From IMG/VR virus record IMGVR_UViG_3300042975_000096: a stretch of DNA of 64,000 nucleotides, one strand, 5' to 3'. This DNA is from a virus. Lineage: Duplodnaviria; Caudoviricetes. The notes beneath the pieces are model-generated. The model was not told the origin of the DNA. It ran no database searches and was given only the letters and a program-made list of their open reading frames with translations. The position numbers were made by a program, and so were the translations under genes. How positions within the stretch are numbered: position 1 is the stretch's first letter; each line of letters begins with the position of its first letter. Positions 1 through 64,000 of this stretch are shown here, in pieces.

Positions 1-168
1 ATATATTGAATATCAAACAACTGATTACATTTTTTACTTATTGTTACTTTTATATCCAACATTAAATCAAATTGGTTTTTTTTAAAATCATAATATATAA
101 ATACATCATTTAATTGTGGCTTTATTTTTACCAAATCCATCTTGTTCACTCTCCTAAAAAAACGGGGA

Positions 169-1365
169 TTAATCCCCGTTTTTCATCGCAATAACTACAC
201 CATTTTTGGATTTTCCTGAAAGCTTCGCCATCGCAGTAAGTCTTTTATCTACTTTTTCCCTCAATTCCTTACTTCTCTTTAAAACATCGAAGTCATCCTC
301 GCTATATCCTCTATATTCTTTTGTAATCCTCACCATACCCAATTCTGTATTAATAAATACAGCCATATCATTTGCATCAGAACAGTTAACAAATACATAA
401 TCATCTTCCATTTTCATGGTTAAAAAATTAGACTCTTTACTCATGTATTCATGTAATGGCAGATTTTTGTGAATAATATCTTCTAGAATTCTAGAAGCAA
501 TCAATCTGTTTTCTGAAGTATTGTTCTTCAAAACAATTGTATAGCAATGCCTAGTATCATCATTATACCAAATATTATCATTATGCACCATATTATAATG
601 ATAATTCATTCCCAATACAGTATAGAGCTGAATTGTAACGTTTTTATGCTTATAAATAGGTGTAAATATGCGTTCAGATTCCTTTCCCAAAAATATTTTC
701 AAATCTTTCTTGTTTTCTTCTGTGAGTTTATTCATGTTTTTAAATAACAGAAGAATCTTTTTCTTAAGCTTGATTATTTCTTCGTTTTCACAATCTTTCA
801 GCATCTTAAAAACATTCGTTCTGTTAATCAAAAAACACTGTTCATTATCATAAATAATAAACTTAGCCGTAGGAATGCTTTCTGTCGTTCTTTCGCTTGT
901 TGAAATAACAGGAGATGTCAATACTACTGCAAATGCCTGATTACCATTCCTTACAATTACCTTATTATAAATAACGTCTTTTTCTGATTCTGAATCAACT
1001 ACATGTTTCGTTACGGAAAGACCATCCTTTCCCTTGCGTTTCATTTTTTTAATAACGTCTTCCCCATGATAATACGTTGGCATCGAATCCATATCGTAAT
1101 TTTCTCCATAAAAAGAAACTTTTTTTCCAAAAAAATTCTTTAAACAAAATACGGTACGAGAATATTTTGTACTAACTTTTCCTGTCATTAAATCAATTAC
1201 CATAATATTATAACATTCAATCTGATTGTCATTTTTGCTACCTTTAAAAATAACAATTATATCATAGGTATAATACGTATAAATTTTGTGATATATTGTG
1301 TTATCAAAACTATTTTCTCTAACCTCTTCTTGTACTTCTTGTAGGATTTTATTCAATGCTTTCAT
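169..1365 (-). CDS. hypothetical phage protein (398 aa)
   Basis: Long ORF with RBS (GAGGGG) and a TTGACA-17-TATAAT promoter at ~1390-1419; no recognisable motif. Confidence 0.85.
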   Translation of the reverse strand: MKALNKILQEVQEEVRENSFDNTIYHKIYTYYTYDIIVIFKGSKNDNQIECYNIMVIDLMTGKVSTKYSRTVFCLKNFFGKKVSFYGENYDMDSMPTYYHGEDVIKKMKRKGKDGLSVTKHVVDSESEKDVIYNKVIVRNGNQAFAVVLTSPVISTSERTTESIPTAKFIIYDNEQCFLINRTNVFKMLKDCENEEIIKLKKKILLLFKNMNKLTEENKKDLKIFLGKESERIFTPIYKHKNVTIQLYTVLGMNYHYNMVHNDNIWYNDDTRHCYTIVLKNNTSENRLIASRILEDIIHKNLPLHEYMSKESNFLTMKMEDDYVFVNCSDANDMAVFINTELGMVRITKEYRGYSEDDFDVLKRSKELREKVDKRLTAMAKLSGKSKNGVVIAMKNGD

Positions 1366-1415
1366 AACTCTGCCCCTCTCTTTTGATTTTATTATAACAC
1401 AATATATTCATAATG

Positions 1416-1634
1416 TCAACAACTTTTTAACTTCATTATCATAATATTCTTTTTCGCAATCTTTACAATCCTTTTCGAAAACATATATGGCGTTTCATTT
1501 TCTAATCTTTCCACAGGAAACTCATATATATTTTTACCCAAATATTTAAAATAAAAATTTTCATTTTGAGTATAAGAATTTGATACCTCTAATATATTAA
1601 CGCCAAACCTATCATATGTAATTAAAACTACCAT
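1416..1634 (-). CDS. hypothetical protein
   Basis: ORF coupled to the upstream gene, with its RBS in the upstream GGA codon. Confidence 0.7.
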   Translation of the reverse strand: MVVLITYDRFGVNILEVSNSYTQNENFYFKYLGKNIYEFPVERLENETPYMFSKRIVKIAKKNIMIMKLKSC

Positions 1635-1636
1635 TT

Positions 1637-2035
1637 TTATATTCCTTTCATTAAAAATATTTTATTTAATAAATACCACTTATATTTTGTTTCCATATAT
1701 TGAACCAAATATTGTCTCAATTCATTATTTATATTTATTTTCGTTCCACGTAACATTGAATTTATATTTATAATAAATTCCTCATAAGTCATTTCATCGC
1801 TATTGAACCTATAATAGGATAAACCTTTTTTCTTTTTATTTGTAAGATTTGAAAAAGAAAAACGTATGAGAGTTGATTCAGAACCATATTCATTTAAATA
1901 CCCAAAAACATATGAAGCAATACAAACGCTATATAATGATTGTTTTGTTTGTATCTTTAATGTCAATTCATGTAATGCCCTATCATCATAGCTTACAGAA
2001 TAGCTATATAGTTCTTCACAAACACCATACTTCAT
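1637..2035 (-). CDS. FxxxG[ILV]-tail family protein; paralog of 2919..3317
   Basis: Ends KIFLMKGI; MKYGVCEE vs MKYGICDE and ELRQYLVQY vs ELREHLTQY. Confidence 0.85.
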   Translation of the reverse strand: MKYGVCEELYSYSVSYDDRALHELTLKIQTKQSLYSVCIASYVFGYLNEYGSESTLIRFSFSNLTNKKKKGLSYYRFNSDEMTYEEFIININSMLRGTKININNELRQYLVQYMETKYKWYLLNKIFLMKGI

Positions 2036-2038
2036 TTC

Positions 2039-2479
2039 TTATATCCCTACTTTTTTAAATAACGACCCTTTTATTTTATCCTTCGTAAAATACATATCCA
2101 TTATTTGTTCTACTTCTTTTCTAATTTCATTTTTGGTTTCATCATTAATAATGATATCATCTATATATTTATGAATGTTCTTTCTGAATTCTAAATCTTC
2201 AAATTCATTATTTTCTTCGTCATTAAATGCATAACTTCTTTTGTGCTCATAATAATAATTCGTCTTATTCTCTTTAGAAAAAGATTCATGGTTTGAATTA
2301 GTGTAAAACTGATAATAATTTATCTCTACACAATAATCTTTACTTAAATCTAAAGTGGAATCTTCAAAATAATATGCCAAATATAATTCCATAGTTATTT
2401 CAATTAATCCATTAAAATCGAAATAAAATGTTAAATGTCTATCATCATCTTCGGATTTCTTTGATAAATACATGCTCAT
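2039..2479 (-). CDS. FxxxG[ILV]-tail family protein
   Basis: Ends SLFKKVGI; own promoter at 2501-2529. Confidence 0.85.
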   Translation of the reverse strand: MSMYLSKKSEDDDRHLTFYFDFNGLIEITMELYLAYYFEDSTLDLSKDYCVEINYYQFYTNSNHESFSKENKTNYYYEHKRSYAFNDEENNEFEDLEFRKNIHKYIDDIIINDETKNEIRKEVEQIMDMYFTKDKIKGSLFKKVGI

Positions 2480-2536
2480 ATTTTTCTCCCCTTTTATTTA
2501 ATTATATCATAACTTTTCATTTTTGTCAATAAAAAT

Positions 2537-2568
2537 AAAAAAGCTAACCATAATTGTGGTTAGCTTTT
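2537..2568 (-). terminator. intrinsic terminator
   Basis: Hairpin AAGCTAACCA/TGGTTAGCTT followed by a T-rich tract on the minus strand. Confidence 0.75.
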
Positions 2569-2913
2569 AAACACCATCTGCCAAAAACAATATATGATTT
2601 ATTTTATTCTGATTCAATAATATCTGTTTCGCCAAATGTTTATCTCTCGAATCAAATAAATCTATTACCGTTTCTATAATATCACTCATAATATCATCTC
2701 TTACTGTTGATATCCATTCTGTCGTAAATGGGGCTTTGAATTCATTTTTATAATCAATATACCACATTAATCTTAATCGCCCTCGCAAATCAGATTTCTG
2801 TACATTATAAATGATATGTAATTCAATTCTTCTTTATAATTATTATTTTTCGGATTAGAATAAATAATGTTTACAATGTGTTCCTTGAAATCTTTTTTTG
2901 AATAGTAATACAT
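2567..2913 (-). pseudogene. frameshifted FxxxG[ILV]-tail family gene
   Basis: ATG at 2913 (MYYYSKKDFKEH...) stops after 46 codons; the C-terminal part 2567..2788 is in another frame and ends ILFLADGV. Confidence 0.6.
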
Positions 2914-2918
2914 TTTTA

Positions 2919-3317
2919 TTAAACCCCACTTTGTAAAAATATTTTATGATACATTAATCCCTTATATTTTTCTTTTACATATTGTGTTAAATGTTCTCGT
3001 AATTCACTTTCAATATCTATTTTTTCTCTGCTTAATATTTTTTCTAAATTCAAATCTAATTCTTTATCAATGAGCCTTTCTTGAAAAAAACTATAGTATA
3101 CAGATGTTATAACTCTTTTTGTTTTATCATCTTGAAAATAAAAACGTAAAAATACTAGTTTTTCACAAGTATTAATATACGAATTAATATTTAATTCAAT
3201 AATAACGTTATATGACATTTTTTTCGTTTTAATTAGTAATGTCGATTTATTATATATATTACTATCTTTATATTTGCAATCCTCTTGCTTTTCATCACAT
3301 ATTCCATATTTCATCAT
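2919..3317 (-). CDS. FxxxG[ILV]-tail family protein
   Basis: Ends KIFLQSGV. Confidence 0.85.
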   Translation of the reverse strand: MMKYGICDEKQEDCKYKDSNIYNKSTLLIKTKKMSYNVIIELNINSYINTCEKLVFLRFYFQDDKTKRVITSVYYSFFQERLIDKELDLNLEKILSREKIDIESELREHLTQYVKEKYKGLMYHKIFLQSGV

Positions 3318-3324
3318 ATTTCCT

Positions 3325-3705
3325 CTAAATTCCTACTTGTTGAATAATATATTTACGAGCTTGATTAATATAATTTTTTCCATAAATGTAATTGATGGTG
3401 GCATTAAAACATTTATCATATGTTTTATCCCATGCATGAATCATATTTTCCCATTTTTTCTTCTGCCTTAATTTAATTACAATGCTTTTTGTATCAAACC
3501 CTAGTTCCGTTTCTATAAACGTTTCTACCAAAGAATCCTTTTCACCATCATTCATTATAATGGTTAATGTGATTAATGCTAATCCTGGCTTAATTGAAAT
3601 TAATGTTACTTTCATTTTATTATCATTTTTTAATGGTACATATATTTCCATTTTCTCCATATCTTCGTTAATGCGTTCTTCCAAATCTTGCCTCACTGTT
3701 TTCAT
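3325..3705 (-). CDS. G[ILV]-tail family protein
   Basis: Ends YIIQQVGI. Confidence 0.8.
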   Translation of the reverse strand: MKTVRQDLEERINEDMEKMEIYVPLKNDNKMKVTLISIKPGLALITLTIIMNDGEKDSLVETFIETELGFDTKSIVIKLRQKKKWENMIHAWDKTYDKCFNATINYIYGKNYINQARKYIIQQVGI

Positions 3706-3951
3706 CTCTTTTCTTTTCGCATTAATATACTTTGGAACAATCCTTATTTTTTTCTTCCATCAGTAAGAAAATATAGTTTTTGGATTATTTCTCATACTTT
3801 AATGTGTATGTCCTAGTAACAGTAGCGGTTTTTTCCTACTGCTTATCTTCTACTTACACAATATATTGCAACTATCAATCTTACTCTTAGTAGTATATCA
3901 AAAAAATCTTTCTCTCTAACAACAAGAAAATATATTTCGTTTTCTTCTCTA

Positions 3952-4383
3952 TTAAATACCTATTTCTTTTTTGACTTCTTCCTCTATCATTCTTGTTAAA
4001 TAATCTAGGTTTTTGGTGATTGCTTTATCTTCAAATTGATTATATAATTTTTCCTTATCTTGCTCATTCATTTTATTTAGTATTTTGTGTATTTCATCTT
4101 CCCTATATTTAATGGTGGATGGCAATTGCTCCCAATTATTAAAATCTTCTCTCGCACGTCTTAATAATCTTTGGATATTATTGTTATATACAATATCCCC
4201 ATAAGCCCACATATCGTTATTTTTATAACTAAAATACATACATATGGATTTCGTTTTTAGGTCATATATGCTTAAAGTTAAATATATACAAAATGTCATT
4301 GTCTTATTTATTTCAATGGATATTTTTTTTGTGCATTCTTCTTTTGTTAATATTTTGTTTACATCCCAAAAGTTATTTCCCAT
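3952..4383 (-). CDS. G[ILV]-tail family protein
   Basis: Ends EVKKEIGI; RBS present. Confidence 0.8.
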   Translation of the reverse strand: MGNNFWDVNKILTKEECTKKISIEINKTMTFCIYLTLSIYDLKTKSICMYFSYKNNDMWAYGDIVYNNNIQRLLRRAREDFNNWEQLPSTIKYREDEIHKILNKMNEQDKEKLYNQFEDKAITKNLDYLTRMIEEEVKKEIGI

Positions 4384-4751
4384 TTCCTTCGCTCCCCTTT
4401 CATCATATCAGAATATTCTTCTTCCGTCGTTCTAGAACATAATTCTATGAATCGCTCTCTTTCTGCTTTCCTTAATATCGTTATATCATTTATCGCAGTT
4501 CGTATATCTTCAAATGATTCATAATTAAAAAACTTGCTTAAAAAATTATTATGCGCAGTAAATATTAATAAACGTACTTTTGGAGAAAATCCAAAAGTAG
4601 TATATATGTTCATATATATGTATTTCGTTCCTTCTGAAATAATTAACGTTGATTGTATCGTAAACTCTCCATCTTCTATATAGTCACTTACTGTTTTTAA
4701 ATGCCTATAATAATAAATTTCTTTTTTTATATGTACCCATTTCGTTTCCAT
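4359..4751 (-). CDS. hypothetical protein
   Basis: ORF with RBS AAGGGG; overlaps the next gene by 25 nt. Confidence 0.75.
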   Translation of the reverse strand: METKWVHIKKEIYYYRHLKTVSDYIEDGEFTIQSTLIISEGTKYIYMNIYTTFGFSPKVRLLIFTAHNNFLSKFFNYESFEDIRTAINDITILRKAERERFIELCSRTTEEEYSDMMKGERRKWEITFGM

Positions 4752-4781
4752 TTTTCTTGCCCCTTATTTGGAGATGAAGAA

Positions 4782-5255
4782 CTAATTGCCATGAAGTAAA
4801 AAAATTTCATGCATTAATGCTTTTACTGTGTTTTCATAATCTAAGTTCATTAATAGCTTTTTCGTTTCTCTTATCATATTATAAAAATGCTCTTGCTTTA
4901 CAATTCCTTTTTCTATTAGACCTTTATGTAATCTTTTCCTGGTTAAAATTAAACTCGTTATATCCCCTATCAGTTGAATCGGTAATAATTCTTCCTTTAC
5001 TTGATATTCTATTTTACTTTCTTCTATACTGTAATTAAATGTGCTCATCATTTCATGTATTTTTTTATCACCTATAATTACTCGTATCATTAATCCTTTA
5101 TATTCATAATAACGAATATAAATTTTTATTTCCCATTCTTCATATTGATATGATTTGCATGATTCTATTATGCTCCATCCTAATGGCTTTGAAGGTGTAA
5201 ATAATGTCGGCATAAGGTTCATATCCTCCGTTCTAGGGGTTATTTTATATCCCAT
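4782..5255 (-). CDS. FxxxG-tail family protein (variant)
   Basis: Ends EIFLLHGN. Confidence 0.8.
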   Translation of the reverse strand: MGYKITPRTEDMNLMPTLFTPSKPLGWSIIESCKSYQYEEWEIKIYIRYYEYKGLMIRVIIGDKKIHEMMSTFNYSIEESKIEYQVKEELLPIQLIGDITSLILTRKRLHKGLIEKGIVKQEHFYNMIRETKKLLMNLDYENTVKALMHEIFLLHGN

Positions 5256-5655
5256 ACTTTTTTATATAGGATTTTTTAACTGATTCATGTATGGATTTTA
5301 ATCTTCGTATTTCATTCTTTTTTTCTGTGGTTAATAAATCATTTAATTTCATCGTTCCTATAGTTTGCCCATTGGTCACTTCTAAATTCCATAACTCATT
5401 GAAATTAAATGGTTTTCCTTCTTTATCTAATGATGACAAAATTATCTTCTCTATTAGACTACTATCATATCTTTCATTCTTATATATAATTATAGAAGTG
5501 GATAATATACCTTCTTTCGGTGTTACTATACTTTCTATTAATATAGTATAATTCTCTCTTGCTTTCCATCCATCTATAATATAAAATCGTTCCCCATTCC
5601 ATACTTCTGTCCAATTGTTTTTGTTTACATTATATGTCGATATTCCAAATGCCAT
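5245..5655 (-). CDS. G[ILV]-tail family protein
   Basis: Ends SYIKKYGI. Confidence 0.8.
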   Translation of the reverse strand: MAFGISTYNVNKNNWTEVWNGERFYIIDGWKARENYTILIESIVTPKEGILSTSIIIYKNERYDSSLIEKIILSSLDKEGKPFNFNELWNLEVTNGQTIGTMKLNDLLTTEKKNEIRRLKSIHESVKKSYIKKYGI

Positions 5656-5919
5656 TCGTTACACCCCATATCGTTATATATATGCTATATAGATAATCCT
5701 ATATAATGTTCTTTTTTTGACCGGATTTTACTATATTTATTATAACATTTATAATGATTTTTGTCAACTAATTTTTAAAAATAATTGTTGACTTACTTAG
5801 ACCTTCATAGAGCGATTTTGTTTTATAGGGTATATAGTTGTATGGATTGTGTGCTTAAATGCTCTCTATGCTAATTCCTCGAAGTATTATCGCTATAGTA
5901 CGATTAATAAAAAAGAGAA

Positions 5920-6390
5920 CTGATTCAAAAAGTTCTCTTTTCTTTGTATATTTATTTTTCTTCCCCATGTCGCAAAAATAAATGAATTAGTATATATATA
6001 TACTAATTCTAAAATAGTGGATGATTGTTATAAAGTATATTTAGTGACTGAAAAATGGTTCTTATATATAAGTGAAATTATAAAGTACATGGATTCAAAA
6101 AGTGGAAGTACATAAGTAGCTGATTATATAAATAGAGAAGTATATAGACATAAAATAAAAAAGTGGAGGCAGATGGTAATATATTAAACTATATAGATTG
6201 ATTAATTTGTTTTGCATTATTTATAAAAGTATATAGAGTAAAAAATTCTATATAGAAGTGGATGATAAAAAAGTGGAGGTATATAAGCAAATAGATATAG
6301 GTTTATTAACCATGGATTCAAAAAAGTGTATAAGTGGAGAAGTATGAAGTGGATATGTATAAAGTAGAAGTGTATAAAAAAGTGGAGGAT
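5920..6390. repeat. non-coding region with ~8-10 dispersed (AAA)AGTGGA / GATTCAAAAAGT motifs
   Basis: e.g. tggattcaaaaagtggaag ~6090, aaaaaagtggagg ~6157/6267/6376, aagtggatgat ~6257; no ORF of 60 aa or more between 5655 and 6419. Confidence 0.65.
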
Positions 6391-6418
6391 AATTGTAATA
6401 TATCAAGTATAGGTAAAT

Positions 6419-7069
6419 TCATTTTTCATATATAGATATTACCTTATCATAATTAATTTCCCAAAAAACGGCTTGTATATTCTTTTCTTTATATCGGCAA
6501 TAAGGATTGTTATCATTCAAATCAAAAACCTTATCCCATGAATTTACTATTTCTTGTTGAAACATTTTAGCCATTCCTTTTTCCTGTGGCGTTAAAGTTT
6601 CTATATATTGTGGATTAAATATATCCAGCTCTTTTAATCCACATTTTTTTATTGCATCGCTAAAGTCATCATCTTCTTTTTGCGAATCAGAAATATATGC
6701 GCCATTTAATACAATTGTCCATATATCTGCATCAGACAATAAAACCTCATTGTCATTTTTGATTAATTCCAATAAAACATTATTTTTTCCTATTGAGTAA
6801 TTTGGTATTGTATCTATCCATCCTTGACCTTTTTGTTTGCTATTAACACCATCTATTGCATACCATGCCCAGCGAGGATATTTAATGGAAAATTTTGGTT
6901 TTGTTTTTTCTTCTAATTTTGATGCCATAAAATCATATGCCATTTCAAATTTATAATATTCATTTGCCATACAGTTTTTATTTTTATCATCGCATACGAG
7001 CCTAGATTCTCGCTCTAACGTGTTTAATTCATCTTTAGTAATAACTGTCCATAGGTTCAAATAAATCAC
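6419..7069 (-). CDS. DUF3841 domain protein
   Basis: Motifs AYDFM..KL, YPRWAWY, VLLSD..W..VLNG, IQAVFWEI typical of DUF3841. Confidence 0.8.
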   Translation of the reverse strand: MIYLNLWTVITKDELNTLERESRLVCDDKNKNCMANEYYKFEMAYDFMASKLEEKTKPKFSIKYPRWAWYAIDGVNSKQKGQGWIDTIPNYSIGKNNVLLELIKNDNEVLLSDADIWTIVLNGAYISDSQKEDDDFSDAIKKCGLKELDIFNPQYIETLTPQEKGMAKMFQQEIVNSWDKVFDLNDNNPYCRYKEKNIQAVFWEINYDKVISIYEK

Positions 7070-7102
7070 CTTACAATCAATATACGGCTAGATAAAGGCA
7101 TG

Positions 7103-7495
7103 TTATAATCCATAATTGATAAATGTTTCATGTTCTGAACATTTTGGAACAGATTCAAAAATATAATCAATTATATCATCGATTGTATTAAAAATTAAGT
7201 TATTGTATTTTTCTTCTAATACATTGCTTTTATCCGTTATTTTAGAATGAATTATTTTATAAAGCATATCTTTTTGTGCCAAAACAACCAATGGATTATA
7301 TATAAGATTGAGCATTACTCTGGTTTTATTTGGTAACATTATGGTTGTTTTAATTTTGATGCTATGACGTTCATTTAATGGTTCTTGAAAATGAATTTTA
7401 TCAATAATAACATCTATGCATTCCTTTTTATAATGAAATCCACAGCGTTTATAAACATCAATATTTGATTTTTCCTCTCTAATTATTTCATTCAT
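7103..7495 (-). CDS. FxxxG[ILV]-tail family protein
   Basis: Ends ETFINYGL. Confidence 0.8.
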   Translation of the reverse strand: MNEIIREEKSNIDVYKRCGFHYKKECIDVIIDKIHFQEPLNERHSIKIKTTIMLPNKTRVMLNLIYNPLVVLAQKDMLYKIIHSKITDKSNVLEEKYNNLIFNTIDDIIDYIFESVPKCSEHETFINYGL

Positions 7496-7893
7496 TATAA
7501 TCCAACCTTACGTAAATATTTTTGTTTAGCTTCTTCTATTAAAAATTCTTTATTCTTTTTCCATGTCGGAAATGCAAAATTGTAAATAAGATTATTAAAT
7601 TCTTGTTTGCTACCGAAATTATTTTGATGGTTATAATACATGAAACTTTTATATAATTCTTTTTCCAATTCGTTTTCATCTTTATTTATTTTTTTATAAG
7701 AAGTATATGATTGTTCAATGTCATTAACTTTTAATACCATTTTCATTGTCATTATGTTATTGGATACTCTCATTTTAATTAAAAGTCCAGCAACAACAGG
7801 AATCTTTATGTTTTTTTGAAAAAACGCAGAATGTTTTATTTCTTTTCTAAAAAATTTTTTAACAACAACGGTATAACAATTCAATCCAATCAC
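7495..7893 (-). CDS. G[ILV]-tail family protein
   Basis: Ends KYLRKVGL; promoter at 7907-7934. Confidence 0.8.
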   Translation of the reverse strand: MIGLNCYTVVVKKFFRKEIKHSAFFQKNIKIPVVAGLLIKMRVSNNIMTMKMVLKVNDIEQSYTSYKKINKDENELEKELYKSFMYYNHQNNFGSKQEFNNLIYNFAFPTWKKNKEFLIEEAKQKYLRKVGL

Positions 7894-7960
7894 CCTTTCA
7901 TTTATATTATATCATAACTTTATGTTATTGTCAATAATATAAAAAAATGGATTGTATAAA

Positions 7961-8371
7961 TTACAATCCATTGGTTATAAATATTTTTCGTTTCCATTCA
8001 AAAAAAGAAATATTATTAAACAATTCATTCATAAAAAGTTTAATGTCATTCTCTATTTGATGTTCTTCTAGTATTATTGTGGGTTTTATTTGGTTAAAAT
8101 CATCAAATAGTTGTTGCTGAAGATTGCAAATGGCATTAAAGTCAATCATGTTTCTATTAGCATCTGTAGAATTATGATTATGAATACGGTTATACAATAA
8201 ATATCTACTCATACGTGATACCGTTTTGAAAACACTTATAGAAATATTAAATCTTTTGTCAAACAATTCAATTTTATATATAAACAATCTGTCTATATTG
8301 TTTATTGTTACGATACCAGTTAAGGTATATTCATTTTTGCTTTCAGATTTCATTATTTGTTTTATTTTCAT
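7961..8371 (-). CDS. FxxxG[ILV]-tail family protein
   Basis: Ends KIFITNGL. Confidence 0.85.
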   Translation of the reverse strand: MKIKQIMKSESKNEYTLTGIVTINNIDRLFIYKIELFDKRFNISISVFKTVSRMSRYLLYNRIHNHNSTDANRNMIDFNAICNLQQQLFDDFNQIKPTIILEEHQIENDIKLFMNELFNNISFFEWKRKIFITNGL

Positions 8372-8373
8372 TA

Positions 8374-8835
8374 TTAGATGCCTACATATTGTGAAATAAG
8401 TTTTTTTAATTTTTTTTCATCATAATATTTTGTCATCAATTCTAAAAAACAATTATAGACAACAAAACCAATAAATTTAGAACTCATACAAGTTTTTTCA
8501 TTACAGTTTTTTACATTGAAAGACTGTAATGAATAATCAATGAATTTCAATAGGCTTTTATAATCAAAATCACTCAAATAATTAAACTCGTATCCATGTC
8601 CTTTATATTGCACCCGGTTTTTATCTAATACATTTGGTGTTACTTCAAAATAACATTGATAATGTTCTAATTCAACAAAATAAATAATAGAATACCCAAT
8701 TGTGAATTGAACTTCATCATTTTGTTTTATCTTACCTGTATATTTCACTCCAATATGGGTTAATTCATTTGGGTCAAATCCCATATATTTTTTTATTTTT
8801 CTAGTTCTAACGTTGGAAATATAAGTTCCATCCAT
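8374..8835 (-). CDS. G[ILV]-tail family protein
   Basis: Ends LISQYVGI. Confidence 0.85.
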   Translation of the reverse strand: MDGTYISNVRTRKIKKYMGFDPNELTHIGVKYTGKIKQNDEVQFTIGYSIIYFVELEHYQCYFEVTPNVLDKNRVQYKGHGYEFNYLSDFDYKSLLKFIDYSLQSFNVKNCNEKTCMSSKFIGFVVYNCFLELMTKYYDEKKLKKLISQYVGI

Positions 8836-8844
8836 AATTACACC

Positions 8845-9306
8845 TCAAATTCCGTTCATTCTTCGCTCATATGTTCTAAACTTTTTAATATCCCAAAATT
8901 TAGTATACCATTCGGACATTATTCTTTTTAATTCTAACTTCAGTGATTCACTAGAAAAACTTTCAGAAATTAAAGATTGGCTAGTTAAATATATATCGTT
9001 ATCTTTACATAACTCGCAAACGATGTTCATTAGATTGTCTATATTAATATTATCGCCATAATTAAATTTAATTGAAATCCACGCAACTGGATTGTCATTA
9101 TCTTCTTCAAAAAAATTAAAGTCTATCAGGTTTTGTGAACGATTTGCATCTATCATTAATATTGTTGTTTCTAATTTCATTTTTTTTCGTTCAGCCATTA
9201 TATCATTCATATCAGCATAATATAAATAAAATGTATATTCTTCTTTGATTATATTCGGAAAATGTTTAGAATTAACGTTTTTGTTTCTTTTTAGCATAAA
9301 TATCAC
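8845..9306 (-). CDS. G[ILV]-tail family protein
   Basis: Ends YERRMNGI. Confidence 0.8.
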   Translation of the reverse strand: MIFMLKRNKNVNSKHFPNIIKEEYTFYLYYADMNDIMAERKKMKLETTILMIDANRSQNLIDFNFFEEDNDNPVAWISIKFNYGDNINIDNLMNIVCELCKDNDIYLTSQSLISESFSSESLKLELKRIMSEWYTKFWDIKKFRTYERRMNGI

Positions 9307-9401
9307 CTGTATTTGTTAAATATATTTATTCATTACTATGTATTATGCGCTTTTACTATTATATAGTATATCATATAATTATTCTTTTGTCAATAACATT
9401 A

Positions 9402-9436
9402 AAAAAAAGGCTATTGGAAAAACCAATAGCCTTTTC
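9402..9436 (-). terminator. intrinsic terminator
   Basis: AAAAGGCTATTGG-AAAAA-CCAATAGCCTTTT hairpin with a long T tract. Confidence 0.8.
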
Positions 9437-9437
9437 A

Positions 9438-10229
9438 TTAGAAATCAGAACTACAGTCACAATTACAATCGCAATTACAATCACAGTCACAATTGCAGTC
9501 ACAATCCGTATGACAATCACAGTCGCAGTTACAGTCGCAGTCGCAATCAGTATTGCAATCGCAGTCAACATTACAATCAGTGTTTATATCTTCCGTTCCC
9601 CAATCATTAGAAGCACCTGCTCCACCGCTAGACCCATCATCAAAACCCATTGACATGTCATTATTTTCTCGGTCAAATTCAGATATTTGTTGCTGATTTT
9701 CTTCTTCATTCATACGATTAATATCTTCTTGTTCTCGTTGGTGTCTTGCCATATCATCAAGCATGGTATCATCGTCACGATTATGGTTATTCAGCATTTC
9801 ATTTGCAACCGCACCTGCAATTGCTCCACCTGCAATTCCTGCCATCATGCTACCAGTTCCATATCCACTATGTGAACTACTATCATTATGATTCTGATTG
9901 CGATAACTCGAATGATTATTATTAGTATTAGATTTATTGTGTCCATTAAATGATAAAGTATTACGTCTTGCTTCATCATATTGAATCTGAGAATAGTATT
10001 TTTTGTGTTGTAATTCCTCTTGAATTTGTTTATCTCTAGCATAATAAAATGTATCTCTATTGATTGGTTTTTGCATATCTTCTGGACTAAAAAATGATGG
10101 ATATTCACCATATTTCAAATAAGAATCTAAAATTCCATTTTCAATCTTATCCAAATATGTAGATTCAGGTTCTTTCTGTCCAGTAGCATTATACCAAATA
10201 CGTTTTAACCAATTAAACATTAAAAACAC
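9438..10229 (-). CDS. protein with a Gly/Ala hydrophobic segment and a C-terminal (D/N)C-repeat Cys-rich tail
   Basis: MMAGIAGGAIAGAVANEML; GFDDGSSGGAGASNDW; DCNVDCDCNTDCDCDCNCDCDCHTDCDC... Confidence 0.8.
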   Translation of the reverse strand: MFLMFNWLKRIWYNATGQKEPESTYLDKIENGILDSYLKYGEYPSFFSPEDMQKPINRDTFYYARDKQIQEELQHKKYYSQIQYDEARRNTLSFNGHNKSNTNNNHSSYRNQNHNDSSSHSGYGTGSMMAGIAGGAIAGAVANEMLNNHNRDDDTMLDDMARHQREQEDINRMNEEENQQQISEFDRENNDMSMGFDDGSSGGAGASNDWGTEDINTDCNVDCDCNTDCDCDCNCDCDCHTDCDCNCDCDCNCDCNCDCSSDF

Positions 10230-10252
10230 TTCTTTCTTTTTTTTCTATTATA

Positions 10253-12166
10253 TTAGTTATTAAGGTAATTAATTAAATCATTTTCATTCATAATGGTTAT
10301 TTTTAATTCCCTCGCTTTTTTGGCTTTCGATGAATTTGAATCAGGATTATCAGTTACTAATGCAAATGTTGATTTACTAATAGCACTAGCCACTTTATCT
10401 CCATTATCTTCAATTAGTTTCTTAAAATAACTTCTAGGATGAGATAGTTCTCCTGTAATTACAAAACTATTTGATGTTTTATCATACTTCTTTATATTTA
10501 CATCAATAGGTGTTATATATTTTTTTAACTCCTTATATGCAGATATAAATTTATCCGATGTTAATTTCTCTGCATATGTTTTTCCTATACCTTTTATTTC
10601 AACAAATTCATTTACATTCTTTTTTTCTAAGGCTAATAATAGATTGGTATAGTTCATGTATTTATTGGCAAGCATATTTCCAACATCTTCACCGATACCT
10701 ATAACGCCACATGAAGCAATGAATTTGTTCAAAGGAACATCTTTTCGCGAACCTTGTATTGACTCGTATGTTGATTTTGATTTCTTATCTGAAAATCCTT
10801 CCAGCTCTTTAAAATCTTCAATAACTAAATTAAACATATCCGTAATACAATTTACCTTACCTTGATTGATTAGTTTTTCAATTGCTTTTATACTTAATCC
10901 TTTTGCGTTAAGACATTTCTTTGAAAACACATAATTAATATTTGCAATTAATTTTCCTTGACAATTTGGATTATCACAATACAACTCAAAACCGTTTTGC
11001 TTATCAGATATTCCTTTAGTATTGATTAACATTCGTTTCTTTAATGGTTCATGACAAGAAGGGCATGTGGTTGGAGGTTTTAGCTCATAGCCATTTTCGT
11101 TATGCTTAATAACGTTTGCAATATGAGGGATGATTTGATTCCTTTTTTCAACAAGGATTGTATCTCCAATCATTAGTCCCAAACTTTTAATGATTGCCCA
11201 ATTACTTAATGATGCTTCTTGAACTAATGTTCCATCAATAATTACACCTTCAAATTTGGCAACGGGAGAAATTATTTCACGTCCTACACTCCAATTTACT
11301 TGTTTTAATGTAGTAACGTGTTGTTCCTCTTGTGATTTCCATGCAAAAGCATTTAATGGATGGTGTCTTGTTGACCCAAATTTTTTTAAGCTTCCATCAA
11401 TATTAGATTTGATTACAACGCCATCAATGGGAATGTCCTGTTTCGTATTCTCTTTGTAAAATTCAGGAATAAAATCTTCTGCATCTTTATCTTTAATAAC
11501 ATAATTAATTGTATCAAAACAGGTATGAGATTTAATATAATTCAATTTATTTTCTTCTGATAAATCCAATCCAATTACATCATATGCAATAAATTTAATG
11601 TAATTGATATATGGATTATCATCCAATCGTCTTAAAATGCCACTAGCAGCATTTCTTTCGTTTGCAAATAATTCTAATCCTTGTTCTTTTCTTTCTGCAT
11701 TGATTTTTATTAATGCGCTTTTTGGTAAAAATGCTTCTCCGCGAATAGGATATTCTGAATTATTTTCTCCCATATATTGTTTTGGAAATTTATTTAATAT
11801 TTCACCCTCTGTACCGTTTCCGCGAGTTACAAACATTGATTTTTTGTTTTTTGGATAAACAACAATTGTTAATCCATCAATTTTCTTTTCAATTGCTACA
11901 GGATATAATTTATTTAACATTTTGTGCAATTTATTTGTATCAGAATGTTTAACTTTATCTAATGAGTTCATATTTGCCGTATGCGTGAATGGTTTCAAAC
12001 TTTCTACACGTTTTCCTGCAACAAAGTTTAAATCGCATTCTCCATACAAATCAATATAATCATAGTACAAATTATCATATTCCAAATCAGACATAATTGG
12101 ATTATCCAATTCATAATAAGCTTTGTTTGCATCTTTGATTAATTGTAAATGTTCATTCTTTGTCAT
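10253..12166 (-). CDS. ligA: NAD-dependent DNA ligase
   Basis: AYY..D.P.MSD.EYD, M.SLDK, EKKIDG adenylation motif, TRGNG..GE, RGE, RNAASG, DGVVIK, CPSC/C..C Zn finger, HhH repeats, C-terminal BRCT; start moved to the RBS-preceded ATG at 12166. Confidence 0.97.
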   Translation of the reverse strand: MTKNEHLQLIKDANKAYYELDNPIMSDLEYDNLYYDYIDLYGECDLNFVAGKRVESLKPFTHTANMNSLDKVKHSDTNKLHKMLNKLYPVAIEKKIDGLTIVVYPKNKKSMFVTRGNGTEGEILNKFPKQYMGENNSEYPIRGEAFLPKSALIKINAERKEQGLELFANERNAASGILRRLDDNPYINYIKFIAYDVIGLDLSEENKLNYIKSHTCFDTINYVIKDKDAEDFIPEFYKENTKQDIPIDGVVIKSNIDGSLKKFGSTRHHPLNAFAWKSQEEQHVTTLKQVNWSVGREIISPVAKFEGVIIDGTLVQEASLSNWAIIKSLGLMIGDTILVEKRNQIIPHIANVIKHNENGYELKPPTTCPSCHEPLKKRMLINTKGISDKQNGFELYCDNPNCQGKLIANINYVFSKKCLNAKGLSIKAIEKLINQGKVNCITDMFNLVIEDFKELEGFSDKKSKSTYESIQGSRKDVPLNKFIASCGVIGIGEDVGNMLANKYMNYTNLLLALEKKNVNEFVEIKGIGKTYAEKLTSDKFISAYKELKKYITPIDVNIKKYDKTSNSFVITGELSHPRSYFKKLIEDNGDKVASAISKSTFALVTDNPDSNSSKAKKARELKITIMNENDLINYLNN

Positions 12167-12225
12167 TTTTTTTGCACCTCTCTTTAATAAATAATAACAT
12201 ATTTTTAGCAAAAAGTCAAATGTTA

Positions 12226-12259
12226 AAAAATTCGCTATGTTTTTTATAGCGAATTTTTT
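12226..12259. terminator. intrinsic (bidirectional-type) terminator
   Basis: AAAAAATTCGCTAT...ATAGCGAATTTTTT. Confidence 0.75.
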
Positions 12260-12260
12260 G

Positions 12261-12557
12261 TTAATATTTATATGGTATTTTGGTTATTACATGAAATCCT
12301 TTGATGGTTATTAAGGAACGATTAGTTGTACAATTTATTGGATGAACTAAAACTTCACAATCTTTGTTTATTTGTACAACTTGACCTTCCATAACCTCGC
12401 CGTTTCCCCATTTAAATAATATGAAATCATTCATTTTTATACCATGTAGTGCGTGTTTGCTTCTTAAGCATTCAATGAAATAATTACAAAATTTAACAAT
12501 ACACCACAGCACAATGATAATTAGAGCTATTAGTATGAGCAACATGAATGTATCCAT
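12261..12557 (-). CDS. membrane-anchored hypothetical protein
   Basis: N-terminal hydrophobic helix; RBS AAGGTGA. Confidence 0.75.
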   Translation of the reverse strand: MDTFMLLILIALIIIVLWCIVKFCNYFIECLRSKHALHGIKMNDFILFKWGNGEVMEGQVVQINKDCEVLVHPINCTTNRSLITIKGFHVITKIPYKY

Positions 12558-12569
12558 TTTAATTTCACC

Positions 12570-12743
12570 TTATTCAACCTTTAATTCATTTAAATGATTT
12601 TTGATAGATTCGGCTTCTTCTTTTGTATCGAATTTCCCCATCTCAGGTATTTTTAAATCACCTTTGCATAAAAGATATTTTCCATCCTCATCTTTAACAA
12701 CTGAAAAGTCATAATTTTGATAATCATCTACAATTTTACCCAT
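12570..12743 (-). CDS. small hypothetical protein
   Basis: RBS GGGGGA before MGKIVDD. Confidence 0.7.
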   Translation of the reverse strand: MGKIVDDYQNYDFSVVKDEDGKYLLCKGDLKIPEMGKFDTKEEAESIKNHLNELKVE

Positions 12744-12969
12744 AGTTAAATCCCCCTTAATCAAATTCCAATGGCTTTAAATATTTTGCTAATTGACCAT
12801 TACTTGAAACAAATACTAAATCGTTTTCAAGTAATTCATAATTGAAATATTTCTTGTATACCTGTGGCATAATACTGTTTTCTACACATTTAAACTCAAC
12901 ATTGCCATTATCCATTTTCTCTTTCATATTCATCATGTTCTTCTATGGCATTATCTAAGAAATCTTTGT

Positions 12970-13401
12970 TCATTTTTCTTTCTCCTTTTTCAATACCCAT
13001 TCTAATGTTTCTATTTTTATTGAATCTTCATTGATTGTTTTATCGAATTGTTTATCGTCAATTTCCCCATTGTCGATTTTCTTACAACAATCTTTCACTT
13101 CTTCTTTGAATTTGTTGATTTCTAGTTCAATTAATTCCTTGCTTTTTACTAATTCAGATAACTGCTTATAATGATTTGCTATATCTTCATTCTTTTTATC
13201 TACTGTTCTTAATCCAAAATGAAGTGTGCTACATGCATAAATCATGTTTAAAGATTGTATCGCTAATATAACATAACTGGAAGTAAATAAAAAAATACAA
13301 TAGGTTGGTTTGTCATTTCCAATACAAACTATTGCCATAACAAAAAATAAAACAGATATACTTATGAGAACTAAATTGATTCGATTCATTAATCTTATCA
13401 C
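12970..13401 (-). CDS. membrane protein (2 TM plus coiled coil)
   Basis: Two hydrophobic segments followed by a charged helix. Confidence 0.75.
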   Translation of the reverse strand: MIRLMNRINLVLISISVLFFVMAIVCIGNDKPTYCIFLFTSSYVILAIQSLNMIYACSTLHFGLRTVDKKNEDIANHYKQLSELVKSKELIELEINKFKEEVKDCCKKIDNGEIDDKQFDKTINEDSIKIETLEWVLKKEKEK

Positions 13402-13418
13402 TCATCATCCATCCTTTT

Positions 13419-13661
13419 TTATTTATTTTGTTGCAAATGATATAATCTTATAACCAACAAAAATCCATATAACAACGTAGCAAGACAAACAAACTCATTC
13501 ATGTTTATTAAATATGAATGAAATATTTGCAAAAATAACATTGGTAACATGGAACAACAGCCAATAACAAATAATTTAATTATTGATAAAATGAGCATTA
13601 TTACTACAGCCACATAAGCATCTGTTATGGTTGTGAATATTTCTTTAATAACATTTTTCAT
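13419..13661 (-). CDS. small membrane protein
   Basis: Hydrophobic; C-terminus similar to 14097..14390. Confidence 0.7.
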   Translation of the reverse strand: MKNVIKEIFTTITDAYVAVVIMLILSIIKLFVIGCCSMLPMLFLQIFHSYLINMNEFVCLATLLYGFLLVIRLYHLQQNK

Positions 13662-13663
13662 TT

Positions 13664-14086
13664 TTATCCTTTCATTGACAATAAACTAGAGTTTTCATGG
13701 GAATTACCAATTACCTCAATAATTTCTAGGCTTTCAGCAATCAGAGCATCATCATCGCCCCATGTCCAACCACCAATTTTATCATTCCAAATTACAACAT
13801 TGATTAATTGACCAACATCATAACCATACGAATTATCTAAAATAATATCATTCTCATATATTTTATTACCTTTTTTATCACAAAATCCCGTATATTGTCC
13901 AATTGTTTTTGGGTCAATTAATACAGGTTCGTCTGTTGGGTCGTAGTATGAAAGATGATGACCATCAGCACTGAAAAATTTAGGTTCAATAATATATTTA
14001 TTGTTGTTTTCATCTGTAATTAAATTACCATAAACCCATGTCTTTTTGTTAATATTGAATCCTCTAAATTCAATTCTTCTCATCAT
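13664..14086 (-). CDS. YopX family protein
   Basis: IEFRG...WVYGNL...TIGQYTG..DKKG.KIYE.DI...EVIGN.HEN..LL signature. Confidence 0.92.
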   Translation of the reverse strand: MMRRIEFRGFNINKKTWVYGNLITDENNNKYIIEPKFFSADGHHLSYYDPTDEPVLIDPKTIGQYTGFCDKKGNKIYENDIILDNSYGYDVGQLINVVIWNDKIGGWTWGDDDALIAESLEIIEVIGNSHENSSLLSMKG

Positions 14087-14096
14087 CTTACACCCC

Positions 14097-14390
14097 TTAG
14101 TTGTTCTTTTGTATAATATAAATACGCAATATTAACAATAAACCATATACAAGTAACAAAACATACATAAGTTGCTCTATTATAATGTTATAAATCCCAT
14201 ATGTATGAATTGTATTTGTATTGCCATTTTCAACAAGACGTTTTATTACATATACATTTAATGATTTAATACTATAATTTATAATAAAAAACCATACTGC
14301 AAATTTAACTTTTGTTACCGCCAATGTCAACTTAAATGTTTGTTTTTTTAATTCTTTCAAAAATAAATTTTTATCGAACAAATAATTCAC
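14097..14390 (-). CDS. small membrane protein
   Basis: Hydrophobic segments; LLVYGLLLILRIY resembles the 13419 paralog. Confidence 0.65.
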   Translation of the reverse strand: MNYLFDKNLFLKELKKQTFKLTLAVTKVKFAVWFFIINYSIKSLNVYVIKRLVENGNTNTIHTYGIYNIIIEQLMYVLLLVYGLLLILRIYIIQKNN

Positions 14391-14785
14391 TCCCGTTTAT
14401 TCCATATTTTTATGGCTTCTTTTGTTATTGTATGCATTGTCTGCGGATTTATTTTACAGTTAAAATTTCCACATTTAATTCTACAATATTCATTACCTTC
14501 TGCATCAAGTGTTACATCTTCCTTGATAGGTTCTGACCCACAAAACGGGCATTTTTTTATTTGTCTTTTTTTTGGCAATTCACTTACCAAAAAAGATAAA
14601 TTTAATTTATTTTTCAAAAAACGTATAACCAACCCACAAAACGAAATTGTGGCAATCCATATTCCTGCAATAAAAACGAAACTCATTGGCTCTATTATCG
14701 GTTTTGCAAGACCAAACGGCGCAACCATATAATAGAATAATGGAAATACAACCAAAAATAAACCAAACATAAATAATGAGGTCAA
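14387..14785 (-). CDS. membrane protein with a Lar (restriction alleviation)-like Zn-finger domain
   Basis: Two N-terminal TM helices, then KKCPFCG...C....C..NP.T...EAIKIWNKR. Confidence 0.7.
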   Translation of the reverse strand: MTSLFMFGLFLVVFPLFYYMVAPFGLAKPIIEPMSFVFIAGIWIATISFCGLVIRFLKNKLNLSFLVSELPKKRQIKKCPFCGSEPIKEDVTLDAEGNEYCRIKCGNFNCKINPQTMHTITKEAIKIWNKRE

Positions 14786-14798
14786 TTCAATTCCTTCT

Positions 14799-15170
14799 TT
14801 AATCTAATTTTCCCATCATGAACTGATAATATATATTCCTATAATTGAATTCCGATAACCACTGAATGAAATGTTCTCGAATGGGCCAGAAATACCTAGA
14901 TTCATCCATGGTTAGTTTTTTCATCTCTCCAAGTTCACTATAAGCTAAGTCTTTCAGCATCTTGTATTTATTGGGAGCATTCATCATAAATTCCCAATTT
15001 ACCTCTACGTTTATTTTCTTCGTTTTTGCCGTTTTAGTATTACAAACCACACAACGTGCATGAACAATAAAATTTTTATCAATCGTTAACTCAATGATAC
15101 TCGTTACTTTTCCTGATTTTCCTTCTCCGATTAATTGAGTAATATCATTTTCAAATTTTTTATTATACAT
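14799..15170 (-). CDS. hypothetical protein
   Basis: ORF with RBS; ends QFMMGKLD (possible degenerate tail). Confidence 0.75.
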   Translation of the reverse strand: MYNKKFENDITQLIGEGKSGKVTSIIELTIDKNFIVHARCVVCNTKTAKTKKINVEVNWEFMMNAPNKYKMLKDLAYSELGEMKKLTMDESRYFWPIREHFIQWLSEFNYRNIYYQFMMGKLD

Positions 15171-15193
15171 TATATTTTGCCTCTAAATATTTT

Positions 15194-15403
15194 TTATCGT
15201 CTTGCTACTACAATCATAAACATGGTGCTTAAAAGAAATAGAATAACCATTCCGCAAAACATCAATCCAATAAAAAACATATTGTGTGCCATATATAACT
15301 CGGCTGAAGGATAGATTATAAATCTACCGATAAATGGCGAAACAGATAGCATAACTCCTGCTACATAGGCAATTAATGATACAATCTTAATAAAAACATT
15401 CAT
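15194..15403 (-). CDS. small 2-TM membrane protein
   Basis: Hydrophobic; RBS AGGAG. Confidence 0.75.
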   Translation of the reverse strand: MNVFIKIVSLIAYVAGVMLSVSPFIGRFIIYPSAELYMAHNMFFIGLMFCGMVILFLLSTMFMIVVARR

Positions 15404-15542
15404 AATAATTCTCCTTTTTTAATAACATTTTTCAGGTTTTTGTTTTCTTACAATATAGATATTATACAACATAATATCTATATTGTCAACACTTTTTTTC
15501 AAAAAAACATTAATGAACTCATATTTTATAACGTTTATTCAG

Positions 15543-16049
15543 TTATACTCCAAAAGTGTTGAAAAATTTGCGCCTTACATTATAAATCAATCGTCCTTCG
15601 TTAATATCTTTCATTAAATGCGTTCTTACAGTTTTTGCAACAGTATACATTCGCGCATAAAACTTTTCTGTCATTCTTTTTGTCAGAGTAATCGAATCAA
15701 TAAAAATATAATCCCTTAATGATTCGGAAATAAATGGAACTAGAGCATCTTCTTTCATCTTAAATAATTGAAATTTATCAACTTCACGTCTGCCCTCAAA
15801 TTTATATTTACATACTTTATCATCTTTCCATGTATTAATTAACCCATTTACTATAAAACTTGATTCATTGAATTTTAAATAAATACTATATATGTATTTT
15901 ACATCCGATTGATAAATTGTGTTTTTTATATATATAACATATCCTTCTTTGGTTTTTTTCACTCCATGTGTGCAATGGGGAAAATATTGTACAATAATAC
16001 CATGTTTATTTTCCTTTAATGTGTCTGACATTTCATTCTCACCTCTCAA
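15543..16049 (-). CDS. FxxxG[ILV]-tail family protein
   Basis: Ends KFFNTFGV; distantly similar to 16090..16584; true start may be the ATG at 16031. Confidence 0.85.
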   Translation of the reverse strand: MRGENEMSDTLKENKHGIIVQYFPHCTHGVKKTKEGYVIYIKNTIYQSDVKYIYSIYLKFNESSFIVNGLINTWKDDKVCKYKFEGRREVDKFQLFKMKEDALVPFISESLRDYIFIDSITLTKRMTEKFYARMYTVAKTVRTHLMKDINEGRLIYNVRRKFFNTFGV

Positions 16050-16089
16050 TTTATATTATATCATATAATTGATATATTGTCAACACTTT

Positions 16090-16584
16090 TCAAATTCCAT
16101 ATTTTTTAATAAATTCGCTTTTAGCAACATTTATTAGATTTTTCCCCTTAATGTTTTTTATTAAATCTTGTTTTATTAAACCAATAAGAAAACACATTCT
16201 ACTGATTTCTTGCTCAGTCATTTTTGTCGGCATCATATTTTTTATTTCTATATCTTCATAGAATGAATGTTCTATGTTTTTTATTAATTCTGAAGACGTT
16301 AGTCTATATGGATTTTTATTTCCTTTCATCAATCTAGTTCCTTCAATTTTATATATAATGCTTTGATTATCCGTTAATTCTCCTTTTGTATCAAACAGTG
16401 AACATCCACCACTAAATGTTAATGCCGTAGTGCTTAGTTGAATTTCATAACGATATCTTAATTCTATGCTTTTTTTAATAATTCTATTATACAATTCAAT
16501 TTTAATAATTGTAATATTACTAAAATAACCTCCGTTTAATGTTGAGAATTTTATGTTTGATTCAAATTCACTAGTATGCTTCAT
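16090..16584 (-). CDS. G[ILV]-tail family protein
   Basis: Ends EFIKKYGI. Confidence 0.85.
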   Translation of the reverse strand: MKHTSEFESNIKFSTLNGGYFSNITIIKIELYNRIIKKSIELRYRYEIQLSTTALTFSGGCSLFDTKGELTDNQSIIYKIEGTRLMKGNKNPYRLTSSELIKNIEHSFYEDIEIKNMMPTKMTEQEISRMCFLIGLIKQDLIKNIKGKNLINVAKSEFIKKYGI

Positions 16585-16599
16585 GATTATCCCCTTCTT

Positions 16600-17067
16600 T
16601 TAAATTCCATACGCAAGGAATTTATAATGTAAATATTCTTTTATTGCAGAATCACTTTCAAACATTTTTTCTATCTGGTTGATTATGAAATCTTCAGCAT
16701 TCATTATTTCTATTGCTGAATTAACACGTGCTATTTCTATGCAATTTTCAGAAGAAATTAATTGATTTCCTGTATGTACAGGAATTATTTTTTCTTTTTT
16801 TAAAAAATGTATTTTTGGAAAAACCATATCTGTAGAAGATAAAACTATTTTTGACCCCTTGATAACAAAATCAATAACATTTATTTTGATAACATCCTCT
16901 AAATTATATATGTCAAATTTTTCCATACTCGTTGAAACTGATGATAAACTGCATCGAAGTATTCCTGCATAATAATCATTATCAATAACTATACGGAATT
17001 TATCTTTTGGCTTTATAAAATTGTTATCACAAATAGAATTTTTATTTAGCCTTACTCTAGTTATCAT
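16600..17067 (-). CDS. FxxxG[ILV]-tail family protein, subfamily A
   Basis: Ends IKEYLHYKFLAYGI; paralog of 19698 and 21163. Confidence 0.85.
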   Translation of the reverse strand: MITRVRLNKNSICDNNFIKPKDKFRIVIDNDYYAGILRCSLSSVSTSMEKFDIYNLEDVIKINVIDFVIKGSKIVLSSTDMVFPKIHFLKKEKIIPVHTGNQLISSENCIEIARVNSAIEIMNAEDFIINQIEKMFESDSAIKEYLHYKFLAYGI

Positions 17068-17069
17068 TT

Positions 17070-17600
17070 TTATATACCTCTTATTTTAAATATGTTTTTC
17101 TTAATATGACCAAATAATTCTTCGCTATTATTAATAAAAATAAACATATTTTGAATTTCTCTATATGCATATTCTAAACATTCTTTGCTTATTTCATTTT
17201 TTGCTTCATGATTGTCATTTAAATAATTGGAATATTGAACGCTTTTTTTTGATTCATTAATACGCTTATTCAAATAATTTTTGAATCGGTTTTTGTATTC
17301 TTCTTCTGTTTCTGTTTCCACTTTCCAAACATCAGTTGCATCTACTTTTATTTGATATTTATAATTGCTATCATCTTCATTAACAAGATTGTATGCATGT
17401 AAACTGAAATTGATATAAGGATTTGTCTTATTAATACCTAGTAGCCAATCAACATCATCAGCAAAACAAGTATAAGTTGTCATCCTAGTGTATAATTGAA
17501 TATTATCTTTTCCAATTTCTTGATTGTTAGGGAAAATTAAAAAATGCATATCTGTATTTGTTTCTTTTAATATGCGTATTTTGAATTTATTTGCATACAT
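17070..17600 (-). CDS. FxxxG[ILV]-tail family protein
   Basis: Ends NIFKIRGI. Confidence 0.85.
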   Translation of the reverse strand: MYANKFKIRILKETNTDMHFLIFPNNQEIGKDNIQLYTRMTTYTCFADDVDWLLGINKTNPYINFSLHAYNLVNEDDSNYKYQIKVDATDVWKVETETEEEYKNRFKNYLNKRINESKKSVQYSNYLNDNHEAKNEISKECLEYAYREIQNMFIFINNSEELFGHIKKNIFKIRGI

Positions 17601-17604
17601 ATGT

Positions 17605-18042
17605 TTATATCCCCTTTATCATGAAACTCTTTCGTTTCATTGTTTGTACGATTTTATCTTCATATACAATTTTAATTACTTCTTGTTTTTCAGATATTAT
17701 CTTTTTTGAAATTGATTCTCGTAAATGTTTTGGTTCTAATGATTTTAATAATAAATGTGATTCAAAAGATAAATCGGATGCTTTAATTAAATTTTCTATT
17801 TCTTTTTCTGTTACATTATTCGTTCCTTTGTTTGACATCGCATATTCTAATTTTAATTCTATATCTTTACTAAAAATACTTTTGCCAAAAACTCTCAATG
17901 TGATTATCATTATCATACAAATCCAAGTGTTATTAATTCCAATATAACATACAACATCTTCATTAAAATCATCATAAGTTATTTTTGTTGTCATAACATT
18001 TTTATTGCGTGTGACATTATATGTTATATTTTTATTTCGCAT
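17605..18042 (-). CDS. FxxxG[ILV]-tail family protein
   Basis: Ends KSFMIKGI. Confidence 0.85.
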   Translation of the reverse strand: MRNKNITYNVTRNKNVMTTKITYDDFNEDVVCYIGINNTWICMIMIITLRVFGKSIFSKDIELKLEYAMSNKGTNNVTEKEIENLIKASDLSFESHLLLKSLEPKHLRESISKKIISEKQEVIKIVYEDKIVQTMKRKSFMIKGI

Positions 18043-18063
18043 TTAATAATACCTTCTTTGAAA

Positions 18064-18573
18064 TTATAGTCCTTCTCTTAAAAATATCTTTTTTTGTATT
18101 TCTCTATTAACAATTTCAGAAAACATTGCCACATTTAATACTTGTTTAATATTATCATGTAATAACATATATACTGTACTTGATTTATCAGTTTCTTTAC
18201 TTTTTGTTTCGTAATCTGAACGATAAATTAACGATTCGCAATCATTAATCATAGTATCTACTTGCCATGAAAAATGAGCTTTACAAGCATTACAATCTAA
18301 GTAGTTTTTGATTATTTGCTTATCATATGTCATTAATTCAATCCCTCGCAAAGGATATGCTTTATTCTGTATCCCTTGTTTTATCATTGTTAAATCGCAT
18401 TTTACATATGACATCGTTATACGTGTAATTAGATGAAATTCTTCTATCACTTCTACATTAAAATTAATGTGTCCACTACACCATTCATTTGAAAACATGA
18501 CTTTAAAATTAAATCTAGCAAAATAATCATGAATATTTGTTTTTGAATCTTCAGGCATTATTTTTAATATCAT
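18064..18573 (-). CDS. FxxxG[ILV]-tail family protein
   Basis: Ends KIFLREGL. Confidence 0.85.
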   Translation of the reverse strand: MILKIMPEDSKTNIHDYFARFNFKVMFSNEWCSGHINFNVEVIEEFHLITRITMSYVKCDLTMIKQGIQNKAYPLRGIELMTYDKQIIKNYLDCNACKAHFSWQVDTMINDCESLIYRSDYETKSKETDKSSTVYMLLHDNIKQVLNVAMFSEIVNREIQKKIFLREGL

Positions 18574-18574
18574 A

Positions 18575-19072
18575 TTATAATCCTCGAATGTTAAATTCCT
18601 TTTTCCTTATAATCGTTTGTATACAATCATTTTGATAAAAATCAGTTAACATGTCTTTTGTTCTATAAAATGCGTTCCTTGCTAAACGCTTGTTTTTTGT
18701 TTTCTTATATCCTATATAAGAACGAAAAAAGCTATCGATTTTATCATTAATCATTATTTTTGATATATGTCTCCTACGTTCGTCTGTATCATTCCGAAGA
18801 AATGAAAAAAATAATGTCGTATTTGTTGAAAATGCTGTTGTTGAATAATATGATTTCGGCTCATATTCTGTTTTAATAGTAATTTGTGTGCTCGTATTAT
18901 CGATTTTTATAACTACTGAAGCTTTCAACTTTGAATCATCCAAACTAATTAAAGTTAATCTTGTATATCCATAGTCTTCATATTCTGTGTTTATCTTAAA
19001 ACAGCCGTTTTTCATTTCTTTCACCTCTAAGCATACTTCTCTATAATTAAAATGATACCACATTTTTTTCAT
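18575..19072 (-). CDS. FxxxG[ILV]-tail family protein, subfamily C
   Basis: Ends KEFNIRGL; LFFS..ND..ERR shared with 20572. Confidence 0.85.
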   Translation of the reverse strand: MKKMWYHFNYREVCLEVKEMKNGCFKINTEYEDYGYTRLTLISLDDSKLKASVVIKIDNTSTQITIKTEYEPKSYYSTTAFSTNTTLFFSFLRNDTDERRRHISKIMINDKIDSFFRSYIGYKKTKNKRLARNAFYRTKDMLTDFYQNDCIQTIIRKKEFNIRGL

Positions 19073-19116
19073 TTTGTCAATGATTTTTAAAATATGGTAT
19101 CATTTTTGCTTCTATA

Positions 19117-19695
19117 TTAAATTGCTTCTTTAAAAAAGATTCTATGTTTCACGGTTTCAACTATTTTCTTGTTTTCAAATAAATCAATCAGCATTAGTTT
19201 TATGGTTTTTATGTCATTATTGATTTCATCTTCTTTCTTATTAAAATAATAATAGTCTTCATTCATTCTTCTTTCGCTTATTTTTGTTTGTGCTATGTTT
19301 TTAATGGTATCAATAATATGATTGTTCGTTAGTTCACTGTCATAATGATTATCATTCGTAAATGTTAATAAAAGCGGACTCATATCATTTAAGTCTACAT
19401 TATACCATTCTCGCTCTTGTTCATGATAAATTAGTTCATAATTTAAAAATATTTTGAATCGATTACGACTAATTAATATAGGACAAAAAAATGAACTATA
19501 TCTTGCAGTTCCTTCTATATTCATAACTAATTCTTTGCATAAATCTTTCGCAAAATGATTTGATTTGTCATTAACATAATAATCATGTAATGAAAAATCA
19601 GGTTCTTCATATCCACTATCAAAATGTATTAATATGTCATAATCTTTCGCAGCTAATGTAATGTTGTTATTCATGTTCATCATGTTCAATACCAC
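19117..19695 (-). CDS. FxxxA[IL]-tail variant family protein
   Basis: Ends RIFFKEAI. Confidence 0.8.
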   Translation of the reverse strand: MVLNMMNMNNNITLAAKDYDILIHFDSGYEEPDFSLHDYYVNDKSNHFAKDLCKELVMNIEGTARYSSFFCPILISRNRFKIFLNYELIYHEQEREWYNVDLNDMSPLLLTFTNDNHYDSELTNNHIIDTIKNIAQTKISERRMNEDYYYFNKKEDEINNDIKTIKLMLIDLFENKKIVETVKHRIFFKEAI

Positions 19696-19697
19696 CT

Positions 19698-20111
19698 TTA
19701 TAATCCATATCTTAAAAATTTATAATGTAAATATTCATTTATACTAGATTCTTTCCCAAATATACTTGCAATAAGTGCTGTGATTTCAATTTTAGCACGA
19801 ATACCTACATCTATATGCGATTCTTTTGAAACAGTCTTCTTTGATAATTCAAAAAAGCTTTTTCTCATAAATTTAAATCTAGGAAATACTTGACCTGCAT
19901 ATAAAAACGCCTGTTCCTTTCTTAAATAAAATGCGTTTTTATCTATCGTAATGGTTAATTCATCATCTTTAGTGAAAATATCATCGCTTGGCTTTAATAT
20001 GCATTCAATTCCTCCTAAATATAATGAATCATTGACTGTAATGAAAAATTTACTGTAGGGACTTATTTTTTTATGACCTTTTAAAGGAATTATTTTTACT
20101 GATTTAATCAT
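19698..20111 (-). CDS. FxxxG[ILV]-tail family protein, subfamily A
   Basis: Ends INEYLHYKFLRYGL. Confidence 0.85.
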   Translation of the reverse strand: MIKSVKIIPLKGHKKISPYSKFFITVNDSLYLGGIECILKPSDDIFTKDDELTITIDKNAFYLRKEQAFLYAGQVFPRFKFMRKSFFELSKKTVSKESHIDVGIRAKIEITALIASIFGKESSINEYLHYKFLRYGL

Positions 20112-20114
20112 TGT

Positions 20115-20570
20115 TTACAACCCCTTTAAATTAAATTCCTTTCGTTTGATTATATTCATTATCTTTTCGCCAATTATTTCATGATACAAACGACCTATTT
20201 CATCAAATGCTTGATTTGCAATGGCTTTATATTCAGTACGCGAAAATTTAGAGTTTACATAATGCTTTAATTCTAATGCATCATTTCCTAGCACCTTGTT
20301 AAATATATCATAATTATCATTGTCTCCATCACTTAATTCTAGCATTAATGTTGATATTTTGTTTAATAGATAATTGTTCTTGGACATTTCAAACTGATTC
20401 ATTACATGTATTTTAATGAAAATTCGATTGTATTCATATTTCTTATAATCATATGGATTTATAATTATAGTTATTCTTCCTACTAATTTGGGATGCTCTT
20501 TTGACTGCAATAATATCTCTATTTGCTTTTTATTATTGCTAAAAACATTCCAATCAAACGTTTCTTTCAT
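20115..20570 (-). CDS. FxxxG[ILV]-tail family protein, subfamily B
   Basis: Ends KEFNLKGL; paralog of 21597. Confidence 0.85.
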   Translation of the reverse strand: MKETFDWNVFSNNKKQIEILLQSKEHPKLVGRITIIINPYDYKKYEYNRIFIKIHVMNQFEMSKNNYLLNKISTLMLELSDGDNDNYDIFNKVLGNDALELKHYVNSKFSRTEYKAIANQAFDEIGRLYHEIIGEKIMNIIKRKEFNLKGL

Positions 20571-20571
20571 T

Positions 20572-21021
20572 TTATAAACCCCTAACTCTAAATTCTTTAT
20601 TTCTTATAATTTTCACCAATTCTTTATTAGTACATATATAGTTTAATATGTCTTTCATCATTTTTATCGTTTTTTTCGCTTCTGATTCGCTTTTCGTTCC
20701 ATCATATCTACTTAAATACCGTCTTAAATTGTCAATGCTATTATTTATTTTTTCTTTCGTAATCTTTTTTCGTTCTTCTAAATCATTTTCTATGGAAAAA
20801 AATAATGATACTTCTGAACCAATCGAAATTGTATTTTCTTCATTTGTAAATGGAACATCAATATTAATAAAAGTCCTATTTCCATGCGCAAAAATTTTTA
20901 CATTTATATATGCACATGAATTAATTTTATCCATACTAGTCACATGCATTTGTAAATTGTTTTTAACTTCAAATTCTTTTTCGATTTTAAATTCCCTAGA
21001 AATCATTTTTTTCACCACCAC
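20572..21021 (-). CDS. FxxxG[ILV]-tail family protein, subfamily C
   Basis: Ends KEFRVRGL; paralog of 22061. Confidence 0.85.
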   Translation of the reverse strand: MVVKKMISREFKIEKEFEVKNNLQMHVTSMDKINSCAYINVKIFAHGNRTFINIDVPFTNEENTISIGSEVSLFFSIENDLEERKKITKEKINNSIDNLRRYLSRYDGTKSESEAKKTIKMMKDILNYICTNKELVKIIRNKEFRVRGL

Positions 21022-21162
21022 TATATTTATTCATGATATAATTATATCATTTTTTATTCCTTTTGTCAATGATTTTTAAAAAATAAAAGCTAACAAAACT
21101 TTTAAAAACTAACATAATTTATGTTAATTAATAAAACCTTTGTTAGCTAAATTTCACAACAA

Positions 21163-21594
21163 TTACAATCCGTATTTGGTAAATTTATAATGTAAGTATT
21201 CTTTTATGCTTTCTTCTTTTCCAAATATACTCGCTACTAATGTTAGAATTTCAATCCACGCACGAGTCCTTGGTGATGTTTCTGAATCTTTCGGCGGTTT
21301 CCTTTTCGATAATTCAAAAAAACTCTTTGCCATAAATAGAAGGGGCGGTATTGCTTGACGGTCTGATAAAAACATTTTTTCCCTCTTTAAATAAAACGAT
21401 TCTGGCTCTACTGTTATGGTTATCGAATCTTCTTTTAGAAAACGTTCGTCAATATTAGATTCTGGTTGTAATACACAATCTATTCTGCCTTTATATTTAG
21501 AATCATTTACCATAATCATAAAATGGCTATATGGTTTTATCTTCTTATCACAACACCCACTATAAAAATCTACTATCTTTTCTACCTTTATCAT
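21163..21594 (-). CDS. FxxxG[ILV]-tail family protein, subfamily A
   Basis: Ends IKEYLHYKFTKYGL. Confidence 0.85.
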   Translation of the reverse strand: MIKVEKIVDFYSGCCDKKIKPYSHFMIMVNDSKYKGRIDCVLQPESNIDERFLKEDSITITVEPESFYLKREKMFLSDRQAIPPLLFMAKSFFELSKRKPPKDSETSPRTRAWIEILTLVASIFGKEESIKEYLHYKFTKYGL

Positions 21595-21596
21595 TT

Positions 21597-22058
21597 TTAT
21601 AGCCCCTTTAATTGAAACATCTTTTTTTGGATTACATTAATTATTTTGTTTCCAATTATTTCAGAATATAATTCTTTCACCTCGTTAAGTGCTTCTTCTG
21701 CAATGTATTCTGATGCCGTATGCGAAAATCTAACGGTTGTATTGCTTTCTAATTCTGACATATCATCTTGAGTCACTTGTTTCAATACACCAATGTTATC
21801 GTCATAACCGTTATTTAGTTCCAATATTAATGTCGAATGTTTACTTAATACATTCTTTTTTTTATAACCAACATTTTCAAATTGATTTGTTGTTTGAATC
21901 TTCATAAGTACATGATTATATGTATTGTCTATATTATAGGGGTCAAATTTTAGGTTTATCGTTCCAATTAAATCTTTATATGCTTTTGATTTCAATGTAA
22001 TTGTCATTTCATAATTACTGTTATAATATAAAATGCTCCAATGAAACTTTCTTTCCAT
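21597..22058 (-). CDS. FxxxG[ILV]-tail family protein, subfamily B
   Basis: Ends KMFQLKGL. Confidence 0.85.
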   Translation of the reverse strand: MERKFHWSILYYNSNYEMTITLKSKAYKDLIGTINLKFDPYNIDNTYNHVLMKIQTTNQFENVGYKKKNVLSKHSTLILELNNGYDDNIGVLKQVTQDDMSELESNTTVRFSHTASEYIAEEALNEVKELYSEIIGNKIINVIQKKMFQLKGL

Positions 22059-22060
22059 TG

Positions 22061-22504
22061 TTATAATCCCCTTAATCTAAATTCTTTGTCATTTAATATT
22101 TGCCATATTTTTTTGCTGACGTATATTTCATCTAACATGATTTTTATATTATTCATAACTTTTTTTGATTCTGCTTCTTTTTTCGTTTTTTCAAATCGCA
22201 ACAATGATTCTTTTAATTCTATTGTATTTTTTCTAATTTGTTTGCTCATGATTTCTTTTCGCATTTTTGAATCTTGTTCTTGATTGAAAAATAACCACAG
22301 TTGCGTACTTATTAAGGTTCTGTGACTTTCGCCTAAAAACGTGAAGTAGTTTTGTATGTCAATCGATATTGTTATCGTTTCATCATGAGAAAATTTCATA
22401 TTTATATATCCACATAAATTGTCTTTCGCCATACTATCAATACGTATTCTCGCACGATGTTTCTTTTCAAACTCTACATCGATTTTAATCTTTTCACATT
22501 CCAT
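22061..22504 (-). CDS. FxxxG[ILV]-tail family protein, subfamily C
   Basis: Ends KEFRLRGL; promoter at 22540-22567. Confidence 0.85.
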   Translation of the reverse strand: MECEKIKIDVEFEKKHRARIRIDSMAKDNLCGYINMKFSHDETITISIDIQNYFTFLGESHRTLISTQLWLFFNQEQDSKMRKEIMSKQIRKNTIELKESLLRFEKTKKEAESKKVMNNIKIMLDEIYVSKKIWQILNDKEFRLRGL

Positions 22505-22728
22505 TCGCTACTCACCTCACTTGCTTATTCATAATATAAGTATACTATATTTTATGACATTTGTCAACAAATTTTAAAAAAATATAATAAAAAAACTAAC
22601 ATGATTCTTAACAATGCTAGTTTATGGTTAGTGTGTAGTTTTATATTATATTTTTATGCAAGTCGCGATGAAATATAAAGTGTAAAATTTTCGTTGTTCA
22701 GCAAAAGTAACCGGGTTCCGGTGGGTTT

Positions 22729-23000
22729 GATATTTTACTTATTTTTTAATTATAATTGGATGATATTTTACTTATTTTTTAATTATATTCAGATGTTTTT
22801 TAAACTTGATATTGAAAGGTTTTTTATATGTTTTTTAGATAATTTTTAAACTTGATATTTTACTTATTTTTTAATTATAATTGGATGATATTAAAAGACT
22901 TTTTTAAAAAATTTTATACTGTTTTTTATAATTATATTTGGATTGATATTAGATGTTTTTTAGATAATTTTTATATGTTTTTTAAACTTGATTTTATACT
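22729..23000. repeat. AT-rich non-coding direct-repeat cluster
   Basis: 26-bp GATATTTTACTTATTTTTTAATTATA at 22729, 22762 and 22854; also repeated TGTTTTTTAGATAATTTTT and AAACTTGAT. Confidence 0.8.
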
Positions 23001-23085
23001 ATATGATAATTTTAATTAAGATATAGTTTTCTATGTTCCATTTTTTGTATAATACACATCATTATATGTTCTAATTTTTGTATTC

Positions 23086-23535
23086 TTATATTCCTATATA
23101 GGATTGAATTAAATATTTCAATTCCAATATAAAATCATTTTTATGTTTATAAATAAAATCACTATAATTACAAAGCAACATTCTTTTCATATTCTTATCT
23201 TCTGTATTAAGTCCTAAATAAGATTCTTTTATATCTGCCTGGATATTACTTAATTGTTTATTTATATTCCCCTTAATCTTTTCTATAGGTTTATAACAAT
23301 CCACACATATAATAGCATCATAAGAATATATATGATACTTTTTTTCCCTAGTAATATTATCTCCCAAAAATATAGCAGACATAATAGTATCATTATCAGA
23401 ATTATATATATAGTCAATATGAATAAAGTTATTATTCTCATATACGATTAAATCTTCATTCAGCAAAACAAAAGATTTATTTATGAGTGATTCATGAATA
23501 AACATTTTTTCCAACAGGTATTTTTTATCTTCCAT
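23086..23535 (-). CDS. G[ILV]-tail family protein
   Basis: Ends LIQSYIGI. Confidence 0.8.
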   Translation of the reverse strand: MEDKKYLLEKMFIHESLINKSFVLLNEDLIVYENNNFIHIDYIYNSDNDTIMSAIFLGDNITREKKYHIYSYDAIICVDCYKPIEKIKGNINKQLSNIQADIKESYLGLNTEDKNMKRMLLCNYSDFIYKHKNDFILELKYLIQSYIGI

Positions 23536-23859
23536 TTTTTATTTTTTCCTTTCTAGTCATTTTTCACTTTTAAAAAAATGACAAATATTTTTTTCATCTT
23601 CTACGTTTTCTAAGACAAAAAATCGTTTTTACTTAGAATATTTGCTCCATCAAACTGTAAAAGATTATAATTTACACTCACGGTTCTTACATTTATTACA
23701 GGAACTATATAATTAAGATATAGTTCCTTTTTACAGTCTATGTTCTTTGATGGTTGATAATTAGCGGATAAGTGCAAATATGAATAAAAAAATAAAAAAT
23801 AGGTTATTTTTTACTAAAATAATCATTTTACAATCCTTACGGGCGGTAAATAATTTTTA

Positions 23860-24408
23860 TTATAAAGCATTTAAATTAAACAAATCTTTCTTTACACGTG
23901 CCATATCAAAATACGCAATTTTATCACAAATCATTGCGCATAATGATTTAACTATCCATGCAGGTGGCAATTGTATACTGCTTTTATTTAATAATGACTC
24001 ATTATAATAAAACTCATGATTCATTTGCGTTGTATAATAGTTGAATAACGTATTACTATCCATTGTGTATTTATGAAAGGATTGTTCATCAGCGAATCCG
24101 ACATAAAATATATATTTTTTATTAAGATGATTTCTATAAAAAAAGGAATAAATATGGATTGTATTTCCTTTTTTCTTTTTCGTTTCCCAATAGAATATTG
24201 TTTCTACGTCCGCATGATAACGTTTAAGGCATTTCGGTTCAAAATATTTACCTGTAGCGTGTAACTCTCTATAAAAGGTCATATCAATGTCTTTTTCCGT
24301 ACACATATAACCTTCATAACGAATACAGGATTTATTTGTTATGAATCCCGTATTTAATACAGTCATTTTCAATTGATTTGTTTCTATATGACCCTCTAAA
24401 TTTAACAT
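23860..24408 (-). CDS. FxxxA[IL]-tail variant; paralog of 24429..24995
   Basis: Ends DLFNLNAL; PPAWIVK vs PPIWLVK. Confidence 0.85.
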   Translation of the reverse strand: MLNLEGHIETNQLKMTVLNTGFITNKSCIRYEGYMCTEKDIDMTFYRELHATGKYFEPKCLKRYHADVETIFYWETKKKKGNTIHIYSFFYRNHLNKKYIFYVGFADEQSFHKYTMDSNTLFNYYTTQMNHEFYYNESLLNKSSIQLPPAWIVKSLCAMICDKIAYFDMARVKKDLFNLNAL

Positions 24409-24428
24409 GATGATTATTCCCTCTTTAA

Positions 24429-24995
24429 TTATAATGCATTATGATTAAACAATTCCTTCTTTATATTATCCACATCAAAACGAGATGATTTATCATAAAT
24501 GACTCCACACATTAATTTTACTAGCCATATCGGTGGCACGTCAAATTGTTTTAATGGAGAATTATATATAGATGATTTATTATAATAAGAAGGTTCAATA
24601 TTTACCTCTTTATCGCGCTGATTCATATAATAATTGAATATTGCCTTAGTGCTCACCATATTATCATAGAACACTTGTTTGTTAGGGAAAGAAAAAGAAA
24701 TATGATATGTTTTATTTAGATAATCCCTATGAAAAAGGGCATCTAGGCGAATAGAATTTATATTGTGGTCTTGTTCTGTTGGTTCATAGACAAATTTCAA
24801 GGTCATGTGAGTACGATACTGCTTAAATTGTCTAGGTTCAATATAGTTAATAGATATTTGCAAAATCTTACTGAAAGCCGTATCTAATGAATTTTTCGCA
24901 TTAATTTTCAATTCATTATAAACACGTTCTTTATCGGTAATGAATTTTGTTTCTGTGACCGTTACATTACTAGGATTAAGTTCTATATTTCTCAT
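24429..24995 (-). CDS. FxxxA[IL]-tail variant
   Basis: Ends ELFNHNAL. Confidence 0.85.
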   Translation of the reverse strand: MRNIELNPSNVTVTETKFITDKERVYNELKINAKNSLDTAFSKILQISINYIEPRQFKQYRTHMTLKFVYEPTEQDHNINSIRLDALFHRDYLNKTYHISFSFPNKQVFYDNMVSTKAIFNYYMNQRDKEVNIEPSYYNKSSIYNSPLKQFDVPPIWLVKLMCGVIYDKSSRFDVDNIKKELFNHNAL

Positions 24996-25010
24996 TTATC
25001 TGCTCCATTT

Positions 25011-25412
25011 CTAAATAATACCGATATTTAAAAAAGCATAATGCTTTAATTCTTCTATAGGAAATGTTTGAAATATACGAATCAATTTATGAACAAAATC
25101 GGCATCAAATAACGGATTTGATGCATCGATTAAATGATTTCTAAATTCCTTTTGAAATGCAGAATCACAATCACAATAATTAAGGGAACACCAATGTGTA
25201 ATCCATTTTTCATTATATGGATGGATTAATGCAAAATACGATTGAGAAAACATTTTTTTTCGTGTAACGGGAGATAATTGATGAAATATATTTATATTGT
25301 TTTCAAATAGAACATCTATTCTGTATGGCATATGATTAATTCTAATTTGAAAAGATAAATCTATCACCAATTCGCTAGAATCACTAATCTCACATGAATA
25401 AATTTCAATCAT
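25011..25412 (-). CDS. FxxxG[ILV]-tail family protein
   Basis: Ends YAFLNIGII. Confidence 0.8.
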   Translation of the reverse strand: MIEIYSCEISDSSELVIDLSFQIRINHMPYRIDVLFENNINIFHQLSPVTRKKMFSQSYFALIHPYNEKWITHWCSLNYCDCDSAFQKEFRNHLIDASNPLFDADFVHKLIRIFQTFPIEELKHYAFLNIGII

Positions 25413-25429
25413 GAATTAATTCCCTTCTG

Positions 25430-25855
25430 TCACATCACGATAATGCCTAAATTCATAAAAAAATCATGTTTGAATTTTTTCAATGAGAATTTCATTAATT
25501 CCAATCGAAGTTCTTCTGCAAAAAACTCTGCTTCTTTGCACTCCAAATTTTTTACATACATGCTATGCTTGCAATTTTCCAAAAACATTTTTTTATTTTC
25601 TAGATTTTCTAGTGATAAATACGGAATAATAACAGAAACAACGGGTGCTTCAACATCATTATCATTAACTTTATTTAAGGATATATGTGAAACAAAAAGC
25701 GGATTTTCTAGTATACGATTTTGATTCAATAGAAAAAGGTTATAATTAAAATCCAAACGATAATGATAGTTGTGATTCATAATTGTTATTTTTGAACCTA
25801 TCGCACAAGAAAAAATGCCATTATGATTCATTTTAAATGAAGCAATATGATACAT
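25430..25855 (-). CDS. FxxxG[ILV]-tail family protein (extended)
   Basis: Ends DFFMNLGIIVM. Confidence 0.8.
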   Translation of the reverse strand: MYHIASFKMNHNGIFSCAIGSKITIMNHNYHYRLDFNYNLFLLNQNRILENPLFVSHISLNKVNDNDVEAPVVSVIIPYLSLENLENKKMFLENCKHSMYVKNLECKEAEFFAEELRLELMKFSLKKFKHDFFMNLGIIVM

Positions 25856-26632
25856 TCAAACCCCTTCTCTCGAAAACAATAATCGAATATAATTTTGTTC
25901 CAATGTGGGGATTTTTGTTTTTAAATATTCAATCAAATCTAATTTTACACGATTCAATATACGCATTTTGAAATCCCTTTTTGGCAGATAGGGATTATCT
26001 GAACCAATCGTAAATTGGTTATTTTCTATAGTGGAATGAATGAAATCATTTAAGGCAATAGAAAAATTCATATCTTCAAAAATAGGAAATGCTTGTTGTG
26101 AGGACTTAGATGGAAATCTAAGAAATTTATGTTGATAATCAAAAACAGAAGCATTTATCTCTCTATCATATAAAATGTAAAATAATTTTTTATATCGTTC
26201 ATTTCGACTAAAATGATGATTAGAACTTTTTTCCACAATATTTGCAAATGAGCTAACATCAAATCCATATGAACCATTTGATTGATAAAGAAAAGGGTCT
26301 TTAATTAAGTCCTGCAATTCGTCAAAATCTTCTTCATGATGCAAATTGATGTTCAGTATATCCATGCTTATTCTGCCCTCTGCAAATGCATATTTCTGTA
26401 CGTTTTTGTTTTTACCATCCTTACAATATGCTTTCAAGCTGTTTATAATAGATACAACATCTGAAAAATTTAAATAACTAGGATATTCGTTATATTTCAT
26501 GTTTTCCGCATACGCTATGTTTTCTGAAAACAGACTGTTGTTCTTATATAAGAAACCTTCATTGATTACGGCTAACATGGTATAGCCTTTATCTCGAAAC
26601 AAAAACATTTGTTGTGATATATATGAACTCAT
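25856..26632 (-). CDS. FxxxG[ILV]-tail family protein (long form)
   Basis: Ends LLFSREGV. Confidence 0.85.
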   Translation of the reverse strand: MSSYISQQMFLFRDKGYTMLAVINEGFLYKNNSLFSENIAYAENMKYNEYPSYLNFSDVVSIINSLKAYCKDGKNKNVQKYAFAEGRISMDILNINLHHEEDFDELQDLIKDPFLYQSNGSYGFDVSSFANIVEKSSNHHFSRNERYKKLFYILYDREINASVFDYQHKFLRFPSKSSQQAFPIFEDMNFSIALNDFIHSTIENNQFTIGSDNPYLPKRDFKMRILNRVKLDLIEYLKTKIPTLEQNYIRLLFSREGV

Positions 26633-26647
26633 AACATTAAATTCTCC

Positions 26648-27298
26648 TTAAATTCCATTTGTTTTTCGATATTGTTTCAAAATCACTTGTTGCAGGGATG
26701 GCATTTTCGATTCTAAAAAAGCAGACATCTCTTTGTTGATTTGATTCAATCTATGTATTTTAAAACTATTTTCCATAAGTAATGCATCGTGATTCAATAA
26801 TGTTTCGGAATGGGTTTTACCTGTCAAACAATTATTTAGTGAGCTATTCATTTTTCGGCTTATTTTATACAATATATCCATAAGGTTAGTTGCTCCCTCA
26901 TATAATGAATAGGATTCATTTATTATTGTCCATGATAGTTTTTTTTGATAGGACTTTAATGATTCACAATTAAATGAATTTGTAAAGAAATTTGCAATAG
27001 TATCCCAACGCAAGGACTGATTTTTTGTGCTATTATAATTAATAAAAATTGCATTGTTTGATAATTCCAATACTCGTTTTTCTGTATATGCATTACAGAC
27101 CACATCATAACGATAACAGTCACATCGAATAGCTAATTTATGAGAACGAATAGGTAGTTTTTCATTTGTCCAAAAAGAAGAATAGGTTGTATCTACACGT
27201 GCTATACTATCATAAGTTATAAAAAACACAAACAGATATTTATATCCTAATGATTGATAAGGAACGCATTGTATAATAAGGTGCTCACTCGGTTTCAT
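26648..27298 (-). CDS. G[ILV]-tail family protein; paralog of 27998..28711
   Basis: Ends QYRKTNGI; LGY.Y/F.F...TY.S and YR.D.. shared. Confidence 0.85.
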   Translation of the reverse strand: MKPSEHLIIQCVPYQSLGYKYLFVFFITYDSIARVDTTYSSFWTNEKLPIRSHKLAIRCDCYRYDVVCNAYTEKRVLELSNNAIFINYNSTKNQSLRWDTIANFFTNSFNCESLKSYQKKLSWTIINESYSLYEGATNLMDILYKISRKMNSSLNNCLTGKTHSETLLNHDALLMENSFKIHRLNQINKEMSAFLESKMPSLQQVILKQYRKTNGI

Positions 27299-27301
27299 TT
27301 T

Positions 27302-27739
27302 TTATAATCCTCCCACTAAAAACCAACTATGCATAAGCATTTTTCCTCGATTTTTATTGCAAATGAAAGACATTATCATTTTTATAAAATCGTGTTTATA
27401 TTTATATTCTCTCATTCGTTTATCAAAAACGAAACAGTTATATTTTTCTTTATTTTTAAATTTACATTTTTCTGTCTTAAAATCAATTAGTTTATTTTCC
27501 CAAATAACAGGCATATGGAGTGTATGCATACACAAAGATTGCTTCCGATTCTGACGTTTTTTTAAGGAATATAAAGATACTGTACCGGAAGCAAGAGACA
27601 TGTTTGAAAATATATTATATACTAATATATATCTATCATTCAATTCTTCTAATGCATTAATAATAACCTTGTAGTGTATGGATATATATTCACCATGTAT
27701 TAATTTAATGTTAGGCATGTTATTTTTTTCAATAAACAC
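27302..27739 (-). CDS. FxxxG[ILV]-tail family protein; paralog of 28716..29165
   Basis: Ends SWFLVGGL; FDKR.RE/KE.KYK..FI shared. Confidence 0.85.
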   Translation of the reverse strand: MFIEKNNMPNIKLIHGEYISIHYKVIINALEELNDRYILVYNIFSNMSLASGTVSLYSLKKRQNRKQSLCMHTLHMPVIWENKLIDFKTEKCKFKNKEKYNCFVFDKRMREYKYKHDFIKMIMSFICNKNRGKMLMHSWFLVGGL

Positions 27740-27997
27740 AATTACAATCCTTCTTCTGTAAATAATATATGATGAAAAAAAGATGCATTATAGACTGAAC
27801 TCAAAAATATATAGATACCGTCTAATACTAAATGCAAAGATTCCAACCGCTTATTAACTATATAATAGCACATTTTTTAAAAATTGTCAACAAATAAAAA
27901 ACAAACCTGTGTTCTGAGCGAATGGAGGTTTGTTTTTTTATTATTCATTTTTTCAAGTTCGTTATCTAACACTTTTTCAAATGCTGAATTATCATAA

Positions 27998-28711
27998 TTA
28001 AATTCCATTTGTATTTCGATATCGTTTTTTGAATAAATCAACTATCACAGGTATTTGATTCAATACGAATTGATTTACGGTATCTTGAATTTTAATGAAC
28101 GCTTTATCTCTAGCACAAAGTTCAAAACTCAAAATATTATTATAATTGATAGGGTTAATTAAAGTATATGGTCTACATTTAATTTCATCTTCTATGTGTT
28201 TTTGAAATTCATTTACATCAATTAATCCATGTTCCAATCGACTTTCCAACATATCAAAAAAACAATATTTTAGGTGTTCTTTTGTAACAGAAGAAACACT
28301 ATTTTTTCCATTAAAAACATCCTTAAAATTTAATAGGAAATCACGTATTATATTTAGTCGTTCCATATCAGATTTTGTTCCTAGAGTAAATGACTCTATG
28401 TGTTCAAATCCATTATAATCTCCAAACATAGGTTCTTTTATTAAATTTAATAAACGTTTCTTTAATGTAACGTTTTTAATTATATCCACGCGATAAATAA
28501 TACATGACGTTTGAACCAAATGGGAATAATCATAAAAACCATCATGATGGTTTTTAAGAAGTCGAAGTTTATTGAAATAAGTCGGAAAACTACTATAACT
28601 AAGACAGCTATTATATGTCAATCGAAACATAACGACAAATTCATATCCTAATACTTTTAAATAATCGCATAAAAAAATCACATGTGCATTTGGTTGATAA
28701 AAACTTTTCAT
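27998..28711 (-). CDS. G[ILV]-tail family protein
   Basis: Ends RYRNTNGI. Confidence 0.85.
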   Translation of the reverse strand: MKSFYQPNAHVIFLCDYLKVLGYEFVVMFRLTYNSCLSYSSFPTYFNKLRLLKNHHDGFYDYSHLVQTSCIIYRVDIIKNVTLKKRLLNLIKEPMFGDYNGFEHIESFTLGTKSDMERLNIIRDFLLNFKDVFNGKNSVSSVTKEHLKYCFFDMLESRLEHGLIDVNEFQKHIEDEIKCRPYTLINPINYNNILSFELCARDKAFIKIQDTVNQFVLNQIPVIVDLFKKRYRNTNGI

Positions 28712-28715
28712 TGTT

Positions 28716-29165
28716 TTATAATCCTCGATTCAAAAAGAATAATCGTGCTACTTGTTTTCGTCGTTCCTCATTATTTATAAAATTATCAATTATATCAATA
28801 AATTCGTTTTTATATTTAAATTCTTTTCTCCGTTTATCGAATTTTAATTTGTTATACTCTATTGCTAATTGAAATGATTGCATTTCTTGACTGTTATCCA
28901 TCATTCTATTTCTCCAAAATGCGTGCATATATAATGGACATAGTAACACCTGTTGTTTACTTGTATAGTCATAAATTAAAATTTCAGCAGGAATAATAAC
29001 GCTATTTTCAATACAGTCCACATATTTATTTCTGTTTTTTATATAGATGATTACTGCATATGTTCGGTTCAATTTTTCTGAAGAAAAATATCCAGCACAT
29101 TTAACGTTAAAATAAAAACCGTCTAAAATGCTATAAGGAACGATTCTCATACCTTCAATAACCAT
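28716..29165 (-). CDS. FxxxG[ILV]-tail family protein
   Basis: Ends LFFLNRGL. Confidence 0.85.
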   Translation of the reverse strand: MVIEGMRIVPYSILDGFYFNVKCAGYFSSEKLNRTYAVIIYIKNRNKYVDCIENSVIIPAEILIYDYTSKQQVLLCPLYMHAFWRNRMMDNSQEMQSFQLAIEYNKLKFDKRRKEFKYKNEFIDIIDNFINNEERRKQVARLFFLNRGL

Positions 29166-29168
29166 TTA

Positions 29169-29627
29169 TCATGCTCCTATTTGTTTGAATAACGCAGACC
29201 TGAAATCTTCTAAATCATCCCTATAAAAAAATGCTTTATCTTTTCTCATTAGTTTAATCGCGTTATAAAAATCATTAACAGATATGTTGAAATCTATATG
29301 TGAATATAAATTATGTTTGCCAAAGAAGCAATTGATAACTGTTTCACCGATATATTTTACATCTTCAATTTCAAACAATTTAACATCGTAACCGCCTTGT
29401 ATTTTCTTATCGGATATATACTGATTTTGTACATCATCGTCTATGAATTTTTCAATATTTCCATCATCAAACGCTGAATCTACATATTTAAAAACAAATG
29501 TTTTAATCACTAAATCGTCATTCTTTAATTTGTTTAATATGGCTATCGTGATAATATATATCCACTTTTCATTTTTTACGTTTACTGTTCCATAATAATC
29601 AGCTAATTTATCCTTCATAACCTTCAC
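29169..29627 (-). CDS. FxxxG-tail family protein; paralog of 29624..30091
   Basis: Ends ALFKQIGA; FDDG..EKF and GET.I.CF shared. Confidence 0.85.
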   Translation of the reverse strand: MKVMKDKLADYYGTVNVKNEKWIYIITIAILNKLKNDDLVIKTFVFKYVDSAFDDGNIEKFIDDDVQNQYISDKKIQGGYDVKLFEIEDVKYIGETVINCFFGKHNLYSHIDFNISVNDFYNAIKLMRKDKAFFYRDDLEDFRSALFKQIGA

Positions 29628-30091
29628 ACCCCACTTCTTTTGAATTGTGCAGTTTTAAGTTTTTCTAAATCATTTCTATAAAGGAATTCCTTATGTTTTC
29701 GCAATTCCTTAATCACTTGACAAAGACTTGCATTGGAAAGATGAAAATTACTTGTGCGGTCAATAAGTTCATCATTTTCATCTAAAAAACAACTTATAGC
29801 TGTTTCTCCCACATTACGTATTTCTTCTGCTCTAAATATTTGTGAAGTGAATCCACCCAAAATTTTTTCATGTGCTATATTCCAACGACGAACATTATAA
29901 TCTGTGAATTTTTCAACATCGCCATCATCGAATGAAAATTCAATGTATCTAAATATAAGTGATTCAACGTTCAACAAATAATTTAATTTAGGATTGTTTA
30001 ATGCATTAACATTAATGACATACATCCATTTATCATGAAACATATCGATTGTTCCACAAAATGAAGCCAATTTATTATTCATGATAATCAC
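29624..30091 (-). CDS. FxxxG[ILV]-tail family protein
   Basis: Ends AQFKRSGV. Confidence 0.85.
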   Translation of the reverse strand: MIIMNNKLASFCGTIDMFHDKWMYVINVNALNNPKLNYLLNVESLIFRYIEFSFDDGDVEKFTDYNVRRWNIAHEKILGGFTSQIFRAEEIRNVGETAISCFLDENDELIDRTSNFHLSNASLCQVIKELRKHKEFLYRNDLEKLKTAQFKRSGV

Positions 30092-30621
30092 ACTCCATTC
30101 GTCATAAATGTAATATGACGAATTTTTTCATCATCATATACACGATTCAAAAAATTATCAACTCCGACCATTGCTAAATCCAAAGACTTTAATCGATTAT
30201 CAATAGCTTCTTTTGATGTTTTGTAAACATTTCTTTTACAAGCGGATTGTTTTGTGCGTTTGATACTACTACGAATCAATGATTTTTTGTTTCTTATCTT
30301 TTTCATTAAATCATAAGTATTACCTAAAAATGATAATTGATTCTCACTGTAATATGAAACATATCCTTTTTCAAATCCACCATGAGTAAAATTATAAGAT
30401 AAAAAAACGCTAGTTTTATTATAATCAATATATGCCTGTATGTGTCCATTATATAAAAAACCATCAAAATTAAATGAAAAGCTGAAATCAAAATAATCAA
30501 TACATTTCATTTCAATTAGTTTATCTATTCCGGTATGGTTATAGCACACACTACCTTCCTTCATTTTGTATGTTCTTTGTGTGTTTTCATGCATATTAGT
30601 GTTTCTCTCTATTCTTATCAT
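30088..30621 (-). CDS. FxxxG[ILV]-tail family protein
   Basis: Ends ITFMTNGV. Confidence 0.85.
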   Translation of the reverse strand: MIRIERNTNMHENTQRTYKMKEGSVCYNHTGIDKLIEMKCIDYFDFSFSFNFDGFLYNGHIQAYIDYNKTSVFLSYNFTHGGFEKGYVSYYSENQLSFLGNTYDLMKKIRNKKSLIRSSIKRTKQSACKRNVYKTSKEAIDNRLKSLDLAMVGVDNFLNRVYDDEKIRHITFMTNGV

Positions 30622-30730
30622 TTTAACTCCCTCTCTTTTTCAAAATCTTAATTATATAATAGCACATTTTTAAAAAATTGTCAATAAATATATAAAAAAT
30701 GGAATGTCTATTGCTAAACATTCCATTTTT

Positions 30731-30916
30731 TTATTTTCTTTTTTTTAATTCCGCATCCAATACTTTTTCAAATTCAGAATCTTCATAATTAAACATATCA
30801 CCATTATAATTATATTTAAAATTACTGATAAGCTGAAAAAATCTAGTATCAGGATAATCTTCCCATAAGATTTTAATTTTTTCTAAAATACGCTCAATAC
30901 GTTTTTCATCACGCAT
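30731..30916 (-). CDS. small DUF1040/YihD-like phage protein
   Basis: MRD.KRI..IL.KI..LW..YPD.RF.QL pattern. Confidence 0.65.
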   Translation of the reverse strand: MRDEKRIERILEKIKILWEDYPDTRFFQLISNFKYNYNGDMFNYEDSEFEKVLDAELKKRK

Positions 30917-30918
30917 GA

Positions 30919-31218
30919 TTAAATTCCCTCCAATTTCTTATATTCAACATGCATATTATGAAGGTGTTTCTCAATAATTTTAATTAATGTTAGTTGTATC
31001 TCTGGTTCGGATATTACATGTTTAATATCGTCAAAAACTTTTTTTGTTTCCACTTCATCATAAATGGAAAACGTATATTCTTTAGAAGCCGAATTCAACA
31101 TTTCTTCTAATAAAATATTTACTTCTCCACTTCGCAATAATCTGAAAAACAATGCATACGTAAAATTTTGTTCCATTTTCATATAAACTACTTTATTTTT
31201 TTTGTTAACTGCATCCAT
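30919..31218 (-). CDS. G[ILV]-tail family protein
   Basis: Ends EYKKLEGI. Confidence 0.8.
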   Translation of the reverse strand: MDAVNKKNKVVYMKMEQNFTYALFFRLLRSGEVNILLEEMLNSASKEYTFSIYDEVETKKVFDDIKHVISEPEIQLTLIKIIEKHLHNMHVEYKKLEGI

Positions 31219-31235
31219 AATAACATCCTTTCTAA

Positions 31236-31661
31236 TTACACGCCATAAATGGAAAAGATAATATGATATATGTATTCCATCTGCTTCATAGCATATTTAT
31301 CAAAAAACAAGAAATTTATAATTTTGTGTTCTTTTTGAAATGCAAGTACGTTTTTTATCATACAATATAACAATTGATTTCTATCAAACACTTCATTAAA
31401 TAAAAGCGAATCTAATTTCAAACAATTACTCTTATTTATAAAATTGGACATTCTTAGGTGTATGACAAATATATTATATGTAAAACAATGAAACAAGGTT
31501 AAATTCAATGTATAACTGTTTGTATCATATCCTTCTATAATTATAAAATTGATGTGTAAAAAAATAGATAGTTGATAATAAAAATAATGTTTTCTAAACA
31601 ACTCATTTCCCGAAAACGAAAATGTTCTTTCATCAAAAATACCCGTATCTAAAAAGTTCAT
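31236..31661 (-). CDS. FxxxG[ILV]-tail family protein
   Basis: Ends IIFSIYGV. Confidence 0.8.
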   Translation of the reverse strand: MNFLDTGIFDERTFSFSGNELFRKHYFYYQLSIFLHINFIIIEGYDTNSYTLNLTLFHCFTYNIFVIHLRMSNFINKSNCLKLDSLLFNEVFDRNQLLYCMIKNVLAFQKEHKIINFLFFDKYAMKQMEYIYHIIFSIYGV

Positions 31662-31666
31662 AATAA

Positions 31667-32113
31667 CTATATCCCTCTCGCCATAAATAAATGATGTCGC
31701 AATTCACAATTAATGTTATTCATTTTGTGGTGCTTTAATTGATTGATAATGCTATTTATATGACCTTTATTAACATCAGTTAACGAATACGTGCTTTTGG
31801 CAAATAAATATAAGGACATGAGTTGTTCAAGCCATGCATGAAAATCACATGATGGAACAAAAGAATCAATATTTCTATCTTCATTATCCATATACGTTTG
31901 CCTATATATCCAGTTGGTTTCTTCTCCGTCTATATACAACTTATATACAAAAGTTATCCTGTTTTGAGGTTCAAAATACATACATGTGTATCGCAATAAA
32001 TATTTTGTTTCTTCAAATTCAAATGAAACCTCAATTTTTATGATTTTCCCTGCTTCCATTACCCAATCATTATATCCATTTTTAACAGAAATCACAATGT
32101 TCATATATTTCAC
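31667..32113 (-). CDS. FxxxG[ILV]-tail family protein
   Basis: Ends HLFMARGI. Confidence 0.85.
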   Translation of the reverse strand: MKYMNIVISVKNGYNDWVMEAGKIIKIEVSFEFEETKYLLRYTCMYFEPQNRITFVYKLYIDGEETNWIYRQTYMDNEDRNIDSFVPSCDFHAWLEQLMSLYLFAKSTYSLTDVNKGHINSIINQLKHHKMNNINCELRHHLFMARGI

Positions 32114-32363
32114 CTCAAATCATTACATATTATATCATAAAAAAATGTAGTTGTAAATGATTTTTTATATAATGCTATACACTACTCTAACAATGTGCTT
32201 ATCAGTATATCTGACAATGGTATTTTATTATTGTAAAAACAAATAGAATAGTTTTACATGGACTTCTCACGTAATGTGCGCTCTATAGCCACAACGTGCG
32301 AATATTTTTGTATATTGTGCATGTAGGGAATACCTATCATTTGTACTAATGATATACACATGG

Positions 32364-32396
32364 TTATCCACACTTTTATCAACATATAGTGGATAA
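32364..32396. promoter_or_regulatory. cluster of three DnaA-box-like 9-mers
   Basis: TTATCCACA 32364-32372 (perfect), TTATCAACA 32376-32384, inverted AGTGGATAA 32388-32396. Confidence 0.6.
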
Positions 32397-32476
32397 CTTT
32401 TTATGATTTTTGATTTTTATTTATTCATTTTCAATACTTCTCTAAAAAAGCACTAGGTTTTATCCTAGTGCTTTTT

Positions 32477-33184
32477 TTATTTTATCAGCCTTTTCTTTGC
32501 AATCCGCTGAAACGTTTTATCGTTTCCATCATTTTCGTTGGAATATACTTTATCACAATGCGTTTGTTTCATGATGTCTTTTGCAATACTCTCAATCGAA
32601 TTTTCATTCCGTTCGGAAGTCTCTATAATGGCAACACCATTTTCAATTTTCCCCGTCACAAAATCATAATTATCTTTTTCCATCTTCTCATTACTCATTT
32701 TATCTTTTAATTCATTTAATAGTTTCAAGTGGTCAGAACAATGCTTTACTAATACTTGTCCACAATAATACACAAATCGATTATCTGTATCTTCATAGCT
32801 TTTATTCGTTTCTACAATATCCCCAACCTTATCATGCTTATCTTTTAATTGTTCATAGCAATCTTTATTCTTGCTATCCCAATATTCCATATCTTTTTTG
32901 AACTCCTGCATATAATCGTTTTCTTTCAGATATTCTTCCAATTGTTTTTCCGCTAAGATATGCAACCGTTCTTTTTCTTTTTCATCCGTACTTAATTCAT
33001 TTATTTTCGGATTGAAATAAATCTTTTCTGCCCGTTTCTTCAATACGTCCATGACTTCGTTTTCGCTTAAATCCGATGTCAGATTTCCATTCCCTATTTC
33101 TGCACATATCAATGATTTGATATTGATTCCTTCAATACAATCATTTAATGCCGATTCACTGTCTATTGCAATTAATCGTTTCAT
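32477..33184 (-). CDS. hypothetical protein (235 aa)
   Basis: ORF with RBS AAGGGG; starts MKRLIA and ends KKRLIK. Confidence 0.85.
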   Translation of the reverse strand: MKRLIAIDSESALNDCIEGINIKSLICAEIGNGNLTSDLSENEVMDVLKKRAEKIYFNPKINELSTDEKEKERLHILAEKQLEEYLKENDYMQEFKKDMEYWDSKNKDCYEQLKDKHDKVGDIVETNKSYEDTDNRFVYYCGQVLVKHCSDHLKLLNELKDKMSNEKMEKDNYDFVTGKIENGVAIIETSERNENSIESIAKDIMKQTHCDKVYSNENDGNDKTFQRIAKKRLIK

Positions 33185-33393
33185 TTGCCATTCCCCTTTA
33201 TTGTTTCGATATTCTGTCTGAAGCTATATTGCGCATTTTATCGATACATCTTTATAATATTCGTTTTCATTTTTATTATATCTTTTTATGCGCCTAAAAT
33301 AGCAATTGACAATATATCATTATGGCTATCATGTGCAGACGGTATTTATGGCGCATTTTGACTGCTTTTGTTATTAGACTTGTCTAGTTCTCC

Positions 33394-33580
33394 AAAAAAA
33401 GCCTTAAAATTTTTTTTAAAAAATTTTTGAAATGAGATTTCTTGAATCCTGTTTTTTGTTTTTGCCATAAATACCATTCGCACATGATTGCCTATATTCC
33501 TATTCCTGTTAATGCATTGCATCTGAAAAAAAGCCTTAAAATTTTTTTTAAAAAATTTTTGAAATGAGATTTCTTGAATC
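33394..33580. repeat. 55-bp perfect direct repeat, two copies
   Basis: AAAAAAAGCCTTAAAATTTTTTTTAAAAAATTTTTGAAATGAGATTTCTTGAATC at 33394-33448 and 33526-33580. Confidence 0.9.
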
Positions 33581-34023
33581 TCGTTTTTCGTTTCGCCCAT
33601 AATTCCCATTCAGATTGCCATCAGAAGCCCACATTCGCCCCACAAGCCCGTTAATTGTATTGCCCTATACAAGTGTATGCCCTGTACCAATTCATGCCCC
33701 GTATGCCCCTTATATTTCATGCCCTATATCCCCAAAATCAAGTGAATATCCTACTCTCTCTAGGTGATTATCAGAAAAAGGGTAAAAAATTATATGTGAT
33801 TTTTGAGCGATGGGTCCAGGATAGGGGGGTCAAAATAGGCATAGTTTGGTGGTTTTGAAATAATGCACGGTCTGTGATATATAAACAAATAAAAAATAAA
33901 ACGATAATAGATTTCAGACTATTCTAAAACAATAAGCACACGAAGTTTTCAGACTATTTTGAAATCTTATGGCAATAAAAAATCATCGTAGTATATTTGT
34001 ACTACGATGATAAACAAACACGC

Positions 34024-34516
34024 TTAAAGATTATATTCTTTAATATATTTATTTGCAACAGCTTGCCAATCTGCCCGTTTAGATTCAACAAAAGATTTTA
34101 CGTATTCAATTTTTTCTTCTTTTGTTTCGAGCTGTTTCACCTGCATTATATAAGGCAATTGCTTCTTTTGTAGAAATATGAAAATGATTTGCAATAACAG
34201 CAAAGGAATATTTCTTATCGTGTTCGATATAATACACACCATTTTCCACGGCATAAGCAGGAGAACCATCAAGTTTGCAAAGGTGCAAATCACAAAGCTC
34301 TTTATATTTAGGAAATGCTTTTACGAACCTGTCTGCAATAGCACCACTGTAAATCGAACCACGTCTATCCGGTGTACCCTTTTTTGTTAAACGGCGCACA
34401 TTTCCTGTAATAGAGAAATAACGATGTTTATTTTCATTACCATGGATTGTAACATTCACATTATAAGCCAATTTGTTTTTATAGTCAATTTCTTCAATCC
34501 TTGCAATCTTACTCAT
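34024..34516 (-). pseudogene. conserved phage hypothetical gene split by a frameshift near 34130
   Basis: 34106..34516 (SGAI...LHLC..DG.P.YAVENG.Y) continues naturally in the 34024 frame (ETKEEKIEYVKSFVESKRADWQ...YNL). Confidence 0.6.
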
Positions 34517-34656
34517 TTTAATTACCTCTTTCGCTTAACTCTCTCTTAACTCTATACATATAATACCATAATATTATGTATTTGTCAATGAGTTTTTTAA
34601 ATTATTTTATGATGGGAATTTATACTCAAAATATTCTGAAACATTTTAAGGACAAT

Positions 34657-34694
34657 AAAAAAGACTAAGGGAAAGACTCCCTTAGTCTTTTTTT
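34657..34694. terminator. intrinsic terminator
   Basis: AAAAAAGACTAAGGGA-AAGAC-TCCCTTAGTCTTTTTT; representative of ~25 similar hairpins that end the cassettes in 34-64 kb. Confidence 0.85.
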
Positions 34695-34730
34695 AACGTC
34701 TTATATTCTGCCAATATAGTTGACTTGATT

Positions 34731-34955
34731 CTATCTGATAACCATATTAGGCGTTTCGTTTTCATTCACCGCGAAAGAACCTGTAAAAGTAACTGCGTGT
34801 TCGTCCTTATATAATTCGCTATATAAATCGTCCTCACAAAATTCATTTTTAATAATCTTATCGTTAATGGAGGTCGAGAGTTCTTTAATCTTACCATTTG
34901 CTAATGAAGCATACACATGTAGACGATTCACTTTATCGTTTACATGTTCATCCAC
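34731..34955 (-). pseudogene. probable 5'-truncated gene fragment
   Basis: Protein-like sequence but no RBS or promoter; abuts a plus-strand fragment. Confidence 0.4.
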
Positions 34956-35144
34956 TTTTATTTCTTCAAATCGGTGATATGCTTTGAAGCAGATTCTAAA
35001 AAAGTTTGTGAAAAAATGAAAGGCTATGGCAAACTTAAGATTGCTAATATGCTAGCTGAAAAAGTAGTCGATGAATTATTTCCAGACTCTCCAGAAAGAG
35101 ATGAACTAATTGACACCGCAGTTGATATGTACCTTAATAACTAA
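34944..35144 (+). pseudogene. probable 5'-truncated plus-strand gene fragment
   Basis: Protein-like C-terminus (ANMLAEKVVDELFPDSPERDELIDTAVDMYLNN) followed by a bidirectional terminator at 35154-35190. Confidence 0.4.
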
Positions 35145-35209
35145 TGAATGAATAAAAAAAAGAGATATACTTAAATGTATATCTCTTTTTAACAAACAAT
35201 TATTGTTAA

Positions 35210-35539
35210 TTATTTATTAAAAATATCTTCCTCAATCTTATTCATAAGAGTACCATTGTCGTCTGTATATTCTGGAATTCCATTCTGGTCACAAAACTGT
35301 TTAATAGTCTTATATAAATTTGCTGACATACATGCTTTTATTGCTTCGTCAATCATCTGGGATAAGTCCATATTACTTGCTTCGGCTAGACTTGAGTTAT
35401 TAATTCTAGTTGCTACTTTATCAGCGACAGTTTTCTTAATTTCATCATAATAAGTATCACAGAACATTTCGCTACATCCATTAATAATCTGGTCTTCGCT
35501 CATATCAGCGGCAATTCTTCTAAGTAATCTATTCGTCAT
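35210..35539 (-). CDS. hypothetical acidic protein
   Basis: RBS AGGAG; starts MTNRLLRRIAAD. Confidence 0.8.
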   Translation of the reverse strand: MTNRLLRRIAADMSEDQIINGCSEMFCDTYYDEIKKTVADKVATRINNSSLAEASNMDLSQMIDEAIKACMSANLYKTIKQFCDQNGIPEYTDDNGTLMNKIEEDIFNK

Positions 35540-35706
35540 TTTTTTTCTCCTATAACTTTAATTTATTCTTTTTAAAAACTATGTCCTATATTAGGTATCT
35601 ATACATAATATAGAACAGTTATTCATTTTATATAACATATAAATAAATTATTTTTATTTTTAATAGTGTTTAATTTATATTACAAATATAAAAAATATTT
35701 AGTTGT

Positions 35707-35982
35707 TTATTTATTAAATGTAATGTGTTCTAAAGGAGACATTCCGTACTGTTTACGCATTTCATTTATTTGTTTCCAAATATCTTTATCTTTTTTCTTG
35801 TCGTTTGCTAATGAAGATATAAGATTACGATATTTCTTCGTTTTAATCATTTCTTTATATCGTTTTTGTGTTACATTAATCAAAGAATTGTATATTTTTC
35901 TTCCGATTTCAAATCGTTTGTCTAACATATCTTCTTGATATTTTTCAGTTTTTAAAAGAAATTGAACCACAAAATTTGCCAT
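35707..35982 (-). pseudogene. tnpB: truncated TnpB (N-terminal fragment)
   Basis: MANFVVQFLLKTEKYQEDMLDKRFEIGRKIYNSL resembles clostridial IS605 OrfB N-termini; no RuvC or Zn finger. Confidence 0.75.
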
Positions 35983-36020
35983 AAATATTCACCTCACTTT
36001 GCTATAATATTATTCACTTT

Positions 36021-36422
36021 TTAATATCTCTTTTTCTGATTTTCAACATATTGTTTAATCGTTTCACTACAAACATTTCCAGCAGTTGAAACAAAATAAC
36101 TTCTAGTCCATAGACTGGGCATCTTTGATAATTGCTTAAATTCTTCTCTAAGAATTTTGCTTGTATATCCTTTAATCTGTTGCATAATATTCGATGGACT
36201 TTGAGTAGGCAAACAATTTAAGAACATATGAGAGTGGTCTTTATCACATTCTATTGCTATGATTTCAATTCCTAACTCCTGACATTTTAATTTGACCAGT
36301 TCTTTAAATCGTTGTTCTACTTTAGGTATCAGAAAAATTTTCCTTCTGTATCTTGGACAAAACACAAAATGATAATTTATCAAAGATACAGTTGTATTGG
36401 TATGTCTATAATTATTTTCCAT
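36021..36422 (-). CDS. tnpA: IS200/IS605 Y1 (HUH) transposase
   Basis: YHFVFCPRYRRKIF, DHSH HUH motif, IKGYTS, LWTRSYFVSTAG, IKQYVENQ; promoter position implies a leaderless mRNA. Confidence 0.96.
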   Translation of the reverse strand: MENNYRHTNTTVSLINYHFVFCPRYRRKIFLIPKVEQRFKELVKLKCQELGIEIIAIECDKDHSHMFLNCLPTQSPSNIMQQIKGYTSKILREEFKQLSKMPSLWTRSYFVSTAGNVCSETIKQYVENQKKRY

Positions 36423-36577
36423 ACTTATAGTATATCATATCGTGTGTATGTTGTCAATATGTTTATACATATATTCATCTAATTTTCTATGTATTGTGTG
36501 CTATCCATCCCACACCTAAAGGAGTGGGCTTTTCGCACTTAAATTGTAAACTTTAATTTAATATATTCTGAAAACAT

Positions 36578-36781
36578 TTAAGCTGTTATGAAAATGATTT
36601 TCAACGCACTTTGAATTATCATCCATGCTGAACCTGAAAACCCTGCAATAATCATAATCGCAAGCAACGGGTTTATGTCTTGTTTATCTTTGCATTTATG
36701 ATATTTGTAACAACAATATATAAGCAAAAATACGCCACTAATTAAGACTGCGAATAATTCATTAATGTTATATTCGTCCAT
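36578..36781 (-). CDS. small 2-TM membrane protein
   Basis: Hydrophobic; paralog of 36805..37002 (K.KD..D/NP.LAIMI..G..GSA). Confidence 0.75.
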   Translation of the reverse strand: MDEYNINELFAVLISGVFLLIYCCYKYHKCKDKQDINPLLAIMIIAGFSGSAWMIIQSALKIIFITA

Positions 36782-36804
36782 ATTTTGTTCCTTTCATTCG
36801 TGTG

Positions 36805-37002
36805 TTATATTTGGATAATATGTACCACACAAGAAATCAATAAAATTGCCGAGCCAAACATCCCCACACATATCATAATTGCTAATTGTGGGTCTGTACC
36901 GTCTTTGTCTTTATATTTGATGAAGTTGCAAAAGCAATACAAAAACATTACCACGCCAATAGTAAGCATAATTAACCATTGATTCATTTCTGAAATATTC
37001 AT
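36805..37002 (-). CDS. small 2-TM membrane protein
   Basis: Paralog of 36578..36781. Confidence 0.75.
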   Translation of the reverse strand: MNISEMNQWLIMLTIGVVMFLYCFCNFIKYKDKDGTDPQLAIMICVGMFGSAILLISCVVHIIQI

Positions 37003-37017
37003 ACTTTATACCTTTCA

Positions 37018-37290
37018 TTAATACATTTTATACCAACATGATTCTATTCTGAATATCTTTTTTGATTTCATCATAGTTGTATAACTACAATGAATATATC
37101 CTTCTTTCAATACTTCTTTTGGTGGATTGTTAAATATATTCATTTCATTGACAATATACCATTCTAGTTTTGCAAGTGCATCCGCTTTCGTAGCAAACTG
37201 TTCAATAAATGGTTCATCATCCTCATAGACTTGATGGGTTGTGTAAATGTAATATTTCGTTGTTTGTGCTACATTGTTATTCCGTTGCAT
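37018..37290 (-). CDS. hypothetical protein
   Basis: RBS AAGGTGA. Confidence 0.75.
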   Translation of the reverse strand: MQRNNNVAQTTKYYIYTTHQVYEDDEPFIEQFATKADALAKLEWYIVNEMNIFNNPPKEVLKEGYIHCSYTTMMKSKKIFRIESCWYKMY

Positions 37291-37305
37291 AATGAACTCA
37301 CCTTT

Positions 37306-37533
37306 TTATTTATCTTTATTGTCAAGAATAACTATTGCATTTTTAATTGCGTTTTTAATTAGCTCATTGAATGGACTATTTGATTCCTTTGAATCGGCAT
37401 TTACATTAACTGTAATATTTACTGTTTTCTGTACAGATTGGTTTTCTGTTGGCTGATTGTTACCATACCGATTAATGTTATGTGACTTACAATATCTAAT
37501 GTAGCTTGCGTTTGGCGGTTCATTACGAATCAT
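37306..37533 (-). CDS. hypothetical protein
   Basis: RBS GAGGGAG; promoter upstream. Confidence 0.7.
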   Translation of the reverse strand: MIRNEPPNASYIRYCKSHNINRYGNNQPTENQSVQKTVNITVNVNADSKESNSPFNELIKNAIKNAIVILDNKDK

Positions 37534-37584
37534 TTTTATTCAACTCCCTCTATTTATCTTATGCTATTATTATATCATTGTTTT

Positions 37585-37779
37585 TTATTTTGTCAATGAT
37601 TTCTTACTCATAATTCCGCACCATAATAAACAATATGCTTTGCTGATGTTCTTTTTTCTAAAGTGCTCAAATGGATAAACGTTTGTGTATTCCTCACAAC
37701 TATAGTACCATGTGTCCCAGAACAACTCCATATCAATTTGTAATTTCGTTCGTTTGTTTAGAGATTTATATCGAATCAT
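37585..37779 (-). CDS. hypothetical protein
   Basis: Short ORF with RBS GGTGA. Confidence 0.5.
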   Translation of the reverse strand: MIRYKSLNKRTKLQIDMELFWDTWYYSCEEYTNVYPFEHFRKKNISKAYCLLWCGIMSKKSLTK

Positions 37780-37861
37780 CTTATCACCATTTTTCAGAAT
37801 ATTATAAAATATTATTTATTCAATGAAATTCGGCAATATTTAGTTATTGCCGAATTTTGAT

Positions 37862-38059
37862 TTAGTGCTCATTGTTACATTCACATTCATATTCACGTTC
37901 AGATTGATTACACGCTCTTGACGTTGGGTCTTTAACTGGGGCTACATTATATATGCAACGACCATTATCTTGATACAAGCAACCACCATATTCAGTACAA
38001 GCAAACGTATCTTTTCCAAATCTATCTACATTCTTAAAATAAGATTCATTTAATATCAT
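37862..38059 (-). CDS. small Cys-rich protein
   Basis: Multiple Cys residues; terminator follows. Confidence 0.65.
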   Translation of the reverse strand: MILNESYFKNVDRFGKDTFACTEYGGCLYQDNGRCIYNVAPVKDPTSRACNQSEREYECECNNEH

Positions 38060-38255
38060 ATTTTAGCACTTCCATTTCTCTTTCGTCACGGTCTGCAACA
38101 TTAATTACAACGTCGTTATTATCAAATCCGTTTTCAATCAAAAACTCATGGATTGCATTTTCCAATCTGGATTCTCCCAAACTACTTCTCATGAAGTGAC
38201 CGAGTTTCAAATACTGAATGTCATTATCATTAAAAATATCAAGTTCGATTTTCAT
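38046..38255 (-). CDS. hypothetical protein
   Basis: RBS GAAGGA. Confidence 0.7.
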   Translation of the reverse strand: MKIELDIFNDNDIQYLKLGHFMRSSLGESRLENAIHEFLIENGFDNNDVVINVADRDEREMEVLKYDIK

Positions 38256-38273
38256 TTTATTGTCCTTCTTTCA

Positions 38274-38618
38274 TTACAACAAATTATAAAACTGTGAATT
38301 AAACATTTTAGGATAACCGTTTCGTTCTCCTGCTCGATATGCTTCATTCTGCAAATAAAAAGCCATGTCCATTCCACAACCATGAACGATTACACAACCG
38401 TTCGTAGTTTTTGCCGTAGAGTGCTTCATGTGAACAAAATCAGCTACCATTTGAGAAATATCATTGCCATTAATAAAACAACGAAAATAACGGCTGTCAT
38501 TACCATTGCCATATCTATCTTTTACAATTCGTTCTAAGGAAAGTGTTAACCGTGTTTCTTTATCCAAAAGGTCATGCTCTTTCATCCAATCAATCAACAT
38601 TCTAATTACCTCTTTCAT
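38274..38618 (-). CDS. conserved phage hypothetical protein (GCGMDM motif)
   Basis: VHGCGMDMAFYL motif. Confidence 0.8.
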   Translation of the reverse strand: MKEVIRMLIDWMKEHDLLDKETRLTLSLERIVKDRYGNGNDSRYFRCFINGNDISQMVADFVHMKHSTAKTTNGCVIVHGCGMDMAFYLQNEAYRAGERNGYPKMFNSQFYNLL

Positions 38619-38680
38619 TTAACTCTCTCTTAACTCTGTATATATAATACCATATTTTTATTTATTTGTCAATAGTTTTT

Positions 38681-38923
38681 TTAGCTTCTTTTTAACTTCA
38701 TGTATTCCTTCTTCAATTCGTTAAAATCGTCTTTATCGTCAACATCAATCATATATAATAAATCTTCACCACTATTAAATCCTGCGGTATTATAGCCAAG
38801 CTGTTCAAGTCCTTTAATAACATTGTTTAGCTTTTTTACTTCTGATTCCTTCTTGATAGTAATAATTGCAACAGGTGTAGGATATTCATTTTTACCCTCA
38901 TACGATATTTTCATTTCAACCAC
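38681..38923 (-). CDS. hypothetical protein
   Basis: Cassette gene with promoter. Confidence 0.75.
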   Translation of the reverse strand: MVEMKISYEGKNEYPTPVAIITIKKESEVKKLNNVIKGLEQLGYNTAGFNSGEDLLYMIDVDDKDDFNELKKEYMKLKRS

Positions 38924-39086
38924 TCCTTCTCTTAACTCTATAATTATAATATCATATAATTAAAAAAATGTCAAGTATTTTTTTGCACAATCATTCAATT
39001 TTAGAATAATCTGAAAACATATAAGACAATAAAAAAGCAAGTCTATTAAATAGACTTGCTTTCTAAAATCATCAACTCATAGCTTT

Positions 39087-39854
39087 TTAAATTACATCTT
39101 TCATATCCGAACAATGATGCTTTTTCAAAAAGGCTACAAGTTCTGCTGGTAATGAAAGGAAAAGTTTCTTTTTCCTTTCTTCCCAACTTTCGTCATTAGA
39201 ATGTTGCGTGTAATTCAAATACGAAAAATCAGTTTCATAACCATCGCCGTATTTATTCTGTTTCAAAATTGGAATCATTTCATGCAAAAACTCTTTGCAT
39301 TTTGCATGTTCGGTATCAACAGCAACATTGAGTCCTGAATATGCAAAAACACCAAAATAATCGCGCTGTTCCTCTTTGAATGATTCGAAATCAAAAAATA
39401 CAGGCATGGTAATATCAAACGTGTTGAATCTTGTTTTTTCGTTGATTGTATCTGCCGACACCAACATACCTGTTTCTTCATGCCATGCAACCAGCTTACA
39501 TTCATTGTGTGAAGTCTTATCCCACTTATAATTTGGCGTATGAATAAAGTCAAACGTTGTCATTTTGAAGCCAAACTTCTTCAAAACTGCCATTGCTTCA
39601 TTTAAATCAATTCCTGCATATAAATCATATGCAAAAACCCGTTCAACGTCAGCAACTAAACAGTTTTTCTTGGGATTCATAGTGGCGTTTTTAATTCGAT
39701 AAAATCCGCTATGAGTAACAGAATTTGAAGATACCGCCGTTCCGTCAGGCAAATGTCCTAAGAAAATGGTATCACCTGTACGAAAACATGATTGCACAAA
39801 ATCAATATAGCTTTCCTGAAATAAAACAATGTTGTCAGCATAATTCTTTGTCAT
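39087..39854 (-). CDS. hypothetical protein; paralog of 41625..42371
   Basis: AYDLY..I.L.E, AW..ETG.L.SADT...KTRFN shared. Confidence 0.85.
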   Translation of the reverse strand: MTKNYADNIVLFQESYIDFVQSCFRTGDTIFLGHLPDGTAVSSNSVTHSGFYRIKNATMNPKKNCLVADVERVFAYDLYAGIDLNEAMAVLKKFGFKMTTFDFIHTPNYKWDKTSHNECKLVAWHEETGMLVSADTINEKTRFNTFDITMPVFFDFESFKEEQRDYFGVFAYSGLNVAVDTEHAKCKEFLHEMIPILKQNKYGDGYETDFSYLNYTQHSNDESWEERKKKLFLSLPAELVAFLKKHHCSDMKDVI

Positions 39855-40014
39855 GATAGGCTCTCCTTTAACTCTTAATTAACTCTGTATATATAATATC
39901 ACAATTAAATAAAAATGTCAATATATTTTTAAAAAGTATATTGATGAATCATTTTAGAATAATCTGAAAACTTTTAACGATGAAAATAAAAAAGGGGGAG
40001 TTGCCCCCATACAA

Positions 40015-40632
40015 TCAATCAATCGTGCTAAGATAACCATTAGAATCGGCATAAACCAATTTTGTTCCTTTGTTAAAAAGTTTGTGCGCATTGTCGATTT
40101 CATACATAGAAACCACATGCCCTTTTAATTCAATCGTATAGCTGAATTTATTATTAAACTCTGAATATGTGACGGGAACAACAAACGCAAGTTTTTTCGT
40201 TCTATCCTCTACTCTATCCAATGCCATAATCTGTTCTTTTGTTCTTGCTTTTTTGCGTTCCACATTGATTTCAGAAAAAGTTTTCTTCTGACAATTCTTC
40301 AAACATTTCACAAGTTCGTCAGTTTTTCCGATATGATAAATATATTCTTCTTTTACGTCCAAAAGTGCCATTTTGTTATTGGAGTGTGGAGTACGAAAAC
40401 CGATTTTTTTCAAATCAGCTTCCATTGCCCTTTCTACTTCTTTCCTAACGTCTGCATTTGAAAAATGAAACATTGTTTCGCCACCCCATGAATCGGAAAT
40501 AAATGAACCAACCTTTTTATTGTTCAGATAGATATTACCTTGCGGAATCATATATCCTTCATGGTCTGGGAAATATTTCAACGATTTAATGGAAACGTTG
40601 GACTGATATGTAATCTGATACATGATAATCAC
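40015..40632 (-). CDS. hypothetical phage protein
   Basis: QGNIYLNNKKVG.F..DSWGG motif; cassette gene. Confidence 0.85.
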   Translation of the reverse strand: MIIMYQITYQSNVSIKSLKYFPDHEGYMIPQGNIYLNNKKVGSFISDSWGGETMFHFSNADVRKEVERAMEADLKKIGFRTPHSNNKMALLDVKEEYIYHIGKTDELVKCLKNCQKKTFSEINVERKKARTKEQIMALDRVEDRTKKLAFVVPVTYSEFNNKFSYTIELKGHVVSMYEIDNAHKLFNKGTKLVYADSNGYLSTID

Positions 40633-40803
40633 CTCTCTCTTTAACTTGCTTAACCTATCTCTTAACCATGCTTAAATAATACCACAAATCAACGTAAATG
40701 TCAATAGGTTTTTTATTTTTTTGTAACATTAGTAACCATTTTTATAATAATCTGAAAATAATTTTGATATAAAAAAGAGAGGGAATATATCCCCCCCCTT
40801 TTT

Positions 40804-41214
40804 TCACTTCTGTGCTATCTGCTTAATAGCAAGCTCAACAAGCATATTAAAAATATATTCGTCGGTAATCCCCATAGCCAATACTATTTTCTTAACGGTT
40901 TCTTTACGCAAATTGTTCAAAGAACCACGTGCTTTATCTGAATCATGACATGCATGACGAACATCTTCCGACCTAGCTCCATATGCGCTAACCAGTTCAC
41001 GATATGCAGGAGATTCCGTACTAATATGAGCCATTTCAAGAAGTTCAAGACATTTCATATAGGTTTTTCTTTTTTCATCATACCGCTTAATATTAAACTC
41101 AATATTATTTATACGCTTATGAATAGCCAAAGCGTTCTTATCCGTATTTTCAAAATCTAAAACAGTATCAACAATAGTGGAAACGACTGCGAAAACATTA
41201 TTCTGAATATCCAT
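40804..41214 (-). CDS. hypothetical protein
   Basis: Cassette gene with promoter, RBS and terminator. Confidence 0.85.
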   Translation of the reverse strand: MDIQNNVFAVVSTIVDTVLDFENTDKNALAIHKRINNIEFNIKRYDEKRKTYMKCLELLEMAHISTESPAYRELVSAYGARSEDVRHACHDSDKARGSLNNLRKETVKKIVLAMGITDEYIFNMLVELAIKQIAQK

Positions 41215-41624
41215 GATTAATTACCTCTCTTTTTAACTTGCTTAACTATCTCTTAACCATGCTTAAATAATACCACAAATTAATGTAAATGTCAATAGTT
41301 TTTAAAAACATTTTTCAGTTTTCAGAATATTATAAAATAATTTGCGATGAAAAAAGAAGGAGGGAAGTTAATCCCTCCTATGATTAAAGTTTCTCCAACA
41401 CAAGGCTGGTAAGGAACGAAATTGATTCTTAATCAATGATTCCCATATCTGGAATGATTTTTTCAGCTAAAATCATTTTTCTATTTTTTGGAAATCTTTT
41501 TTGTCCAATTATTAATTTCCTCTGTTTTCCCCTCAATATATGTTTTTCTTGTTTGTGTGTTCTTTGCCAATTTGTAGCGCAAAAAAAAGAGAAGGTGTTA
41601 TTTCCCTTCTCTCTAAATTAAACC

Positions 41625-42371
41625 TTACGGTTCAAACCTATACTTATTTAAGAATGACTGCAACGAAACCGGAAAATCGTTGAAACTAACGGTTACGTCT
41701 GTATAACGTTGCGTATAATTTTTATATGTAAAATCCGTTTTATAATTCTTCATATCGCCACTTGACTTTACAACTTTAATCATACATTTTAACCATTCGT
41801 CACATTGTGCATGAACGGCATCAAACTGAATGTTTGAATCACCATTAATAGAGGATAAACCCCAACAATCTACAAAACTTTCCTCAAATGAAGTTTGCAT
41901 ATCACAAAAAATAGGAGTAGTAACGTCAATGTTATTGAAACGTGTTTTATTATCAAAAGTATCTGCTGAAATTAATATTCCGGTTTCATCATTCCACGCA
42001 AACACCTTTTTTTCTTGTGAAGTTTTCTTGTCGAATGTATGTCCAAAAAAGTCATACGTAACAAACTCAAAGTTAAATTTTTTCATTACTTCAAGGAACT
42101 CTTTCAAACCAATAGAATTATATAAATCATACGCATATACATTGCTTAATTTTGCATATATATTTCTTTTGTTTTCATTTACATATAAAACCTTATCAAT
42201 TTTATAAAATCCCTCTTTAGTAATTTTGTTTTCGTCTTTAGCTGAATATACACGACTTCCATCTTGCGTATATCCAACATAACCAGAAAAATCAATTACT
42301 TTCCAATCCATTTTATCAGCAGGAATATAATATCCTTTCATATGTACAATTTCGCCAATATAATCATTCAT
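41625..42371 (-). CDS. hypothetical protein; paralog of 39087..39854
   Basis: Start set at the RBS-preceded MNDYIG. Confidence 0.85.
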   Translation of the reverse strand: MNDYIGEIVHMKGYYIPADKMDWKVIDFSGYVGYTQDGSRVYSAKDENKITKEGFYKIDKVLYVNENKRNIYAKLSNVYAYDLYNSIGLKEFLEVMKKFNFEFVTYDFFGHTFDKKTSQEKKVFAWNDETGILISADTFDNKTRFNNIDVTTPIFCDMQTSFEESFVDCWGLSSINGDSNIQFDAVHAQCDEWLKCMIKVVKSSGDMKNYKTDFTYKNYTQRYTDVTVSFNDFPVSLQSFLNKYRFEP

Positions 42372-42385
42372 TTCTACACAACCTT

Positions 42386-42769
42386 TCATAATGTATTTAA
42401 TATCGTAACATAATATCTGCAAGCACCTAAAATGTTTCTTTTTTTATAGGAATTAAGAATAATTGATTTTATGGAGTATTTTTCTAATTTCTCATCTTTC
42501 TCCAATAAGAATTTATATTTATGCCATTTACACAAAAAGAACTTATTCGTAACCCATTCGTTTTGAATCAAATGTAACATATCAATAAGAGAACTATCTT
42601 CAACCAGATAAAGATAAACAACCAAAGAATCATTTTCAGTTACTACCTTGACTGAATCAACTTCCATAGAAACGGAATCTATCATATTAACACGAATAAA
42701 TCTTTCTAAATAATCAAGTTGCTTTTCCTTTAACACTTTTTTCATCCCCTTTAATTTATATAATACCAT
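42386..42769 (-). CDS. hypothetical protein; paralog of 47352..47681
   Basis: ENDSLVVYLY.VE.SSLI..L.L..NEWV shared; true start probably a few codons downstream. Confidence 0.75.
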   Translation of the reverse strand: MVLYKLKGMKKVLKEKQLDYLERFIRVNMIDSVSMEVDSVKVVTENDSLVVYLYLVEDSSLIDMLHLIQNEWVTNKFFLCKWHKYKFLLEKDEKLEKYSIKSIILNSYKKRNILGACRYYVTILNTL

Positions 42770-42869
42770 ATATTATTCAATTTGTCAACACTTTTTTAAA
42801 ATATATTATTTCTAAATATTCTGAAACATTATTAATAAAAAAATAAATGGGATATATAATATATCCCAT

Positions 42870-43229
42870 TTAATAACTAACCCAATAGTAGATAGAATAA
42901 TCATCGTCTATGGCTTTAATAGCCTTGCTAATACCTTCTGTATCTGCAACATCGTGACCAAATTTATGATAATTCGGTTCAATATCATAATCTAATGCTA
43001 ATAAAGATTTTGCCATTTTTAACTGTTCTTTATTAAGCAACGTGTATCCCAAATTCGGTATAGATTTTGCAACTCCCATAATAGCAATATGCAATGGTTT
43101 ACTCGACGTGCTATATATAGATTTTGTTTCAAAAATGGCGTGTCTTATATTTTTTGGGCGAATCAAGTAATCATGTTCGTCAATTACCGCTTCAACAGGA
43201 ACGGCAATAAATTTATTATCTATTCCCAT
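42870..43229 (-). CDS. hypothetical protein
   Basis: ORF followed by a terminator. Confidence 0.8.
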   Translation of the reverse strand: MGIDNKFIAVPVEAVIDEHDYLIRPKNIRHAIFETKSIYSTSSKPLHIAIMGVAKSIPNLGYTLLNKEQLKMAKSLLALDYDIEPNYHKFGHDVADTEGISKAIKAIDDDYSIYYWVSY

Positions 43230-43241
43230 TTTCTATACCAC

Positions 43242-43628
43242 TCATTTCATTACCTTCATAAGGTCATTAACAAACTCGAACAAATCCTCTGCTTCAATAA
43301 TCACTTCTTCGTAACCGCCACTATGCCCTTTTTCGTAAGCCCTCTGCCAAACAATATCGAACACTTTTTTGTCCATGCCAAAATCATTGCGAACAGATTC
43401 TTTCAGAACTTCTTCAAGCTCATTCGTTTTATCATAATATGCTTTCCTTGCCTGTTTATAATATTCGTCAATATTGCTTTTGATTTCTTTCTGTTTTGCT
43501 TCCAGCTCTTTCATTGTGCCGACGAACGTTTTTTCAAATTTATCCATTTCTTTTTTTTCAATTTTTCTTTTATCAGGATATGACACAGATTCAATTTCTT
43601 TAATGATTTTTACTGCTTCGTCTGTCAT
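43242..43628 (-). CDS. conserved phage hypothetical protein
   Basis: VW.RAYEKGHSGGY.EV motif; coiled coil. Confidence 0.85.
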   Translation of the reverse strand: MTDEAVKIIKEIESVSYPDKRKIEKKEMDKFEKTFVGTMKELEAKQKEIKSNIDEYYKQARKAYYDKTNELEEVLKESVRNDFGMDKKVFDIVWQRAYEKGHSGGYEEVIIEAEDLFEFVNDLMKVMK

Positions 43629-43702
43629 TTTTTATTCCTTCTTTCTTCAATTCAATCTCTACTATTATAGTATCACATTTTTTATTTTTTGTCAATAGTT
43701 TT

Positions 43703-43906
43703 TTAAATTTCTTCCATTACTCCATATTTTTTCATTTCATATATCATGTGGTTAAATCCTTCATGTGTAACTTCTCGCGTTTTCCGATTAATAAATACAC
43801 TCTCGCCAAAAACTTCGTCATTCATAAAAAACCCAATTTCGTTCTTTTCCCAACGACCACCGCTAAATTCCATATCCATATCAACATCTTTTTTTACAAC
43901 CAACAT
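43703..43906 (-). CDS. hypothetical protein
   Basis: RBS AGGGGG before MLVVKK. Confidence 0.75.
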   Translation of the reverse strand: MLVVKKDVDMDMEFSGGRWEKNEIGFFMNDEVFGESVFINRKTREVTHEGFNHMIYEMKKYGVMEEI

Positions 43907-43919
43907 TGTCAATTCCCCC

Positions 43920-44182
43920 TTAATCATTCACTGACATAACAATTTTTCTTTTTTCAATAAGAGAAACCAAATCCTCAACATATTTCAATTCACGCACCCG
44001 TATGGGTGCGACATAAAGCGTGTAATGGGAAATTATTTCAATTCAGTTTCAACGATTTTGAAATCCAGTTTCATTTCTTCATCCTGCAAAAGCATTTTCT
44101 TTGTTACATTCATTGTAAACAAAACATTATCTTTTCCTTTTGCTTTAATTACATTTTTAATTTCACTCCAAGTAATAAACAT
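43920..44182 (-). pseudogene. small gene interrupted by a 53-bp CRISPR spacer+repeat insertion
   Basis: MFITWSEIK...KIVETELK* (44182-44033); deleting one TGAATTGAAAT copy plus the intervening DNA restores the frame: ...ETELKYVEDLVSLIEKRKIVMSVND* ending at 43920. Confidence 0.7.
43982..44045 (-). CRISPR. type I-C solitary repeat with a 22-nt spacer and an 11-nt partial repeat
   Basis: TGAATTGAAAT (44045-44035) + AATTTCCCATTACACGCTTTAT + GTCGCACCCATACGGGTGCGTGAATTGAAAT (44012-43982). Confidence 0.85.
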
Positions 44183-44344
44183 TTATAACTCCCCCCTTTC
44201 TTTAACTCATACTTAACTCTTATACTATAATACCACAGTATTAAATAATTGTCAACACATTTTTTATTTTATATATTTCTAAATATTCTGAAAACAATAC
44301 GATGGATAAAAAATACAGGTCTATCGTATAGACCTGTATCGATA

Positions 44345-44923
44345 TTATTCTTCTTCCAACTTATTGAGTTCTTCAAGCATAGCTTCTTCTGTCAATTTTT
44401 TAATTTCATTGAATGTATAAACTTTAATCAAGGTGCAACCGTAATACTCGTGATTTTCATCTTTTGATACACTCGCATAACGACCTTGATTGCTTTCCTT
44501 AGTGTTGAACCCTGTATATACTTCAAGGGTATTATCGTCAAGATTGATAATGTATCCCCATTCACAAAATAACGAATCATAAATGAAATTGTTACTGTTA
44601 ATGTAATACGGCAATTTGTTTACAATGTATGCAACAAGATTTCCCTGTGCTTCTCTTAATGCAACGTACCATGATTCTGAATCACATTTAGACATTTCAT
44701 GACGATAATTATAAGCAAGCTCTTTAAGCTCATTTTTTGTCGGCTTTTTATCTTCGTCAACAGCCGTCATCCTATCAAATGCGCTTTTCATATCTTCCAC
44801 TTTATACTCTTTGATTGCTTCAAAAACCTCTTTGCCTAAATAAGTTGGGTAGGAATCACCATGATTATACATAAGTTTATCTTCGTTATTTTTTCTAAAA
44901 CCCCATACGCCACGTGTACTCAT
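44345..44923 (-). CDS. conserved phage hypothetical protein; paralog of 55730..56308
   Basis: MSTRG.WGF...YNH.DSYP..LG...SLFCEWGYIINLD..TLEVY.G. Confidence 0.88.
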   Translation of the reverse strand: MSTRGVWGFRKNNEDKLMYNHGDSYPTYLGKEVFEAIKEYKVEDMKSAFDRMTAVDEDKKPTKNELKELAYNYRHEMSKCDSESWYVALREAQGNLVAYIVNKLPYYINSNNFIYDSLFCEWGYIINLDDNTLEVYTGFNTKESNQGRYASVSKDENHEYYGCTLIKVYTFNEIKKLTEEAMLEELNKLEEE

Positions 44924-45060
44924 TTCAAAAGCCCCTTTTCTTTAACTCTTTTATTAACTCTATACATATAATAACACAACTTTAGTTCTTTGTCAATAGT
45001 TTTTTAAAAATATTTTATCTATATTTTTCAGACTATTATGAAACTATTTATAGGCAAAAT

Positions 45061-45078
45061 AAAAAGGGGTTTCCCCCT
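45061..45078 (-). terminator. terminator closing the CRISPR mini-array transcript
   Basis: AGGGGGAAACCCCTTTTT. Confidence 0.7.
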
Positions 45079-45125
45079 ATTTATTAAAGCCCGAAAACCT
45101 TTCCCCAATCAAGTGTAGCCACAGC

Positions 45126-45221
45126 ATTTCAATTCACGCACCCGTATGGGTGCGACTAATGCCTGAAATTAGATTGACTCTATATCAGGTATTTCAATTC
45201 ACGCACCCGTATGGGTGCGAC
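45126..45221 (-). CRISPR. type I-C CRISPR mini-array (two identical 31-nt repeats, 34-nt spacer)
   Basis: GTCGCACCCATACGGGTGCGTGAATTGAAAT at 45221-45191 and 45156-45126; spacer ACCTGATATAGAGTCAATCTAATTTCAGGCATTA; GTCGC..hairpin..ATTGAAAT is the I-C repeat type. Confidence 0.93.
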
Positions 45222-45421
45222 AGCACACATGCCAAAGCCTTGCTACGCAAGGGTTGAAATGGCACTTTGTGCGAACCCCTTAATATTTTACGAATTTCGT
45301 TGACACGCCCACATGAAAATGCGTATGAACCCTGTAAAACAAAGGGGTGCGAAGCACCTAGCGTTTTTCTGTTCACTTATGCTTCGCACTTATTATAACA
45401 TTATGTTTGTTATTTTGTCAA
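45222..45421 (-). promoter_or_regulatory. type I-C CRISPR leader with promoter
   Basis: GTGCGAAGCA-TAAGTGAACAGAAAAACGCTAGG-TGCTTCGCAC inverted repeat typical of Bacillota I-C leaders; TTGACA-18-TATAAT at 45421-45392. Confidence 0.8.
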
Positions 45422-45680
45422 GTGCTTTTTTTACATTCATTTTCAGACAATTATGAAATACTATAATAAGAATGTATTTTTTTCAAAGATAATTTTTTCT
45501 ACCTTCAATAACACTTTTTTGTGTTCCCATGTATATTTAATATGCTCTTTATTTTTAATCATATATACCTCCATTCCTTCTTGTAATTACCCACATTGGT
45601 TTTTATATCAATGTGGGTAAAACTTATATATATTATATTATAAATGCCCTCACAATTGATTTACCGGCTTTTGACAGATA

Positions 45681-45956
45681 TTAATCCCAATCAATATCTG
45701 TCAAATCTCCAAAATTAACACTCTGTATATACTTGTTTGCTTCTTCGTCAGAATTAGCTTCAACAGTAACATATCCATTTACCTCTAATGTAAGAACGCC
45801 ATCCTCCAAACTGATAGGAGTTCCTTCAATATTATACATTTCTGAACCGCAATCAATTTCAGATATTACATCGCACATATCATTCATAACAGTTGCGATA
45901 TTTTTATATTCTGTATTAAGCTCAATGAATCCCGTTACGGTTTTTGTAATTTCCAT
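45681..45956 (-). CDS. small acidic hypothetical protein
   Basis: RBS AAGGGG; D/E-rich. Confidence 0.8.
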   Translation of the reverse strand: MEITKTVTGFIELNTEYKNIATVMNDMCDVISEIDCGSEMYNIEGTPISLEDGVLTLEVNGYVTVEANSDEEANKYIQSVNFGDLTDIDWD

Positions 45957-45971
45957 TTTAGTTACCCCTTT

Positions 45972-46419
45972 TCATTTCTTTGTATAATCATGTGCACCTT
46001 CACAAGTACACCATTTCTCATGACATTTAGTGCGTTTACCAGACCTCAACAATGTACTCGCAACCGTTACTTTATTGCCACAATCGCATTCACAATCATA
46101 CTTCACCACCATATTTGTTGAAGCCTTTTCATTTTTACAAATAACTCGCAAATGTCCGTACCGTTTGTTAATCAGATTCAGCATTTTTTTACCTTTATTA
46201 TCGCTTGTGGATTTACGTCCTATCCTCACAACCACATGAATGACAACCATTATTTAACTGTCCTGTTGTTCTATACACCATATTACCACATTTGCACTTA
46301 CAAAGCCATAGTGCGTGTTTACCTCTATTCCCTGCACGTTGAATAACTTTCAGACTGCCAAATTCACGTCCTTTTAAATGTGCAACATTATGGTCATACA
46401 TTATAACTTTCGCACTCAT
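45972..46419 (-). CDS. two C.CDCG Zn-binding repeats (AP2/HNH-endonuclease-associated type), split over two overlapping frames
   Basis: LKGREFGSLKV...WLCKCKCGN...L..G..SCGC (46213..46419) and LINKRYGHLRV...CECDCGN.V.V...LRSG (45972..46250); no nuclease domain. Confidence 0.7.
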
Positions 46420-46566
46420 TTCAAATCACCCTCTCTATTATTATAATACCATATATATCTTTATTTGTCAACTATTTTTTAATGTTTTGTTTTGGGATGA
46501 TATTTAGAATAGTTTGAAAACTTATAGCAGACAATAATAAAAGAGGGGATTTCTCCCCCCTTAATG

Positions 46567-47145
46567 TTAATCATCCAAATCCAAAATTTCCTGCAATTCG
46601 TCTGGTACGTCAATCGAACCGCTCAAATCAATTACCCTATCTGCAATATCGTCAATCGCTTCAACCAGCTCATGCTCAATATCATACGAACTTACAGAAT
46701 GGAGATTCCCATAAGCATTGAAGTGGAAATATTCATCCGTAGTGGCATTGAATCCGTCACCATAATTAATCATATTTGCAATATCTGTTGGCGTTTTCCC
46801 TTCCATAATCGAATCAAATTCACTCATATCAATATAATCATAATCATCCATAGAACCGTCGTAGCTATTGATTTCACAAACAATTCCCTGCAAAGAATCG
46901 TGATTATCGTTCAGCCATTCAATTACCGCCTCACGAATATCTGGCGTTGCTACAATATCATTATTGTGCTCTTCATCGCTGAACTCATGATATTCAATAG
47001 CTTCATCCAACGTATAACCGTTATCGTCGCAATCCTCATCCATAACCTCAAAGAATTTCTTAAACTGTTCTTTAAGCTCATCCTCATTCATACGTACTTC
47101 TTTAGCTTCACCATTCGTAGTAACCTTTACATTGTAATTCATCAT
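46567..47145 (-). CDS. highly acidic protein, possible DNA mimic
   Basis: ~53 D/E vs ~9 K/R in 192 aa (hand count); DEYFHFNAYGNL motif. Confidence 0.8.
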   Translation of the reverse strand: MMNYNVKVTTNGEAKEVRMNEDELKEQFKKFFEVMDEDCDDNGYTLDEAIEYHEFSDEEHNNDIVATPDIREAVIEWLNDNHDSLQGIVCEINSYDGSMDDYDYIDMSEFDSIMEGKTPTDIANMINYGDGFNATTDEYFHFNAYGNLHSVSSYDIEHELVEAIDDIADRVIDLSGSIDVPDELQEILDLDD

Positions 47146-47351
47146 TTCAAAAACCCCTTTTCTTTGTTTAACTCTCTCTTAACTCTGTTTATATAATACC
47201 ACACAATATTATAAATGTCAACAACTTTTTAAACTTTTTTATTGGATTTTTTAATGCATATACCTTCCCATTGTTTTATAATATTCTGAAATATTTTACC
47301 TCTAAAAAAACAGGACTTGTATGTTGGCAACAAGTCCTGTTTCCTATCGTT

Positions 47352-47681
47352 TTACTGCACCGTTTCATTCAGCATTTTAATGAAATCAACACATGCATTA
47401 ACGCTACCTTCGCCTTTATATGAATCAATAAGAATTGATTCAATTGAACATCCTGCTGGTAAAAAGCTCTCATCTTTTTCAAGTAAAAAGCCATATCCTA
47501 CCCATTCATTTTCAACCAAATTCAGTGTATTGATAAGTGAACTGTTTTCAACAGGATAAAGGTATACAACCAAAGAATCATTTTCCACTCTCACTTCAAT
47601 AGAAGCAAGTTCTTTAGAGATGGATTTGTTTATATTGATACGAATAAGTTTTGCTAACAGTTCAAATTGTACGTTCGTCAT
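47352..47681 (-). CDS. hypothetical protein; paralog of 42386..42769
   Basis: Shared ENDSLVVYLY block. Confidence 0.85.
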   Translation of the reverse strand: MTNVQFELLAKLIRININKSISKELASIEVRVENDSLVVYLYPVENSSLINTLNLVENEWVGYGFLLEKDESFLPAGCSIESILIDSYKGEGSVNACVDFIKMLNETVQ

Positions 47682-47860
47682 TTTAGATTACCCCTTCCGC
47701 AACTCTCTCTTAACTCTGATATAATAATACCACAGTTCTTGTTATTTGTCAAGATATTTTTTAATAAATTGGTTAGCTAATTATTGCTAAATATTCTGAA
47801 ATATTTTAGGGATAAAAATTAAGAGGTCTATATATAGACCTCTTAATTACACTTGTTTAG

Positions 47861-48223
47861 TTATTCCCACTCTCGACCAATTTCAACAACAGTTTCTTTG
47901 CCATCGCCGTTCTTACTCTCGATTCTATACTCAATACCGTTTGGTATTTCAACAACCTTCAAACGACTTGATTTCATACTTGCTTTTTCTCCTAGTTTTT
48001 CAACAACTGAAACCATTTTTTTGTCAGTACGATAATATTCTGTAATATACGGAATATGATTCTTGTCTGCCATTTCATAGAATCCTTGAAAATCGTCTGG
48101 TACTTCCTGTCGATTATGAAAAAATTTAACATCCTCAATTCCCTTTAGTTTCAGAATTTCTTTCATAGCCAAAACACTAAGACAAAAACATCCACCCGGT
48201 TTTGAATTAATAACAAGTTTCAT
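47861..48223 (-). CDS. conserved phage hypothetical protein
   Basis: MK.VIN..GG.F.LS...RTD..V.VVE.LGE.A....LKVVEIP pattern. Confidence 0.85.
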   Translation of the reverse strand: MKLVINSKPGGCFCLSVLAMKEILKLKGIEDVKFFHNRQEVPDDFQGFYEMADKNHIPYITEYYRTDKKMVSVVEKLGEKASMKSSRLKVVEIPNGIEYRIESKNGDGKETVVEIGREWE

Positions 48224-48238
48224 TTGTATAACCCTCTC

Positions 48239-48481
48239 TCATTTCTGTATCATAGGATAGATTTTTGCAAACCTATCTGCCATTTCTTGATTCCAAATAT
48301 ATAGCATTACATGTGGGGAAATATGTTCTTCCCTAAAATCTGGGAAAAACAGCTCAAAATATTCTCTACAAATACCTGCTAACTGTCCTGTCTTGTTATA
48401 TTCTTCTAATTCATAATAACCCTTCATAATATCTTCAATCGGAAGTTTTCCTAAAATTTCTTTCATGTTCTCATTTTTCAT
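48239..48481 (-). CDS. hypothetical protein
   Basis: RBS GAGGGA; promoter upstream. Confidence 0.75.
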   Translation of the reverse strand: MKNENMKEILGKLPIEDIMKGYYELEEYNKTGQLAGICREYFELFFPDFREEHISPHVMLYIWNQEMADRFAKIYPMIQK

Positions 48482-48541
48482 GCTATTTCCCTCTTTCAGT
48501 TATTATAATATCATGAATTAATGTTTTTGTCAATATGTTTT

Positions 48542-48955
48542 TTAATAATTTAATTCTTCTTTTGCAAACCCTTCATCCGTGGAATAATAAATGGTTTTTA
48601 TTCCTACTTGCTTAATCATTGTCAAACAAGCCTTACAAGGTCTTGCAAGTGAAGGTTTACCGTGCTTGTACCGATATACATATATTTCTGCTTTTGTTAA
48701 ATCATAGTCCATAGCTTTAATAATACATGCCATTTCTGCATGAGTTGAATTTCGACACCTGTCTACGAATCTATTTTCGCCCCATCGAACCAAATTATAT
48801 TTTGCTTGTAATGGGTGTGATTTTTTCAAATTCGGACTAACAGCAACAATATCTTTATTCAGTACAAGGATTGCCCCTATTTTTACTCTATCAAATTCAG
48901 ACGTAAGACTTACTTCTTTTGCTATGTTAAAATATCGCGCTTCTCTATTATTCAT
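48542..48955 (-). CDS. Zn-dependent cytidine/dCMP-deaminase-superfamily protein
   Basis: HAE...PCKAC catalytic motifs; KIGAILV; GIKTIYYST. Confidence 0.88.
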   Translation of the reverse strand: MNNREARYFNIAKEVSLTSEFDRVKIGAILVLNKDIVAVSPNLKKSHPLQAKYNLVRWGENRFVDRCRNSTHAEMACIIKAMDYDLTKAEIYVYRYKHGKPSLARPCKACLTMIKQVGIKTIYYSTDEGFAKEELNY

Positions 48956-49110
48956 TGTTTTCCCTCTTTACTATCTATACTATAATTATATAGAATAAAT
49001 AATAATTTGTCAACCATATTTTAACACAATTATATTTCAGAATATTTTGAAATATGAACATATACAATAAAAAAGCAAGGGATTTTCCTTGCTTTTTGTA
49101 TGACAAAAAA

Positions 49111-49323
49111 TCATTTTTCTTTATTGTAAATCGAACGAATAATTGTTTTCATGATTCCATTATCATGGTCATGGTTACAACTATATTGCATATATGGTTT
49201 ACCCTCTTTATATACAATGTATCTACAACTAGAGCCATTTGTTTCATGAATAACTAAATATCCATTATGCACACATTTACCATATCTTATCATTATTTTT
49301 TCTCCATTATCGATACAACTCAT
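49111..49323 (-). CDS. hypothetical protein
   Basis: Short ORF before a terminator. Confidence 0.55.
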   Translation of the reverse strand: MSCIDNGEKIMIRYGKCVHNGYLVIHETNGSSCRYIVYKEGKPYMQYSCNHDHDNGIMKTIIRSIYNKEK

Positions 49324-49507
49324 TCAGTTCGTCAATTTTCAAAAGGCTTACACGCAAAAGGTGATTGTAATTCTTTGCTTTTGCATTTTCATAATATTCA
49401 TCAATTTCTTCTTCGGATTTTCCTTCTTTTTTCATGGCATTTGCAACGTAGCCCATAACACAAAATGCATTACCGTCAACCCCTACCAAACTGTACTTTT
49501 CGTCCAT
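49307..49507 (-). CDS. conserved small phage protein; paralog of 50068..50289
   Basis: LVGVDGNAF.VMGYV..AM...G...EEI..Y...A...Y..LL. Confidence 0.85.
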   Translation of the reverse strand: MDEKYSLVGVDGNAFCVMGYVANAMKKEGKSEEEIDEYYENAKAKNYNHLLRVSLLKIDELNELYR

Positions 49508-49723
49508 TGTTATTGCCCCTTTTCTTTAATAAACTATTTTTTCTCTATGGTTATATAATACCACTTTATTAGCTTTATGTCAATAGTTTTTGAAAAAAAT
49601 TTCTGTTTTTTTAAGATTAAATATTATAGAAATCAATAAACCGAAACAATTTCAGAATATTATAAAATAATATGATTTGATAAAAAACATGAAAGGTATA
49701 TATACCTTTCATGTTTTTATTAT

Positions 49724-50035
49724 TCAGAAACCATCTTTTAAAACTTCGTTCATAGCTTGTGTAGGAGTTCCACTATATAAATTGTTATTCGCAATACTTT
49801 CTAAATTAATTTCTACATCACGATTTACTTTTTTCCCATCAATTTCAATCCAACTATTTCCACAACCAATGTTGCCAAAACTTTTTATCATTTCAGTTCT
49901 ATGCTCCATAAGCTTTTTTGTAGCAAGCAAAAGATTTCTTCCGCTAGTCTTATTCCAGCAATATTTTTCTTTAATCTCTCCACCGCCTTGGCTTGCATAG
50001 ATACCACTATCAAGTCTGGTCATAATTTTAATCAT
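49724..50035 (-). CDS. hypothetical protein
   Basis: RBS GAGGGGG. Confidence 0.8.
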   Translation of the reverse strand: MIKIMTRLDSGIYASQGGGEIKEKYCWNKTSGRNLLLATKKLMEHRTEMIKSFGNIGCGNSWIEIDGKKVNRDVEINLESIANNNLYSGTPTQAMNEVLKDGF

Positions 50036-50067
50036 TTCTTTTCCCCCTCATTACTCTCACATATTAT

Positions 50068-50289
50068 TTATTTTGTCAATAAGTTTTTATCTTTAATTTC
50101 CTCATTTAATGTGTTAATTTCACTAAAACAAGAAGCTATAAAATTATCACGGCTTGTTGCCATTGCACATTCATAAAAATAATGTACTTCTTCTTCTGTT
50201 TTTCCTTCCGCTCTCATAGCATTTTGAACATAACATACCATTTTTGCAACATCGCCATACACACTATCTAAATTATATTTCCCTTTCAT
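50068..50289 (-). CDS. small phage protein; paralog of 49307..49507
   Basis: KY.L..V.G....YV.NAM..EGK.EEE. Confidence 0.8.
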   Translation of the reverse strand: MKGKYNLDSVYGDVAKMVCYVQNAMRAEGKTEEEVHYFYECAMATSRDNFIASCFSEINTLNEEIKDKNLLTK

Positions 50290-50437
50290 AATATACTCCT
50301 TTTTGCTCTTTTTCTCTATGGTTATATAATATCATAAATAATTTATTTTGTCAACATGTTTTTTAAATTTATATTTTAGAATATTCTGAAACATTATATA
50401 AAAAAGAAGTGATAAAACATACCACTTCTCTCAACAA

Positions 50438-50797
50438 TCAATCTCCATCCCAAACCCCATCTGGGCGCATTTTAGCCATAGCTAGTAGTTGAATCAATGG
50501 TCTTTTGGCATTTCCTTCAGTTGCGTGCCAATAATCGTCATCGTCAACATCGTCTTTCAATTTTGCAATGGCTGATTCTAAAATAGGAATGGAATCTGCA
50601 CCGGTTTTCCCATAAATAGAACGAATACCATCCTCGCCCATAACGTCATAATAATACTTGCTATAATTCCATGTAATATTCAACGTTAATTCTTTTGTGC
50701 CACCTATAGCATAAGTGCCACCTCTCATAAAATGATTTTCTTCTAGTTCCAATGTTTTTTTTGAAACTGGGTCAATTAAATCAATGCTATAACTCAT
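50438..50797 (-). CDS. conserved phage hypothetical protein
   Basis: MSY.I.L.DP...GGTY..GG...LNITWNY...YW.ATEGNA...RPDGVW.GD. Confidence 0.88.
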   Translation of the reverse strand: MSYSIDLIDPVSKKTLELEENHFMRGGTYAIGGTKELTLNITWNYSKYYYDVMGEDGIRSIYGKTGADSIPILESAIAKLKDDVDDDDYWHATEGNAKRPLIQLLAMAKMRPDGVWDGD

Positions 50798-50958
50798 ATT
50801 AAATCACCTCATATATTATTTTGATGTATATTTTTTTGGTTTTCCATTTTCGTCTAATACATTGCCGCCAATAATATAACCTGCGCCATTTCCTGTAGCT
50901 ATGGAAGTTATATAATATTCATATTTTGTGTCTTTATCAGCAACAATATAATGGTTCT

Positions 50959-51154
50959 CTGCTTTCCAAAACATAGACAAACATGGACATGTAAAATTTA
51001 TCCATATTTATATTAATGTCTAAATTTTTTAATTACTTTCGTCACCATTTGTATTCTGATATCAATTATTTAATACCACATTGACAAACTCTTAAAGTTT
51101 AAGGCGTAAGCCACGCCCTTTACTAATAAATGAATTAATTAATTAATTCATTTA
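50959..51154 (-). ncRNA. putative TnpB omegaRNA (reRNA) scaffold region
   Basis: Lies between the tnpB stop and the right end; hairpins include GGCGTGGCTTACGCC and a 38-bp perfect palindrome at 51122-51159. Confidence 0.55.
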
Positions 51155-52318
51155 TTAGTTAGCTAAAGCTAATAGATTCATTACTGCGTTATAATCTCTA
51201 TCTGCGGTGAACCCACACTTATAACATATATATTCATTATGTTTTGTTTTATGTCTTTTATTGCCTGACAAAGTGATTTTATCTTCACCTGTTTTTACAT
51301 GTCCACAACAAGAACATCTTTGAGTTGATGGGTAAAATCTATCAGCTATAATTAACTTTTTTCCATACCAATTACATTTATATGTAAGCAGTTGTCTAAA
51401 TAAACCAAAACACGACCTTTGCAAGCCTTTTGATGCTACATGTGTCATTTGCATATGTTTCACATCTAAATCTTCTATTACTATTGTATCATATTTATCT
51501 GTTAGCATAGTTGTGAATTTATGTAAAATATCATGGGTTAAGTTGCTTGCTTTTTCATAATCACGTTGAAGTTTGGTTCTCACTTTTAAGTAATTATTAC
51601 TCTTGCAAGCGTTTTTCCCTTTTATTATATGCTTTTTCGCTAACATTTTTTGATAATGTTTGATACGATTATAATAAAAGTTTAATTTCTTGGGTAAAAC
51701 ATTCAAATTACCATCAGTGTAATTAAAATGACCTACATTTACATCTATTGCTGTTTTTTTATTTGTTAAAACTTTTGTTTCAACACTGGTTTTATAAGGT
51801 AATGAAGCATAATATTTATTATTGACTTTAGTCACACTAACTACTGTTAAATCGGCATCAAAATTTTTTGGTAAACCTTTGATTTTAATATTTTGCCATT
51901 TTTCTTGAATTTCTCTAGGCTTATCTAATTTTAATTTACCATTTTTAATTGTAATTCTATCTGATTTGAAACCTTGTTTTGTATCTTTTTTGGTTTTGAA
52001 TTTAGGTTTTCCCCAATCAAGCTGAGATTTGCTTAAAAAATGATTCCAAGCATTTCCCAAATCTAAAATTGCTTGTTGTAAAATTCTTGAAGAATATTTA
52101 TATTGCCAATCTTGTTTATTTTCAACAAGTTCATTTCTTACAACACGTTCGTTAGGTGCTTTGTAAGATTTATCGATACAATGTAAATCATACATTTGAT
52201 TCCATGTTTCTAAACCTTGATTCCAACAATATCTGCGATAGTCGCAAAGATTATCTAAAACCTGTTTCATATGTTTGCTTGGATAAAGTTTTACTTTGAT
52301 GGTCTTTATTGTTTTCAA
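51155..52318 (-). CDS. tnpB: RNA-guided endonuclease TnpB
   Basis: KLYP..., R.CWN, PKFK, RuvC AIDVN / VIEDL / DRDYNA, YPSTQRCSCCG...C..CG Zn finger. Confidence 0.95.
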   Translation of the reverse strand: MKTIKTIKVKLYPSKHMKQVLDNLCDYRRYCWNQGLETWNQMYDLHCIDKSYKAPNERVVRNELVENKQDWQYKYSSRILQQAILDLGNAWNHFLSKSQLDWGKPKFKTKKDTKQGFKSDRITIKNGKLKLDKPREIQEKWQNIKIKGLPKNFDADLTVVSVTKVNNKYYASLPYKTSVETKVLTNKKTAIDVNVGHFNYTDGNLNVLPKKLNFYYNRIKHYQKMLAKKHIIKGKNACKSNNYLKVRTKLQRDYEKASNLTHDILHKFTTMLTDKYDTIVIEDLDVKHMQMTHVASKGLQRSCFGLFRQLLTYKCNWYGKKLIIADRFYPSTQRCSCCGHVKTGEDKITLSGNKRHKTKHNEYICYKCGFTADRDYNAVMNLLALAN

Positions 52319-52669
52319 TTATTTATTTTCCCCCCTTTTTTAAGTATATTTGAGTACACTTGCTTCTATAAATTAAATTAAATTATTTGTGGATAAATGT
52401 GTTTATGAGTATATTTTTATATGTTTGAACACATTTGTCTATATTTTTAGTTACTTAACTTGTCCTCCATCGCATCCTGCTAATAAAAAAACAAATATAA
52501 CTAATACAATCGAAATGTATTTTTTCATAATAACCCCTCACTCCATTTATTAATTATATTATAGCATTTTATTGTCTTACTGTCAAGCATTTTTTACAGA
52601 TTCATTTTCAGACAATTATGAAATGCTATAGGATAAAAAATTTGGAAGGGGATTTCTCCCCCACCACTA

Positions 52670-53527
52670 TTAACGATTTTTCAATTTTTCAATTGCTTCC
52701 AGATTCGGTTTCCATTCCGAAATGGATTTTTGACAGCTTTCAATCTGGTGTTCAACATATTTAATATCGTATGTTAATTTTTCAATCTCCCTATTATATT
52801 GGAACTGGGTGCTTTTATAAACGACAGTTTTACCGTAAATGTTTTTAGAATCAATCTCGCCTATTTTCAGTGCTAAGTTTTTGCGTTCAGTTAATGCCAA
52901 CAAATGAATGTTCAATGCATTCAGAAGATATTTCAAACCTTCGTCTGATACCTCTAGCGGTTTCTGCCCCACTCCAATACAATTGCCAACAATCCAACCA
53001 TAACCGGGACGATGAAACCCGTGATTAACCATTGTACCGTCCTTGCCTACTGCAATCTCACGACCACAGCACGGGCAAGTCATTGTAATTTTATCTGGAT
53101 TGATAACAGTCTTATTCGGTTTATCGGACGGTTTACGACCTTTTACAATATAGCCTTTAAGTTCTTTCATAATGTCAACTAAGGGCATGAGATTATGCGC
53201 ATACTCGATAAATTCAGTTGGAATATTTTCATTAGTCTTTTTCAATTTATTATTGAACGACCTAACAGAAGCAACCGATTCAACCCTAGAATAATAAAGA
53301 AAATCCCAACAATCTGTGCTAATACATGCACGTTTACCTGCTTCGCAAAAAACATCCAACAGTTTTCCATATCCATATTCAATCACACGGCTCAAATCTT
53401 GATTCAGATTTTTAAAATCAACGTTGTAAATCAACTTGTTTTCCAAAGACTGGTTAATAACCCTCATGCAATTTTCCCATTTAACTTCGCGTTTTTCGTC
53501 TAAGTTTTTAAGTTTAATATCAATCAT
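52670..53527 (-). CDS. conserved phage protein with a Zn-binding motif
   Basis: TCPCCGR...V.HGF.RPG.G...G.C.G; start at the RBS-preceded MIDIKL. Confidence 0.85.
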   Translation of the reverse strand: MIDIKLKNLDEKREVKWENCMRVINQSLENKLIYNVDFKNLNQDLSRVIEYGYGKLLDVFCEAGKRACISTDCWDFLYYSRVESVASVRSFNNKLKKTNENIPTEFIEYAHNLMPLVDIMKELKGYIVKGRKPSDKPNKTVINPDKITMTCPCCGREIAVGKDGTMVNHGFHRPGYGWIVGNCIGVGQKPLEVSDEGLKYLLNALNIHLLALTERKNLALKIGEIDSKNIYGKTVVYKSTQFQYNREIEKLTYDIKYVEHQIESCQKSISEWKPNLEAIEKLKNR

Positions 53528-53650
53528 TTTGAAAACCCCTTTTCTTTTTCTCTCTATGGTTATATAATACCACACTATTGCATAAATGTCAACATGTTTT
53601 TAAAATTTTTTAACCAACTATATTTCAGAATATTTTGAAACACATAAACG

Positions 53651-53687
53651 AAAAAAAATAAAGGGAATATAAGCACTCCCTTTATTT
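53651..53687 (-). terminator. terminator closing the solitary-repeat transcript
   Basis: AAATAAAGGGA-GTGCTTATAT-TCCCTTTATTTTTTTT. Confidence 0.8.
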
Positions 53688-53723
53688 GCAATAACGCATC
53701 ATGTGGTACTTCGTACTATCAAT

Positions 53724-53755
53724 ATTTCAATTCACGCACCTCTGTGAGGTGCGAC
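53724..53755 (-). CRISPR. type I-C solitary repeat (32 nt) followed by a ~34-36 nt spacer-like segment
   Basis: GTCGCACCTCACAGAGGTGCGTGAATTGAAAT then ATTGATAGTACGAAGTACCACATGATGCGTTATT. Confidence 0.88.
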
Positions 53756-53955
53756 AGCACACATGCCAAAGCCTTGCTATGCAAGGGCTGAAATGGCACT
53801 TTGTGCAAACCCCTTAATATTTTTCAAAATTCATTGACACATTATCGCCCAAATATGTATTAACCCTGTAAAACAAAGGGGTGCGAAGCACCTAGTGTTT
53901 TTCTGTTCACTTATGCTTCGCACTTATTATAACATTTTACTTATTCATTTGTCAA
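53756..53955 (-). promoter_or_regulatory. second copy of the type I-C leader with promoter
   Basis: Co-linear with and largely identical to 45222-45421. Confidence 0.85.
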
Positions 53956-54106
53956 GTATTTTTTATTCAAACGAATTTTCGTTTGAAATTTTACTTATTT
54001 CTGCGCTTGCAATATGAAAATCATCACAAGAAATATTCAAAGACAATGATTGATTGGAATCATACATATATGTAGAAGAAATCATATCCATTGTTGTCCT
54101 CCAATC

Positions 54107-54298
54107 TTAGAAATAAAATTGTTCTGTTGTATAAAGCATATCCGAATGATTTTCAAAACGGTCTTCGATAATCTTTGTCTTTTCTCTATATCCCTGTTCT
54201 GCCAACTCTCTTTTCTTTGCGTAATACAACCGCTTCAATTTGTTTTTCTTGTAGTTATCCAGTTCCTCCTTTGTCTTGAATCCTTTTAAAACTTCCAT
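54107..54298 (-). CDS. hypothetical protein
   Basis: RBS AGGAGA. Confidence 0.7.
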   Translation of the reverse strand: MEVLKGFKTKEELDNYKKNKLKRLYYAKKRELAEQGYREKTKIIEDRFENHSDMLYTTEQFYF

Positions 54299-54521
54299 TA
54301 TATATCATTCTCCTTTTAAATAACGCCCATTTTTACCGCTACATATAATACATAAAACCAACCAAATATACCATGAATAAAAGCCATGATTAGCGAATTA
54401 TGAAAATAAAAAGATAATCCCATAGCCATCATGTTTCCTAATGCAATATTTCTTCCCATAATAATTACCTCCCCTTCAACTCTTAACTCTATAATTATAA
54501 TACCATATTTTTATTTATTTG

Positions 54522-54824
54522 TCAACAATGTTTTAACTCGCAAATCAAATTTTCTTTTTTGTCTTCAATTGTATATCGAATATAACTCCATGCCAAATCC
54601 AATGGTTTCATTTTTGTTCTAGTTAAATATGTTTTAGGCTGAAAAATCATTTCAGAATGACCAACAGATTTAATGTTTTCGATACACCGTTTACGAGCAA
54701 TATTTGTCATTTTCTTTTGACCAATAGTAATAGCACAAACTTCATATAATGCAACAAATTCAGAACCAGTCAATGCATCATTTTCATATTTCTCAATCAA
54801 CGTTGTGTAATCAATGTTTTTCAT
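54522..54824 (-). CDS. hypothetical protein
   Basis: Cassette gene with promoter and RBS. Confidence 0.75.
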   Translation of the reverse strand: MKNIDYTTLIEKYENDALTGSEFVALYEVCAITIGQKKMTNIARKRCIENIKSVGHSEMIFQPKTYLTRTKMKPLDLAWSYIRYTIEDKKENLICELKHC

Positions 54825-54981
54825 TTTGAAAGCCCCTTTTCTTTATTTCTCTCTCTTAACTCTATAATTATAATATCATATATTTTTCATTGTGTCAATA
54901 GTTTTTTAAAAAATAAATATTCTGAAAACTTTTTCAAATAAAAAAATAATCAATGAGTAATCAACCCATTGACTATTTTAA

Positions 54982-55185
54982 TCAAGCCTGTTCGACAAGG
55001 TATACCCCAAATTCATGTGCGTTTTTACTAAGTGATACATAGTCGTTTTGATTGTGTACCCTAAATCCTTTTTTCTGATAACAGCGTAACATGATATTGC
55101 GCTCCATAAGTGCTTTATTAAAAGTCATTCCTTTTTTCATAATTTTCTTTTCTGTTCCATCTACTACTACAATTCCATACTTCAT
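54982..55185 (-). CDS. hypothetical protein
   Basis: RBS AGGGAG. Confidence 0.75.
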   Translation of the reverse strand: MKYGIVVVDGTEKKIMKKGMTFNKALMERNIMLRCYQKKGFRVHNQNDYVSLSKNAHEFGVYLVEQA

Positions 55186-55338
55186 TTTTTTATCTCCCTG
55201 TTGTTTTATTTGATAGTATTAGTTTACTATACATTTGATTATTTGTCAACAACTTTTTTCGTATAAAATTTTTCAGAATATTATGAAATAATATTACTAT
55301 AAAAATAAGCAGGTCTATAACATAGACCTGCCTGTTAA

Positions 55339-55581
55339 TCAATAGACTTTCTTCAACATATATTCAACATACGGGCCAGTTCCTGCAAAACCTTCTTCTA
55401 CCGTAATCCAACGATTTAACAATCCGTTTTCAATCCGATTAGAAATGATTGCACCATAGCGGAGCCAGCTATCAAGCGCATAAAAGGTTTTATCGTTTTC
55501 CTTTTCTTTGCCGATAACCCATTCTCTCTGAACCTCTTTGGTTGAACCGTCAGCATTTTTTCTCATAACTTTGATATACAT
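55339..55581 (-). CDS. hypothetical protein
   Basis: RBS AAGGGG before MYIKV. Confidence 0.8.
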   Translation of the reverse strand: MYIKVMRKNADGSTKEVQREWVIGKEKENDKTFYALDSWLRYGAIISNRIENGLLNRWITVEEGFAGTGPYVEYMLKKVY

Positions 55582-55729
55582 TTTGAAAACCCCTTTCAAT
55601 GTGTTTATCTCTCAATCTCTATTATTATAATAACACATATATGGGATTTTGTCAACATGTTTTCAAAAATAAATTTTAGCTAAATATTTCAGAATATTAT
55701 AAAATAACATTACGATGATTTATAAATCA

Positions 55730-56308
55730 TTAACGATTGTTTTCTATATCATACATGATATTCCATAAATCCTCTATAGGCATTTTCTTTATGAGTTCTA
55801 ATGGTATGGTTTTTATCAATTCGCAACCAAAATAAACAATGGTTTTTTTCCGAATAGACCTAATAGCATATCTACCATTTGCCATAGGATTTTCATTAAA
55901 GCCTTTATATATTTCGAGCACATTAGTATCTAAGTTGATAATATATGCCCAGTCGCAAGTAAATGAATCATTAATTGCTTTATTGTCATTAAAGAAAAAA
56001 GGGAAAAAATCTTTTTCTAAATATCTATTTTTACTACACCTATATAAATAATCAAAAATTATTCTTTTCCAACTATAAAACTGCGGAAAATTAAGTCCAG
56101 TTATTTTATTGACTAATTTTAATTGGTTTATTGTTGGATATTCTTCTGTAACCTCTATAAGATTGTCAAATACCTCATTCATATAACTAATATCATTATG
56201 TACAATATATTGACATAACGACAATCCTAATTCTTGTGGTGAAGCATATTGATTATAAATCAGTTTATCATAAGCCCTTTTTCTAAAACCCCATGACCCA
56301 ATTTGCAT
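55730..56308 (-). CDS. paralog of 44345..44923
   Basis: WGFRK..DKL.YN, C.WAYIINLD...LEIY.GFN, GRYA, Y.GC.LIK. Confidence 0.85.
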   Translation of the reverse strand: MQIGSWGFRKRAYDKLIYNQYASPQELGLSLCQYIVHNDISYMNEVFDNLIEVTEEYPTINQLKLVNKITGLNFPQFYSWKRIIFDYLYRCSKNRYLEKDFFPFFFNDNKAINDSFTCDWAYIINLDTNVLEIYKGFNENPMANGRYAIRSIRKKTIVYFGCELIKTIPLELIKKMPIEDLWNIMYDIENNR

Positions 56309-56547
56309 TAAAAAGTACCTGCCTTAATCAATTCACTTCTTACAACAAAATCCAATTTCTCTACAATTTCGTTAGAATTGGTATCGTCTGGGCAAATTGC
56401 TTCAATGGCAATTTCTAATCCACTCAAAACTCCCTGTGCATAATTAAGTTTCGTATTATAAAATTCATCTTCTTTTTCAAACTCTATGCGATAAAATTTT
56501 TTTAGCTGAATTTTATATTTTTCTTTCAATAATTCTAAGTTTGTCAT
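56308..56547 (-). CDS. hypothetical protein
   Basis: RBS GAGGA; promoter upstream. Confidence 0.75.
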   Translation of the reverse strand: MTNLELLKEKYKIQLKKFYRIEFEKEDEFYNTKLNYAQGVLSGLEIAIEAICPDDTNSNEIVEKLDFVVRSELIKAGTF

Positions 56548-56709
56548 AATTAACTCATCCTCTCTCTATCTCTTTTTGTTATATTAATAATACCACATTC
56601 AGCAAAGAATGTCAACACTTTTTTATTTTAATTTCTTTTATAATATTCTGAAACATTTATCGTCAATAAAAAAGAAGAAGGTATAATCACCTTCTTCCTC
56701 GCTTTTATG

Positions 56710-57351
56710 TTACTTATTCTTTTCTGCAAGCTGTTTAAGTTCGCTCATTTTTTCCATTCCAAGAGAATGAATAGTTGAATTTACATAGGTTTCAATTTCA
56801 TTCTTTGCTTCTTTTACCGTCTTGTCCATTTGCTCATTAAATGATTTGTGAACAAATGGCATATCACTGGATACTTTTTGATTCAGCATAGCGATGTTAT
56901 GCAAAATTTCTTCTTTTTCTTTTTTTGTTGGGGCTTTTGCGCGTGACAGGATTTCTTCTGTCCTTTTCGTAAGTTCAAGCATTTGGTTAGATACTTCTTT
57001 CATTTCCTGCTTGAAATTTTCTTCAAACTGAATACGTTTGTTGATAAATGGTGGTTCGCTCATGTGTTTACCGTGAACATATTCAAGCGTAACAGGAACA
57101 CCTTCACCCATATTCAGATTCGTGATAAGGTCAGCGAACTGTGCACCTGTCATACGTACTCGTGCAATAGTTTCTTTCCCGCGATACCAATCATGATTCA
57201 AATTGTGCCAAACTTCACCTGTTTTCAATGTCATTTCAATTCCACCATCTGGCTTGATTGAAGAACCAAAAAATGCTCCATTACCACCATCAAACCGATT
57301 AAATGACATCATGCCGTATGATTCATGCTGTTCAAGCTCTTTGTTATCCAT
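56710..57351 (-). CDS. conserved phage hypothetical protein
   Basis: HESYGM..F.R..GG...FFGSSI...V.M..AQFA.LIT..N.G.GVPVT. Confidence 0.88.
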   Translation of the reverse strand: MDNKELEQHESYGMMSFNRFDGGNGAFFGSSIKPDGGIEMTLKTGEVWHNLNHDWYRGKETIARVRMTGAQFADLITNLNMGEGVPVTLEYVHGKHMSEPPFINKRIQFEENFKQEMKEVSNQMLELTKRTEEILSRAKAPTKKEKEEILHNIAMLNQKVSSDMPFVHKSFNEQMDKTVKEAKNEIETYVNSTIHSLGMEKMSELKQLAEKNK

Positions 57352-57430
57352 GTTTATTACCTCTTTCTTTTAACTCTCTCTTAACTCTGTTTATATAATA
57401 TCACATATAATTAAACTTGTCAATATGTTT

Positions 57431-57691
57431 TTAAAAATTACCAATGCATTTATAATATAAATTTTTATCTCCTAATGAAACCACCAGTTCATAATATTTA
57501 TGATTAAACGCAATAAATTTAATTTGTTCATAATTAATTTTAATATTTTTATCTTGTGATTTATATGCAATTAAAGTCATATAAGGATAATTCGCTTCTA
57601 CTCGATTAAAAACATTACCTTCATTATCAAATATTTTGTTTGGAATACCCTCACCATAATCAACAACATCTTGTACTTTCATAACATTCAC
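57431..57691 (-). CDS. hypothetical protein
   Basis: Short ORF. Confidence 0.65.
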   Translation of the reverse strand: MNVMKVQDVVDYGEGIPNKIFDNEGNVFNRVEANYPYMTLIAYKSQDKNIKINYEQIKFIAFNHKYYELVVSLGDKNLYYKCIGNF

Positions 57692-57793
57692 CCCACTACA
57701 TTATTGTATGCTAAATGCTGTTTTTGTTTTATATTATTCTGAAAACATTTAGGTGGATAAAAATAAGGTGGATATTTCTATCCACCTTATTCC

Positions 57794-58510
57794 TTAAAAA
57801 TTCTTCACAAACTTGTACAGGCTGAACAATTCAGCCCTAAACTGTTCGTCTTTGGTATAATCTTTTCCCTCACGTTTATCATATTCCATAGCACTAACTA
57901 CAGGCTGTACATACTGTGGGAGAAGCTGGCTGAATGAGAAAACACTATCGCACATGTGTTCACGCGAAATTTTATTCATAAATTCCTTAGAAGGACTAAG
58001 TATATTCATGCCAATTTCCATATATGCACGACGTACTTTTTCCATAATGCTTTCAAAAGAATACTCATTAAGGGCTTTGTTCTTTTTGTATTTATTCAAA
58101 CGCTTGTAAAGTGCACTTTTTGGAGAATCATCTTTCCAATATATGCCCGTTTTCTTATATGCGTTTTCACGACCGTTAATGTAGATTTTCCAAAGGTTCT
58201 GCATTTCTACCTCATATACCTTTGAACACTCAAACAGCACGTTCTCCCAACCTCTTTCGCCACCACAATTCCGAATCACTTTTTTATCCTTGGTAATTTT
58301 CAACAGTGAACCGTATTTAGACACAAAGAAGAAATACGTCTGTTTTTTTGGTTTGTATCCCTGCAATTCAGCAGGATTGTAAGCCTTGACTGTTACATTC
58401 GACAGACGAATACCGGTTTCGTGTGCAATGCTTCTTGCAGAATCAAAGAAACCGTGACCTTTTTTGCAACCAATCAGTTTTGCTAAATTCGCGTTTTCAA
58501 TAATTTCCAT
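57794..58510 (-). CDS. hypothetical protein
   Basis: Cassette gene with promoter, GAGTTAA leader and terminator. Confidence 0.85.
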   Translation of the reverse strand: MEIIENANLAKLIGCKKGHGFFDSARSIAHETGIRLSNVTVKAYNPAELQGYKPKKQTYFFFVSKYGSLLKITKDKKVIRNCGGERGWENVLFECSKVYEVEMQNLWKIYINGRENAYKKTGIYWKDDSPKSALYKRLNKYKKNKALNEYSFESIMEKVRRAYMEIGMNILSPSKEFMNKISREHMCDSVFSFSQLLPQYVQPVVSAMEYDKREGKDYTKDEQFRAELFSLYKFVKNF

Positions 58511-58689
58511 TTTAATTACCTCTTTCCTTTTTTGTTTAACTCTCTCTTAACTCTGTTTATATAATATCATAGATTTATAAAAATGTCAACGATTTTTTAA
58601 AAAATATTAACATTTTTATTGTGAATCCATCATGACTTATCTATTTCTAAATATTCTGAAATTTAATTCCATTAAATCAAAAAGCACGA

Positions 58690-58851
58690 CTAGAAGTTAA
58701 CCACCTTCTTATCGCGCTTTCTGTTGTATACTTTTTTGGACTGTACGACCGAACCATAGGCTTTCACCTGCCCCCACGTGCCACGCTTTTCAGCGTTAGC
58801 ACGTTTCTGCTCTTTCTTTGACCGCTTATTAAATTCTACAAATTTCTTCAA
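58690..58851 (-). CDS. small basic protein (53 aa; below the ORF-track cutoff)
   Basis: TTG start after GGAGG: MKKFVEFNKRSKKEQKRANAEKRGTWGQVKAYGSVVQSKKVYNRKRDKKVVNF. Confidence 0.7.
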   Translation of the reverse strand: MKKFVEFNKRSKKEQKRANAEKRGTWGQVKAYGSVVQSKKVYNRKRDKKVVNF

Positions 58852-58854
58852 GTA

Positions 58855-59136
58855 TTATCCCTCCGCATTTATCCAATAATTAATATTAATGATTTCGCCC
58901 GGTTCAACTTCTCTTTGCAAAAGCTGTGGATTAAGTTCTTTGATTCCTTCTTTGAACTCTTTAATCTCTCTAACCCCATAAGTGTTTTTAATGATATGAT
59001 TGTTTGCAATGCTGTCAAGTGTATCACCCTGCACCACCATATAATGTTCTTGAACCATAGTATAAGGTTTTGGACTTGCAAAACCAACCGTAGAGAATCC
59101 AACCAACATAATCATTACAACAATCAACTTTTTCAT
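58855..59136 (-). CDS. secreted/membrane LysM-domain protein
   Basis: Signal peptide, then YMVVQGDTLDSIA...IKELNP.L....VEPGE.I.I. Confidence 0.85.
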   Translation of the reverse strand: MKKLIVVMIMLVGFSTVGFASPKPYTMVQEHYMVVQGDTLDSIANNHIIKNTYGVREIKEFKEGIKELNPQLLQREVEPGEIININYWINAEG

Positions 59137-59138
59137 TT

Positions 59139-59351
59139 TTAACACTCCTTTTTTATTTCCTTGTATTTTAAGGAAACATCGCTTTCATTGCACTTATAGT
59201 ATACTTGAATTGAACCAAATTTTATTAACTCTCTTAAAAAACAAACTGCTTCTTTTTCTGATTTTGCACCAACTCTATATCTACCTGCCGTATCATGCTT
59301 ATATGGATTATGATTATCAACAAGCAATATATAATTATTAATTGGTTTCAC
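59139..59351 (-). CDS. hypothetical protein
   Basis: RBS GAGGA; promoter upstream. Confidence 0.75.
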   Translation of the reverse strand: MKPINNYILLVDNHNPYKHDTAGRYRVGAKSEKEAVCFLRELIKFGSIQVYYKCNESDVSLKYKEIKKEC

Positions 59352-59452
59352 TCTTTGTTCCTCTCTACTCTTTTATAATAACACATAATAATATTATTGT
59401 CAACACTTTTTTACAAATATCAATAACAATATACTTTCAGACTATTTTAAAA

Positions 59453-59749
59453 TTATTTAACTCTTTCATGATAATTTAAAACCGCTTTTATTTTCCCCTC
59501 CGAACGATATCGGCAATATGCAGAAAACTTCCTGCTGGTTTGTTTATCAAATTCATTAATTTGTTTTACCGCTTCTGCTCTTGAATCCATCACCCCAAAA
59601 AAAGCACTCTTTAATGGTGTGATTGGATTAATTTTTTTATCATGTTTTTTGTGAATATCTAGTTTAATACATTCATGTAAATAATCTCTAGTTTCATTAT
59701 TCAACAATTTAAAATTATGTACATCAATTAATCCAAACACCATTCCCAT
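59453..59749 (-). CDS. hypothetical protein
   Basis: Coupled to the cca stop codon. Confidence 0.7.
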   Translation of the reverse strand: MGMVFGLIDVHNFKLLNNETRDYLHECIKLDIHKKHDKKINPITPLKSAFFGVMDSRAEAVKQINEFDKQTSRKFSAYCRYRSEGKIKAVLNYHERVK

Positions 59750-60978
59750 TATTTACAATCCCCATTTCCAATTTTCATTTCAAGCACTTTATTTTGTAAT
59801 GCTTTAATTTTTAAATTACGAACAAACGCTTTAATATCACTTGTTTTTTTCATGTGTGATGGAATTGAAATGTTAACCGAATTAACTAATTTGAAAATCG
59901 GTTCTTCCAAAAACCATGCAACATTATTTGAATCAGCATTCACAATTTGTCTAAATCCTTCTCTATCAATGTTTTTATGTTTCATTTCAGTCAACATATC
60001 CACAATTTTACCAAGGTTCTTCATGTTAATCACTCGCATGTGATAATTTGAAGTAAATTTTGCCATTGTTTTCCATTTATTCAAATACGTCTGTGGTAAT
60101 GATTCAATCAAATCAACTCCTACAACGTCATGTCCTCTATATGGTGCTTCAAGCGCACCCTTGCCAATATCATGTGTTAATGCAGAAAACCTCACACAAA
60201 CGTCATTATTGACCTGCGAAACCTTATCCAAAATCAACATGGTATGTTCAAATGCATCACCTTCAGGATGCCATTTCCTTGACTGCTCTTTGCCAATCAA
60301 ATTAAATACAAATGGAAATGTAACATCTAATAAATCCGCTTCTTTCAAAATTCTAAAAAAAGTTGAAGGTTTATCTGTACTTAAAGCCTTTATTAATTCC
60401 GTAACAAAACGCTCATTAGATTCCTTTGCCAATTCTTCTTTGCATAATTTCATTTGTTCCATTGTACTTGAATCGACCGAAAATCCAAATTGTGTAGCCT
60501 GTCTTGCAACCCTCAACGCTCTTACAGGGTCTTCGCTGAAATGATAGGATACATGCCTAATCACCTTGCGTTTAATATCCTCCATACCATTAAACAAGTC
60601 CACAATTTCGCCTGTGAGAACGTTTTTAGCCATTGCATTAATAGTTGTGTCACGTCTGATTAAATCATCCTGCAAGGTAATAGAAGGGTCAAAAAAAATC
60701 TTAAACCCTGTGTAGCCAAATCCTGTTTTGCGTTCTTTTCTTGCGAATGCAACTTCCATTTCTTCGCCGTCAAATTCCATTCTATATACAGGAAAAGAAT
60801 TTCCCATATATGTTGCATTAGGAAACCGTTTATTAAAATCAGATTCTTTAACTCCACAAATCATTAAATCATAATCATGTGGAATTCTTTTCATGATTTC
60901 ATCCCTAACACATCCACCAACAAAATATGCAGTTCCATGCAATTCTTTAATTATATTTGCAAACTCAATAACATTCAT
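59749..60978 (-). CDS. cca: CCA-adding tRNA nucleotidyltransferase with HD domain (multifunctional CCA type)
   Basis: YFVGGCVRD..HDYD, E.A.AR.E, DDL.RRD.TINAMA, F.EDP.R.LR.AR, HPEGD.F.H, HDIGK; start at the RBS-preceded MNVIEF. Confidence 0.92.
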   Translation of the reverse strand: MNVIEFANIIKELHGTAYFVGGCVRDEIMKRIPHDYDLMICGVKESDFNKRFPNATYMGNSFPVYRMEFDGEEMEVAFARKERKTGFGYTGFKIFFDPSITLQDDLIRRDTTINAMAKNVLTGEIVDLFNGMEDIKRKVIRHVSYHFSEDPVRALRVARQATQFGFSVDSSTMEQMKLCKEELAKESNERFVTELIKALSTDKPSTFFRILKEADLLDVTFPFVFNLIGKEQSRKWHPEGDAFEHTMLILDKVSQVNNDVCVRFSALTHDIGKGALEAPYRGHDVVGVDLIESLPQTYLNKWKTMAKFTSNYHMRVINMKNLGKIVDMLTEMKHKNIDREGFRQIVNADSNNVAWFLEEPIFKLVNSVNISIPSHMKKTSDIKAFVRNLKIKALQNKVLEMKIGNGDCK

Positions 60979-61116
60979 TTCTCTCACCTCTATTATAAAT
61001 AATATCATATTTACATTGTTTTGTCAATGTATTTTTAATAGCACCGTTAAATTTCAGAATATTTAGAAACAAAATCATCGATAAAAAAATAAGAGGGAAA
61101 TATCCCCCTTACTTTT

Positions 61117-61684
61117 TTATTCAACGCTGAATTTAGCTTGATGTGCATTTTCTGGAACAAAAATCACACACTCTTTCCATTGGTCTAAAAACTCATCCTC
61201 TAAAAATTTATAGTTTGCTTTTTTGATTGTTTGCATAACTACAATATTAACATGTGGTGTAACTGTATTATCAAATCTAATGAATGTTTTATTTGCATTA
61301 TACGACTTTCTAATATATGATTCTTTACCATCTTTGATATGCTTTTCAAACACAACATATTCTGAAACCTTATTCGCACTTCCAGATATATAGCCAATAA
61401 AAAAATCATTAGAACCATTCATTTTCATTTGATAGTTGGAATCATTTTTAATGCTGATAATATCATAATCGGTTTCACTTAAAACAACATTTTCTTGTTC
61501 ACTCCAACCATATTTATTACACATTAATCCACTAAAAACCAATAACAAAAAAAATGGCAATACCTGTTTTAGCATAACGCGAATATGAACTACTCAGCCA
61601 TACTGGGTAAAAACAAAACAATAAACAGAACGCAATAAGACACATTATTGTTAATATCCAAATATCACTTGAACTAAAAACCAT
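61117..61684 (-). pseudogene. membrane protein gene with a +1 frameshift
   Basis: RBS-preceded ATG at 61684 encodes a hydrophobic N-terminus that stops near 61532; the body 61117..61575 is in another frame; a T8 run lies in the overlap. Confidence 0.55.
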
Positions 61685-61687
61685 AGT

Positions 61688-61924
61688 TTACCTCTCATTC
61701 ATATCTGGACAAAATTCATCTTCGTCCTCATCATTTCCGAACATTTTTTCCCAACACTCACCACAAGTATGAGATATAAAAAGTTCTCGTTCTTCGGCAG
61801 ACAAATTCGGAAACACGTTCTGAATCAGTTCCCCTTCTTTCCAACGTTCAATGTCTTTAGGGTTAAGGTTGAACTTGAATTCCTTACCACAATCTCTACA
61901 TTTTACTATATAAATCATTTTCAT
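61688..61924 (-). CDS. small Zn-ribbon phage protein
   Basis: CRDCG...G.LIQ..FP.LS.EERE..IS..C..CW..MF. Confidence 0.85.
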   Translation of the reverse strand: MKMIYIVKCRDCGKEFKFNLNPKDIERWKEGELIQNVFPNLSAEERELFISHTCGECWEKMFGNDEDEDEFCPDMNER

Positions 61925-61933
61925 TTCCCCTTA

Positions 61934-62134
61934 TTAATTCTGCTTATTGAAAAGCTCAATAAATTCTTCGTCATCACTTGTCATTTCAAAACTTCCGTCT
62001 ACATAATATGAATCGTTTGGAAGCTTGAAATTATCCGAATTCAAACGGAATTTTTTCATTGCTTCTTTTACAGAATCAGCTTCAATCGTAACAACCCCAG
62101 CCATTTCATAAGTTACAGGAATATTAATTTTCAT
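61934..62134 (-). CDS. hypothetical protein
   Basis: IPV.YEM.G.V.IEA.S..EA...LP....YVDGSFE. Confidence 0.8.
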   Translation of the reverse strand: MKINIPVTYEMAGVVTIEADSVKEAMKKFRLNSDNFKLPNDSYYVDGSFEMTSDDEEFIELFNKQN

Positions 62135-62305
62135 TTCAATTACCTCTTTCTTTTGTTTAACTCTTTCTTAACTCTGTACACATCATATCATGATTCTTGT
62201 TATTTGTCAACATGTTTTTTATAAAATTTATACCCTGTATTTTATAATATTCTGAAAACTTTTTCACGCCTAAAAAATGGAGGGGATTTAATCCCCTCCA
62301 CTATA

Positions 62306-62737
62306 TTAATTGTGCACTGTATAGGTCACTGACTGCTTCATATTTTCGTCCAAATCAACCGTAATATCTTTTCTCAAACAATCAAGAAAAACCTGTGATA
62401 CATATTCAATAAATTCTCGATTATAATATTTTCTTACTACGTCGTGACCAATAACCTTTACTTTAAGTTCTCTATACAAACATGGCTTTACAATAACAGT
62501 AAAATCACTCCATCCTGCATAATATCCGTTTTCGTCAAGATGGTGATATGAACTATTGATAACAAGCTTTTCACCACTTGATTTTTCTTCTACAATTTTA
62601 CACCCATTATCAAACCCAGAGCCACTTGGAAGAATATCCTCAACGTTCTCCAAACGTGTGTCCACATTAACCAAATATTCATTAGTAACAGTTTTTTTCC
62701 ACTCACACAATTTAGCGATTTCATAATACAGTTTCAT
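62306..62737 (-). CDS. conserved phage hypothetical protein
   Basis: LPSGSGFD.G...YHH.DENGYY.GW..F.V.V.P. Confidence 0.85.
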   Translation of the reverse strand: MKLYYEIAKLCEWKKTVTNEYLVNVDTRLENVEDILPSGSGFDNGCKIVEEKSSGEKLVINSSYHHLDENGYYAGWSDFTVIVKPCLYRELKVKVIGHDVVRKYYNREFIEYVSQVFLDCLRKDITVDLDENMKQSVTYTVHN

Positions 62738-62862
62738 TTTTAATTCCCTCTTTCATTTAACTTGTTGTTCTCTCAATCTCTATTATTATAATACCACACT
62801 CTTATAAATTTGTCAATAAGTTTTTTATTTTTTTTGATTGAAGTAATTCCTAAATATTCCAT

Positions 62863-63135
62863 TTATTTGATTTTAATAATTTCATAGCAACAATGGTTAA
62901 AGTAGTTAATTCCCGAATAGCCAATGCCTTTATTATCATTAACCATAATACAAGTATCCTCACCATAATTGTAATGGAACTTAAATTTAGTGGCGTTGAT
63001 TTTCCCTCCCCAAGTAAAACCCTGTTCTTCCAAATACAACATAATAGCATTGCAAATACTCTCTTTTGGAGCATGAATAACTGCTTTATGAGAAGCACAA
63101 TAATCCACAGCATTTTTGATATTCATAATTTTCAT
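62863..63135 (-). CDS. hypothetical protein
   Basis: Cassette gene with promoter and RBS. Confidence 0.75.
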   Translation of the reverse strand: MKIMNIKNAVDYCASHKAVIHAPKESICNAIMLYLEEQGFTWGGKINATKFKFHYNYGEDTCIMVNDNKGIGYSGINYFNHCCYEIIKIK

Positions 63136-63292
63136 TTTTAATTCCCTCTCTCGTTCAACTCATTCTTAACTCTATATATAGAATATCACATTTATTTGTA
63201 TTTGTCAATAAGTTTTTTACATACTTATTTTGAAATATTCTGAATTATTATAATAAGATAAATTAAAAGGAGGGGACGTTCCCTCCTTTTAA

Positions 63293-63883
63293 TCAAATAA
63301 ACTCTTTTCGTGCTTCTCCCCAGCCTTGATTAGGGTCTTGTGGCGATGGTGTATAATTATTCTTTTCTTCTTCACTTAATGAATCATAACATTTCTTATG
63401 CCAAACTGCAATCCCAGAAGCAGGTTTGGCAACTGCAAGCGGATAGTTTTTAAACAACTCATAACAATATTTGTAGAACTTATCTTTATCATTTTCCCAA
63501 AAATCAACCAGCTTTTTATCATACTCAGTTTTAACAGCAATAAAACCATGTGACATATCCATGATTTCAAATTGTTTATCGAGTCTATATATCGAAAACG
63601 CCATTCGTTTTCCATTAACAATTCTATCCGGCAAAACCTTCTGTGAATCATCCATATTAAATTCACTCTCGCAAAGTTGTTCATGGCAATTAATCCCTTC
63701 TTCACCACGAAACCTATTGTCATTTCCTTCTTCTTCTGTTACTCGCCCATAGCCGTCATAATGCCCAACTACTTTTCCTAATGTTTTGCCGTGACGAATA
63801 TGTTTCATAACGCATAATTCACCATCATTGATTGGCGTTCCACAACACTTACATATATAGCTAAAATCTCCCATGATAAACAC
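63293..63883 (-). CDS. hypothetical phage protein with Cys/His motifs
   Basis: MG.FS..C..CG..I, G.YDGYGRV, H..C, S..DP.QG. Confidence 0.85.
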   Translation of the reverse strand: MFIMGDFSYICKCCGTPINDGELCVMKHIRHGKTLGKVVGHYDGYGRVTEEEGNDNRFRGEEGINCHEQLCESEFNMDDSQKVLPDRIVNGKRMAFSIYRLDKQFEIMDMSHGFIAVKTEYDKKLVDFWENDKDKFYKYCYELFKNYPLAVAKPASGIAVWHKKCYDSLSEEEKNNYTPSPQDPNQGWGEARKEFI

Positions 63884-64000
63884 TCCTTATTCTACTGTTG
63901 CATTCGGAATAAATTTACTTCTCAAATTTGCAGGAATCTGTTTCAAATCCGCATTAAACCATAATCCCGTATGGATAATTTCTCCATTGCTTTTTGTAAC

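Follow-up and report, generated by a model that had tools for sequence, protein, structure and literature searches.

Why do dozens of phage proteins that otherwise have little sequence in common end in the same few residues? The question is raised by a 64,000-nucleotide stretch of DNA (hereafter, the window) from a virus of the Caudoviricetes (IMG/VR record IMGVR_UViG_3300042975_000096). An earlier note had described 43 such ORFs, ending in F-x-x-x-G-[ILV]-stop, and had interpreted them as a library of adaptors in which variable N-terminal domains carry a free C-terminal docking tail. By mechanical ORF listing and extraction of C-termini, the tail is real and the count becomes 45: the ORFs lie on the minus strand between 1637 and 32113 and end in Gly/Ala, a hydrophobic residue and a stop. 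The two additions are a G-M variant (4359-4751) and a 43-aa remnant (27742-27873), and the total would be about 48 if ORFs just left of the window were counted. We assign a probability of roughly 0.6 to the reading that the 45 ORFs are one lineage-specific family, in which the shared tail represents a helix end with its cap, inherited and kept mainly for folding. The family genes and the region that interrupts them are arranged as follows.

1637-5655, minus strand: left block A, nine family genes assigned by C-termini (1637-2035, 2039-2479, 2567-2788, 2919-3317, 3325-3705, 3952-4383, 4359-4751, 4782-5255, 5245-5655); variant endings GM at 4359-4751 and GN at 4782-5255
7103-9306, minus strand: left block B, five family genes assigned by C-termini (7103-7495, 7495-7893, 7961-8371, 8374-8835, 8845-9306)
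9438-15403, minus strand: interruption by unrelated tail-less genes, from C-termini, Pfam and a ligase tblastn (a Cys-rich-tailed ORF, an NAD-dependent DNA ligase at 10253-12211, DUF3841, YopX and small membrane-like ORFs)
15543-19695, minus strand: right block, units 1-2, eight genes assigned by C-termini (15543-16049, 16090-16584, 16600-17067, 17070-17600, 17605-18042, 18064-18573, 18575-19072, 19117-19695); variant ending AI at 19117-19695
19698-22504, minus strand: duplicated three-gene cassette, from collinear nucleotide identity (19698-20111, 20115-20570, 20572-21021; copy 21163-21594, 21597-22058, 22061-22504)
23086-27873, minus strand: right block, middle, nine genes assigned by C-termini (23086-23535, 23860-24408, 24429-24995, 25011-25412, 25430-25855, 25856-26632, 26648-27298, 27302-27739, remnant 27742-27873); variant endings AL at 23860-24408 and 24429-24995, GII at 25011-25412, GIIVM at 25430-25855
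27998-32113, minus strand: right block, distal, eight genes assigned by C-termini (27998-28711, 28716-29165, 29169-29627, 29624-30091, 30088-30621, 30919-31218, 31236-31661, 31667-32113); variant ending GA at 29169-29627

The pattern first described stands with slightly different numbers: an exact G-[ILV]-stop in 37 of the 45 ORFs rather than 36, eight variants rather than seven (AL twice, AI, GA, GN, GM, GII, GIIVM), and Phe at position -6 in 33 rather than 32. Gly occupies -2 in 42/45. Conservation is not confined to the last 6-8 residues; it keeps a fixed register as far back as -15 at least, and a weaker signal reaches -24. Position -11 is hydrophobic in 95% of tail ORFs, -7 in 72% and -14/-15 in about 60%, while a basic residue stands at -10 in 63% and at -9 in 72% (His at -9 in 15/45). 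The tail is the end of an amphipathic terminal helix of 15-25 residues. LigA, DUF3841 and YopX, identified by Pfam, lack it when their C-termini are read, as had been noted before.

Could the motif be a by-product of gene packing, in which each duplication carried along a ribosome-binding or translational-coupling junction and the peptide itself was unselected? The next start lies 0-9 nt away at 27/45 junctions, the Gly codon at these is GGA or GGG in 24/27, and junction sequences are weakly repeated (repeat D8). Where genes abut, the Gly codon has been recruited as a Shine-Dalgarno element, to judge from the higher frequency of GGR at tight junctions than among the Gly codons at loose ones (9/15; p = 0.049); this agrees with the earlier observation that it often doubles as the next gene's RBS. 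It is not the cause of the motif. G-[ILV] endings, expected from composition in 0.8% of proteins, occur in 36 of 57 ORFs of at least 60 aa in the region and are absent from the 60 ORFs to the right of 32 kb (Fisher p = 1.2e-15). The enrichment holds when RBS overlap is controlled for, since none of 24 non-tail genes whose stop is separated from the following start by no more than 12 nt ends this way. Conversely, the next start is at least 15 nt away in 18 tail genes and at least 40 nt away in nine, and several tail genes end at terminators. One terminator-like hairpin (2568-2539) directly follows the tail gene 2567-2788; another (7972-7946) overlaps the end of 7961-8371, where no downstream RBS is therefore served. 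The last residue is encoded by nine different NTN codons and the Gly by all four of its codons, a signature of selection at the amino-acid level, and no RBS reaches as far as Phe -6 or positions -11 to -7. The junction and codon controls largely refute a nucleic-acid-level cause, which we regard as the least probable of the explanations considered, and they bear out the earlier claim of selection on the protein.

How did so many copies arise? The repeats indicate that the block grows by tandem segmental duplication. The three-gene cassette 19698-21021 and its copy 21163-22504 are collinear over about 1.25 kb at 64-69% nucleotide identity (repeats D4 and D9), with protein pairs 52%, 39% and 37% identical. 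A two-gene cassette (26648-27739) recurs as 27998-29165, with pairs at 25% and 39%. Further paralogs are the tandem pair 29169-29627/29624-30091 (37%), 1637-2035/2919-3317 (33%), the adjoining 15543-16049/16090-16584 and the two AL variants (34%), and the remnant at 27742-27873 matches the C-terminus of 30088-30621. In units 1-2 of the right block, the last ~45 residues align with those of sequence cluster A. Pair identity falls from 52% to 25% and then below detection. In the 13 pairs that can be shown to be paralogs, identity is 53% over the final 15 residues and 33% over the remainder (p = 1.3e-7); by this measure the tail is the slowest-evolving part of the proteins. With sequences otherwise saturated (10-20% identity), inertia cannot have kept the motif. 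When the tail was trimmed, HMM iteration and hhalign gave no significant similarity between clusters, and sub-threshold phmmer links showed a weak, possibly compositional excess (3.4% vs 0.6-0.7% at E <= 0.1).

What, then, is conserved? AlphaFold2 models were made for two members, 20572-21021 (pLDDT 79.6, pTM 0.72) and 2919-3317 (pLDDT 79.8, pTM 0.70), which represent two of about 30 sequence clusters and have no BLAST or phmmer similarity to each other. Both are predicted to form an N-terminal meander of five to six antiparallel beta strands followed by two to three helices, and their lists of the 50 best neighbours among 48,161 PDB representatives have 28 entries in common. The two models are not fully independent, because the alignment behind the second included other paralogs, cluster A among them. 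The common neighbours are weak: levivirus coats, xanthine-oxidase-family FAD-domain modules and polo boxes. In both models the terminal helix (pLDDT 79-88) has no preceding linker and ends, by DSSP, exactly at -3, with the Gly and the last hydrophobic residue non-helical.

The Schellman loop is the commonest helix C-cap and carries a hydrophobic patch between C3 and C''. Judged by sequence, F-x-x-x-G-[ILV] matches its signature (C3 hydrophobic, C' Gly, C'' hydrophobic). A Schellman model peptide likewise ends ...X-A-A-X-G-X (PMC9951308). Spacing and residue classes are identical, and the predicted helix stops at Ccap (-3) in both models. The phage tail differs in that the cap, whose geometry here is predicted, is also where the polypeptide ends in 37/45 proteins, follows a conserved basic pair, and is conserved above every other feature across a whole multigene family. 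Phe at C3 would pack against Ile, Leu or Val at C'' folding back over a left-handed Gly at C', so closing a fixed-register amphipathic helix (hydrophobic -15/-14, -11, -7 and -6; basic -10/-9), and both Phe and the last residue are probably buried. The motif would be conserved mainly because a common scaffold needs the cap to fold and be stable, and where genes abut, use of the Gly codon as the next Shine-Dalgarno element would reinforce ending exactly at C''.

These models do not support the adaptor library. In them the tail forms the final turn of a long helix together with its cap rather than a free appendage, and unrelated domains bearing a common tag sit poorly with uniform lengths (median 149 aa, IQR 136-164; other ORFs 98 aa, IQR 74-143) and with two sequence-dissimilar members that share one beta-meander-plus-helices architecture and largely the same neighbours. 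The outcome that would have undone the library, a single ordinary fold in which the tail is a core helix, is seen in part, as a shared architecture in two modelled clusters; all clusters may share it. Most likely, these are fast-diverging copies of one protein with a helix that needs a Gly cap, not carriers of a portable docking tag.

Docking through the capped helix, as a role common to all members, is nonetheless worth weighing. In a family that arose by descent, each member could bind one common hub through the capped helix, its basic pair and its free hydrophobic C-terminus. The hub might be an AAA+ protease or unfoldase of the host, RNA polymerase, a PDZ-like reader of tails or a phage assembly. 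The stop falls strictly at C'' even at operon ends and ahead of terminators, the tail evolves slowest, and surface exposure might be expected of the basic pair; neither this pair nor the exact stop is obviously explained by a plain cap, which leaves room for a shared functional interaction. SspB-type ClpX-binding tails, however, follow a long disordered linker, whereas the phage tail runs on from a well-modelled helix. The specificity domain plus short conserved C-terminal element of the earlier model resembles SspB and also SPO1 Gp53, a phage early protein that is an adaptor-like modulator of the host protease ClpC (PMC6873191). The sole similarity of the family to SspB or Gp53 that was detected is a PADLOC hit of one member to the SspB model, at noise level (E = 0.0045), and Pfam identifies no protease, PDZ or unfoldase gene, nor any other candidate for the hub, in the window. 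Intact intra-operon members tolerate one or three residues beyond C'' (GII, GIIVM) or Ala at C', which fits a cap better than a receptor that reads the carboxylate, and one ends in a non-hydrophobic residue (GN). Because the generic capping signature fully explains the motif, and the tail is not detectable outside this phage lineage, we consider docking unlikely, if the foremost of the alternatives. Were it true, the paralogs would be an adaptor or effector library, or would have timed degradation in common.

Two further uses of the helix can be envisioned. It could be a homo- or hetero-oligomerisation interface, with paralogs pairing as levivirus coat dimers interlock their helices; the amphipathic a/d-like spacing at -14, -11 and -7 and the presence of these obligate dimers among the best, though weak, structural neighbours are consistent with this, and we give it a slim chance. 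Alternatively, it could take early proteins to the membrane in the manner of MinD or FtsA. The hydrophobic, basic-basic, x, hydrophobic-Phe pattern near the extreme C-terminus resembles a MinD-type targeting helix in general character. A membrane helix, however, requires no invariant Gly at -2 and no fixed end point, hydrophobic residues are not a consistent feature of positions -5 to -3, and the helix is predicted with good confidence within a folded domain, without a preceding linker. Membrane targeting therefore seems very improbable.

We return to the reading of one family with a capped helix. Searches of Pfam, PHROGs, NCBIfam, PADLOC and PDB sequences returned noise-level hits only, in keeping with the earlier claim that the family is undescribed, and the best reading is of an orphan family of early genes, amplified in tandem, with strain variants as its only relatives in Pfam, PHROGs or other databases. 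Early expression is suggested by sites found by pattern matching only:

2501-32157, minus strand: 11 consensus sigma-A-type promoter-like sites heading gene blocks
Left sites (first-hexamer start to second-hexamer end): 2529-2501, 5767-5739, 7934-7906, 9393-9365
Right sites: 16083-16055, 19080-19052, 21069-21041, 22567-22539, 27890-27862, 30684-30656, 32157-32129

Each matches TTGACA-17-TATAAT at 11 or 12 of 12 positions, and most carry an extended TG as well. The coding strand holds all 11; ten are intergenic, and the site at 19080-19052 runs into the 5' end of the longest ORF at 18575-19072. Their flanks are themselves repeated (repeats D2, D3, D5, D6 and D10).

The host-takeover module of Bacillus phage SPO1 is a cluster of 26 small early genes (PMC6873191). 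Like it, this locus has many small, functionally uncharacterised genes in one contiguous block on a single strand, in short units behind promoter-like sites of the host sigma-A type, in a low-GC Firmicute-type phage. To our knowledge, the SPO1 genes are mostly unrelated to each other, whereas here most seem to be paralogs that belong to a single family and share a C-terminal helix; no sequence relationship to any PHROG was found. As a family of divergent paralogs, the locus recalls the poxvirus Bcl-2-like and ASFV MGF families, sequence-divergent but fold-conserved multigene families of large eukaryotic viruses. Those have other folds, but there too a small scaffold is tandemly amplified, diverges fast, is known mainly by structure or a short signature, and has a presumed role in host manipulation. 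The phage family would consist of small alpha+beta proteins (about 130-170 aa) encoded in an early region, driven by host promoters, in a large low-GC phage, amplified by tandem and segmental duplication and then diverged until the C-terminal helix was almost the sole recognisable part. Its members may be early host-takeover or anti-defence effectors, with specificity residing on the variable beta-sheet and loop surfaces.

We put at about 0.6 the probability that the genes carrying the F-x-x-x-G-[ILV]-stop tail are an orphan family of early genes, amplified in tandem, in which the conserved C-terminus is where a scaffold helix ends in a Schellman cap. A mechanical ORF list and extraction of all minus-strand C-termini place the tail on 45 minus-strand ORFs between 1637 and 32113 (the family), and reproduce nearly every number in the earlier note's description of them. 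Thirty-seven of the 45 end exactly in G-[ILV]-stop; the eight variants end in AL (twice), AI, GA, GN, GM, GII and GIIVM. Numbering back from the stop, with -1 as the last residue, Gly is at -2 in 42/45 members and Ala in 3/45, and Phe is at -6 in 33/45. The enrichment of the motif, which that note had proposed checking, is present with RBS overlap controlled. Among ORFs of at least 60 aa, 36 of 57 in the 1637-32113 region have the G-[ILV] ending, versus none of the 60 ORFs right of it (Fisher p = 1.2e-15), and the ending is expected from composition in 0.8% of proteins. Judged by C-termini and Pfam, the tail is absent from the NAD-dependent DNA ligase, DUF3841 and YopX genes of the unrelated insert that splits the family block at 9.4-15.4 kb.

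Overlap between the Gly codon and the RBS of the following gene was a caveat to this motif. The next start lies within 9 nt in 27 tail genes, and the Gly codon there is GGA or GGG in 24/27, versus 9/15 where the gap is at least 15 nt (p = 0.049). Because GGA/GGG is preferred where the next start is this close, the codon has been co-opted as a Shine-Dalgarno element, and in our main reading it secondarily serves as an RBS where family genes abut. Several observations nonetheless show that selection acts on the peptide. The next start is at least 15 nt away in 18 tail genes and at least 40 nt away in nine; terminator-like hairpins (2568-2539 and 7972-7946) end two tail genes; and the G-[ILV] ending occurs in 0/24 tightly packed non-family genes. 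Nine different NTN codons encode the last residue, Gly is encoded by all four of its codons, and Phe(-6) and positions -11 to -7 fall outside any RBS. Overlap thus fails to account for the tail, and we give next to no credence to a purely nucleic-acid cause.

The conservation extends upstream of the tag. When members are aligned by anchoring on the Gly, position -11 is hydrophobic in 95%, and basic residues occupy -10 in 63% and -9 in 72% (His at -9 in 15 members). Hydrophobic residues recur at -14/-15 (about 60%), -7 (72%), -6 (81%) and -1 (98%), -13 and -17 are polar, and a fainter periodicity reaches -24. Because this fixed-register pattern runs well beyond the tag, the conserved element is, judged by its residues, an amphipathic helix of 15-25 residues rather than a short free peptide. 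Two members were modelled with AlphaFold2:

AlphaFold2 models of two family members
Model 1: 20572-21021 (-), 149 aa; MSA of 9 paralogs; pLDDT 79.6, pTM 0.72; six strands between residues 5 and 73; helices 81-106, 112-131 and 133-147
Model 2: 2919-3317 (-), 132 aa; MSA of 36 paralogs; pLDDT 79.8, pTM 0.70; five strands between residues 14 and 78; helices 85-97 and 104-130

The Schellman loop is the commonest C-cap and is biased to a hydrophobic C3-C'' patch, and the model peptides used for it end ...X-A-A-X-G-X (PMC9951308). In the common loop, hydrophobic residues at C3 and C'' touch, and C' is Gly; the tail, hydrophobic(-6)-x-x-x-Gly(-2)-hydrophobic(-1), has the same signature. In both models DSSP places the last helical residue precisely at -3 (Ccap) and leaves the Gly and the last residue non-helical, so that the Gly found at -2 in 42 of the 45 members would stand at C', right after the helix. 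The hydrophobic pair at C3 and C'' (i, i+5) is present in the sequence at -6 and -1, and the patch between them is predicted.

Both models, which represent two of about 30 clusters, consist of a beta meander followed by C-terminal helices. Neither BLAST nor phmmer detects similarity between the two proteins; 28 of their top 50 structural neighbours are common to both (48,161 PDB representatives searched), and the MSA behind model 2 took in the other paralogs, among them cluster A, the sequence cluster that includes the model 1 protein. The strands of model 2 are plausible judged by its own sequence. Common neighbours include levivirus coat proteins, xanthine-oxidase-family FAD-domain modules, polo boxes and gC1qR. 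A hydrophobic-periodicity predictor, which is suggestive only and conflicts with AlphaFold2 in places, scored the N-terminal parts of the family as 42% strand-like and 15% helix-like; for other ORFs the figures were 29% and 26%. ESM Atlas single-sequence models of two members were unusable (pLDDT 0.31-0.37), and feature-based matches were returned for only one of the two, all scoring below 0.85.

These models bear on the proposal of the earlier note that the tail is a docking tag in an adaptor library, which lost ground here. In both models the terminal helix runs unbroken into the tail (residues 133-147 in model 1 and 104-130 in model 2, pLDDT 79-88). The predicted absence of a linker and the predicted architecture common to both modelled members argue against docking, as do intact members with an extended tail. 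In an SspB-type adaptor, a flexible linker sets the docking peptide apart from the folded domain, whereas the helix leading to the family tail is predicted to be continuous. A class II PDZ ligand has the form hydrophobic-x-hydrophobic-COOH with an obligatory free carboxylate; the tail is hydrophobic at -1 in 98% of members but at -3 in only 42%, and two intact members extend past the motif. A Pfam search found no hub candidate for the tail peptide within the 64-kb window. Docking keeps some weight because two features exceed a minimal cap, namely the paired basic residues at -10/-9 and the strictness with which members stop at C'', operon ends included, but we consider a docking or adaptor-library role unlikely.

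It is unlikely, too, that the capped helix itself, with its conserved basic pair, invariant Gly and a free C-terminus that must be hydrophobic, is a shared docking element by which at least 45 diversified early proteins of one phage engage a single hub, or each other. Under that reading, the hub could be a host unfoldase/protease, RNA polymerase or phage assembly, and the phage would encode an adaptor or effector library built on one scaffold. Self-association through the terminal helix is very unlikely. Membrane targeting is most improbable: MinD/FtsA-type targeting helices are C-terminal, amphipathic, lipid-binding and detached from the folded domain, and the tail helix has a similar amphipathic, basic character but is predicted to lie within the domain instead.

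Common descent is directly visible in part of the family. The cassette at 19698-21160 is copied as 21163-22600 (64-69% nucleotide identity; protein pairs 52%, 39% and 37% identical), a two-gene cassette at 26648-27739 occurs again at 27998-29165, and several tandem pairs are 25-37% identical. A 43-aa remnant at 27742-27873 resembles the end of 30088-30621, and promoter regions in the block are repeated as well. Duplication within the block is ongoing, as attested by cassette copies and tandem pairs whose proteins are 25-52% identical, and paralogs grade without a break from 52% identity to none that can be detected. Over 13 pairs whose paralogy is demonstrable, identity is 53% in the last 15 residues versus 33% elsewhere (p = 1.3e-7); as the slowest-evolving part of the protein, the tail is therefore expected to stay recognisable longest as divergence proceeds. 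Protein lengths are uniform (median 149 aa, IQR 136-164). We found no significant similarity outside the tail linking all members: BLAST clusters hold only 2-5 members, HMM iteration grew no further than 6 members when the tail was included and 5 when it was trimmed, and hhalign comparing cluster A, with 20 residues trimmed, to all other family members gave no signal above non-family controls. A weak excess of sub-threshold phmmer links between members remains. Variation among strains is uninformative, with 2 variable positions among the last 15 residues and 18 in the other 138. One protein from a 1071-nt metagenome contig (P0008) is a 196-aa variant corresponding to 19698-21021; its N-terminal 100 or so residues are those of the 20572-21021 product, fused in frame to the C-terminal part of the protein from 19698-20111, and it keeps the tail. 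It is either a natural chimera, made by deletion between two family genes, or an artefact of assembly.

Searches beyond the window returned little. Pfam, PHROGs, NCBIfam and PADLOC scans of 44 members gave isolated matches only (E >= 2e-4), none in more than two members, and the best hit of a PDB sequence profile search was at noise level (E 0.0085). Homologue searches with cluster A and a 258-aa member recovered nothing but near-identical strain variants from metagenome assemblies, which leaves too little depth for alignments or dN/dS. A 42-residue C-terminal profile of all 45 members had 0 matches at E <= 0.001 among 1.84 billion representatives; because a profile this short cannot reach significance, the result carries no weight on absence elsewhere. 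Neither megablast against GenBank phages, with 17 kb and 20 kb of the window as queries, nor an IMG/VR scan with the ligase found a relative, and a literature search on comparable phage multigene families found nothing useful.

GC content in the family block is 25-28%, or 23-29% taken over 1-32000, against 29-34% to the right (32000-64000); the step coincides with the tail-gene boundary. Every gene in the block is on one strand, and the genes are arranged in short units, each preceded by a promoter-like site that matches TTGACA-17-TATAAT at 11-12 of 12 positions, often with an extended TG. Because these consensus promoter-like sites head each unit, they suggest host-RNAP-driven and presumably early expression. 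Expression of this kind would parallel the host-takeover module of SPO1 (PMC6873191). One such site, 19080-19052, overlaps the 5' end of ORF 18575-19072 (-) as called in its longest form; paralog alignment suggests that this gene really starts at an internal ATG, some 19 codons further in. Other features of the window, which also has an IS200-type Y1 transposase match, are as follows:

5993-6406: a unit containing AAAAAAGTGGAGG occurs four times at spacings of about 110 nt, within the family block but in a gap with few genes (5656-6418); possibly a regulatory or iteron-like array
9438-10229 (-): 263-aa ORF with a C-terminal Cys-Asp/Cys-Asn repeat tail
22727-23030: degenerate 122-nt repeat units with plus-strand promoter-like hexamers, in a 580-nt gene-free gap (22504 to 23086)
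51042-52318 (-): TnpB/IS605-type ORF (Pfam OrfB_IS605, Cas12f1-like TNB)
51042-51097: Rfam Transposase-1 RNA match (46.4 bits), directly downstream of the TnpB/IS605-type ORF

If the tail is indeed a Schellman cap closing a scaffold helix, the tag would be ordinary protein chemistry, and a new targeting system would not be worth pursuing absent further evidence. Where seemingly "unrelated" proteins have a short conserved C-terminal signature, it can be all that still shows of their common descent, and a comparison with generic capping motifs ought to precede any proposal of docking. The remaining interest is the family itself, about 45-48 orphan paralogs over roughly 24 kb of phage early region. 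Fast-diverging tandem families of this kind are typical of arms-race effectors in large eukaryotic viruses; to our knowledge, a comparable family of this scale has rarely been documented in phages. Under the capped-helix reading, its paralogs would still be duplicating and quickly diverging on a common small alpha+beta scaffold.

Follow-up and report, generated by a model that had tools for sequence, protein, structure and literature searches.

An 18-bp palindrome (TTTCAGAATATTCTGAAA) stands at a near-constant distance behind the intrinsic terminators of a long phage gene region, and we tentatively read it as an operator in duplex DNA at which a putative binder, host CodY or a phage protein, would serve as roadblock or insulator past the terminator. 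Within the window, meaning the whole 64-kb stretch of DNA analysed, TTTCAGAATATTCTGAAA has 27 matches at three or fewer mismatches, against a chance expectation of 0.33 and a peak of 3 in shuffled sequences (n=100). Weaker copies number a further three to four; those at 36556, 46502 and 63228, with four mismatches each, share the context of the stronger copies, and a 4-mismatch match at 49387 falls within an ORF and is probably a chance occurrence. No window copy is a perfect palindrome. The whole copy set is confined to 33912-63245 of the window, and positions 1-33 kb hold no copies, the scan giving just three isolated 4-mismatch matches there. Beyond the window end, the array runs to at least ~79 kb (window-equivalent coordinates), bringing the verified copies to at least 43. 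Alignment of 37 copies gives sharp motif edges, with conservation limited to the 18 bp. The phage is a giant (jumbo) wastewater phage, and the array belongs to its early genes. As all genes lie on the minus strand, ‘behind terminators’ is true in the direction of transcription.

Read 5' to 3' on the minus strand, a unit consists of a terminator hairpin, a T-tract, 12-14 nt, the palindrome, 19-66 nt, an UP-like A-tract, a TTGACA-N14-TGnTATTAT promoter, a leader and the gene (Table 1). The gap from the end of the T-tract to the palindrome is 8-19 nt (mode 12-14) and that from the end of the stem 14-24 nt (mean ~19.5), with the T-tract in register with the palindrome (T at -15 in 31/37 copies). 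Conversely, 31 of the 37 terminators predicted in 33.9-71 kb have a palindrome 14-24 nt past the stem, and none of the ~10 terminators in 1-33 kb has one behind it. On the promoter side, a consensus promoter follows 32/37 copies, and the distance from palindrome end to -35 box ranges over 19-66 nt, with clusters at 19-21, 24, 29-32, 35-36, 52-54 and 62-66 nt; spacing to the terminator is thus unimodal, whereas spacing to the promoter is not. The palindrome is absent from 7-8 equally consensus promoters lacking an upstream terminator, and no consensus promoter follows three terminator-linked sites (four copies: 33947/33912, 37792 and 57727). Moreover, the relative L040 carries a terminator-spacer-palindrome block of 51 bp precisely where the window has neither terminator nor palindrome. 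The palindrome therefore tracks terminators rather than promoters. The first-pass annotation had described about 30 copies, none in the left 33 kb, placed tightly behind terminators and variably before the next -35 box, with no consensus promoter after 33947, 37792 and 57727; all of this is borne out, 33912 joining the copies without a promoter.

Table 1. Palindrome copies and related sites in the window. Terminator gap, nt from T-tract end to palindrome; -35 distances are counted from the palindrome end.
Feature	Position	Strand	Details
Palindrome, second of tandem pair 35 bp apart, low-coordinate array edge	33912..33929	.	2 mismatches; no promoter after
Palindrome	33947..33964	.	12 nt past T-tract of terminator 33982; no promoter after
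Palindrome, representative unit	34624..34641	.	T-tract 34662-34657; -35 34588-34583; TGGTATTAT 34568-34560
Half palindrome adjoining left end of IS605-type element	36556..36573	.	4 mismatches
Palindrome behind weak hairpin	37792..37809	.	no consensus promoter after
Palindrome	38999..39016	.	terminator gap 14; -35 at 24 nt
Palindrome	39952..39969	.	terminator gap 13; -35 at 30 nt
Palindrome	40740..40757	.	terminator gap 13; -35 at 35 nt
Palindrome	41320..41337	.	terminator gap 12; -35 at 24 nt
Palindrome	42809..42826	.	terminator gap 10; -35 at 20 nt
Palindrome, representative unit	44276..44293	.	T-tract 44313-44308; -35 44255-44250; TGGTATTAT 44235-44227
Palindrome	45026..45043	.	terminator gap 12; -35 at 29 nt
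Palindrome before promoter of CRISPR-like mini-unit	45441..45458	.	terminator not detectable
Degenerate palindrome, canonical context	46502..46519	.	4 mismatches
Palindrome	47274..47291	.	terminator gap 12; -35 at 52 nt
Palindrome	47784..47801	.	terminator gap 12; -35 at 31 nt
Palindrome	49035..49052	.	1 mismatch; terminator gap 16; -35 at 21 nt
Palindrome, lower border of cassette missing from relative L042	49650..49667	.	
Palindrome, upper border of cassette missing from L042	50374..50391	.	1 mismatch
Palindrome	52606..52623	.	terminator gap 11; -35 at 19 nt
Palindrome	53623..53640	.	1 mismatch; terminator gap 10; -35 at 30 nt
Half palindrome merged with UP-like tract of promoter 54898	54915..54933 (approximate)	.	
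Palindrome	55271..55288	.	1 mismatch; terminator gap 12; -35 at 21 nt
Palindrome behind AT-rich hairpin without T-tract	55687..55704	.	
Palindrome, representative unit	56636..56653	.	T-tract 56673-56668; -35 56615-56610; TGGTATTAT 56595-56587
Palindrome	57727..57744	.	14 nt past strong terminator; no consensus promoter after
Palindrome	58644..58661	.	terminator gap 17; -35 at 54 nt
Palindrome	59435..59452	.	terminator weak or absent; -35 at 31 nt
Palindrome	61052..61069	.	-35 at 24 nt
Palindrome	62240..62257	.	terminator gap 14; -35 at 29 nt
Promoter 62816, no terminator, palindrome remnant only	62820..62860	-	51-bp block of L040 lies here
Degenerate palindrome, canonical context	63228..63245	.	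4 mismatches

The palindrome is conserved between strains on a par with the -35 and -10 boxes. In strains 95-99% identical, divergence is 3.1% in the palindrome, 3.5% in the -35 box and 4.1% in the extended -10, compared with 7.6% in the adjoining spacers (6.8% and 8.0% when taken separately; Fisher p = 0.002).

As to the binder, the motif had been likened to a double CodY box, a resemblance that holds for its core and its pattern of tolerated substitutions but fails in the outer flanks. The overlapping form of the CodY operator comprises two 15-nt AATTTTCWGAAAATT boxes offset by 9 nt and sharing 6 nt, 24 nt in total (Wray and Fisher 2011; Hainzl et al. 2023, PMC10415144), with AATTTTCAGAATTTTCAGAAAATT as the optimised 24-nt site of CodY-DNA crystal structures (PMC10415144). 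TTTCAGAATATTCTGAAA agrees with nt 4-21 of AATTTTCAGAATTTTCAGAAAATT at 17/18 positions, and its two CWG centres lie 9 bp apart. In real CodY sites, T15 and T15' are nearly invariant and the C7-G18' pair is often missing (PMC10415144). The phage palindrome follows this tolerance: the positions that correspond to T6, A10/T15 and A19 hardly vary (36-37/37 copies; position 7 is A in 37/37, position 12 T in 36/37), and those of C7/G9 are the most variable (positions 4/15 conserved in 53/74, positions 6/13 in 41/74). In contrast, the AAT/ATT flanks (nt 1-3 and 22-24), the outer three bases on each side of the optimised site, are not conserved in the phage copies, where the symmetrised consensus is A-T-A. 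Mismatches to the full 24-nt site number 5-9 per copy (mean 6.1), and single 15-nt boxes within the copies have 2-8 (median 4), a median quality that chance alone gives to ~22 15-mers in 64 kb of DNA this AT-rich. Furthermore, such a large array locked to terminators is an arrangement undescribed for CodY.

The host probably belongs to the Bacilli, since the CRISPR I-C repeat of the phage shares 30/32 positions with arrays on plasmids of Bacillus thuringiensis and Lacticaseibacillus (L. paracasei); the nearest named relatives of the phage TnpB are in Lactobacillales (62-64% identity). CodY is present in many Bacilli and missing from some lactobacilli. Among the bacterial genome matches listed, the exact 18-mer is not concentrated in Bacilli, and both phage G and a second phage of the same sample are without the palindrome. 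Host CodY appears to be the best single candidate binder, and a phage-encoded protein of similar specificity seems nearly as likely. Dispersed operators of phage-encoded repressors, such as SPBRE/MrpR and the stoperators, would provide a known alternative to CodY, and no tyrosine-recombinase-like repressor was found among 62 ORFs from the region.

SPBRE also lends precedent to a different, rather unlikely reading, in which the palindrome would be a class-wide promoter operator, the shared switch of roughly 60 early promoters. A phage regulator or host CodY bound upstream of the UP-like A-tract would shut off or boost the class, with closeness to terminators reflecting tight packing. This would account for the consensus promoters that follow most copies, and the region has two private features in common, a TATTAT variant of the -10 box and a leader motif, which suggests one regulatory class. 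Additionally, the palindrome-promoter distances are stepped at ~10-11 bp (Rayleigh p ~2e-4, uncorrected), hinting at a link to the promoter, and, as they are never below 19 nt, the palindrome always abuts the UP-like tract. SPBRE is likewise a repeated intergenic element of early genes in a large phage, a ~15-bp repeat in Bacillus phage SPbeta with a single binder, the master repressor MrpR/YopR (PMC10516654). However, in SPbeta the SPBRE copies that we checked sit over the -10 box, within the leader or 6 nt from the -35 box, whereas the palindrome never overlaps the core promoter and stays at least 19 nt upstream of -35, so that an SPBRE/MrpR-type placement is rejected. The four copies with a terminator and no promoter, and the unimodal spacing found on the terminator side only, also speak against a promoter operator, as do the same-class promoters of equal strength that lack both terminator and palindrome. 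The latter weaken the upstream activation envisaged in the first-pass annotation as well.

We consider it improbable that the palindromes are a decoy array, titrating host CodY during phage genome replication and de-repressing host amino-acid supply genes, with a position behind terminators because bound protein survives there. The CodY-like core and the copy number (at least 43) are in keeping with this, and unrelated phage contigs (L007) bear dense CodY-like arrays phased at 9 bp. Yet a sponge requires neither fixed spacing nor one site per unit, dense L007-like arrays would cost less, and no copy is optimal, the flanks being poor.

Even less credit is due to a recombination or mobility site, whether a cassette crossover point (PeSL-like or integron-like) or a REP-like miniature element mobilised by the Y1 transposase (IS200-type) whose gene is at 36021-36422. 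Copies do flank each cassette, strains differ by cassette indels and replaced intergenic modules, and identical asymmetric variants are found in either orientation. However, in the single clean cassette indel (window 50309-49632, missing in L042) the crossover lies within 21 identical bp of -10 and leader, outside the palindrome, lending no support to the earlier alternative of a cassette recombination site. Replaced modules begin at the terminator and extend into the coding region, and, as copies are 1-4 nt apart from one another, the homology they provide is small. The ability to form a hairpin has not been kept, the TnpB element lies inside a gene, and the transposase is part of an ordinary IS605-type element that has an end hairpin of its own; this hairpin, the lack of compensatory changes and the unfolded state of most copies do not fit a REP/RAYT-type or IS200/IS605-end palindrome. 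In the PeSL cassettes of T4-type phages (Arbiol et al. 2010, PMC2839356), as in the early region of this phage, small genes are each set between a stem-loop terminator and a strong promoter of host type, and both systems make strain differences via recombination between repeated regulatory modules. PeSL units lack a separate palindromic operator, whereas in this phage the promoter-leader homology recombines with the palindrome as a passenger; PeSL-type recombination holds for the promoter-leader part only and is rejected for the palindrome.

A structural element in RNA or DNA (second terminator hairpin, RNA processing site or cruciform) is highly improbable: the consensus lies just past the terminator and can form a 6-bp hairpin (-5.3 kcal/mol), but across the 37 copies none of the 9 pair positions has compensatory changes, pairing is lost at 4:15, 6:13 and 8:11 in 13, 24 and 14 copies, G6:C13 is intact in just 5/37, and most copies fold at 0 kcal/mol, pair counts that contradict an RNA or cruciform hairpin. 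Given these counts and asymmetric variants in both orientations (12 vs 10), we read the palindrome as duplex DNA.

Under the post-terminator roadblock that we favour, the palindrome would be bound by a two-fold symmetric protein, as one dimer or two overlapping dimers. The operator would occupy the sole stretch of an early unit not meant for transcription, from the intrinsic terminator to the next strong sigma-A-type promoter. With the palindrome starting 12-14 bp beyond the T-tract, the front edge of a polymerase whose active site is in the U-tract would touch the bound protein, which would back up the terminator and insulate the next promoter against read-through. Site geometry fits an elongation roadblock. 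The sites, their geometry and conservation, the lack of hairpin covariation and the CodY-core match are direct observations, whereas protein binding, the binder's identity and the roadblock effect are inferred. Against this reading, the tight terminator spacing could also simply result from footprints packed closely into minimal intergenic gaps, and the terminators of the left 33 kb do without the palindrome. RNA-library contigs, some of which span the palindrome, are uninformative on transcription.

In eukaryotic RNA polymerase I termination, Reb1/TTF-I occupies a site immediately beyond a T-rich release element, and the phage units likewise have a T-rich element with a putative DNA-binding-protein site about a dozen bp on. 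That system belongs to another domain of life and another polymerase, whereas the phage units add an RNA hairpin terminator and their roadblock is a prediction from sequence. Among bacteria, natural roadblocks listed for B. subtilis include CodY and CcpA (PMC10310618). The stoperators of Cluster A mycobacteriophages (L5/Bxb1-type immunity repressor) are dozens of dispersed intergenic copies at which bound protein stops elongating RNA polymerase (PMC9283540); the palindrome is similarly dispersed in many copies over short intergenic gaps and, judging by its geometry, may block elongation. However, stoperators have an asymmetric sequence that follows the direction of transcription, recruit the monomeric repressor of a temperate phage and are untied to intrinsic terminators (PMC9283540), whereas the palindrome is symmetric, orientation-neutral and fixed behind terminators, its palindromy and two-way variants excluding a stoperator-type one-orientation site. 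If the roadblock reading is true, the bound protein would be a ‘stop sign’ sealing each early gene unit from the next.

We regard the 18-bp palindrome, judged from sequence, as a real, operator-like site: constrained, lineage-specific, locked to terminators and CodY-like in its core. At up to 3 mismatches, TTTCAGAATATTCTGAAA occurs 27 times in the window against 0.33 expected; three more copies in the same context have 4 mismatches, and one 4-mismatch match inside an ORF is probably due to chance. All array copies lie within 33912-63245, none of them a perfect palindrome, bearing out the first-pass annotation, which had described a palindrome repeated in the right part and absent from the left 33 kb. 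The array continues past the window end, with 7 copies over the following 7 kb and a further 6 up to ~79 kb (window-equivalent coordinates), the point to which it was followed.

The window itself carries minus-strand genes throughout, at a GC content of 25-33%, with a few ORFs for recognisable enzymes among its ORFans (see the table). Part of a 430,772-bp JGI metagenome contig (3300051660, Ga0527070_013) is 99.6-99.96% identical to it, as are shorter contigs from other samples, and bioreactor-sludge and wastewater runs from 13 studies carry near-identical sequence. No close relatives were found among GenBank phages (megablast, tblastn) or in IMG/VR (protein search). Exact matches to the 18-mer in IMG/VR were single chance matches, apart from two contigs where CodY-like sites stand in dense tandem arrays, unlike the array described here; in bacterial genomes, the matches listed are spread over many phyla. 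Searches with composite patterns (palindrome plus promoter in IMG/VR; T-tract, palindrome and -35 in JGI metagenomes) returned chance matches only, with no other lineage of the same architecture among them. Phage G has 0 copies, and the palindrome is absent from a second phage of the same sample, where terminators abut promoters. A palindrome of other sequence, GGTAAAATTTACC, was not found in SPbeta, phi3T or three IMG/VR contigs.

Along the direction of transcription, each unit runs from a stop codon through an intrinsic terminator (GC-rich stem, T-tract), a spacer, the palindrome and a second spacer to an A-rich UP-like tract, TTGACA-N14-TGnTATTAT, a purine-rich leader commonly beginning with AGAGTTAAG, a Shine-Dalgarno and the gene. 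The palindrome begins 8-19 nt (mode 12-14) after the T-tract end and 14-24 nt after the stem end. When 37 copies are aligned on it, information drops to background immediately beyond the 18 bp, and the upstream T-tract and C-rich descending stem remain in register. The distance to the -35 box is multimodal, at 19-21 (11 copies), 24 (3), 29-32 (11), 35-36 (3), 52-54 (2) and 62-66 nt (2), with a minimum of 19 nt; a Rayleigh test gives a peak near 11 bp at p about 2e-4, a value that is uncorrected and drawn from non-independent copies. The spacing proposed earlier, tight behind the T-tract and variable (here 19-66 nt) towards -35, is thus confirmed, as are the promoterless copies at 33947/33912, 37792 and 57727, which have a terminator or hairpin and no promoter.

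Other elements of the units also fall into types. AGAGTTAAG occurs 13 times against 0.3 expected, always on the minus strand and confined to the palindrome-bearing region; each copy lies directly after the -10, at the transcript start, and is often doubled. It could be a common 5' leader signal, such as a polypurine stabiliser or a binding site; SP82 early RNA has a polypurine stabiliser. The minus-strand promoters show two dialects, the extended -10 being almost always TGnTATTAT at 33.9-64 kb and TGnTATAAT at 1-33 kb, where the -35 stands only 2-8 nt past the terminator T-tract. Several terminators share the stem GGTCTAT/ATAGACC with differing 3-nt loops, and most of the remainder are of G-run/C-run type; such stem families suggest copying between modules.

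The palindrome tracks terminators, not promoters. Over 33.9-71 kb, a predicted terminator is followed by the palindrome in 31 of 37 cases. The 1-33 kb region contains ~10 terminators and ~14 consensus promoters, frequently 2-8 nt apart, and 0 palindromes. Within the array, the palindrome is also lacking at 7-8 consensus promoters that come after a stop codon with no terminator between. At the position of one of these, promoter 62816, the ENA relative L040 (~96% identical) has a 51-bp block in which a terminator hairpin and T-tract are followed, after a 12-nt spacer, by the palindrome; the window retains just a right-half palindrome remnant there, as a deletion between two CAGAAT repeats would leave. 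Some metatranscriptome contigs span terminator, palindrome and promoter, and are uninformative because DNA carry-over is a possible source.

Coordinates of features in and beside the palindrome array
Feature	Position (window)	Remark
NAD-dependent DNA ligase	10253-12211	ORF
Non-coding stretch with repeats	33200-33900	~700 bp, between two regions
AGAGTTAAG copies	34534-63173	minus strand
IS605-type remnant	35707-36573	left-end hairpin
Truncated TnpB N-terminus	35707-35982	in IS605-type remnant
IS200-like Y1 TnpA	36021-36422	in IS605-type remnant; E = 2.5e-37
Consensus promoters without terminator or palindrome	62816, 57423, 54525, 48533, 43695, 38672, 37596	minus-strand array
Terminators with GGTCTAT/ATAGACC stem	near 39036, 44313, 47818, 55305, 67002	67002 past window
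Mini-unit with type I-C repeat	45190-45431	
dCMP/cytidine deaminase	48542-48955	ORF
Two-gene cassette	50309-49632	680 bp; absent from L042
TnpB element	50963-52465	TnpB-only IS, 387 aa
Mini-unit with type I-C repeat	53724-53960	
Solitary type I-C CRISPR repeat	53724-53755	
CCA-adding/poly(A) polymerase-family enzyme with HD domain	59749-61008	ORF

In intrinsic termination, RNA is released 7-9 nt past the stem, near the T-tract end, and a bacterial elongation complex covers roughly 12-14 bp of downstream duplex; EcoRI-Q111, in work of 1990 attributed to Pavco and Steege, reportedly halts polymerase about 14 bp before its site. Beginning 12-14 bp beyond the T-tract end, the palindrome would lie at about the downstream footprint of polymerase, and a protein bound to it, the more so if its footprint spans 24 bp, would stop a polymerase that has read through while the active site is in the U-tract, the place where release would be easiest, and would also shield the next promoter. 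Natural roadblocks include CodY and CcpA (PMC10310618). On this geometry, we tentatively favor a roadblock role, at somewhat short of an even chance. A promoter operator is possible and less likely again, a promoter-linked role being kept alive by the stepwise distance from palindrome to promoter; that distance, and the fact that the same geometry would result if three footprints were simply packed close together, are the reasons for rating both so cautiously. At its low-coordinate end the array has two copies in tandem, past the last terminator and ahead of a 700-bp non-coding stretch; these two fit a border function. The stretch itself has clustered GGGCAT/GGGGCAT repeats and two ~70-bp direct repeats, ~130 bp apart, each ending in a long A/T palindrome, and may serve as an origin or act in cis in some other way.

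The variation among copies, as read from the alignment, is the behaviour expected of a two-fold symmetric protein site recognized as duplex DNA. Across 9 pair positions in 37 copies there are 0 compensatory double changes; pair 6:13 is intact in 5 copies, pair 4:15 is disrupted in 13 and pair 8:11 in 14, and most copies have no predicted fold. One perfect half (TTTCAGAAT) stands beside a degenerate half in 22 of the 37, on the terminator side in 12 and on the promoter side in 10. These pair counts, and the perfect halves on both sides, speak against an RNA element or a directional signal, which we reject. The palindrome is also constrained. In comparisons of the window lineage with its ENA relatives L040 and L042, it diverges by 3.1% (11/360), similar to the -35 box (3.5%) and extended -10 (4.1%), with mostly coding sequence at 2.4%; the terminator-palindrome, palindrome-promoter and promoter spacers diverge by 6.8%, 8.0% and 10.2%, respectively (palindrome vs adjoining spacers, Fisher p = 0.002). 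Seven of the 11 changes fall in two intergenic modules swapped whole, in which a palindrome still occupies the same position.

Hainzl et al. describe the CodY box as the 15-nt AATTTTCWGAAAATT, usually found as two boxes that overlap by 6 nt within 24 nt, and AATTTTCAGAATTTTCAGAAAATT as the optimised site, in which T6 is contacted, T15 and T15' are almost invariant (altering them abolishes binding) and the C7-G18' pair is frequently missing in real sites (PMC10415144). Of the 18 positions of the phage core, 17 agree with nt 4-21 of the optimised site; the bases corresponding to T6, A10, T15 and A19 are conserved in 36-37 of the 37 copies, and the most variable positions are C and G. Because the rare G/C positions of AT-rich DNA operators are usually the most conserved, this pattern, in our view, speaks non-trivially in favor of CodY or a CodY-like domain. 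Against CodY count the outer three bases on each side, which are unconserved and have the symmetrised consensus A-T-A vs A-A-T in CodY; single 15-nt boxes carry 2-8 mismatches, and boxes with <=3 mismatches would arise by chance ~22 times per 64 kb in this composition. The double CodY box proposed in the first-pass annotation is matched well in the core and poorly in the flanks and single boxes. Our literature search turned up no publication that deals with CodY sites in the early regions of lytic phages and none containing this palindrome sequence, and Pfam recognized no DNA-binding regulator among 62 ORFs of the region. That the phage recruits host CodY to ~60 sites one polymerase footprint behind early terminators, giving protein-reinforced termination and insulation between early units set by host amino-acid and GTP status, is as a single proposal rather improbable.

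Clues to the host are weak: at 30/32 positions the solitary type I-C CRISPR repeat matches arrays carried by plasmids of Bacillus thuringiensis and Lacticaseibacillus paracasei, and the nearest named relatives of the phage TnpB are from Lactobacillales. Type I-C repeats stand in two mini-units, each a consensus promoter, a ~170-nt leader, a solitary repeat, ~34 nt and a terminator, without cas genes; contigs of other runs have different 30-34-nt inserts between repeat copies, and thus spacer content varies between populations. Separately, an unrelated 43-kb viral contig (IMG/VR 3300045988_114060; L007:200-600) has a dense array of TTCAGAAT/TTCTGAAA units with a 9-bp phase, which looks like a multi-dimer CodY landing pad and in which the exact 18-mer occurs together with complete CodY flanks; clusters also occur in L019, L168/L193 and L192.

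The suggestion that the palindrome is a cassette recombination site, with breakpoints mapping to it, finds no support in the clean indel of L042, which lacks a two-gene cassette and whose crossover lies outside the palindrome, in a 21-bp identity over the -10 and leader start. The replaced modules of L040 run from the terminator as far as the opening codons of the gene that follows. Crossover and module borders together point to shuffling like that of PeSL (PMC2839356), yet through promoter-leader homology; DNA-run joints with short sides in repeated promoter-leader sequence were excluded as rearrangements. Mobile elements have also entered the region. The TnpB element is inserted in a 95-aa gene and is absent from L042 and from part of the population, as a contig of one DNA run joins across it; the 430-kb contig has an internally deleted copy (282 aa). 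The IS605-type remnant adjoins a half palindrome but carries its own end hairpin. Relative to a contig of another sample (L163:8130-9450 vs L164:1380-3200), the 430-kb contig has a patchwork of many short deletions that takes out promoters, terminators, three palindromes and gene parts, and that reflects either genuine decay or faulty assembly.

By its sequence features, the palindrome belongs with the dispersed phage operators, a known kind that includes stoperators and SPBRE, and its terminator-locked placement is unusual among them. Stoperators work on a similar principle, that of dispersed elongation blocks, but have an asymmetric, oriented site (PMC9283540); SPBRE/MrpR is comparable as a repeated operator of a large Bacillus phage (PMC10516654), and a position check on SPbeta places SPBRE next to the core promoter, within it or in the leader. 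If true, a DNA-bound protein behind intrinsic terminators, at one polymerase footprint and in nearly every early unit of a 430-kb phage, would be a distinct design, and the module, only ~100 bp, could serve as a compact insulator part. Should a phage protein bind, the palindrome would be a handle for tracing the master regulator of an early region that otherwise lacks any annotation. Should CodY bind, the insulation of ~60 early units in a lytic-type jumbo phage would be tied to host nutrition; this would be a bacterial parallel to Reb1/TTF-I roadblock termination and would give a virus a new means of reading host physiology.

Follow-up and report, generated by a model that had tools for sequence, protein, structure and literature searches.

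A leaderless solitary type I-C CRISPR repeat, SRU-1, lies in 64,000 nt of phage DNA (Caudoviricetes, IMG/VR record IMGVR_UViG_3300042975_000096; the whole stretch is hereafter called the window). It appears, on balance, to be a derived allele, mainly the scar or ground state of CRISPR-array activity that knocked out a non-essential gene. By alignment with undisrupted relatives, the event is the replacement of 77 nt in the middle of a gene by approximately 55 nt of array-type DNA. Solitary CRISPR repeats are known in phages, some of them act as RNA anti-CRISPRs, and their origin has so far been speculative. SRU-1 is a fresh instance of this known kind, the viral solitary I-C repeat, and its value lies in its population context and in the PAM signature at the junctions.

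Results

Layout of the SRU-1 locus

All genes of the window are on one strand, with a GC content of 25–34%, and almost all small genes have individual consensus promoters. A near-identical locus is carried by a metagenome contig of 430,772 bp (L001), and the phage is therefore a huge phage. It carries several type I-C units that lack cas genes. The coordinates of SRU-1 and related features are given in Table 1.

Table 1 Features of the SRU-1 locus and of the other repeat units. A slash marks the fusion point in the undisrupted allele.
Feature	Position	Strand	Remarks
SRU-1, leaderless solitary type I-C repeat, GTCGCACCCATACGGGTGCGTGAATTGAAAT	43982..44012	-	31 nt, perfect
49-aa ORF, 5' part of the 94-aa ORFan early gene	44033..44182	-	ends ETELK-stop
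Native 8-nt repeat-tail mimic TGAATTGA, left recombination junction	44038..44045	-	in all intact alleles
Captured CRISPR-array DNA: AAT (completes the 11-nt handle), 22-nt segment (44013-44034), repeat	43983..44037	-	from the alignment
3' remnant of the 94-aa gene, YVEDLVSLIEKRKIVMSVND-stop	43920..43981	-	first base comes after TTT in intact alleles
Downstream 67-aa gene, co-transcribed with SRU-1	43703..43906	-	RBS overlaps the old stop codon
Sigma-70-type early promoter, TTGACA-17-TATTAT + TG	44227..44255	-	11 of 12 consensus positions, extended -10
Mini-array, two repeats identical to SRU-1 and a 34-nt spacer	45126..45221	-	
Mini-array promoter	45392..45421	-	
Mini-array leader		-	~170 nt
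Mini-array terminator	45064..45078	-	
Pseudo-spacer past the last mini-array repeat	45079..45125	-	3' end of the 59-aa gene
Third I-C unit: promoter, homologous leader, single variant repeat	53724..53755	-	fused to the last ~40 nt of the 113-aa gene
Junction 1, SRU-1			ATTTTT/ATGTTGAGG
Junction 2, L005			GGTTTC/TCTTATTG
Junction 3, mini-array trailer			CATTTTC/GCTATGG, in the 59-aa gene (L007)
Junction 4, 53724 unit			GGTTTC/ATTGATAG, in the 113-aa gene
Junction 5, second leaderless repeat (L007/L008/L003)			GTTCTTTT/TGTGTAAATGG, i.e., TTT; third repeat variant

On the minus strand, the locus reads GAAAC-TGAATTGAAAT (44045-44035), the 22-nt segment (44034-44013), GTCGCACCCATACGGGTGCG+TGAATTGAAAT (44012-43982), and ATGTTGAGG. 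The 49-aa ORF starts with an ATG at 44182 after an RBS and ends VETELK-TAA, and the 11 nt up to and including its stop are the TGAATTGAAAT copy at 44045-44035. The 62 nt past SRU-1 are read in another frame up to a stop, and they end exactly at the RBS of the next gene. The promoter at 44227-44255 is predicted to drive the interrupted gene, SRU-1, and the next gene, and no terminator-like site was found between it and 43703. The hairpin of SRU-1 has 7 bp (−13.3 kcal/mol, z −3.6). The window contains three copies of the 31-mer (43982, 45126, and 45191; 0 expected) and five of the 11-mer (0.52 expected), and the nearest other full repeat is 1,114 nt from SRU-1.

These data bear out the letter-level description of 43920-44182 in the original prediction, which had placed the tail copy, the 22-nt segment, and the perfect 31-nt repeat correctly and had matched the repeat to both repeats of a mini-array 1.1 kb upstream (31-mer matches at 45126 and 45191). 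Its further reading of the element as a lone type I-C repeat within an early phage mRNA is supported.

Replacement of the middle of a 94-aa gene

Removal of 53 bp, as originally suggested, does open a 69-aa frame. However, a search with this hypothetical protein retrieved uninterrupted homologs of 94 aa (P0004-P0006) instead of a natural 69-aa form; they read ETELRMIDENYKVMLVPIVEKYAESYKRDFYVEDL / KIVETELRMIDENYKVMLVPIVEKYAESYKRDFYVEDLVSL and do not end at ETELK. In the DNA alignment, which comprised 25 contigs of this phage species with flanks approximately 99% identical, the intact gene has TGAATTGA, 77 nt, and TATGTTGAGG, while the interrupted allele has TGAATTGA, a 55-nt stretch (AAT, the 22-mer, and all of the repeat except its final T), and TATGTTGAGG. 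The proposed 53-bp insertion is thus contradicted, with 77 nt lost and approximately 55 nt gained. On the left, the native sequence is TGAATTGA followed by G, i.e., 8 of the 11 bases of the mimic. On the right, it is CGTGATTTT/TATG, which does not contain the 11-mer. Because 8 of the 11 left bases are native and the right side has no native 11-mer, the event was a replacement and not an insertion with target duplication. The donor ran through a complete repeat and was therefore array-shaped, with a tail, a short segment, and a repeat.

The native repeat-end mimic assumed at the outset consequently survives as eight bases and not as a complete 11-nt element. Microhomology capture is a fair description of the left junction on this native tail mimic, and it finds no native 11-mer on the right. 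Outside the CRISPR units, the native 8-mer has only six copies on this strand of the 64 kb, and microhomology with the repeat tail is well supported by this rarity. The likeness to a mature crRNA (handle, spacer, and 3' hairpin) is lost, because the second 11-mer is non-native and the donor spans the whole repeat. Apart from the 69-aa frame, nothing in the alleles speaks for a 53-bp copy of a mature crRNA at a native 11-nt mimic; with the intact alleles at 94 aa, a non-native second 11-mer, and 77 nt missing, this model is hardly credible, and the same holds for an assembly artefact. A chimera is excluded because identical junctions recur in at least 13 independent contigs from 11 metagenome samples.

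Searches of Pfam, PHROGs, and PADLOC assigned the 94-aa protein to no family, the atlas gave no lead above 0.9, and among 1.8 billion representatives its only relatives were in its own cluster; by these searches, it is an ORFan confined to this phage.

Alleles in the phage population

The interrupted (SRU) allele was found in these same 13 or more contigs (JGI, ENA, and Logan), of which those with identical junctions include the window, L001-L004, L085, and L087-L091. The intact allele was found in 11 contigs from nine samples. The SRU allele is on at least three haplotypes, each of which is nearer to an intact-allele contig than to the other SRU haplotypes, and this distribution alongside intact relatives indicates an established, recombining polymorphism. 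L001 and L087 come from one JGI sample (3300051660) and represent two coexisting strains. Each has the interrupted allele; the first 60 nt of the gene differ between them, and the main array has two repeats in L001 and one in L087.

Three further alleles occur at the site. In L005, another 19 bp are deleted after the repeat. In L082, the gene is lost from just past its RBS up to CTCTTATTG. L006 shares the left junction and the 22-mer with the SRU allele and continues with a repeat, a 32-nt spacer, a repeat, a 33-nt spacer, and a repeat (at least three repeats); it is a 520-bp contig of low coverage, and its right end lies beyond the contig. The existence of these alleles indicates that the gene is dispensable and that the site is a hot spot.

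PAM-like triplets at the junctions

Five independent terminal repeats abut phage DNA that runs into a 3' gene stump, and each time a sister strain is undisrupted (junctions 1–5 in Table 1). The triplet before the fusion point in the undisrupted alleles is TTC in three cases and TTT in two. With sense-strand triplet frequencies of 1.4% (TTC) and 4.1% (TTT), five TTY junctions out of five would occur by chance with a probability of about 5e-7, for a pattern that was noticed after the fact. SRU-1's own junction has TTT, the weaker motif and the commoner one by chance (4%). The deletions seen are short and local, from 19 nt to 1.1 kb.

Within a CRISPR array, a spacer adjoins the tail of the repeat upstream of it by its PAM-proximal end. 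The junctions thus have the geometry of a self-derived integrated spacer that runs into phage DNA. TTC is the canonical type I-C PAM, and TTT and TTN have also been recorded for I-C (PMC8482600). All five junctions follow TTC or TTT, a pattern suggesting that spacers were derived from the phage's own DNA and recombined with their protospacers. Judged from these sequences, a PAM-linked origin is well supported over the five junctions and explains the SRU-1 locus only partly.

Mini-array and other repeat units

The mini-array forms a promoter-leader-repeat-spacer-repeat-terminator cassette (45064-45421). This main array has one repeat in L087 and L088, two in the window and L001, and three in L007, and strains that are approximately 99% identical have no spacer in common. 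The window and L001 have different single spacers and an identical trailer junction. The variable repeat number and the unshared spacers among near-identical strains indicate that the arrays are live. In L007, the 59-aa gene is located approximately 1.1 kb downstream, past a 274-aa gene, and the fusion point there is preceded by TTC. In L007, L008, and L002, the last array repeat is 14 nt before the ATG of the 274-aa gene (L007 2518-3960), with no promoter between, and transcription of this gene would extend the pre-crRNA. The exact 274-aa protein of L007 was found in already known contexts only.

At 53724-53960 on the minus strand (L093/L096 vs L094/L097), a promoter, a leader of approximately 165 nt, and the variant repeat GTCGCACCTCACAGAGGTGCG stand in place of the middle of a 113-aa acetyltransferase-like gene. 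This gene is intact in six sister contigs, with TTC before the fusion point; a 42-aa stump and the last ~40 nt are left in the window. The stump is only approximately 80% identical to the start of the intact gene and may thus have been imported from a more distantly related lineage. In the 430-kb strain, this site holds repeat-spacer-repeat.

A second leaderless solitary repeat, a variant with the loop GTATA, is present in L007 (5666-5697), L008 (3018-3049), and L003 (997-1028). It replaces a 119-aa gene and the 5' part of a 127-aa gene, approximately 700 nt that the window keeps at 42535-43241. All four combinations of this allele with the SRU-1 allele were found among the strains. On the left side, both leaderless repeats have a native tail mimic (TGAATTGA at SRU-1; TGAAATGA after a 128-aa gene in L007), AAT, a short foreign segment, and the repeat.

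In the leaders at 45346-45358 and 53880-53895 (both minus strand), a terminator-like GC hairpin with a T run, GGTGCTTCGCACC CCTTTGTTTT, is located approximately 35 nt after the promoter. These hairpins may be an attenuator of array transcription.

Repeat class and search for a source

We assigned repeats to type I-C by a length of approximately 31–32 nt, a GTCGC start, a GC-rich hairpin of 6–7 bp, and an 11-nt 3' tail ending ATTGAAA[C/T]. SRU-1 belongs to this class, with GTCGC, a stem-loop, and then GTG[A/G]ATTGAAA[T/C]. Its exact repeat is absent from the GTDB species genomes, IMG/VR, and the JGI contig set. Repeats with two or three mismatches to it occur in long multi-repeat arrays of Clostridia and Treponema genomes, and a relaxed repeat pattern matched I-C repeats at two to six mismatches only, across many phyla. 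No host was found in samples of 400 Clostridia and 400 Bacilli. The region 43000-46000 has no Rfam CRISPR-DR match, and no cas genes are among the ten largest ORFs of the window.

Neither similar DNA nor a spacer against the gene was found in the INPHARED phages or PLSDB plasmids, and the phage, plasmid, and genome searches also gave no spacers matching the junction protospacers. For four array spacers, searches of IMG/VR, the window, and all retrieved loci gave no target. A TTC-flanked seed match to the 22-mer, originally proposed as a short guide, was found neither in the window nor in 65 I-C genome loci or IMG/VR, and the same searches gave no source for this segment. A 29-mer of the interrupted gene is absent from the JGI contig set. 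Distant relatives of the 192-aa protein encoded between the main array and the interrupted gene were found in IMG/VR (36–39% identity), and they have no I-C repeats.

Discussion

Origin of the solitary repeat

We propose a model in which the type I-C adaptation machinery of the host (Cas1-Cas2-Cas4) would load spacers into the phage-borne arrays on infection. Much of the available DNA would be the phage's own, and some spacers may come from nearby phage DNA beside a PAM. A self-derived spacer would form a direct repeat with its protospacer and would make the phage genome a target. Recombination between spacer and protospacer, or array-templated repair after Cas3 damage, could then produce a repeat-protospacer fusion in which the PAM is gone, the intervening DNA is deleted, and the array is back to a single repeat. 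The survivors would be only those with short local deletions of accessory genes. The L082 allele looks like a plain Cas3-type outcome at the L005 target, because its deletion stops 2 nt short of the L005 protospacer and the TTC there has become ATC. SRU-1 may also regrow into an array, as L006 suggests. The broader proposal, that phage arrays fed by host I-C adaptation take up self spacers and that recombination then sculpts the genome and gives birth to solitary repeats, is plausible to us and is put forward tentatively.

The 192-aa gene is still present and intact, and this excludes a simple deletion from the main array. The SRU-1 locus therefore needs either gene conversion or templated repair, or an earlier array within the gene similar to that in L006. 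The short foreign segment, 22 nt at SRU-1 and 11 nt at the second leaderless repeat, lies outside the account given by this model. Reading the handle and the 22 nt together as one 33-nt spacer was rejected, as the companion case gives 22 nt and no consistent ruler emerges.

A neutral scar of illegitimate recombination, in which an array fragment was copied by microhomology and TTT stands at the right junction by chance with no link to spacer acquisition, would fit the dispensable gene (lost in L082), the 8-nt left microhomology, the frequency of TTT in an AT-rich genome (4%), and a genome full of identical, recombinable repeats. Nevertheless, four more junctions lie right after TTC or TTT, three of them at the rare TTC, which is hard to reconcile with PAM-blind recombination, and we consider a purely neutral scar improbable. 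A selected function as an RNA anti-CRISPR (Racr), in which the transcript would titrate host Cas5d and Cas7 off anti-phage crRNAs as RacrIC1 does, has in its favor the perfect repeat with a stable hairpin, the strong consensus-matching early promoter approximately 215 nt upstream, the similar layout of RacrIC1 with a small ORF just upstream in the same mRNA (PMC10651486), and the intermediate frequency of the SRU allele in many samples and on several haplotypes. However, the locus decays further in L005 and vanishes in L082, no acr-like neighbor was recognized, and an inhibitor would oppose the phage's own promoter-driven arrays, which depend on this same I-C machinery. The population diversity of approximately 1% is too low for repeat conservation to inform on selection. 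Owing to the dependence on I-C and the decay in some strains, we rate a selected Racr function lower than the scar and regard it as unlikely.

The remaining alternative is a short guide of the Cracr/crlRNA type, in which the handle, 22 nt, and repeat would steer a non-cleaving Cascade to a host promoter (cas or toxin). Viral crlRNAs are similar, with short spacers of 17–21 nt in type I-F, and type I-C cases have also been reported (bioRxiv 10.1101/2024.10.29.618823). I-E Cascade accepts shortened spacers (PMC5159557), and the second leaderless repeat in the sister phages has the same layout. On the other hand, the hairpin upstream of the handle mimic is no better than chance (AU hairpin, z −0.07 vs shuffles), so that a Cas5d cut of the 5' end is unlikely, and 8 of the 11 handle bases are native coding sequence. 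In addition, the seed searches with the 22-mer were negative, and the companion segment of 11 nt is too short for a guide. We therefore judge a guide function very improbable.

A scar of phage-borne array activity accordingly remains our preferred reading of SRU-1. Within one natural population, the same sites occur in the state before the event, in the state after it, and as several side products, and the PAM signature at the junctions implicates the spacer-acquisition machinery. If the model is true, cas-less phage arrays would be actively loaded during infection, and self-targeting would be a regular cost through which huge phages lose accessory genes. Decoy repeats and mRNAs led by a repeat would arise as by-products open to selection. 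Such CRISPR-driven sculpting of phage genomes would provide a natural route to solitary repeat units and the raw material for Racr. At this locus, a dispensable gene is available as isogenic intact, SRU, and deleted alleles.

Possible RNA products and relation to known systems

In an I-C host, Cas5d is predicted to cut the SRU-1 transcript at the hairpin base, an activity established by Nam 2012 and Garside 2012 as cited in PMC10651486. The products would be a 5' fragment ending in the repeat hairpin and a downstream mRNA led by the 11-nt handle. A Racr-like decoy-RNA side effect is plausible by analogy, because the layout, just after a small ORF in one mRNA, resembles that of RacrIC1. As in the Racr described by Camara-Wilpert et al. 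2023 (PMC10651486), SRU-1 is a lone I-C phage repeat behind a promoter and downstream of a small ORF, with no cas genes among the window ORFs tested. Its predicted promoter, a consensus match 215 nt upstream (44227-44255), is within the 250 bp used as a Racr criterion. For SRUFinder, a repeat is solitary if it matches a CRISPR repeat over its full length and if neither a second full repeat nor a partial one of at least 50% coverage lies within 100 bp of it (PMC10651486); SRU-1 conforms to this definition, and the upstream 11-mer, which equals 35% of the repeat, might still trip the flank filter. Unlike Racr, which occupies an intergenic cassette of its own, SRU-1 lies within a gene that was disrupted recently. 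Further differences are the functional-looking mini-arrays that this phage has with the same repeat and the polymorphism of the site, with intact, further-deleted, and array-bearing alleles; an anti-CRISPR role here is only putative. Racr often, though not always, lie beside acr genes; the neighbors of SRU-1 are ORFans or PHROGs of unknown function, with no notable PADLOC match.

SRU-1 shares with Cracr (bioRxiv 10.1101/2024.10.29.618823) a phage-borne order of degenerate first repeat, short spacer, and second repeat. In contrast to the upstream repeat-like element that gives the 5' handle in Cracr, the first "repeat" of SRU-1 is an 11-nt tail, or handle, without a hairpin. With a target defined as at least 9 PAM-proximal nt matching a host cas or creT promoter or a CreR/CreA spacer, no cas or toxin promoter match was found in the loci searched.

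CRISPR arrays of huge phages were reportedly described by Al-Shayeb et al. in 2020. Virus-borne mini-CRISPR arrays have been described by Medvedeva et al. 2019 (PMC6858448) and reviewed (PMC11656645). The units of the present phage are likewise cas-less, with their own leader and promoter, zero to two spacers, and rapid spacer turnover, and they presumably use host Cas proteins. A mini-array is defined by a spacer of normal length between two or more repeats, usually with a leader; SRU-1, in contrast, is leaderless and consists of a single repeat, and at this site only L006 has three or more repeats. The new feature is that, under the proposed model, the trailing end of each unit is the phage's own former protospacer. 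Recombination between spacers and protospacers of phages and CRISPR loci is said to have been reported in 2019 by Varble et al. in Nat Microbiol. As in that case and in self-targeting deletions, the spacer and protospacer would serve as short homology and self-targeting would be resolved by deletion. In the present case, however, the phage itself carries the array, its own neighboring genes supply the protospacers, and repeat-protospacer fusions persist as the fixed products. To our knowledge, a signature of such fixed fusions has not been described previously.

Other features of the window

Near-identical early promoters (TTGACA-17-TGnTATAAT, repeat family D1) precede almost every small gene in 42750-46483 (minus strand), and intrinsic terminators follow most units in the same region. 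An IS605-family TnpB of 387 aa is encoded at 51155-52318 (minus strand), approximately 350 nt downstream of a 285-aa gene that comes after the 53724 unit. Metagenome copies of this TnpB are 85–92% identical, and its closest named relatives are from Ligilactobacillus and Enterococcus cecorum (62–66% identity); they were considered as a pointer to the host and rejected as too distant. The window also encodes an NAD-dependent DNA ligase with a BRCT domain (10253-12211, minus strand) and an enzyme of the CCA-adding/poly(A)-polymerase family (59749-61008, minus strand).

Follow-up and report, generated by a model that had tools for sequence, protein, structure and literature searches.

Introduction

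It is already known that leader-bearing CRISPR arrays without cas genes occur in archaeal viruses and that Cas-less arrays occur in huge phages (PMC6858448, PMC7162821), and leaderless mini-arrays as well as lone repeats are found in phages according to the accounts in PMC6858448 and PMC11656645. The viruses SPV1 and SPV2 of Saccharolobus (Medvedeva et al. 2019, PMC6858448) carry arrays of one or two spacers with a host-like repeat, a promoter-bearing leader and no cas genes; their spacers vary between close relatives, stand-alone repeats are present in the same genomes, and the guides match related viruses, not the carrier. The phage mini-arrays of Faure et al. 2019, as summarized in PMC6858448 and PMC11656645, are also Cas-less, with one or two spacers that match adjacent genes of close relatives, and in the summary of PMC6858448 they are leaderless and are proposed to gain spacers by recombination with host arrays. 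The arrays of huge phages (Al-Shayeb et al. 2020, PMC7162821) have host-like repeats and no genes for adaptation or interference, and the use of host Cas proteins has been proposed for them. RacrIC1 (Camara-Wilpert et al. 2023, PMC10651486) is a viral type I-C repeat under a phage promoter, present as a solitary copy after a small ORF in an operon. Moreover, the viral Cracr arrays (bioRxiv 10.1101/2024.10.29.618823) are multi-unit arrays, with type I-C examples, that load host Cas proteins and whose spacers are conserved partial matches to the promoters of host cas or toxin genes. The prevailing view in reviews is that phage mini-arrays are leaderless and largely static, and that lone viral repeats are decoys.

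The locus described here shares with SPV1 and SPV2 the array, repeat and leader features listed above, and its terminal segments match genes of sibling strains, but it is a bacterial type I-C case in a huge tailed phage, its cassettes are dispersed and have an early promoter and a terminator, and its terminal guide-like segments derive from genes and are joined to the repeat in place, at the PAM boundary, a feature not described for SPV (PMC6858448). Like other mini-arrays, it lies in a virus genome, has a host-type repeat in one to three copies and is without cas genes in the window, by which we mean the whole 64-kb stretch of DNA analysed; unlike the mini-arrays of Faure et al. as summarized in PMC6858448 and PMC11656645, it has a verified leader and leader-proximal polymorphism. 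No leader, unit-by-unit polymorphism or PAM-precise joint between array and gene is described in the paper on huge-phage arrays (PMC7162821). In contrast to RacrIC1 (PMC10651486), there are a leader, full spacers and spacer turnover, and the solitary repeat copy interrupts a gene instead of following an acr gene. Compared with the Cracr arrays, Cas loading is putative here, and the spacers vary between strains, have full length and, wherever an origin could be traced, come from phage. What is new is the combination in one bacteriophage of a statistically verified bacterial type I-C leader, natural alleles differing by single leader-proximal units, and PAM-precise fusions of array and gene.

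Results

Genomic context of the array locus

The locus belongs to a huge phage of at least 430 kb whose source habitats are wastewater and sludge. A 430,772-bp contig (L055) bears it too, and its sequence was seen in wastewater or bioreactor-sludge runs from 14 studies. The minus strand is the coding strand of every gene in the window, the genes are arranged in short promoter-gene-terminator units, and the GC content is 25–33%. Recognizable genes encode an NAD-dependent ligase, a CCA-adding enzyme, TnpB with its RNA and PHROG families of unknown function; together with the many small promoter-terminator cassettes, the ligase, the CCA-adding enzyme and the PHROG matches place the arrays in a virus genome, and the region is an early, accessory part of the huge phage genome. 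No Acr family was found among the small ORFs around the array by PHROG and Pfam searches. The leader-repeat junction has no exact match in IMG/VR or in the JGI metagenome collection, the proteins flanking the cassettes have only distant relatives in IMG/VR, all without cassettes, and no record was found for a 301-aa protein adjoining the second cassette described below (cassette B).

The tnpB gene of this early region (51155-52318) encodes a protein with OrfB_IS605 and Cas12f1-like TNB domains and is adjoined by an Rfam Transposase-1 RNA, the two spanning 51042-52318; in L055, a gene for a 282-aa TnpB adjoins the neighbour gene of cassette B. In addition, an unrelated, GC-richer 57-kb IMG/VR contig (L001) carries a lone repeat of the same type I-C class (2149-2181) between two genes that lie on the opposite strand, and this is another candidate viral solitary repeat unit.

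Organization of the array cassette

The main cassette (45458-45064) and the other features discussed below are listed in Table 1. All elements named in the preliminary description, that is, palindrome, promoter, leader, repeat, 34-nt spacer, second repeat, further segment and terminator, were borne out, but that inventory had missed a third repeat and a second leader-bearing cassette. The further spacer-like segment it reported is indeed unique; however, it turned out to be a gene remnant fused in place and not an ordinary acquired spacer.

Copies of the palindrome (with up to 3 mismatches) number 29 within 33.9–62 kb, compared with 1.07 expected, and they typically precede the -35 hexamer of an early promoter by about 20 nt, with fixed spacing. 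One of them, at 45026-45043, precedes the promoter of the next cassette (family D3). A regulator of the phage or of the host probably binds to the palindrome. Repeats 1 and 2 are 65 nt apart, and the chance expectation for such a pair is zero, as none arose in shuffled sequence. In the predicted fold of the repeat, a stem of 7 bp precedes an 11-nt 3' tail or handle, and the geometry of this hairpin fits a Cas5c substrate of type I-C. The repeat conforms to the type I-C pattern of 31–33 nt with a GC-rich hairpin and an 11-nt 3' handle ending in the I-C consensus; the assignment of the repeat to type I-C rests on this fold and on repeats of the same class in 30 bacterial loci, which were retrieved with a degenerate repeat pattern. 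A terminator scan flagged the 3' arm of the leader's first hairpin, which is followed by a T-rich run (45346-45358), a possible attenuator within the leader. At gathering thresholds, Rfam gave only the TnpB-associated RNA and no CRISPR-DR match in the window.

Table 1. Array features in the window and alleles of the main array locus in sister strains
Feature	Position	Strand	Remarks
Imperfect palindrome, 18 nt	45441-45458	minus	About 19 nt upstream of the -35 hexamer
Sigma-70 promoter (TTGACA, 18 nt, TG-TATAAT)	45421-45392	minus	12/12 consensus positions plus extended -10 TG
CRISPR leader, ~165-170 nt	45391-45222	minus	Matched by host-leader profile
Repeat 1, leader-proximal, 31 nt, type I-C class	45221-45191	minus	
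Spacer S1, 34 nt	45190-45157	minus	Missing from the otherwise identical strain L035
Repeat 2, 31 nt	45156-45126	minus	Identical to repeat 1
Terminal guide-like segment S2	45125-45084	minus	3' end of a 59-aa phage gene
Intrinsic terminator hairpin	45078-45064	minus	Originally the terminator of the 59-aa gene
Solitary repeat	44012-43982	minus	Identical to repeats 1 and 2; inside a disrupted 93-aa gene
Paralogous cassette B	53955-53650	minus	Promoter, leader, one repeat, terminal segment, terminator
Repeat variant of cassette B, 32 nt	53755-53724	minus	Compensatory stem change
Allele of the window			L035-type joint in the 59-aa gene plus one extra leader-proximal spacer-repeat unit
Alleles of L035, L038, L045, L050			Single repeat fused inside the 59-aa gene, the next after the 274-aa gene
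Allele of L034			Single repeat fused near the 3' end of the 274-aa gene
Allele of L079			Joint 4 nt from the L034 joint
Alleles of L036, L037			Single variant repeat fused further upstream in the 274-aa gene
Allele of L046			Three repeats, two spacers, then the 274-aa gene intact
Allele of L051			Three repeats, two other spacers, last repeat fused inside the 274-aa gene

The leader and its bacterial counterparts

Among the bacterial loci, L026 has cas3, cas5d, csd1, cas7, cas4, cas1 and cas2 followed by a leader and an array of this class. When the leaders of 23 bacterial type I-C arrays were aligned with the phage leaders, a common block was found about 125–170 nt upstream of repeat 1 in Firmicutes, Actinobacteria, Bacteroidales and Endomicrobia, and both phage leaders hold this block directly after the predicted transcription start. 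Two smaller blocks nearer the repeat are common to the phage leaders and some of the hosts. Thus, the phage leaders have blocks in common with cas2-adjacent leaders of several phyla, and the conserved block in type I-C leaders across phyla is itself pointed out by this analysis. In itself the block forms an inverted repeat (L002-L031; 45331-45396 and 53866-53928 in the window) with a loop of about 27 nt that has a conserved centre, and its two arms are similar to the stem arms of the CRISPR repeat in swapped order.

An nhmmer profile was made from 16 bacterial type I-C leaders from which the repeat had been removed, and both strands of the window (128 kb) were searched with it. It matched 45396-45331 (E 1.2e-8) and 53928-53866 (E 4.9e-8), with no third significant match in the window, the next best having an E value of 3.8. 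Since the profile of host leaders matches only the two phage leaders, the phage leader is, as judged from its sequence, a genuine type I-C leader, and the comparison with the leaders of host arrays that had been recommended gave the expected match for both cassettes.

Strain alleles differ by whole repeat-spacer units

Sister-strain metagenome contigs were found by exact-protein look-ups with the genes flanking the cassette, and their flanks are 98–100% identical. Promoter and leader do not vary among these contigs, while the array locus has one, two or three repeats and five different internal spacers of 33–35 nt across the near-identical strains (Table 1). The window and L035 are 99.9% identical over 1079 nt upstream and 100% identical over 791 nt downstream and differ only by one leader-proximal unit. 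The growth by one unit that had been predicted is thus present in the form of alleles, as L035, L038, L045 and L050 have one repeat and the window has the same joint plus one unit; the length polymorphism that had been suggested as a check is likewise present, with one to three repeats at the main locus and one versus two at cassette B. This difference of entire units between sister strains makes it probable that host Cas proteins serve both to lengthen the arrays and to use them. Many contigs end inside the first repeat, which is as expected for several array versions in one sample.

Terminal segments are fused to the repeat at PAM boundaries

The terminal segment S2 comprises the last 13 codons and the stop of the 59-aa gene. 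This gene is intact in L034, L046 and L051 and is collinear with S2 through the stop codon and the terminator; in these intact alleles TTC stands directly before the S2 sequence, and repeat 2 is fused at the base after TTC. Compared with the target in L034, S2 of the window is mismatched at position 4 alone, and S2 of L040-L042 matches throughout. The same comparison was extended to every repeat-to-unique joint for which an uninterrupted allele was available. There are nine independent joints, five in the 274-aa gene and the rest in the 59-aa, 93-aa, 127-aa and acetyltransferase genes, and every one lies directly behind TTC (3/9) or TTT (6/9), with the PAM-proximal end meeting the 3' end of the repeat, which is the orientation expected of type I-C spacers. 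The background of these trinucleotides on the joint strand is 1.4% for TTC and 4.1% for TTT, so that P is 5e-12 for nine of nine joints behind TTC or TTT and 2e-4 for at least three behind TTC. It is known that TTC is the first and TTT the second PAM of type I-C for both acquisition and interference (PMC5602111), and that a prespacer is joined to the repeat-spacer site by its PAM end (bioRxiv 10.1101/2022.05.30.494039). In Legionella TTC accounts for about 90%, whereas at the phage joints TTT is commoner than TTC, a difference that counts against the explanation proposed below. The position of all nine joints nevertheless speaks for a sampling of the lineage's own DNA by host Cas4-Cas1-Cas2. 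Type I-C spacers are 33–37 nt long and taken beside TTC or TTT; the internal spacers here, of 33–35 nt, agree in length, and the PAM is based on the nine traceable joints. The search for a 5'-TTC PAM that had been advised was thus successful at the gene joints, but not for the internal spacers, which have no protospacers.

A 63-aa allele of the S2 target gene (L036:3620-3840, compared with L034:3661-3840) reads GTC instead of TTC and also differs at many of the first 16 positions of the S2 target; these changes are consistent with diversification under targeting.

Cassette B and the solitary repeat

The leader of cassette B is 88.5% identical to that of the main cassette. Cassette B sits in place of the middle of a 113-aa acetyltransferase gene, which is intact at this position in most strains, and its repeat joint lies behind TTC of the intact gene. 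Its alleles have one repeat in the window and in L060, and two repeats with a new spacer in L055. Compared with the window, L055 also has a 7-nt deletion between short direct repeats in the terminal segment of cassette B (L055:4165-4190), which changes guide positions 12-18.

The ORF upstream of the solitary repeat (44182-44033, 49 aa) is the N-terminal part of the interrupted 93-aa gene and is therefore not a dedicated acr gene. The right joint of this repeat lies behind TTT of the intact 93-aa allele, and at the left joint the 3' end of the repeat shares a microhomology of 6 nt with the gene. Furthermore, a 22-nt piece and the end of a further repeat were taken along at this site. The microhomology at the left joint and the co-copied piece with the repeat end point to array-templated repair. 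Half-site integration in cis was also considered as the origin of the joints and was set aside, because it does not account for cassette B or for the lone repeat, each of which has a further joint on its left side. In L040 and L041 (811-1008, corresponding to 44330-43930 in the window) the 93-aa gene is gone up to 18 nt into the fused site, so that the PAM of the lone-repeat site is deleted along with its initial 18 nt, which include the seed; this looks like escape from CRISPR targeting.

cas genes, spacer targets, host and expression

No cas homologue was detected in the 64-kb window by Pfam searches of the large ORFs or by tblastn with all ORFs of the 30 bacterial type I-C loci, as the preliminary description had stated for this stretch, and since an adjacent cas operon is missing in the window, the array is an orphan, Cas-less one and not a complete type I-C system. 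Spacer S1, the terminal segments and the spacers of L046, L051 and L055 have no protospacer in the window, in the loci compared or in the INPHARED phages, and in the PLSDB plasmids the repeat alone was matched. Pattern scans of IMG/VR were negative for S1 and for the second spacers of the L046 and L051 arrays, and a scan of the JGI metagenome collection gave no protospacer for S1. The proposed database comparison of both spacers thus left S1 without a target in the window and in the phage, plasmid, IMG/VR and JGI sets. The terminal segments match sibling genes with a PAM, while the internal spacers are without a match in the collections searched. Accordingly, the earlier idea of an anti-competitor system is supported only in part, by the terminal guide-like segments, which match sibling genes behind TTC or TTT, but not by the five internal spacers, which are without a known target.

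The host was to be identified through its repeat, but the exact repeat is absent from all 185,579 species genomes searched, and five candidate host genomes resemble the phage in the repeat alone. The expression data comprise four runs available as contigs, which cannot show transcription and in which gaps in coverage are uninformative. The summed contig depth over the leader is 40–60 times that of the flanks. Contigs from the RNA libraries cover leader-like sequence, for which DNA carry-over is possible and the leader is multi-copy; in one of them the leader is about 94% identical and runs into GC-richer sequence, and one contig of this ~94% leader type holds a GC-rich spacer between two identical repeats. 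The excess in leader depth and the ~94% leader contig suggest further copies, perhaps the host's own array.

Discussion

We consider it likely that the locus represents a type I-C mini-array which lacks cas genes but can still acquire spacers, and that it is one of several dispersed copies in the early accessory region of the phage. Its strong early promoter, to judge from the consensus match, would transcribe the leader and the array. Host Cas4-Cas1-Cas2 would recognize the bacterial-type leader and repeat and insert spacers at the leader-proximal repeat, as suggested by strain alleles that differ by whole units with unique spacers. The repeat hairpin may then be cleaved by a putative host Cas5c, and the guides are putatively used by host Cascade-Cas3. 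Some spacers would be taken from neighbouring genes of the lineage itself, at PAM-flanked (TTC or TTT) sites in a downstream gene of the phage's own genome or of a sibling's. Such a spacer and its protospacer make up a direct repeat of about 34 bp; recombination across it would delete the DNA in between and leave the CRISPR repeat joined, at the PAM boundary, to the gene, and the product, a leader, a repeat, a gene tail and a terminator, corresponds to the distal unit of the window. As far as the allele comparisons can tell, PAM-precise fusions account for both the terminal 'spacer' and the solitary repeats.

The fused tail has no PAM in the carrier, while the PAM is present in siblings that keep the gene, which makes the tail a candidate guide against them; later spacers such as S1 would be added in front of it. 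That it ends in a terminator and not in a repeat weakens the case for such a tail as a guide of type I-C Cascade, and so do the mismatch of the window's tail at position 4 to the known target alleles and the negative target searches for the internal spacers. L034 and L035 come from one sample, so carrier and target strains co-occur. Since the tails are PAM-less in the carrier and PAM-bearing in co-occurring siblings, a reading in which siblings are targeted fits the role in interviral conflict seen in SPV1 and SPV2, and the spacers of other phage mini-arrays match adjacent genes of relatives (Faure et al. 2019, as summarized in PMC6858448 and PMC11656645). The arrays are thus probably directed in part against sibling phages. 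As a tentative and rather doubtful extension, the cassette could be a CRISPR-guided homing element that is copied into siblings after damage by host Cascade-Cas3. In this view, the promoter-leader-repeat part is located precisely where the PAM of the cassette's own target site ends, from which it would follow that the terminal guide recognizes the uninterrupted sibling allele and not the carrier; repair of a damaged sibling allele from the carrier, with flanks about 99% identical, would copy the cassette in. Such behaviour would resemble that of the homing endonuclease genes of T-even phages, except that the element would borrow Cas proteins from the host and could acquire new targets by way of its leader.

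Four other explanations have to be weighed against the acquiring mini-array. The repeats could act as RNA decoys in the manner of Racr, mainly soaking up host Cas5c and Cas7 when highly expressed and so blocking type I-C immunity of the host, with spacers and leader being incidental. Solitary viral repeats do inhibit types I-C, I-E, I-F and V-A, RacrIC1 being an example (PMC10651486), and the consensus early promoter, the several cassette copies per genome and the solitary repeat in an operon (44012-43982) would suit such a function. However, a 165-nt leader with conservation to those of bacteria would be superfluous in a decoy, as would full-length spacers that turn over, and the solitary repeats resemble scars left by recombination at PAM sites; whereas a Racr is a solitary unit without leader or functional spacer, the cassette has a leader, two repeats and a full spacer. 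We regard a pure decoy as unlikely, but a decoy effect of abundant repeat RNA may well add to a targeting role, as the two are compatible. It is also improbable, in our judgement, that the arrays grow by homologous recombination with host arrays across the repeats and not by an integrase, the leader having originally been copied in the same way and host arrays with spacers from this phage supplying the PAM-flanked joints. This route has been proposed for leaderless phage mini-arrays, according to PMC6858448, and the same samples hold many contigs in which the repeat and a ~94% identical leader run into GC-richer DNA; but the promoter and leader are the same across strains and only the leader-proximal units differ, which is the polarity of integrase-mediated acquisition. 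Moreover, recombination would still require type I-C adaptation machinery that samples this phage, so that it shifts the place of acquisition and not the kind of system.

A role as regulatory crRNA-like RNAs, with spacers pairing partly with host cas or toxin promoters and lowering host immunity, has precedents in viral Cracr arrays, which include nine two-spacer type I-C arrays (bioRxiv 10.1101/2024.10.29.618823). The phage spacers, however, are full length and differ between near-identical strains, and this variation makes such a role very unlikely here; in addition, no PAM-plus-seed match of at least 10 nt was found in the 30 type I-C loci, a weak test, since these loci need not include that of the true host. 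Least probable is an inert relic of a captured piece of a host array. Expression and function of the array are predicted ones, which would suit a relic, but the paralogous cassettes number at least two and each of them carries a phage promoter of consensus type as well as a terminator, the repeat variants retain the stem via compensatory changes, and the locus shows active turnover and is widespread, with occurrences in 14 studies.

For the biology of these phages, the locus means that leader-bearing arrays exist in a bacteriophage and that strains in nature display their gain of spacers unit by unit. PAM-precise scars of recombination between spacer and protospacer would explain the lone repeats and the cassettes with one repeat, and this offers a testable route by which CRISPR units may spread within a virus genome and reshape its accessory genes. 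Furthermore, one repeat followed by a gene tail and a terminator may represent a natural compact guide design, the activity of which can be assayed.
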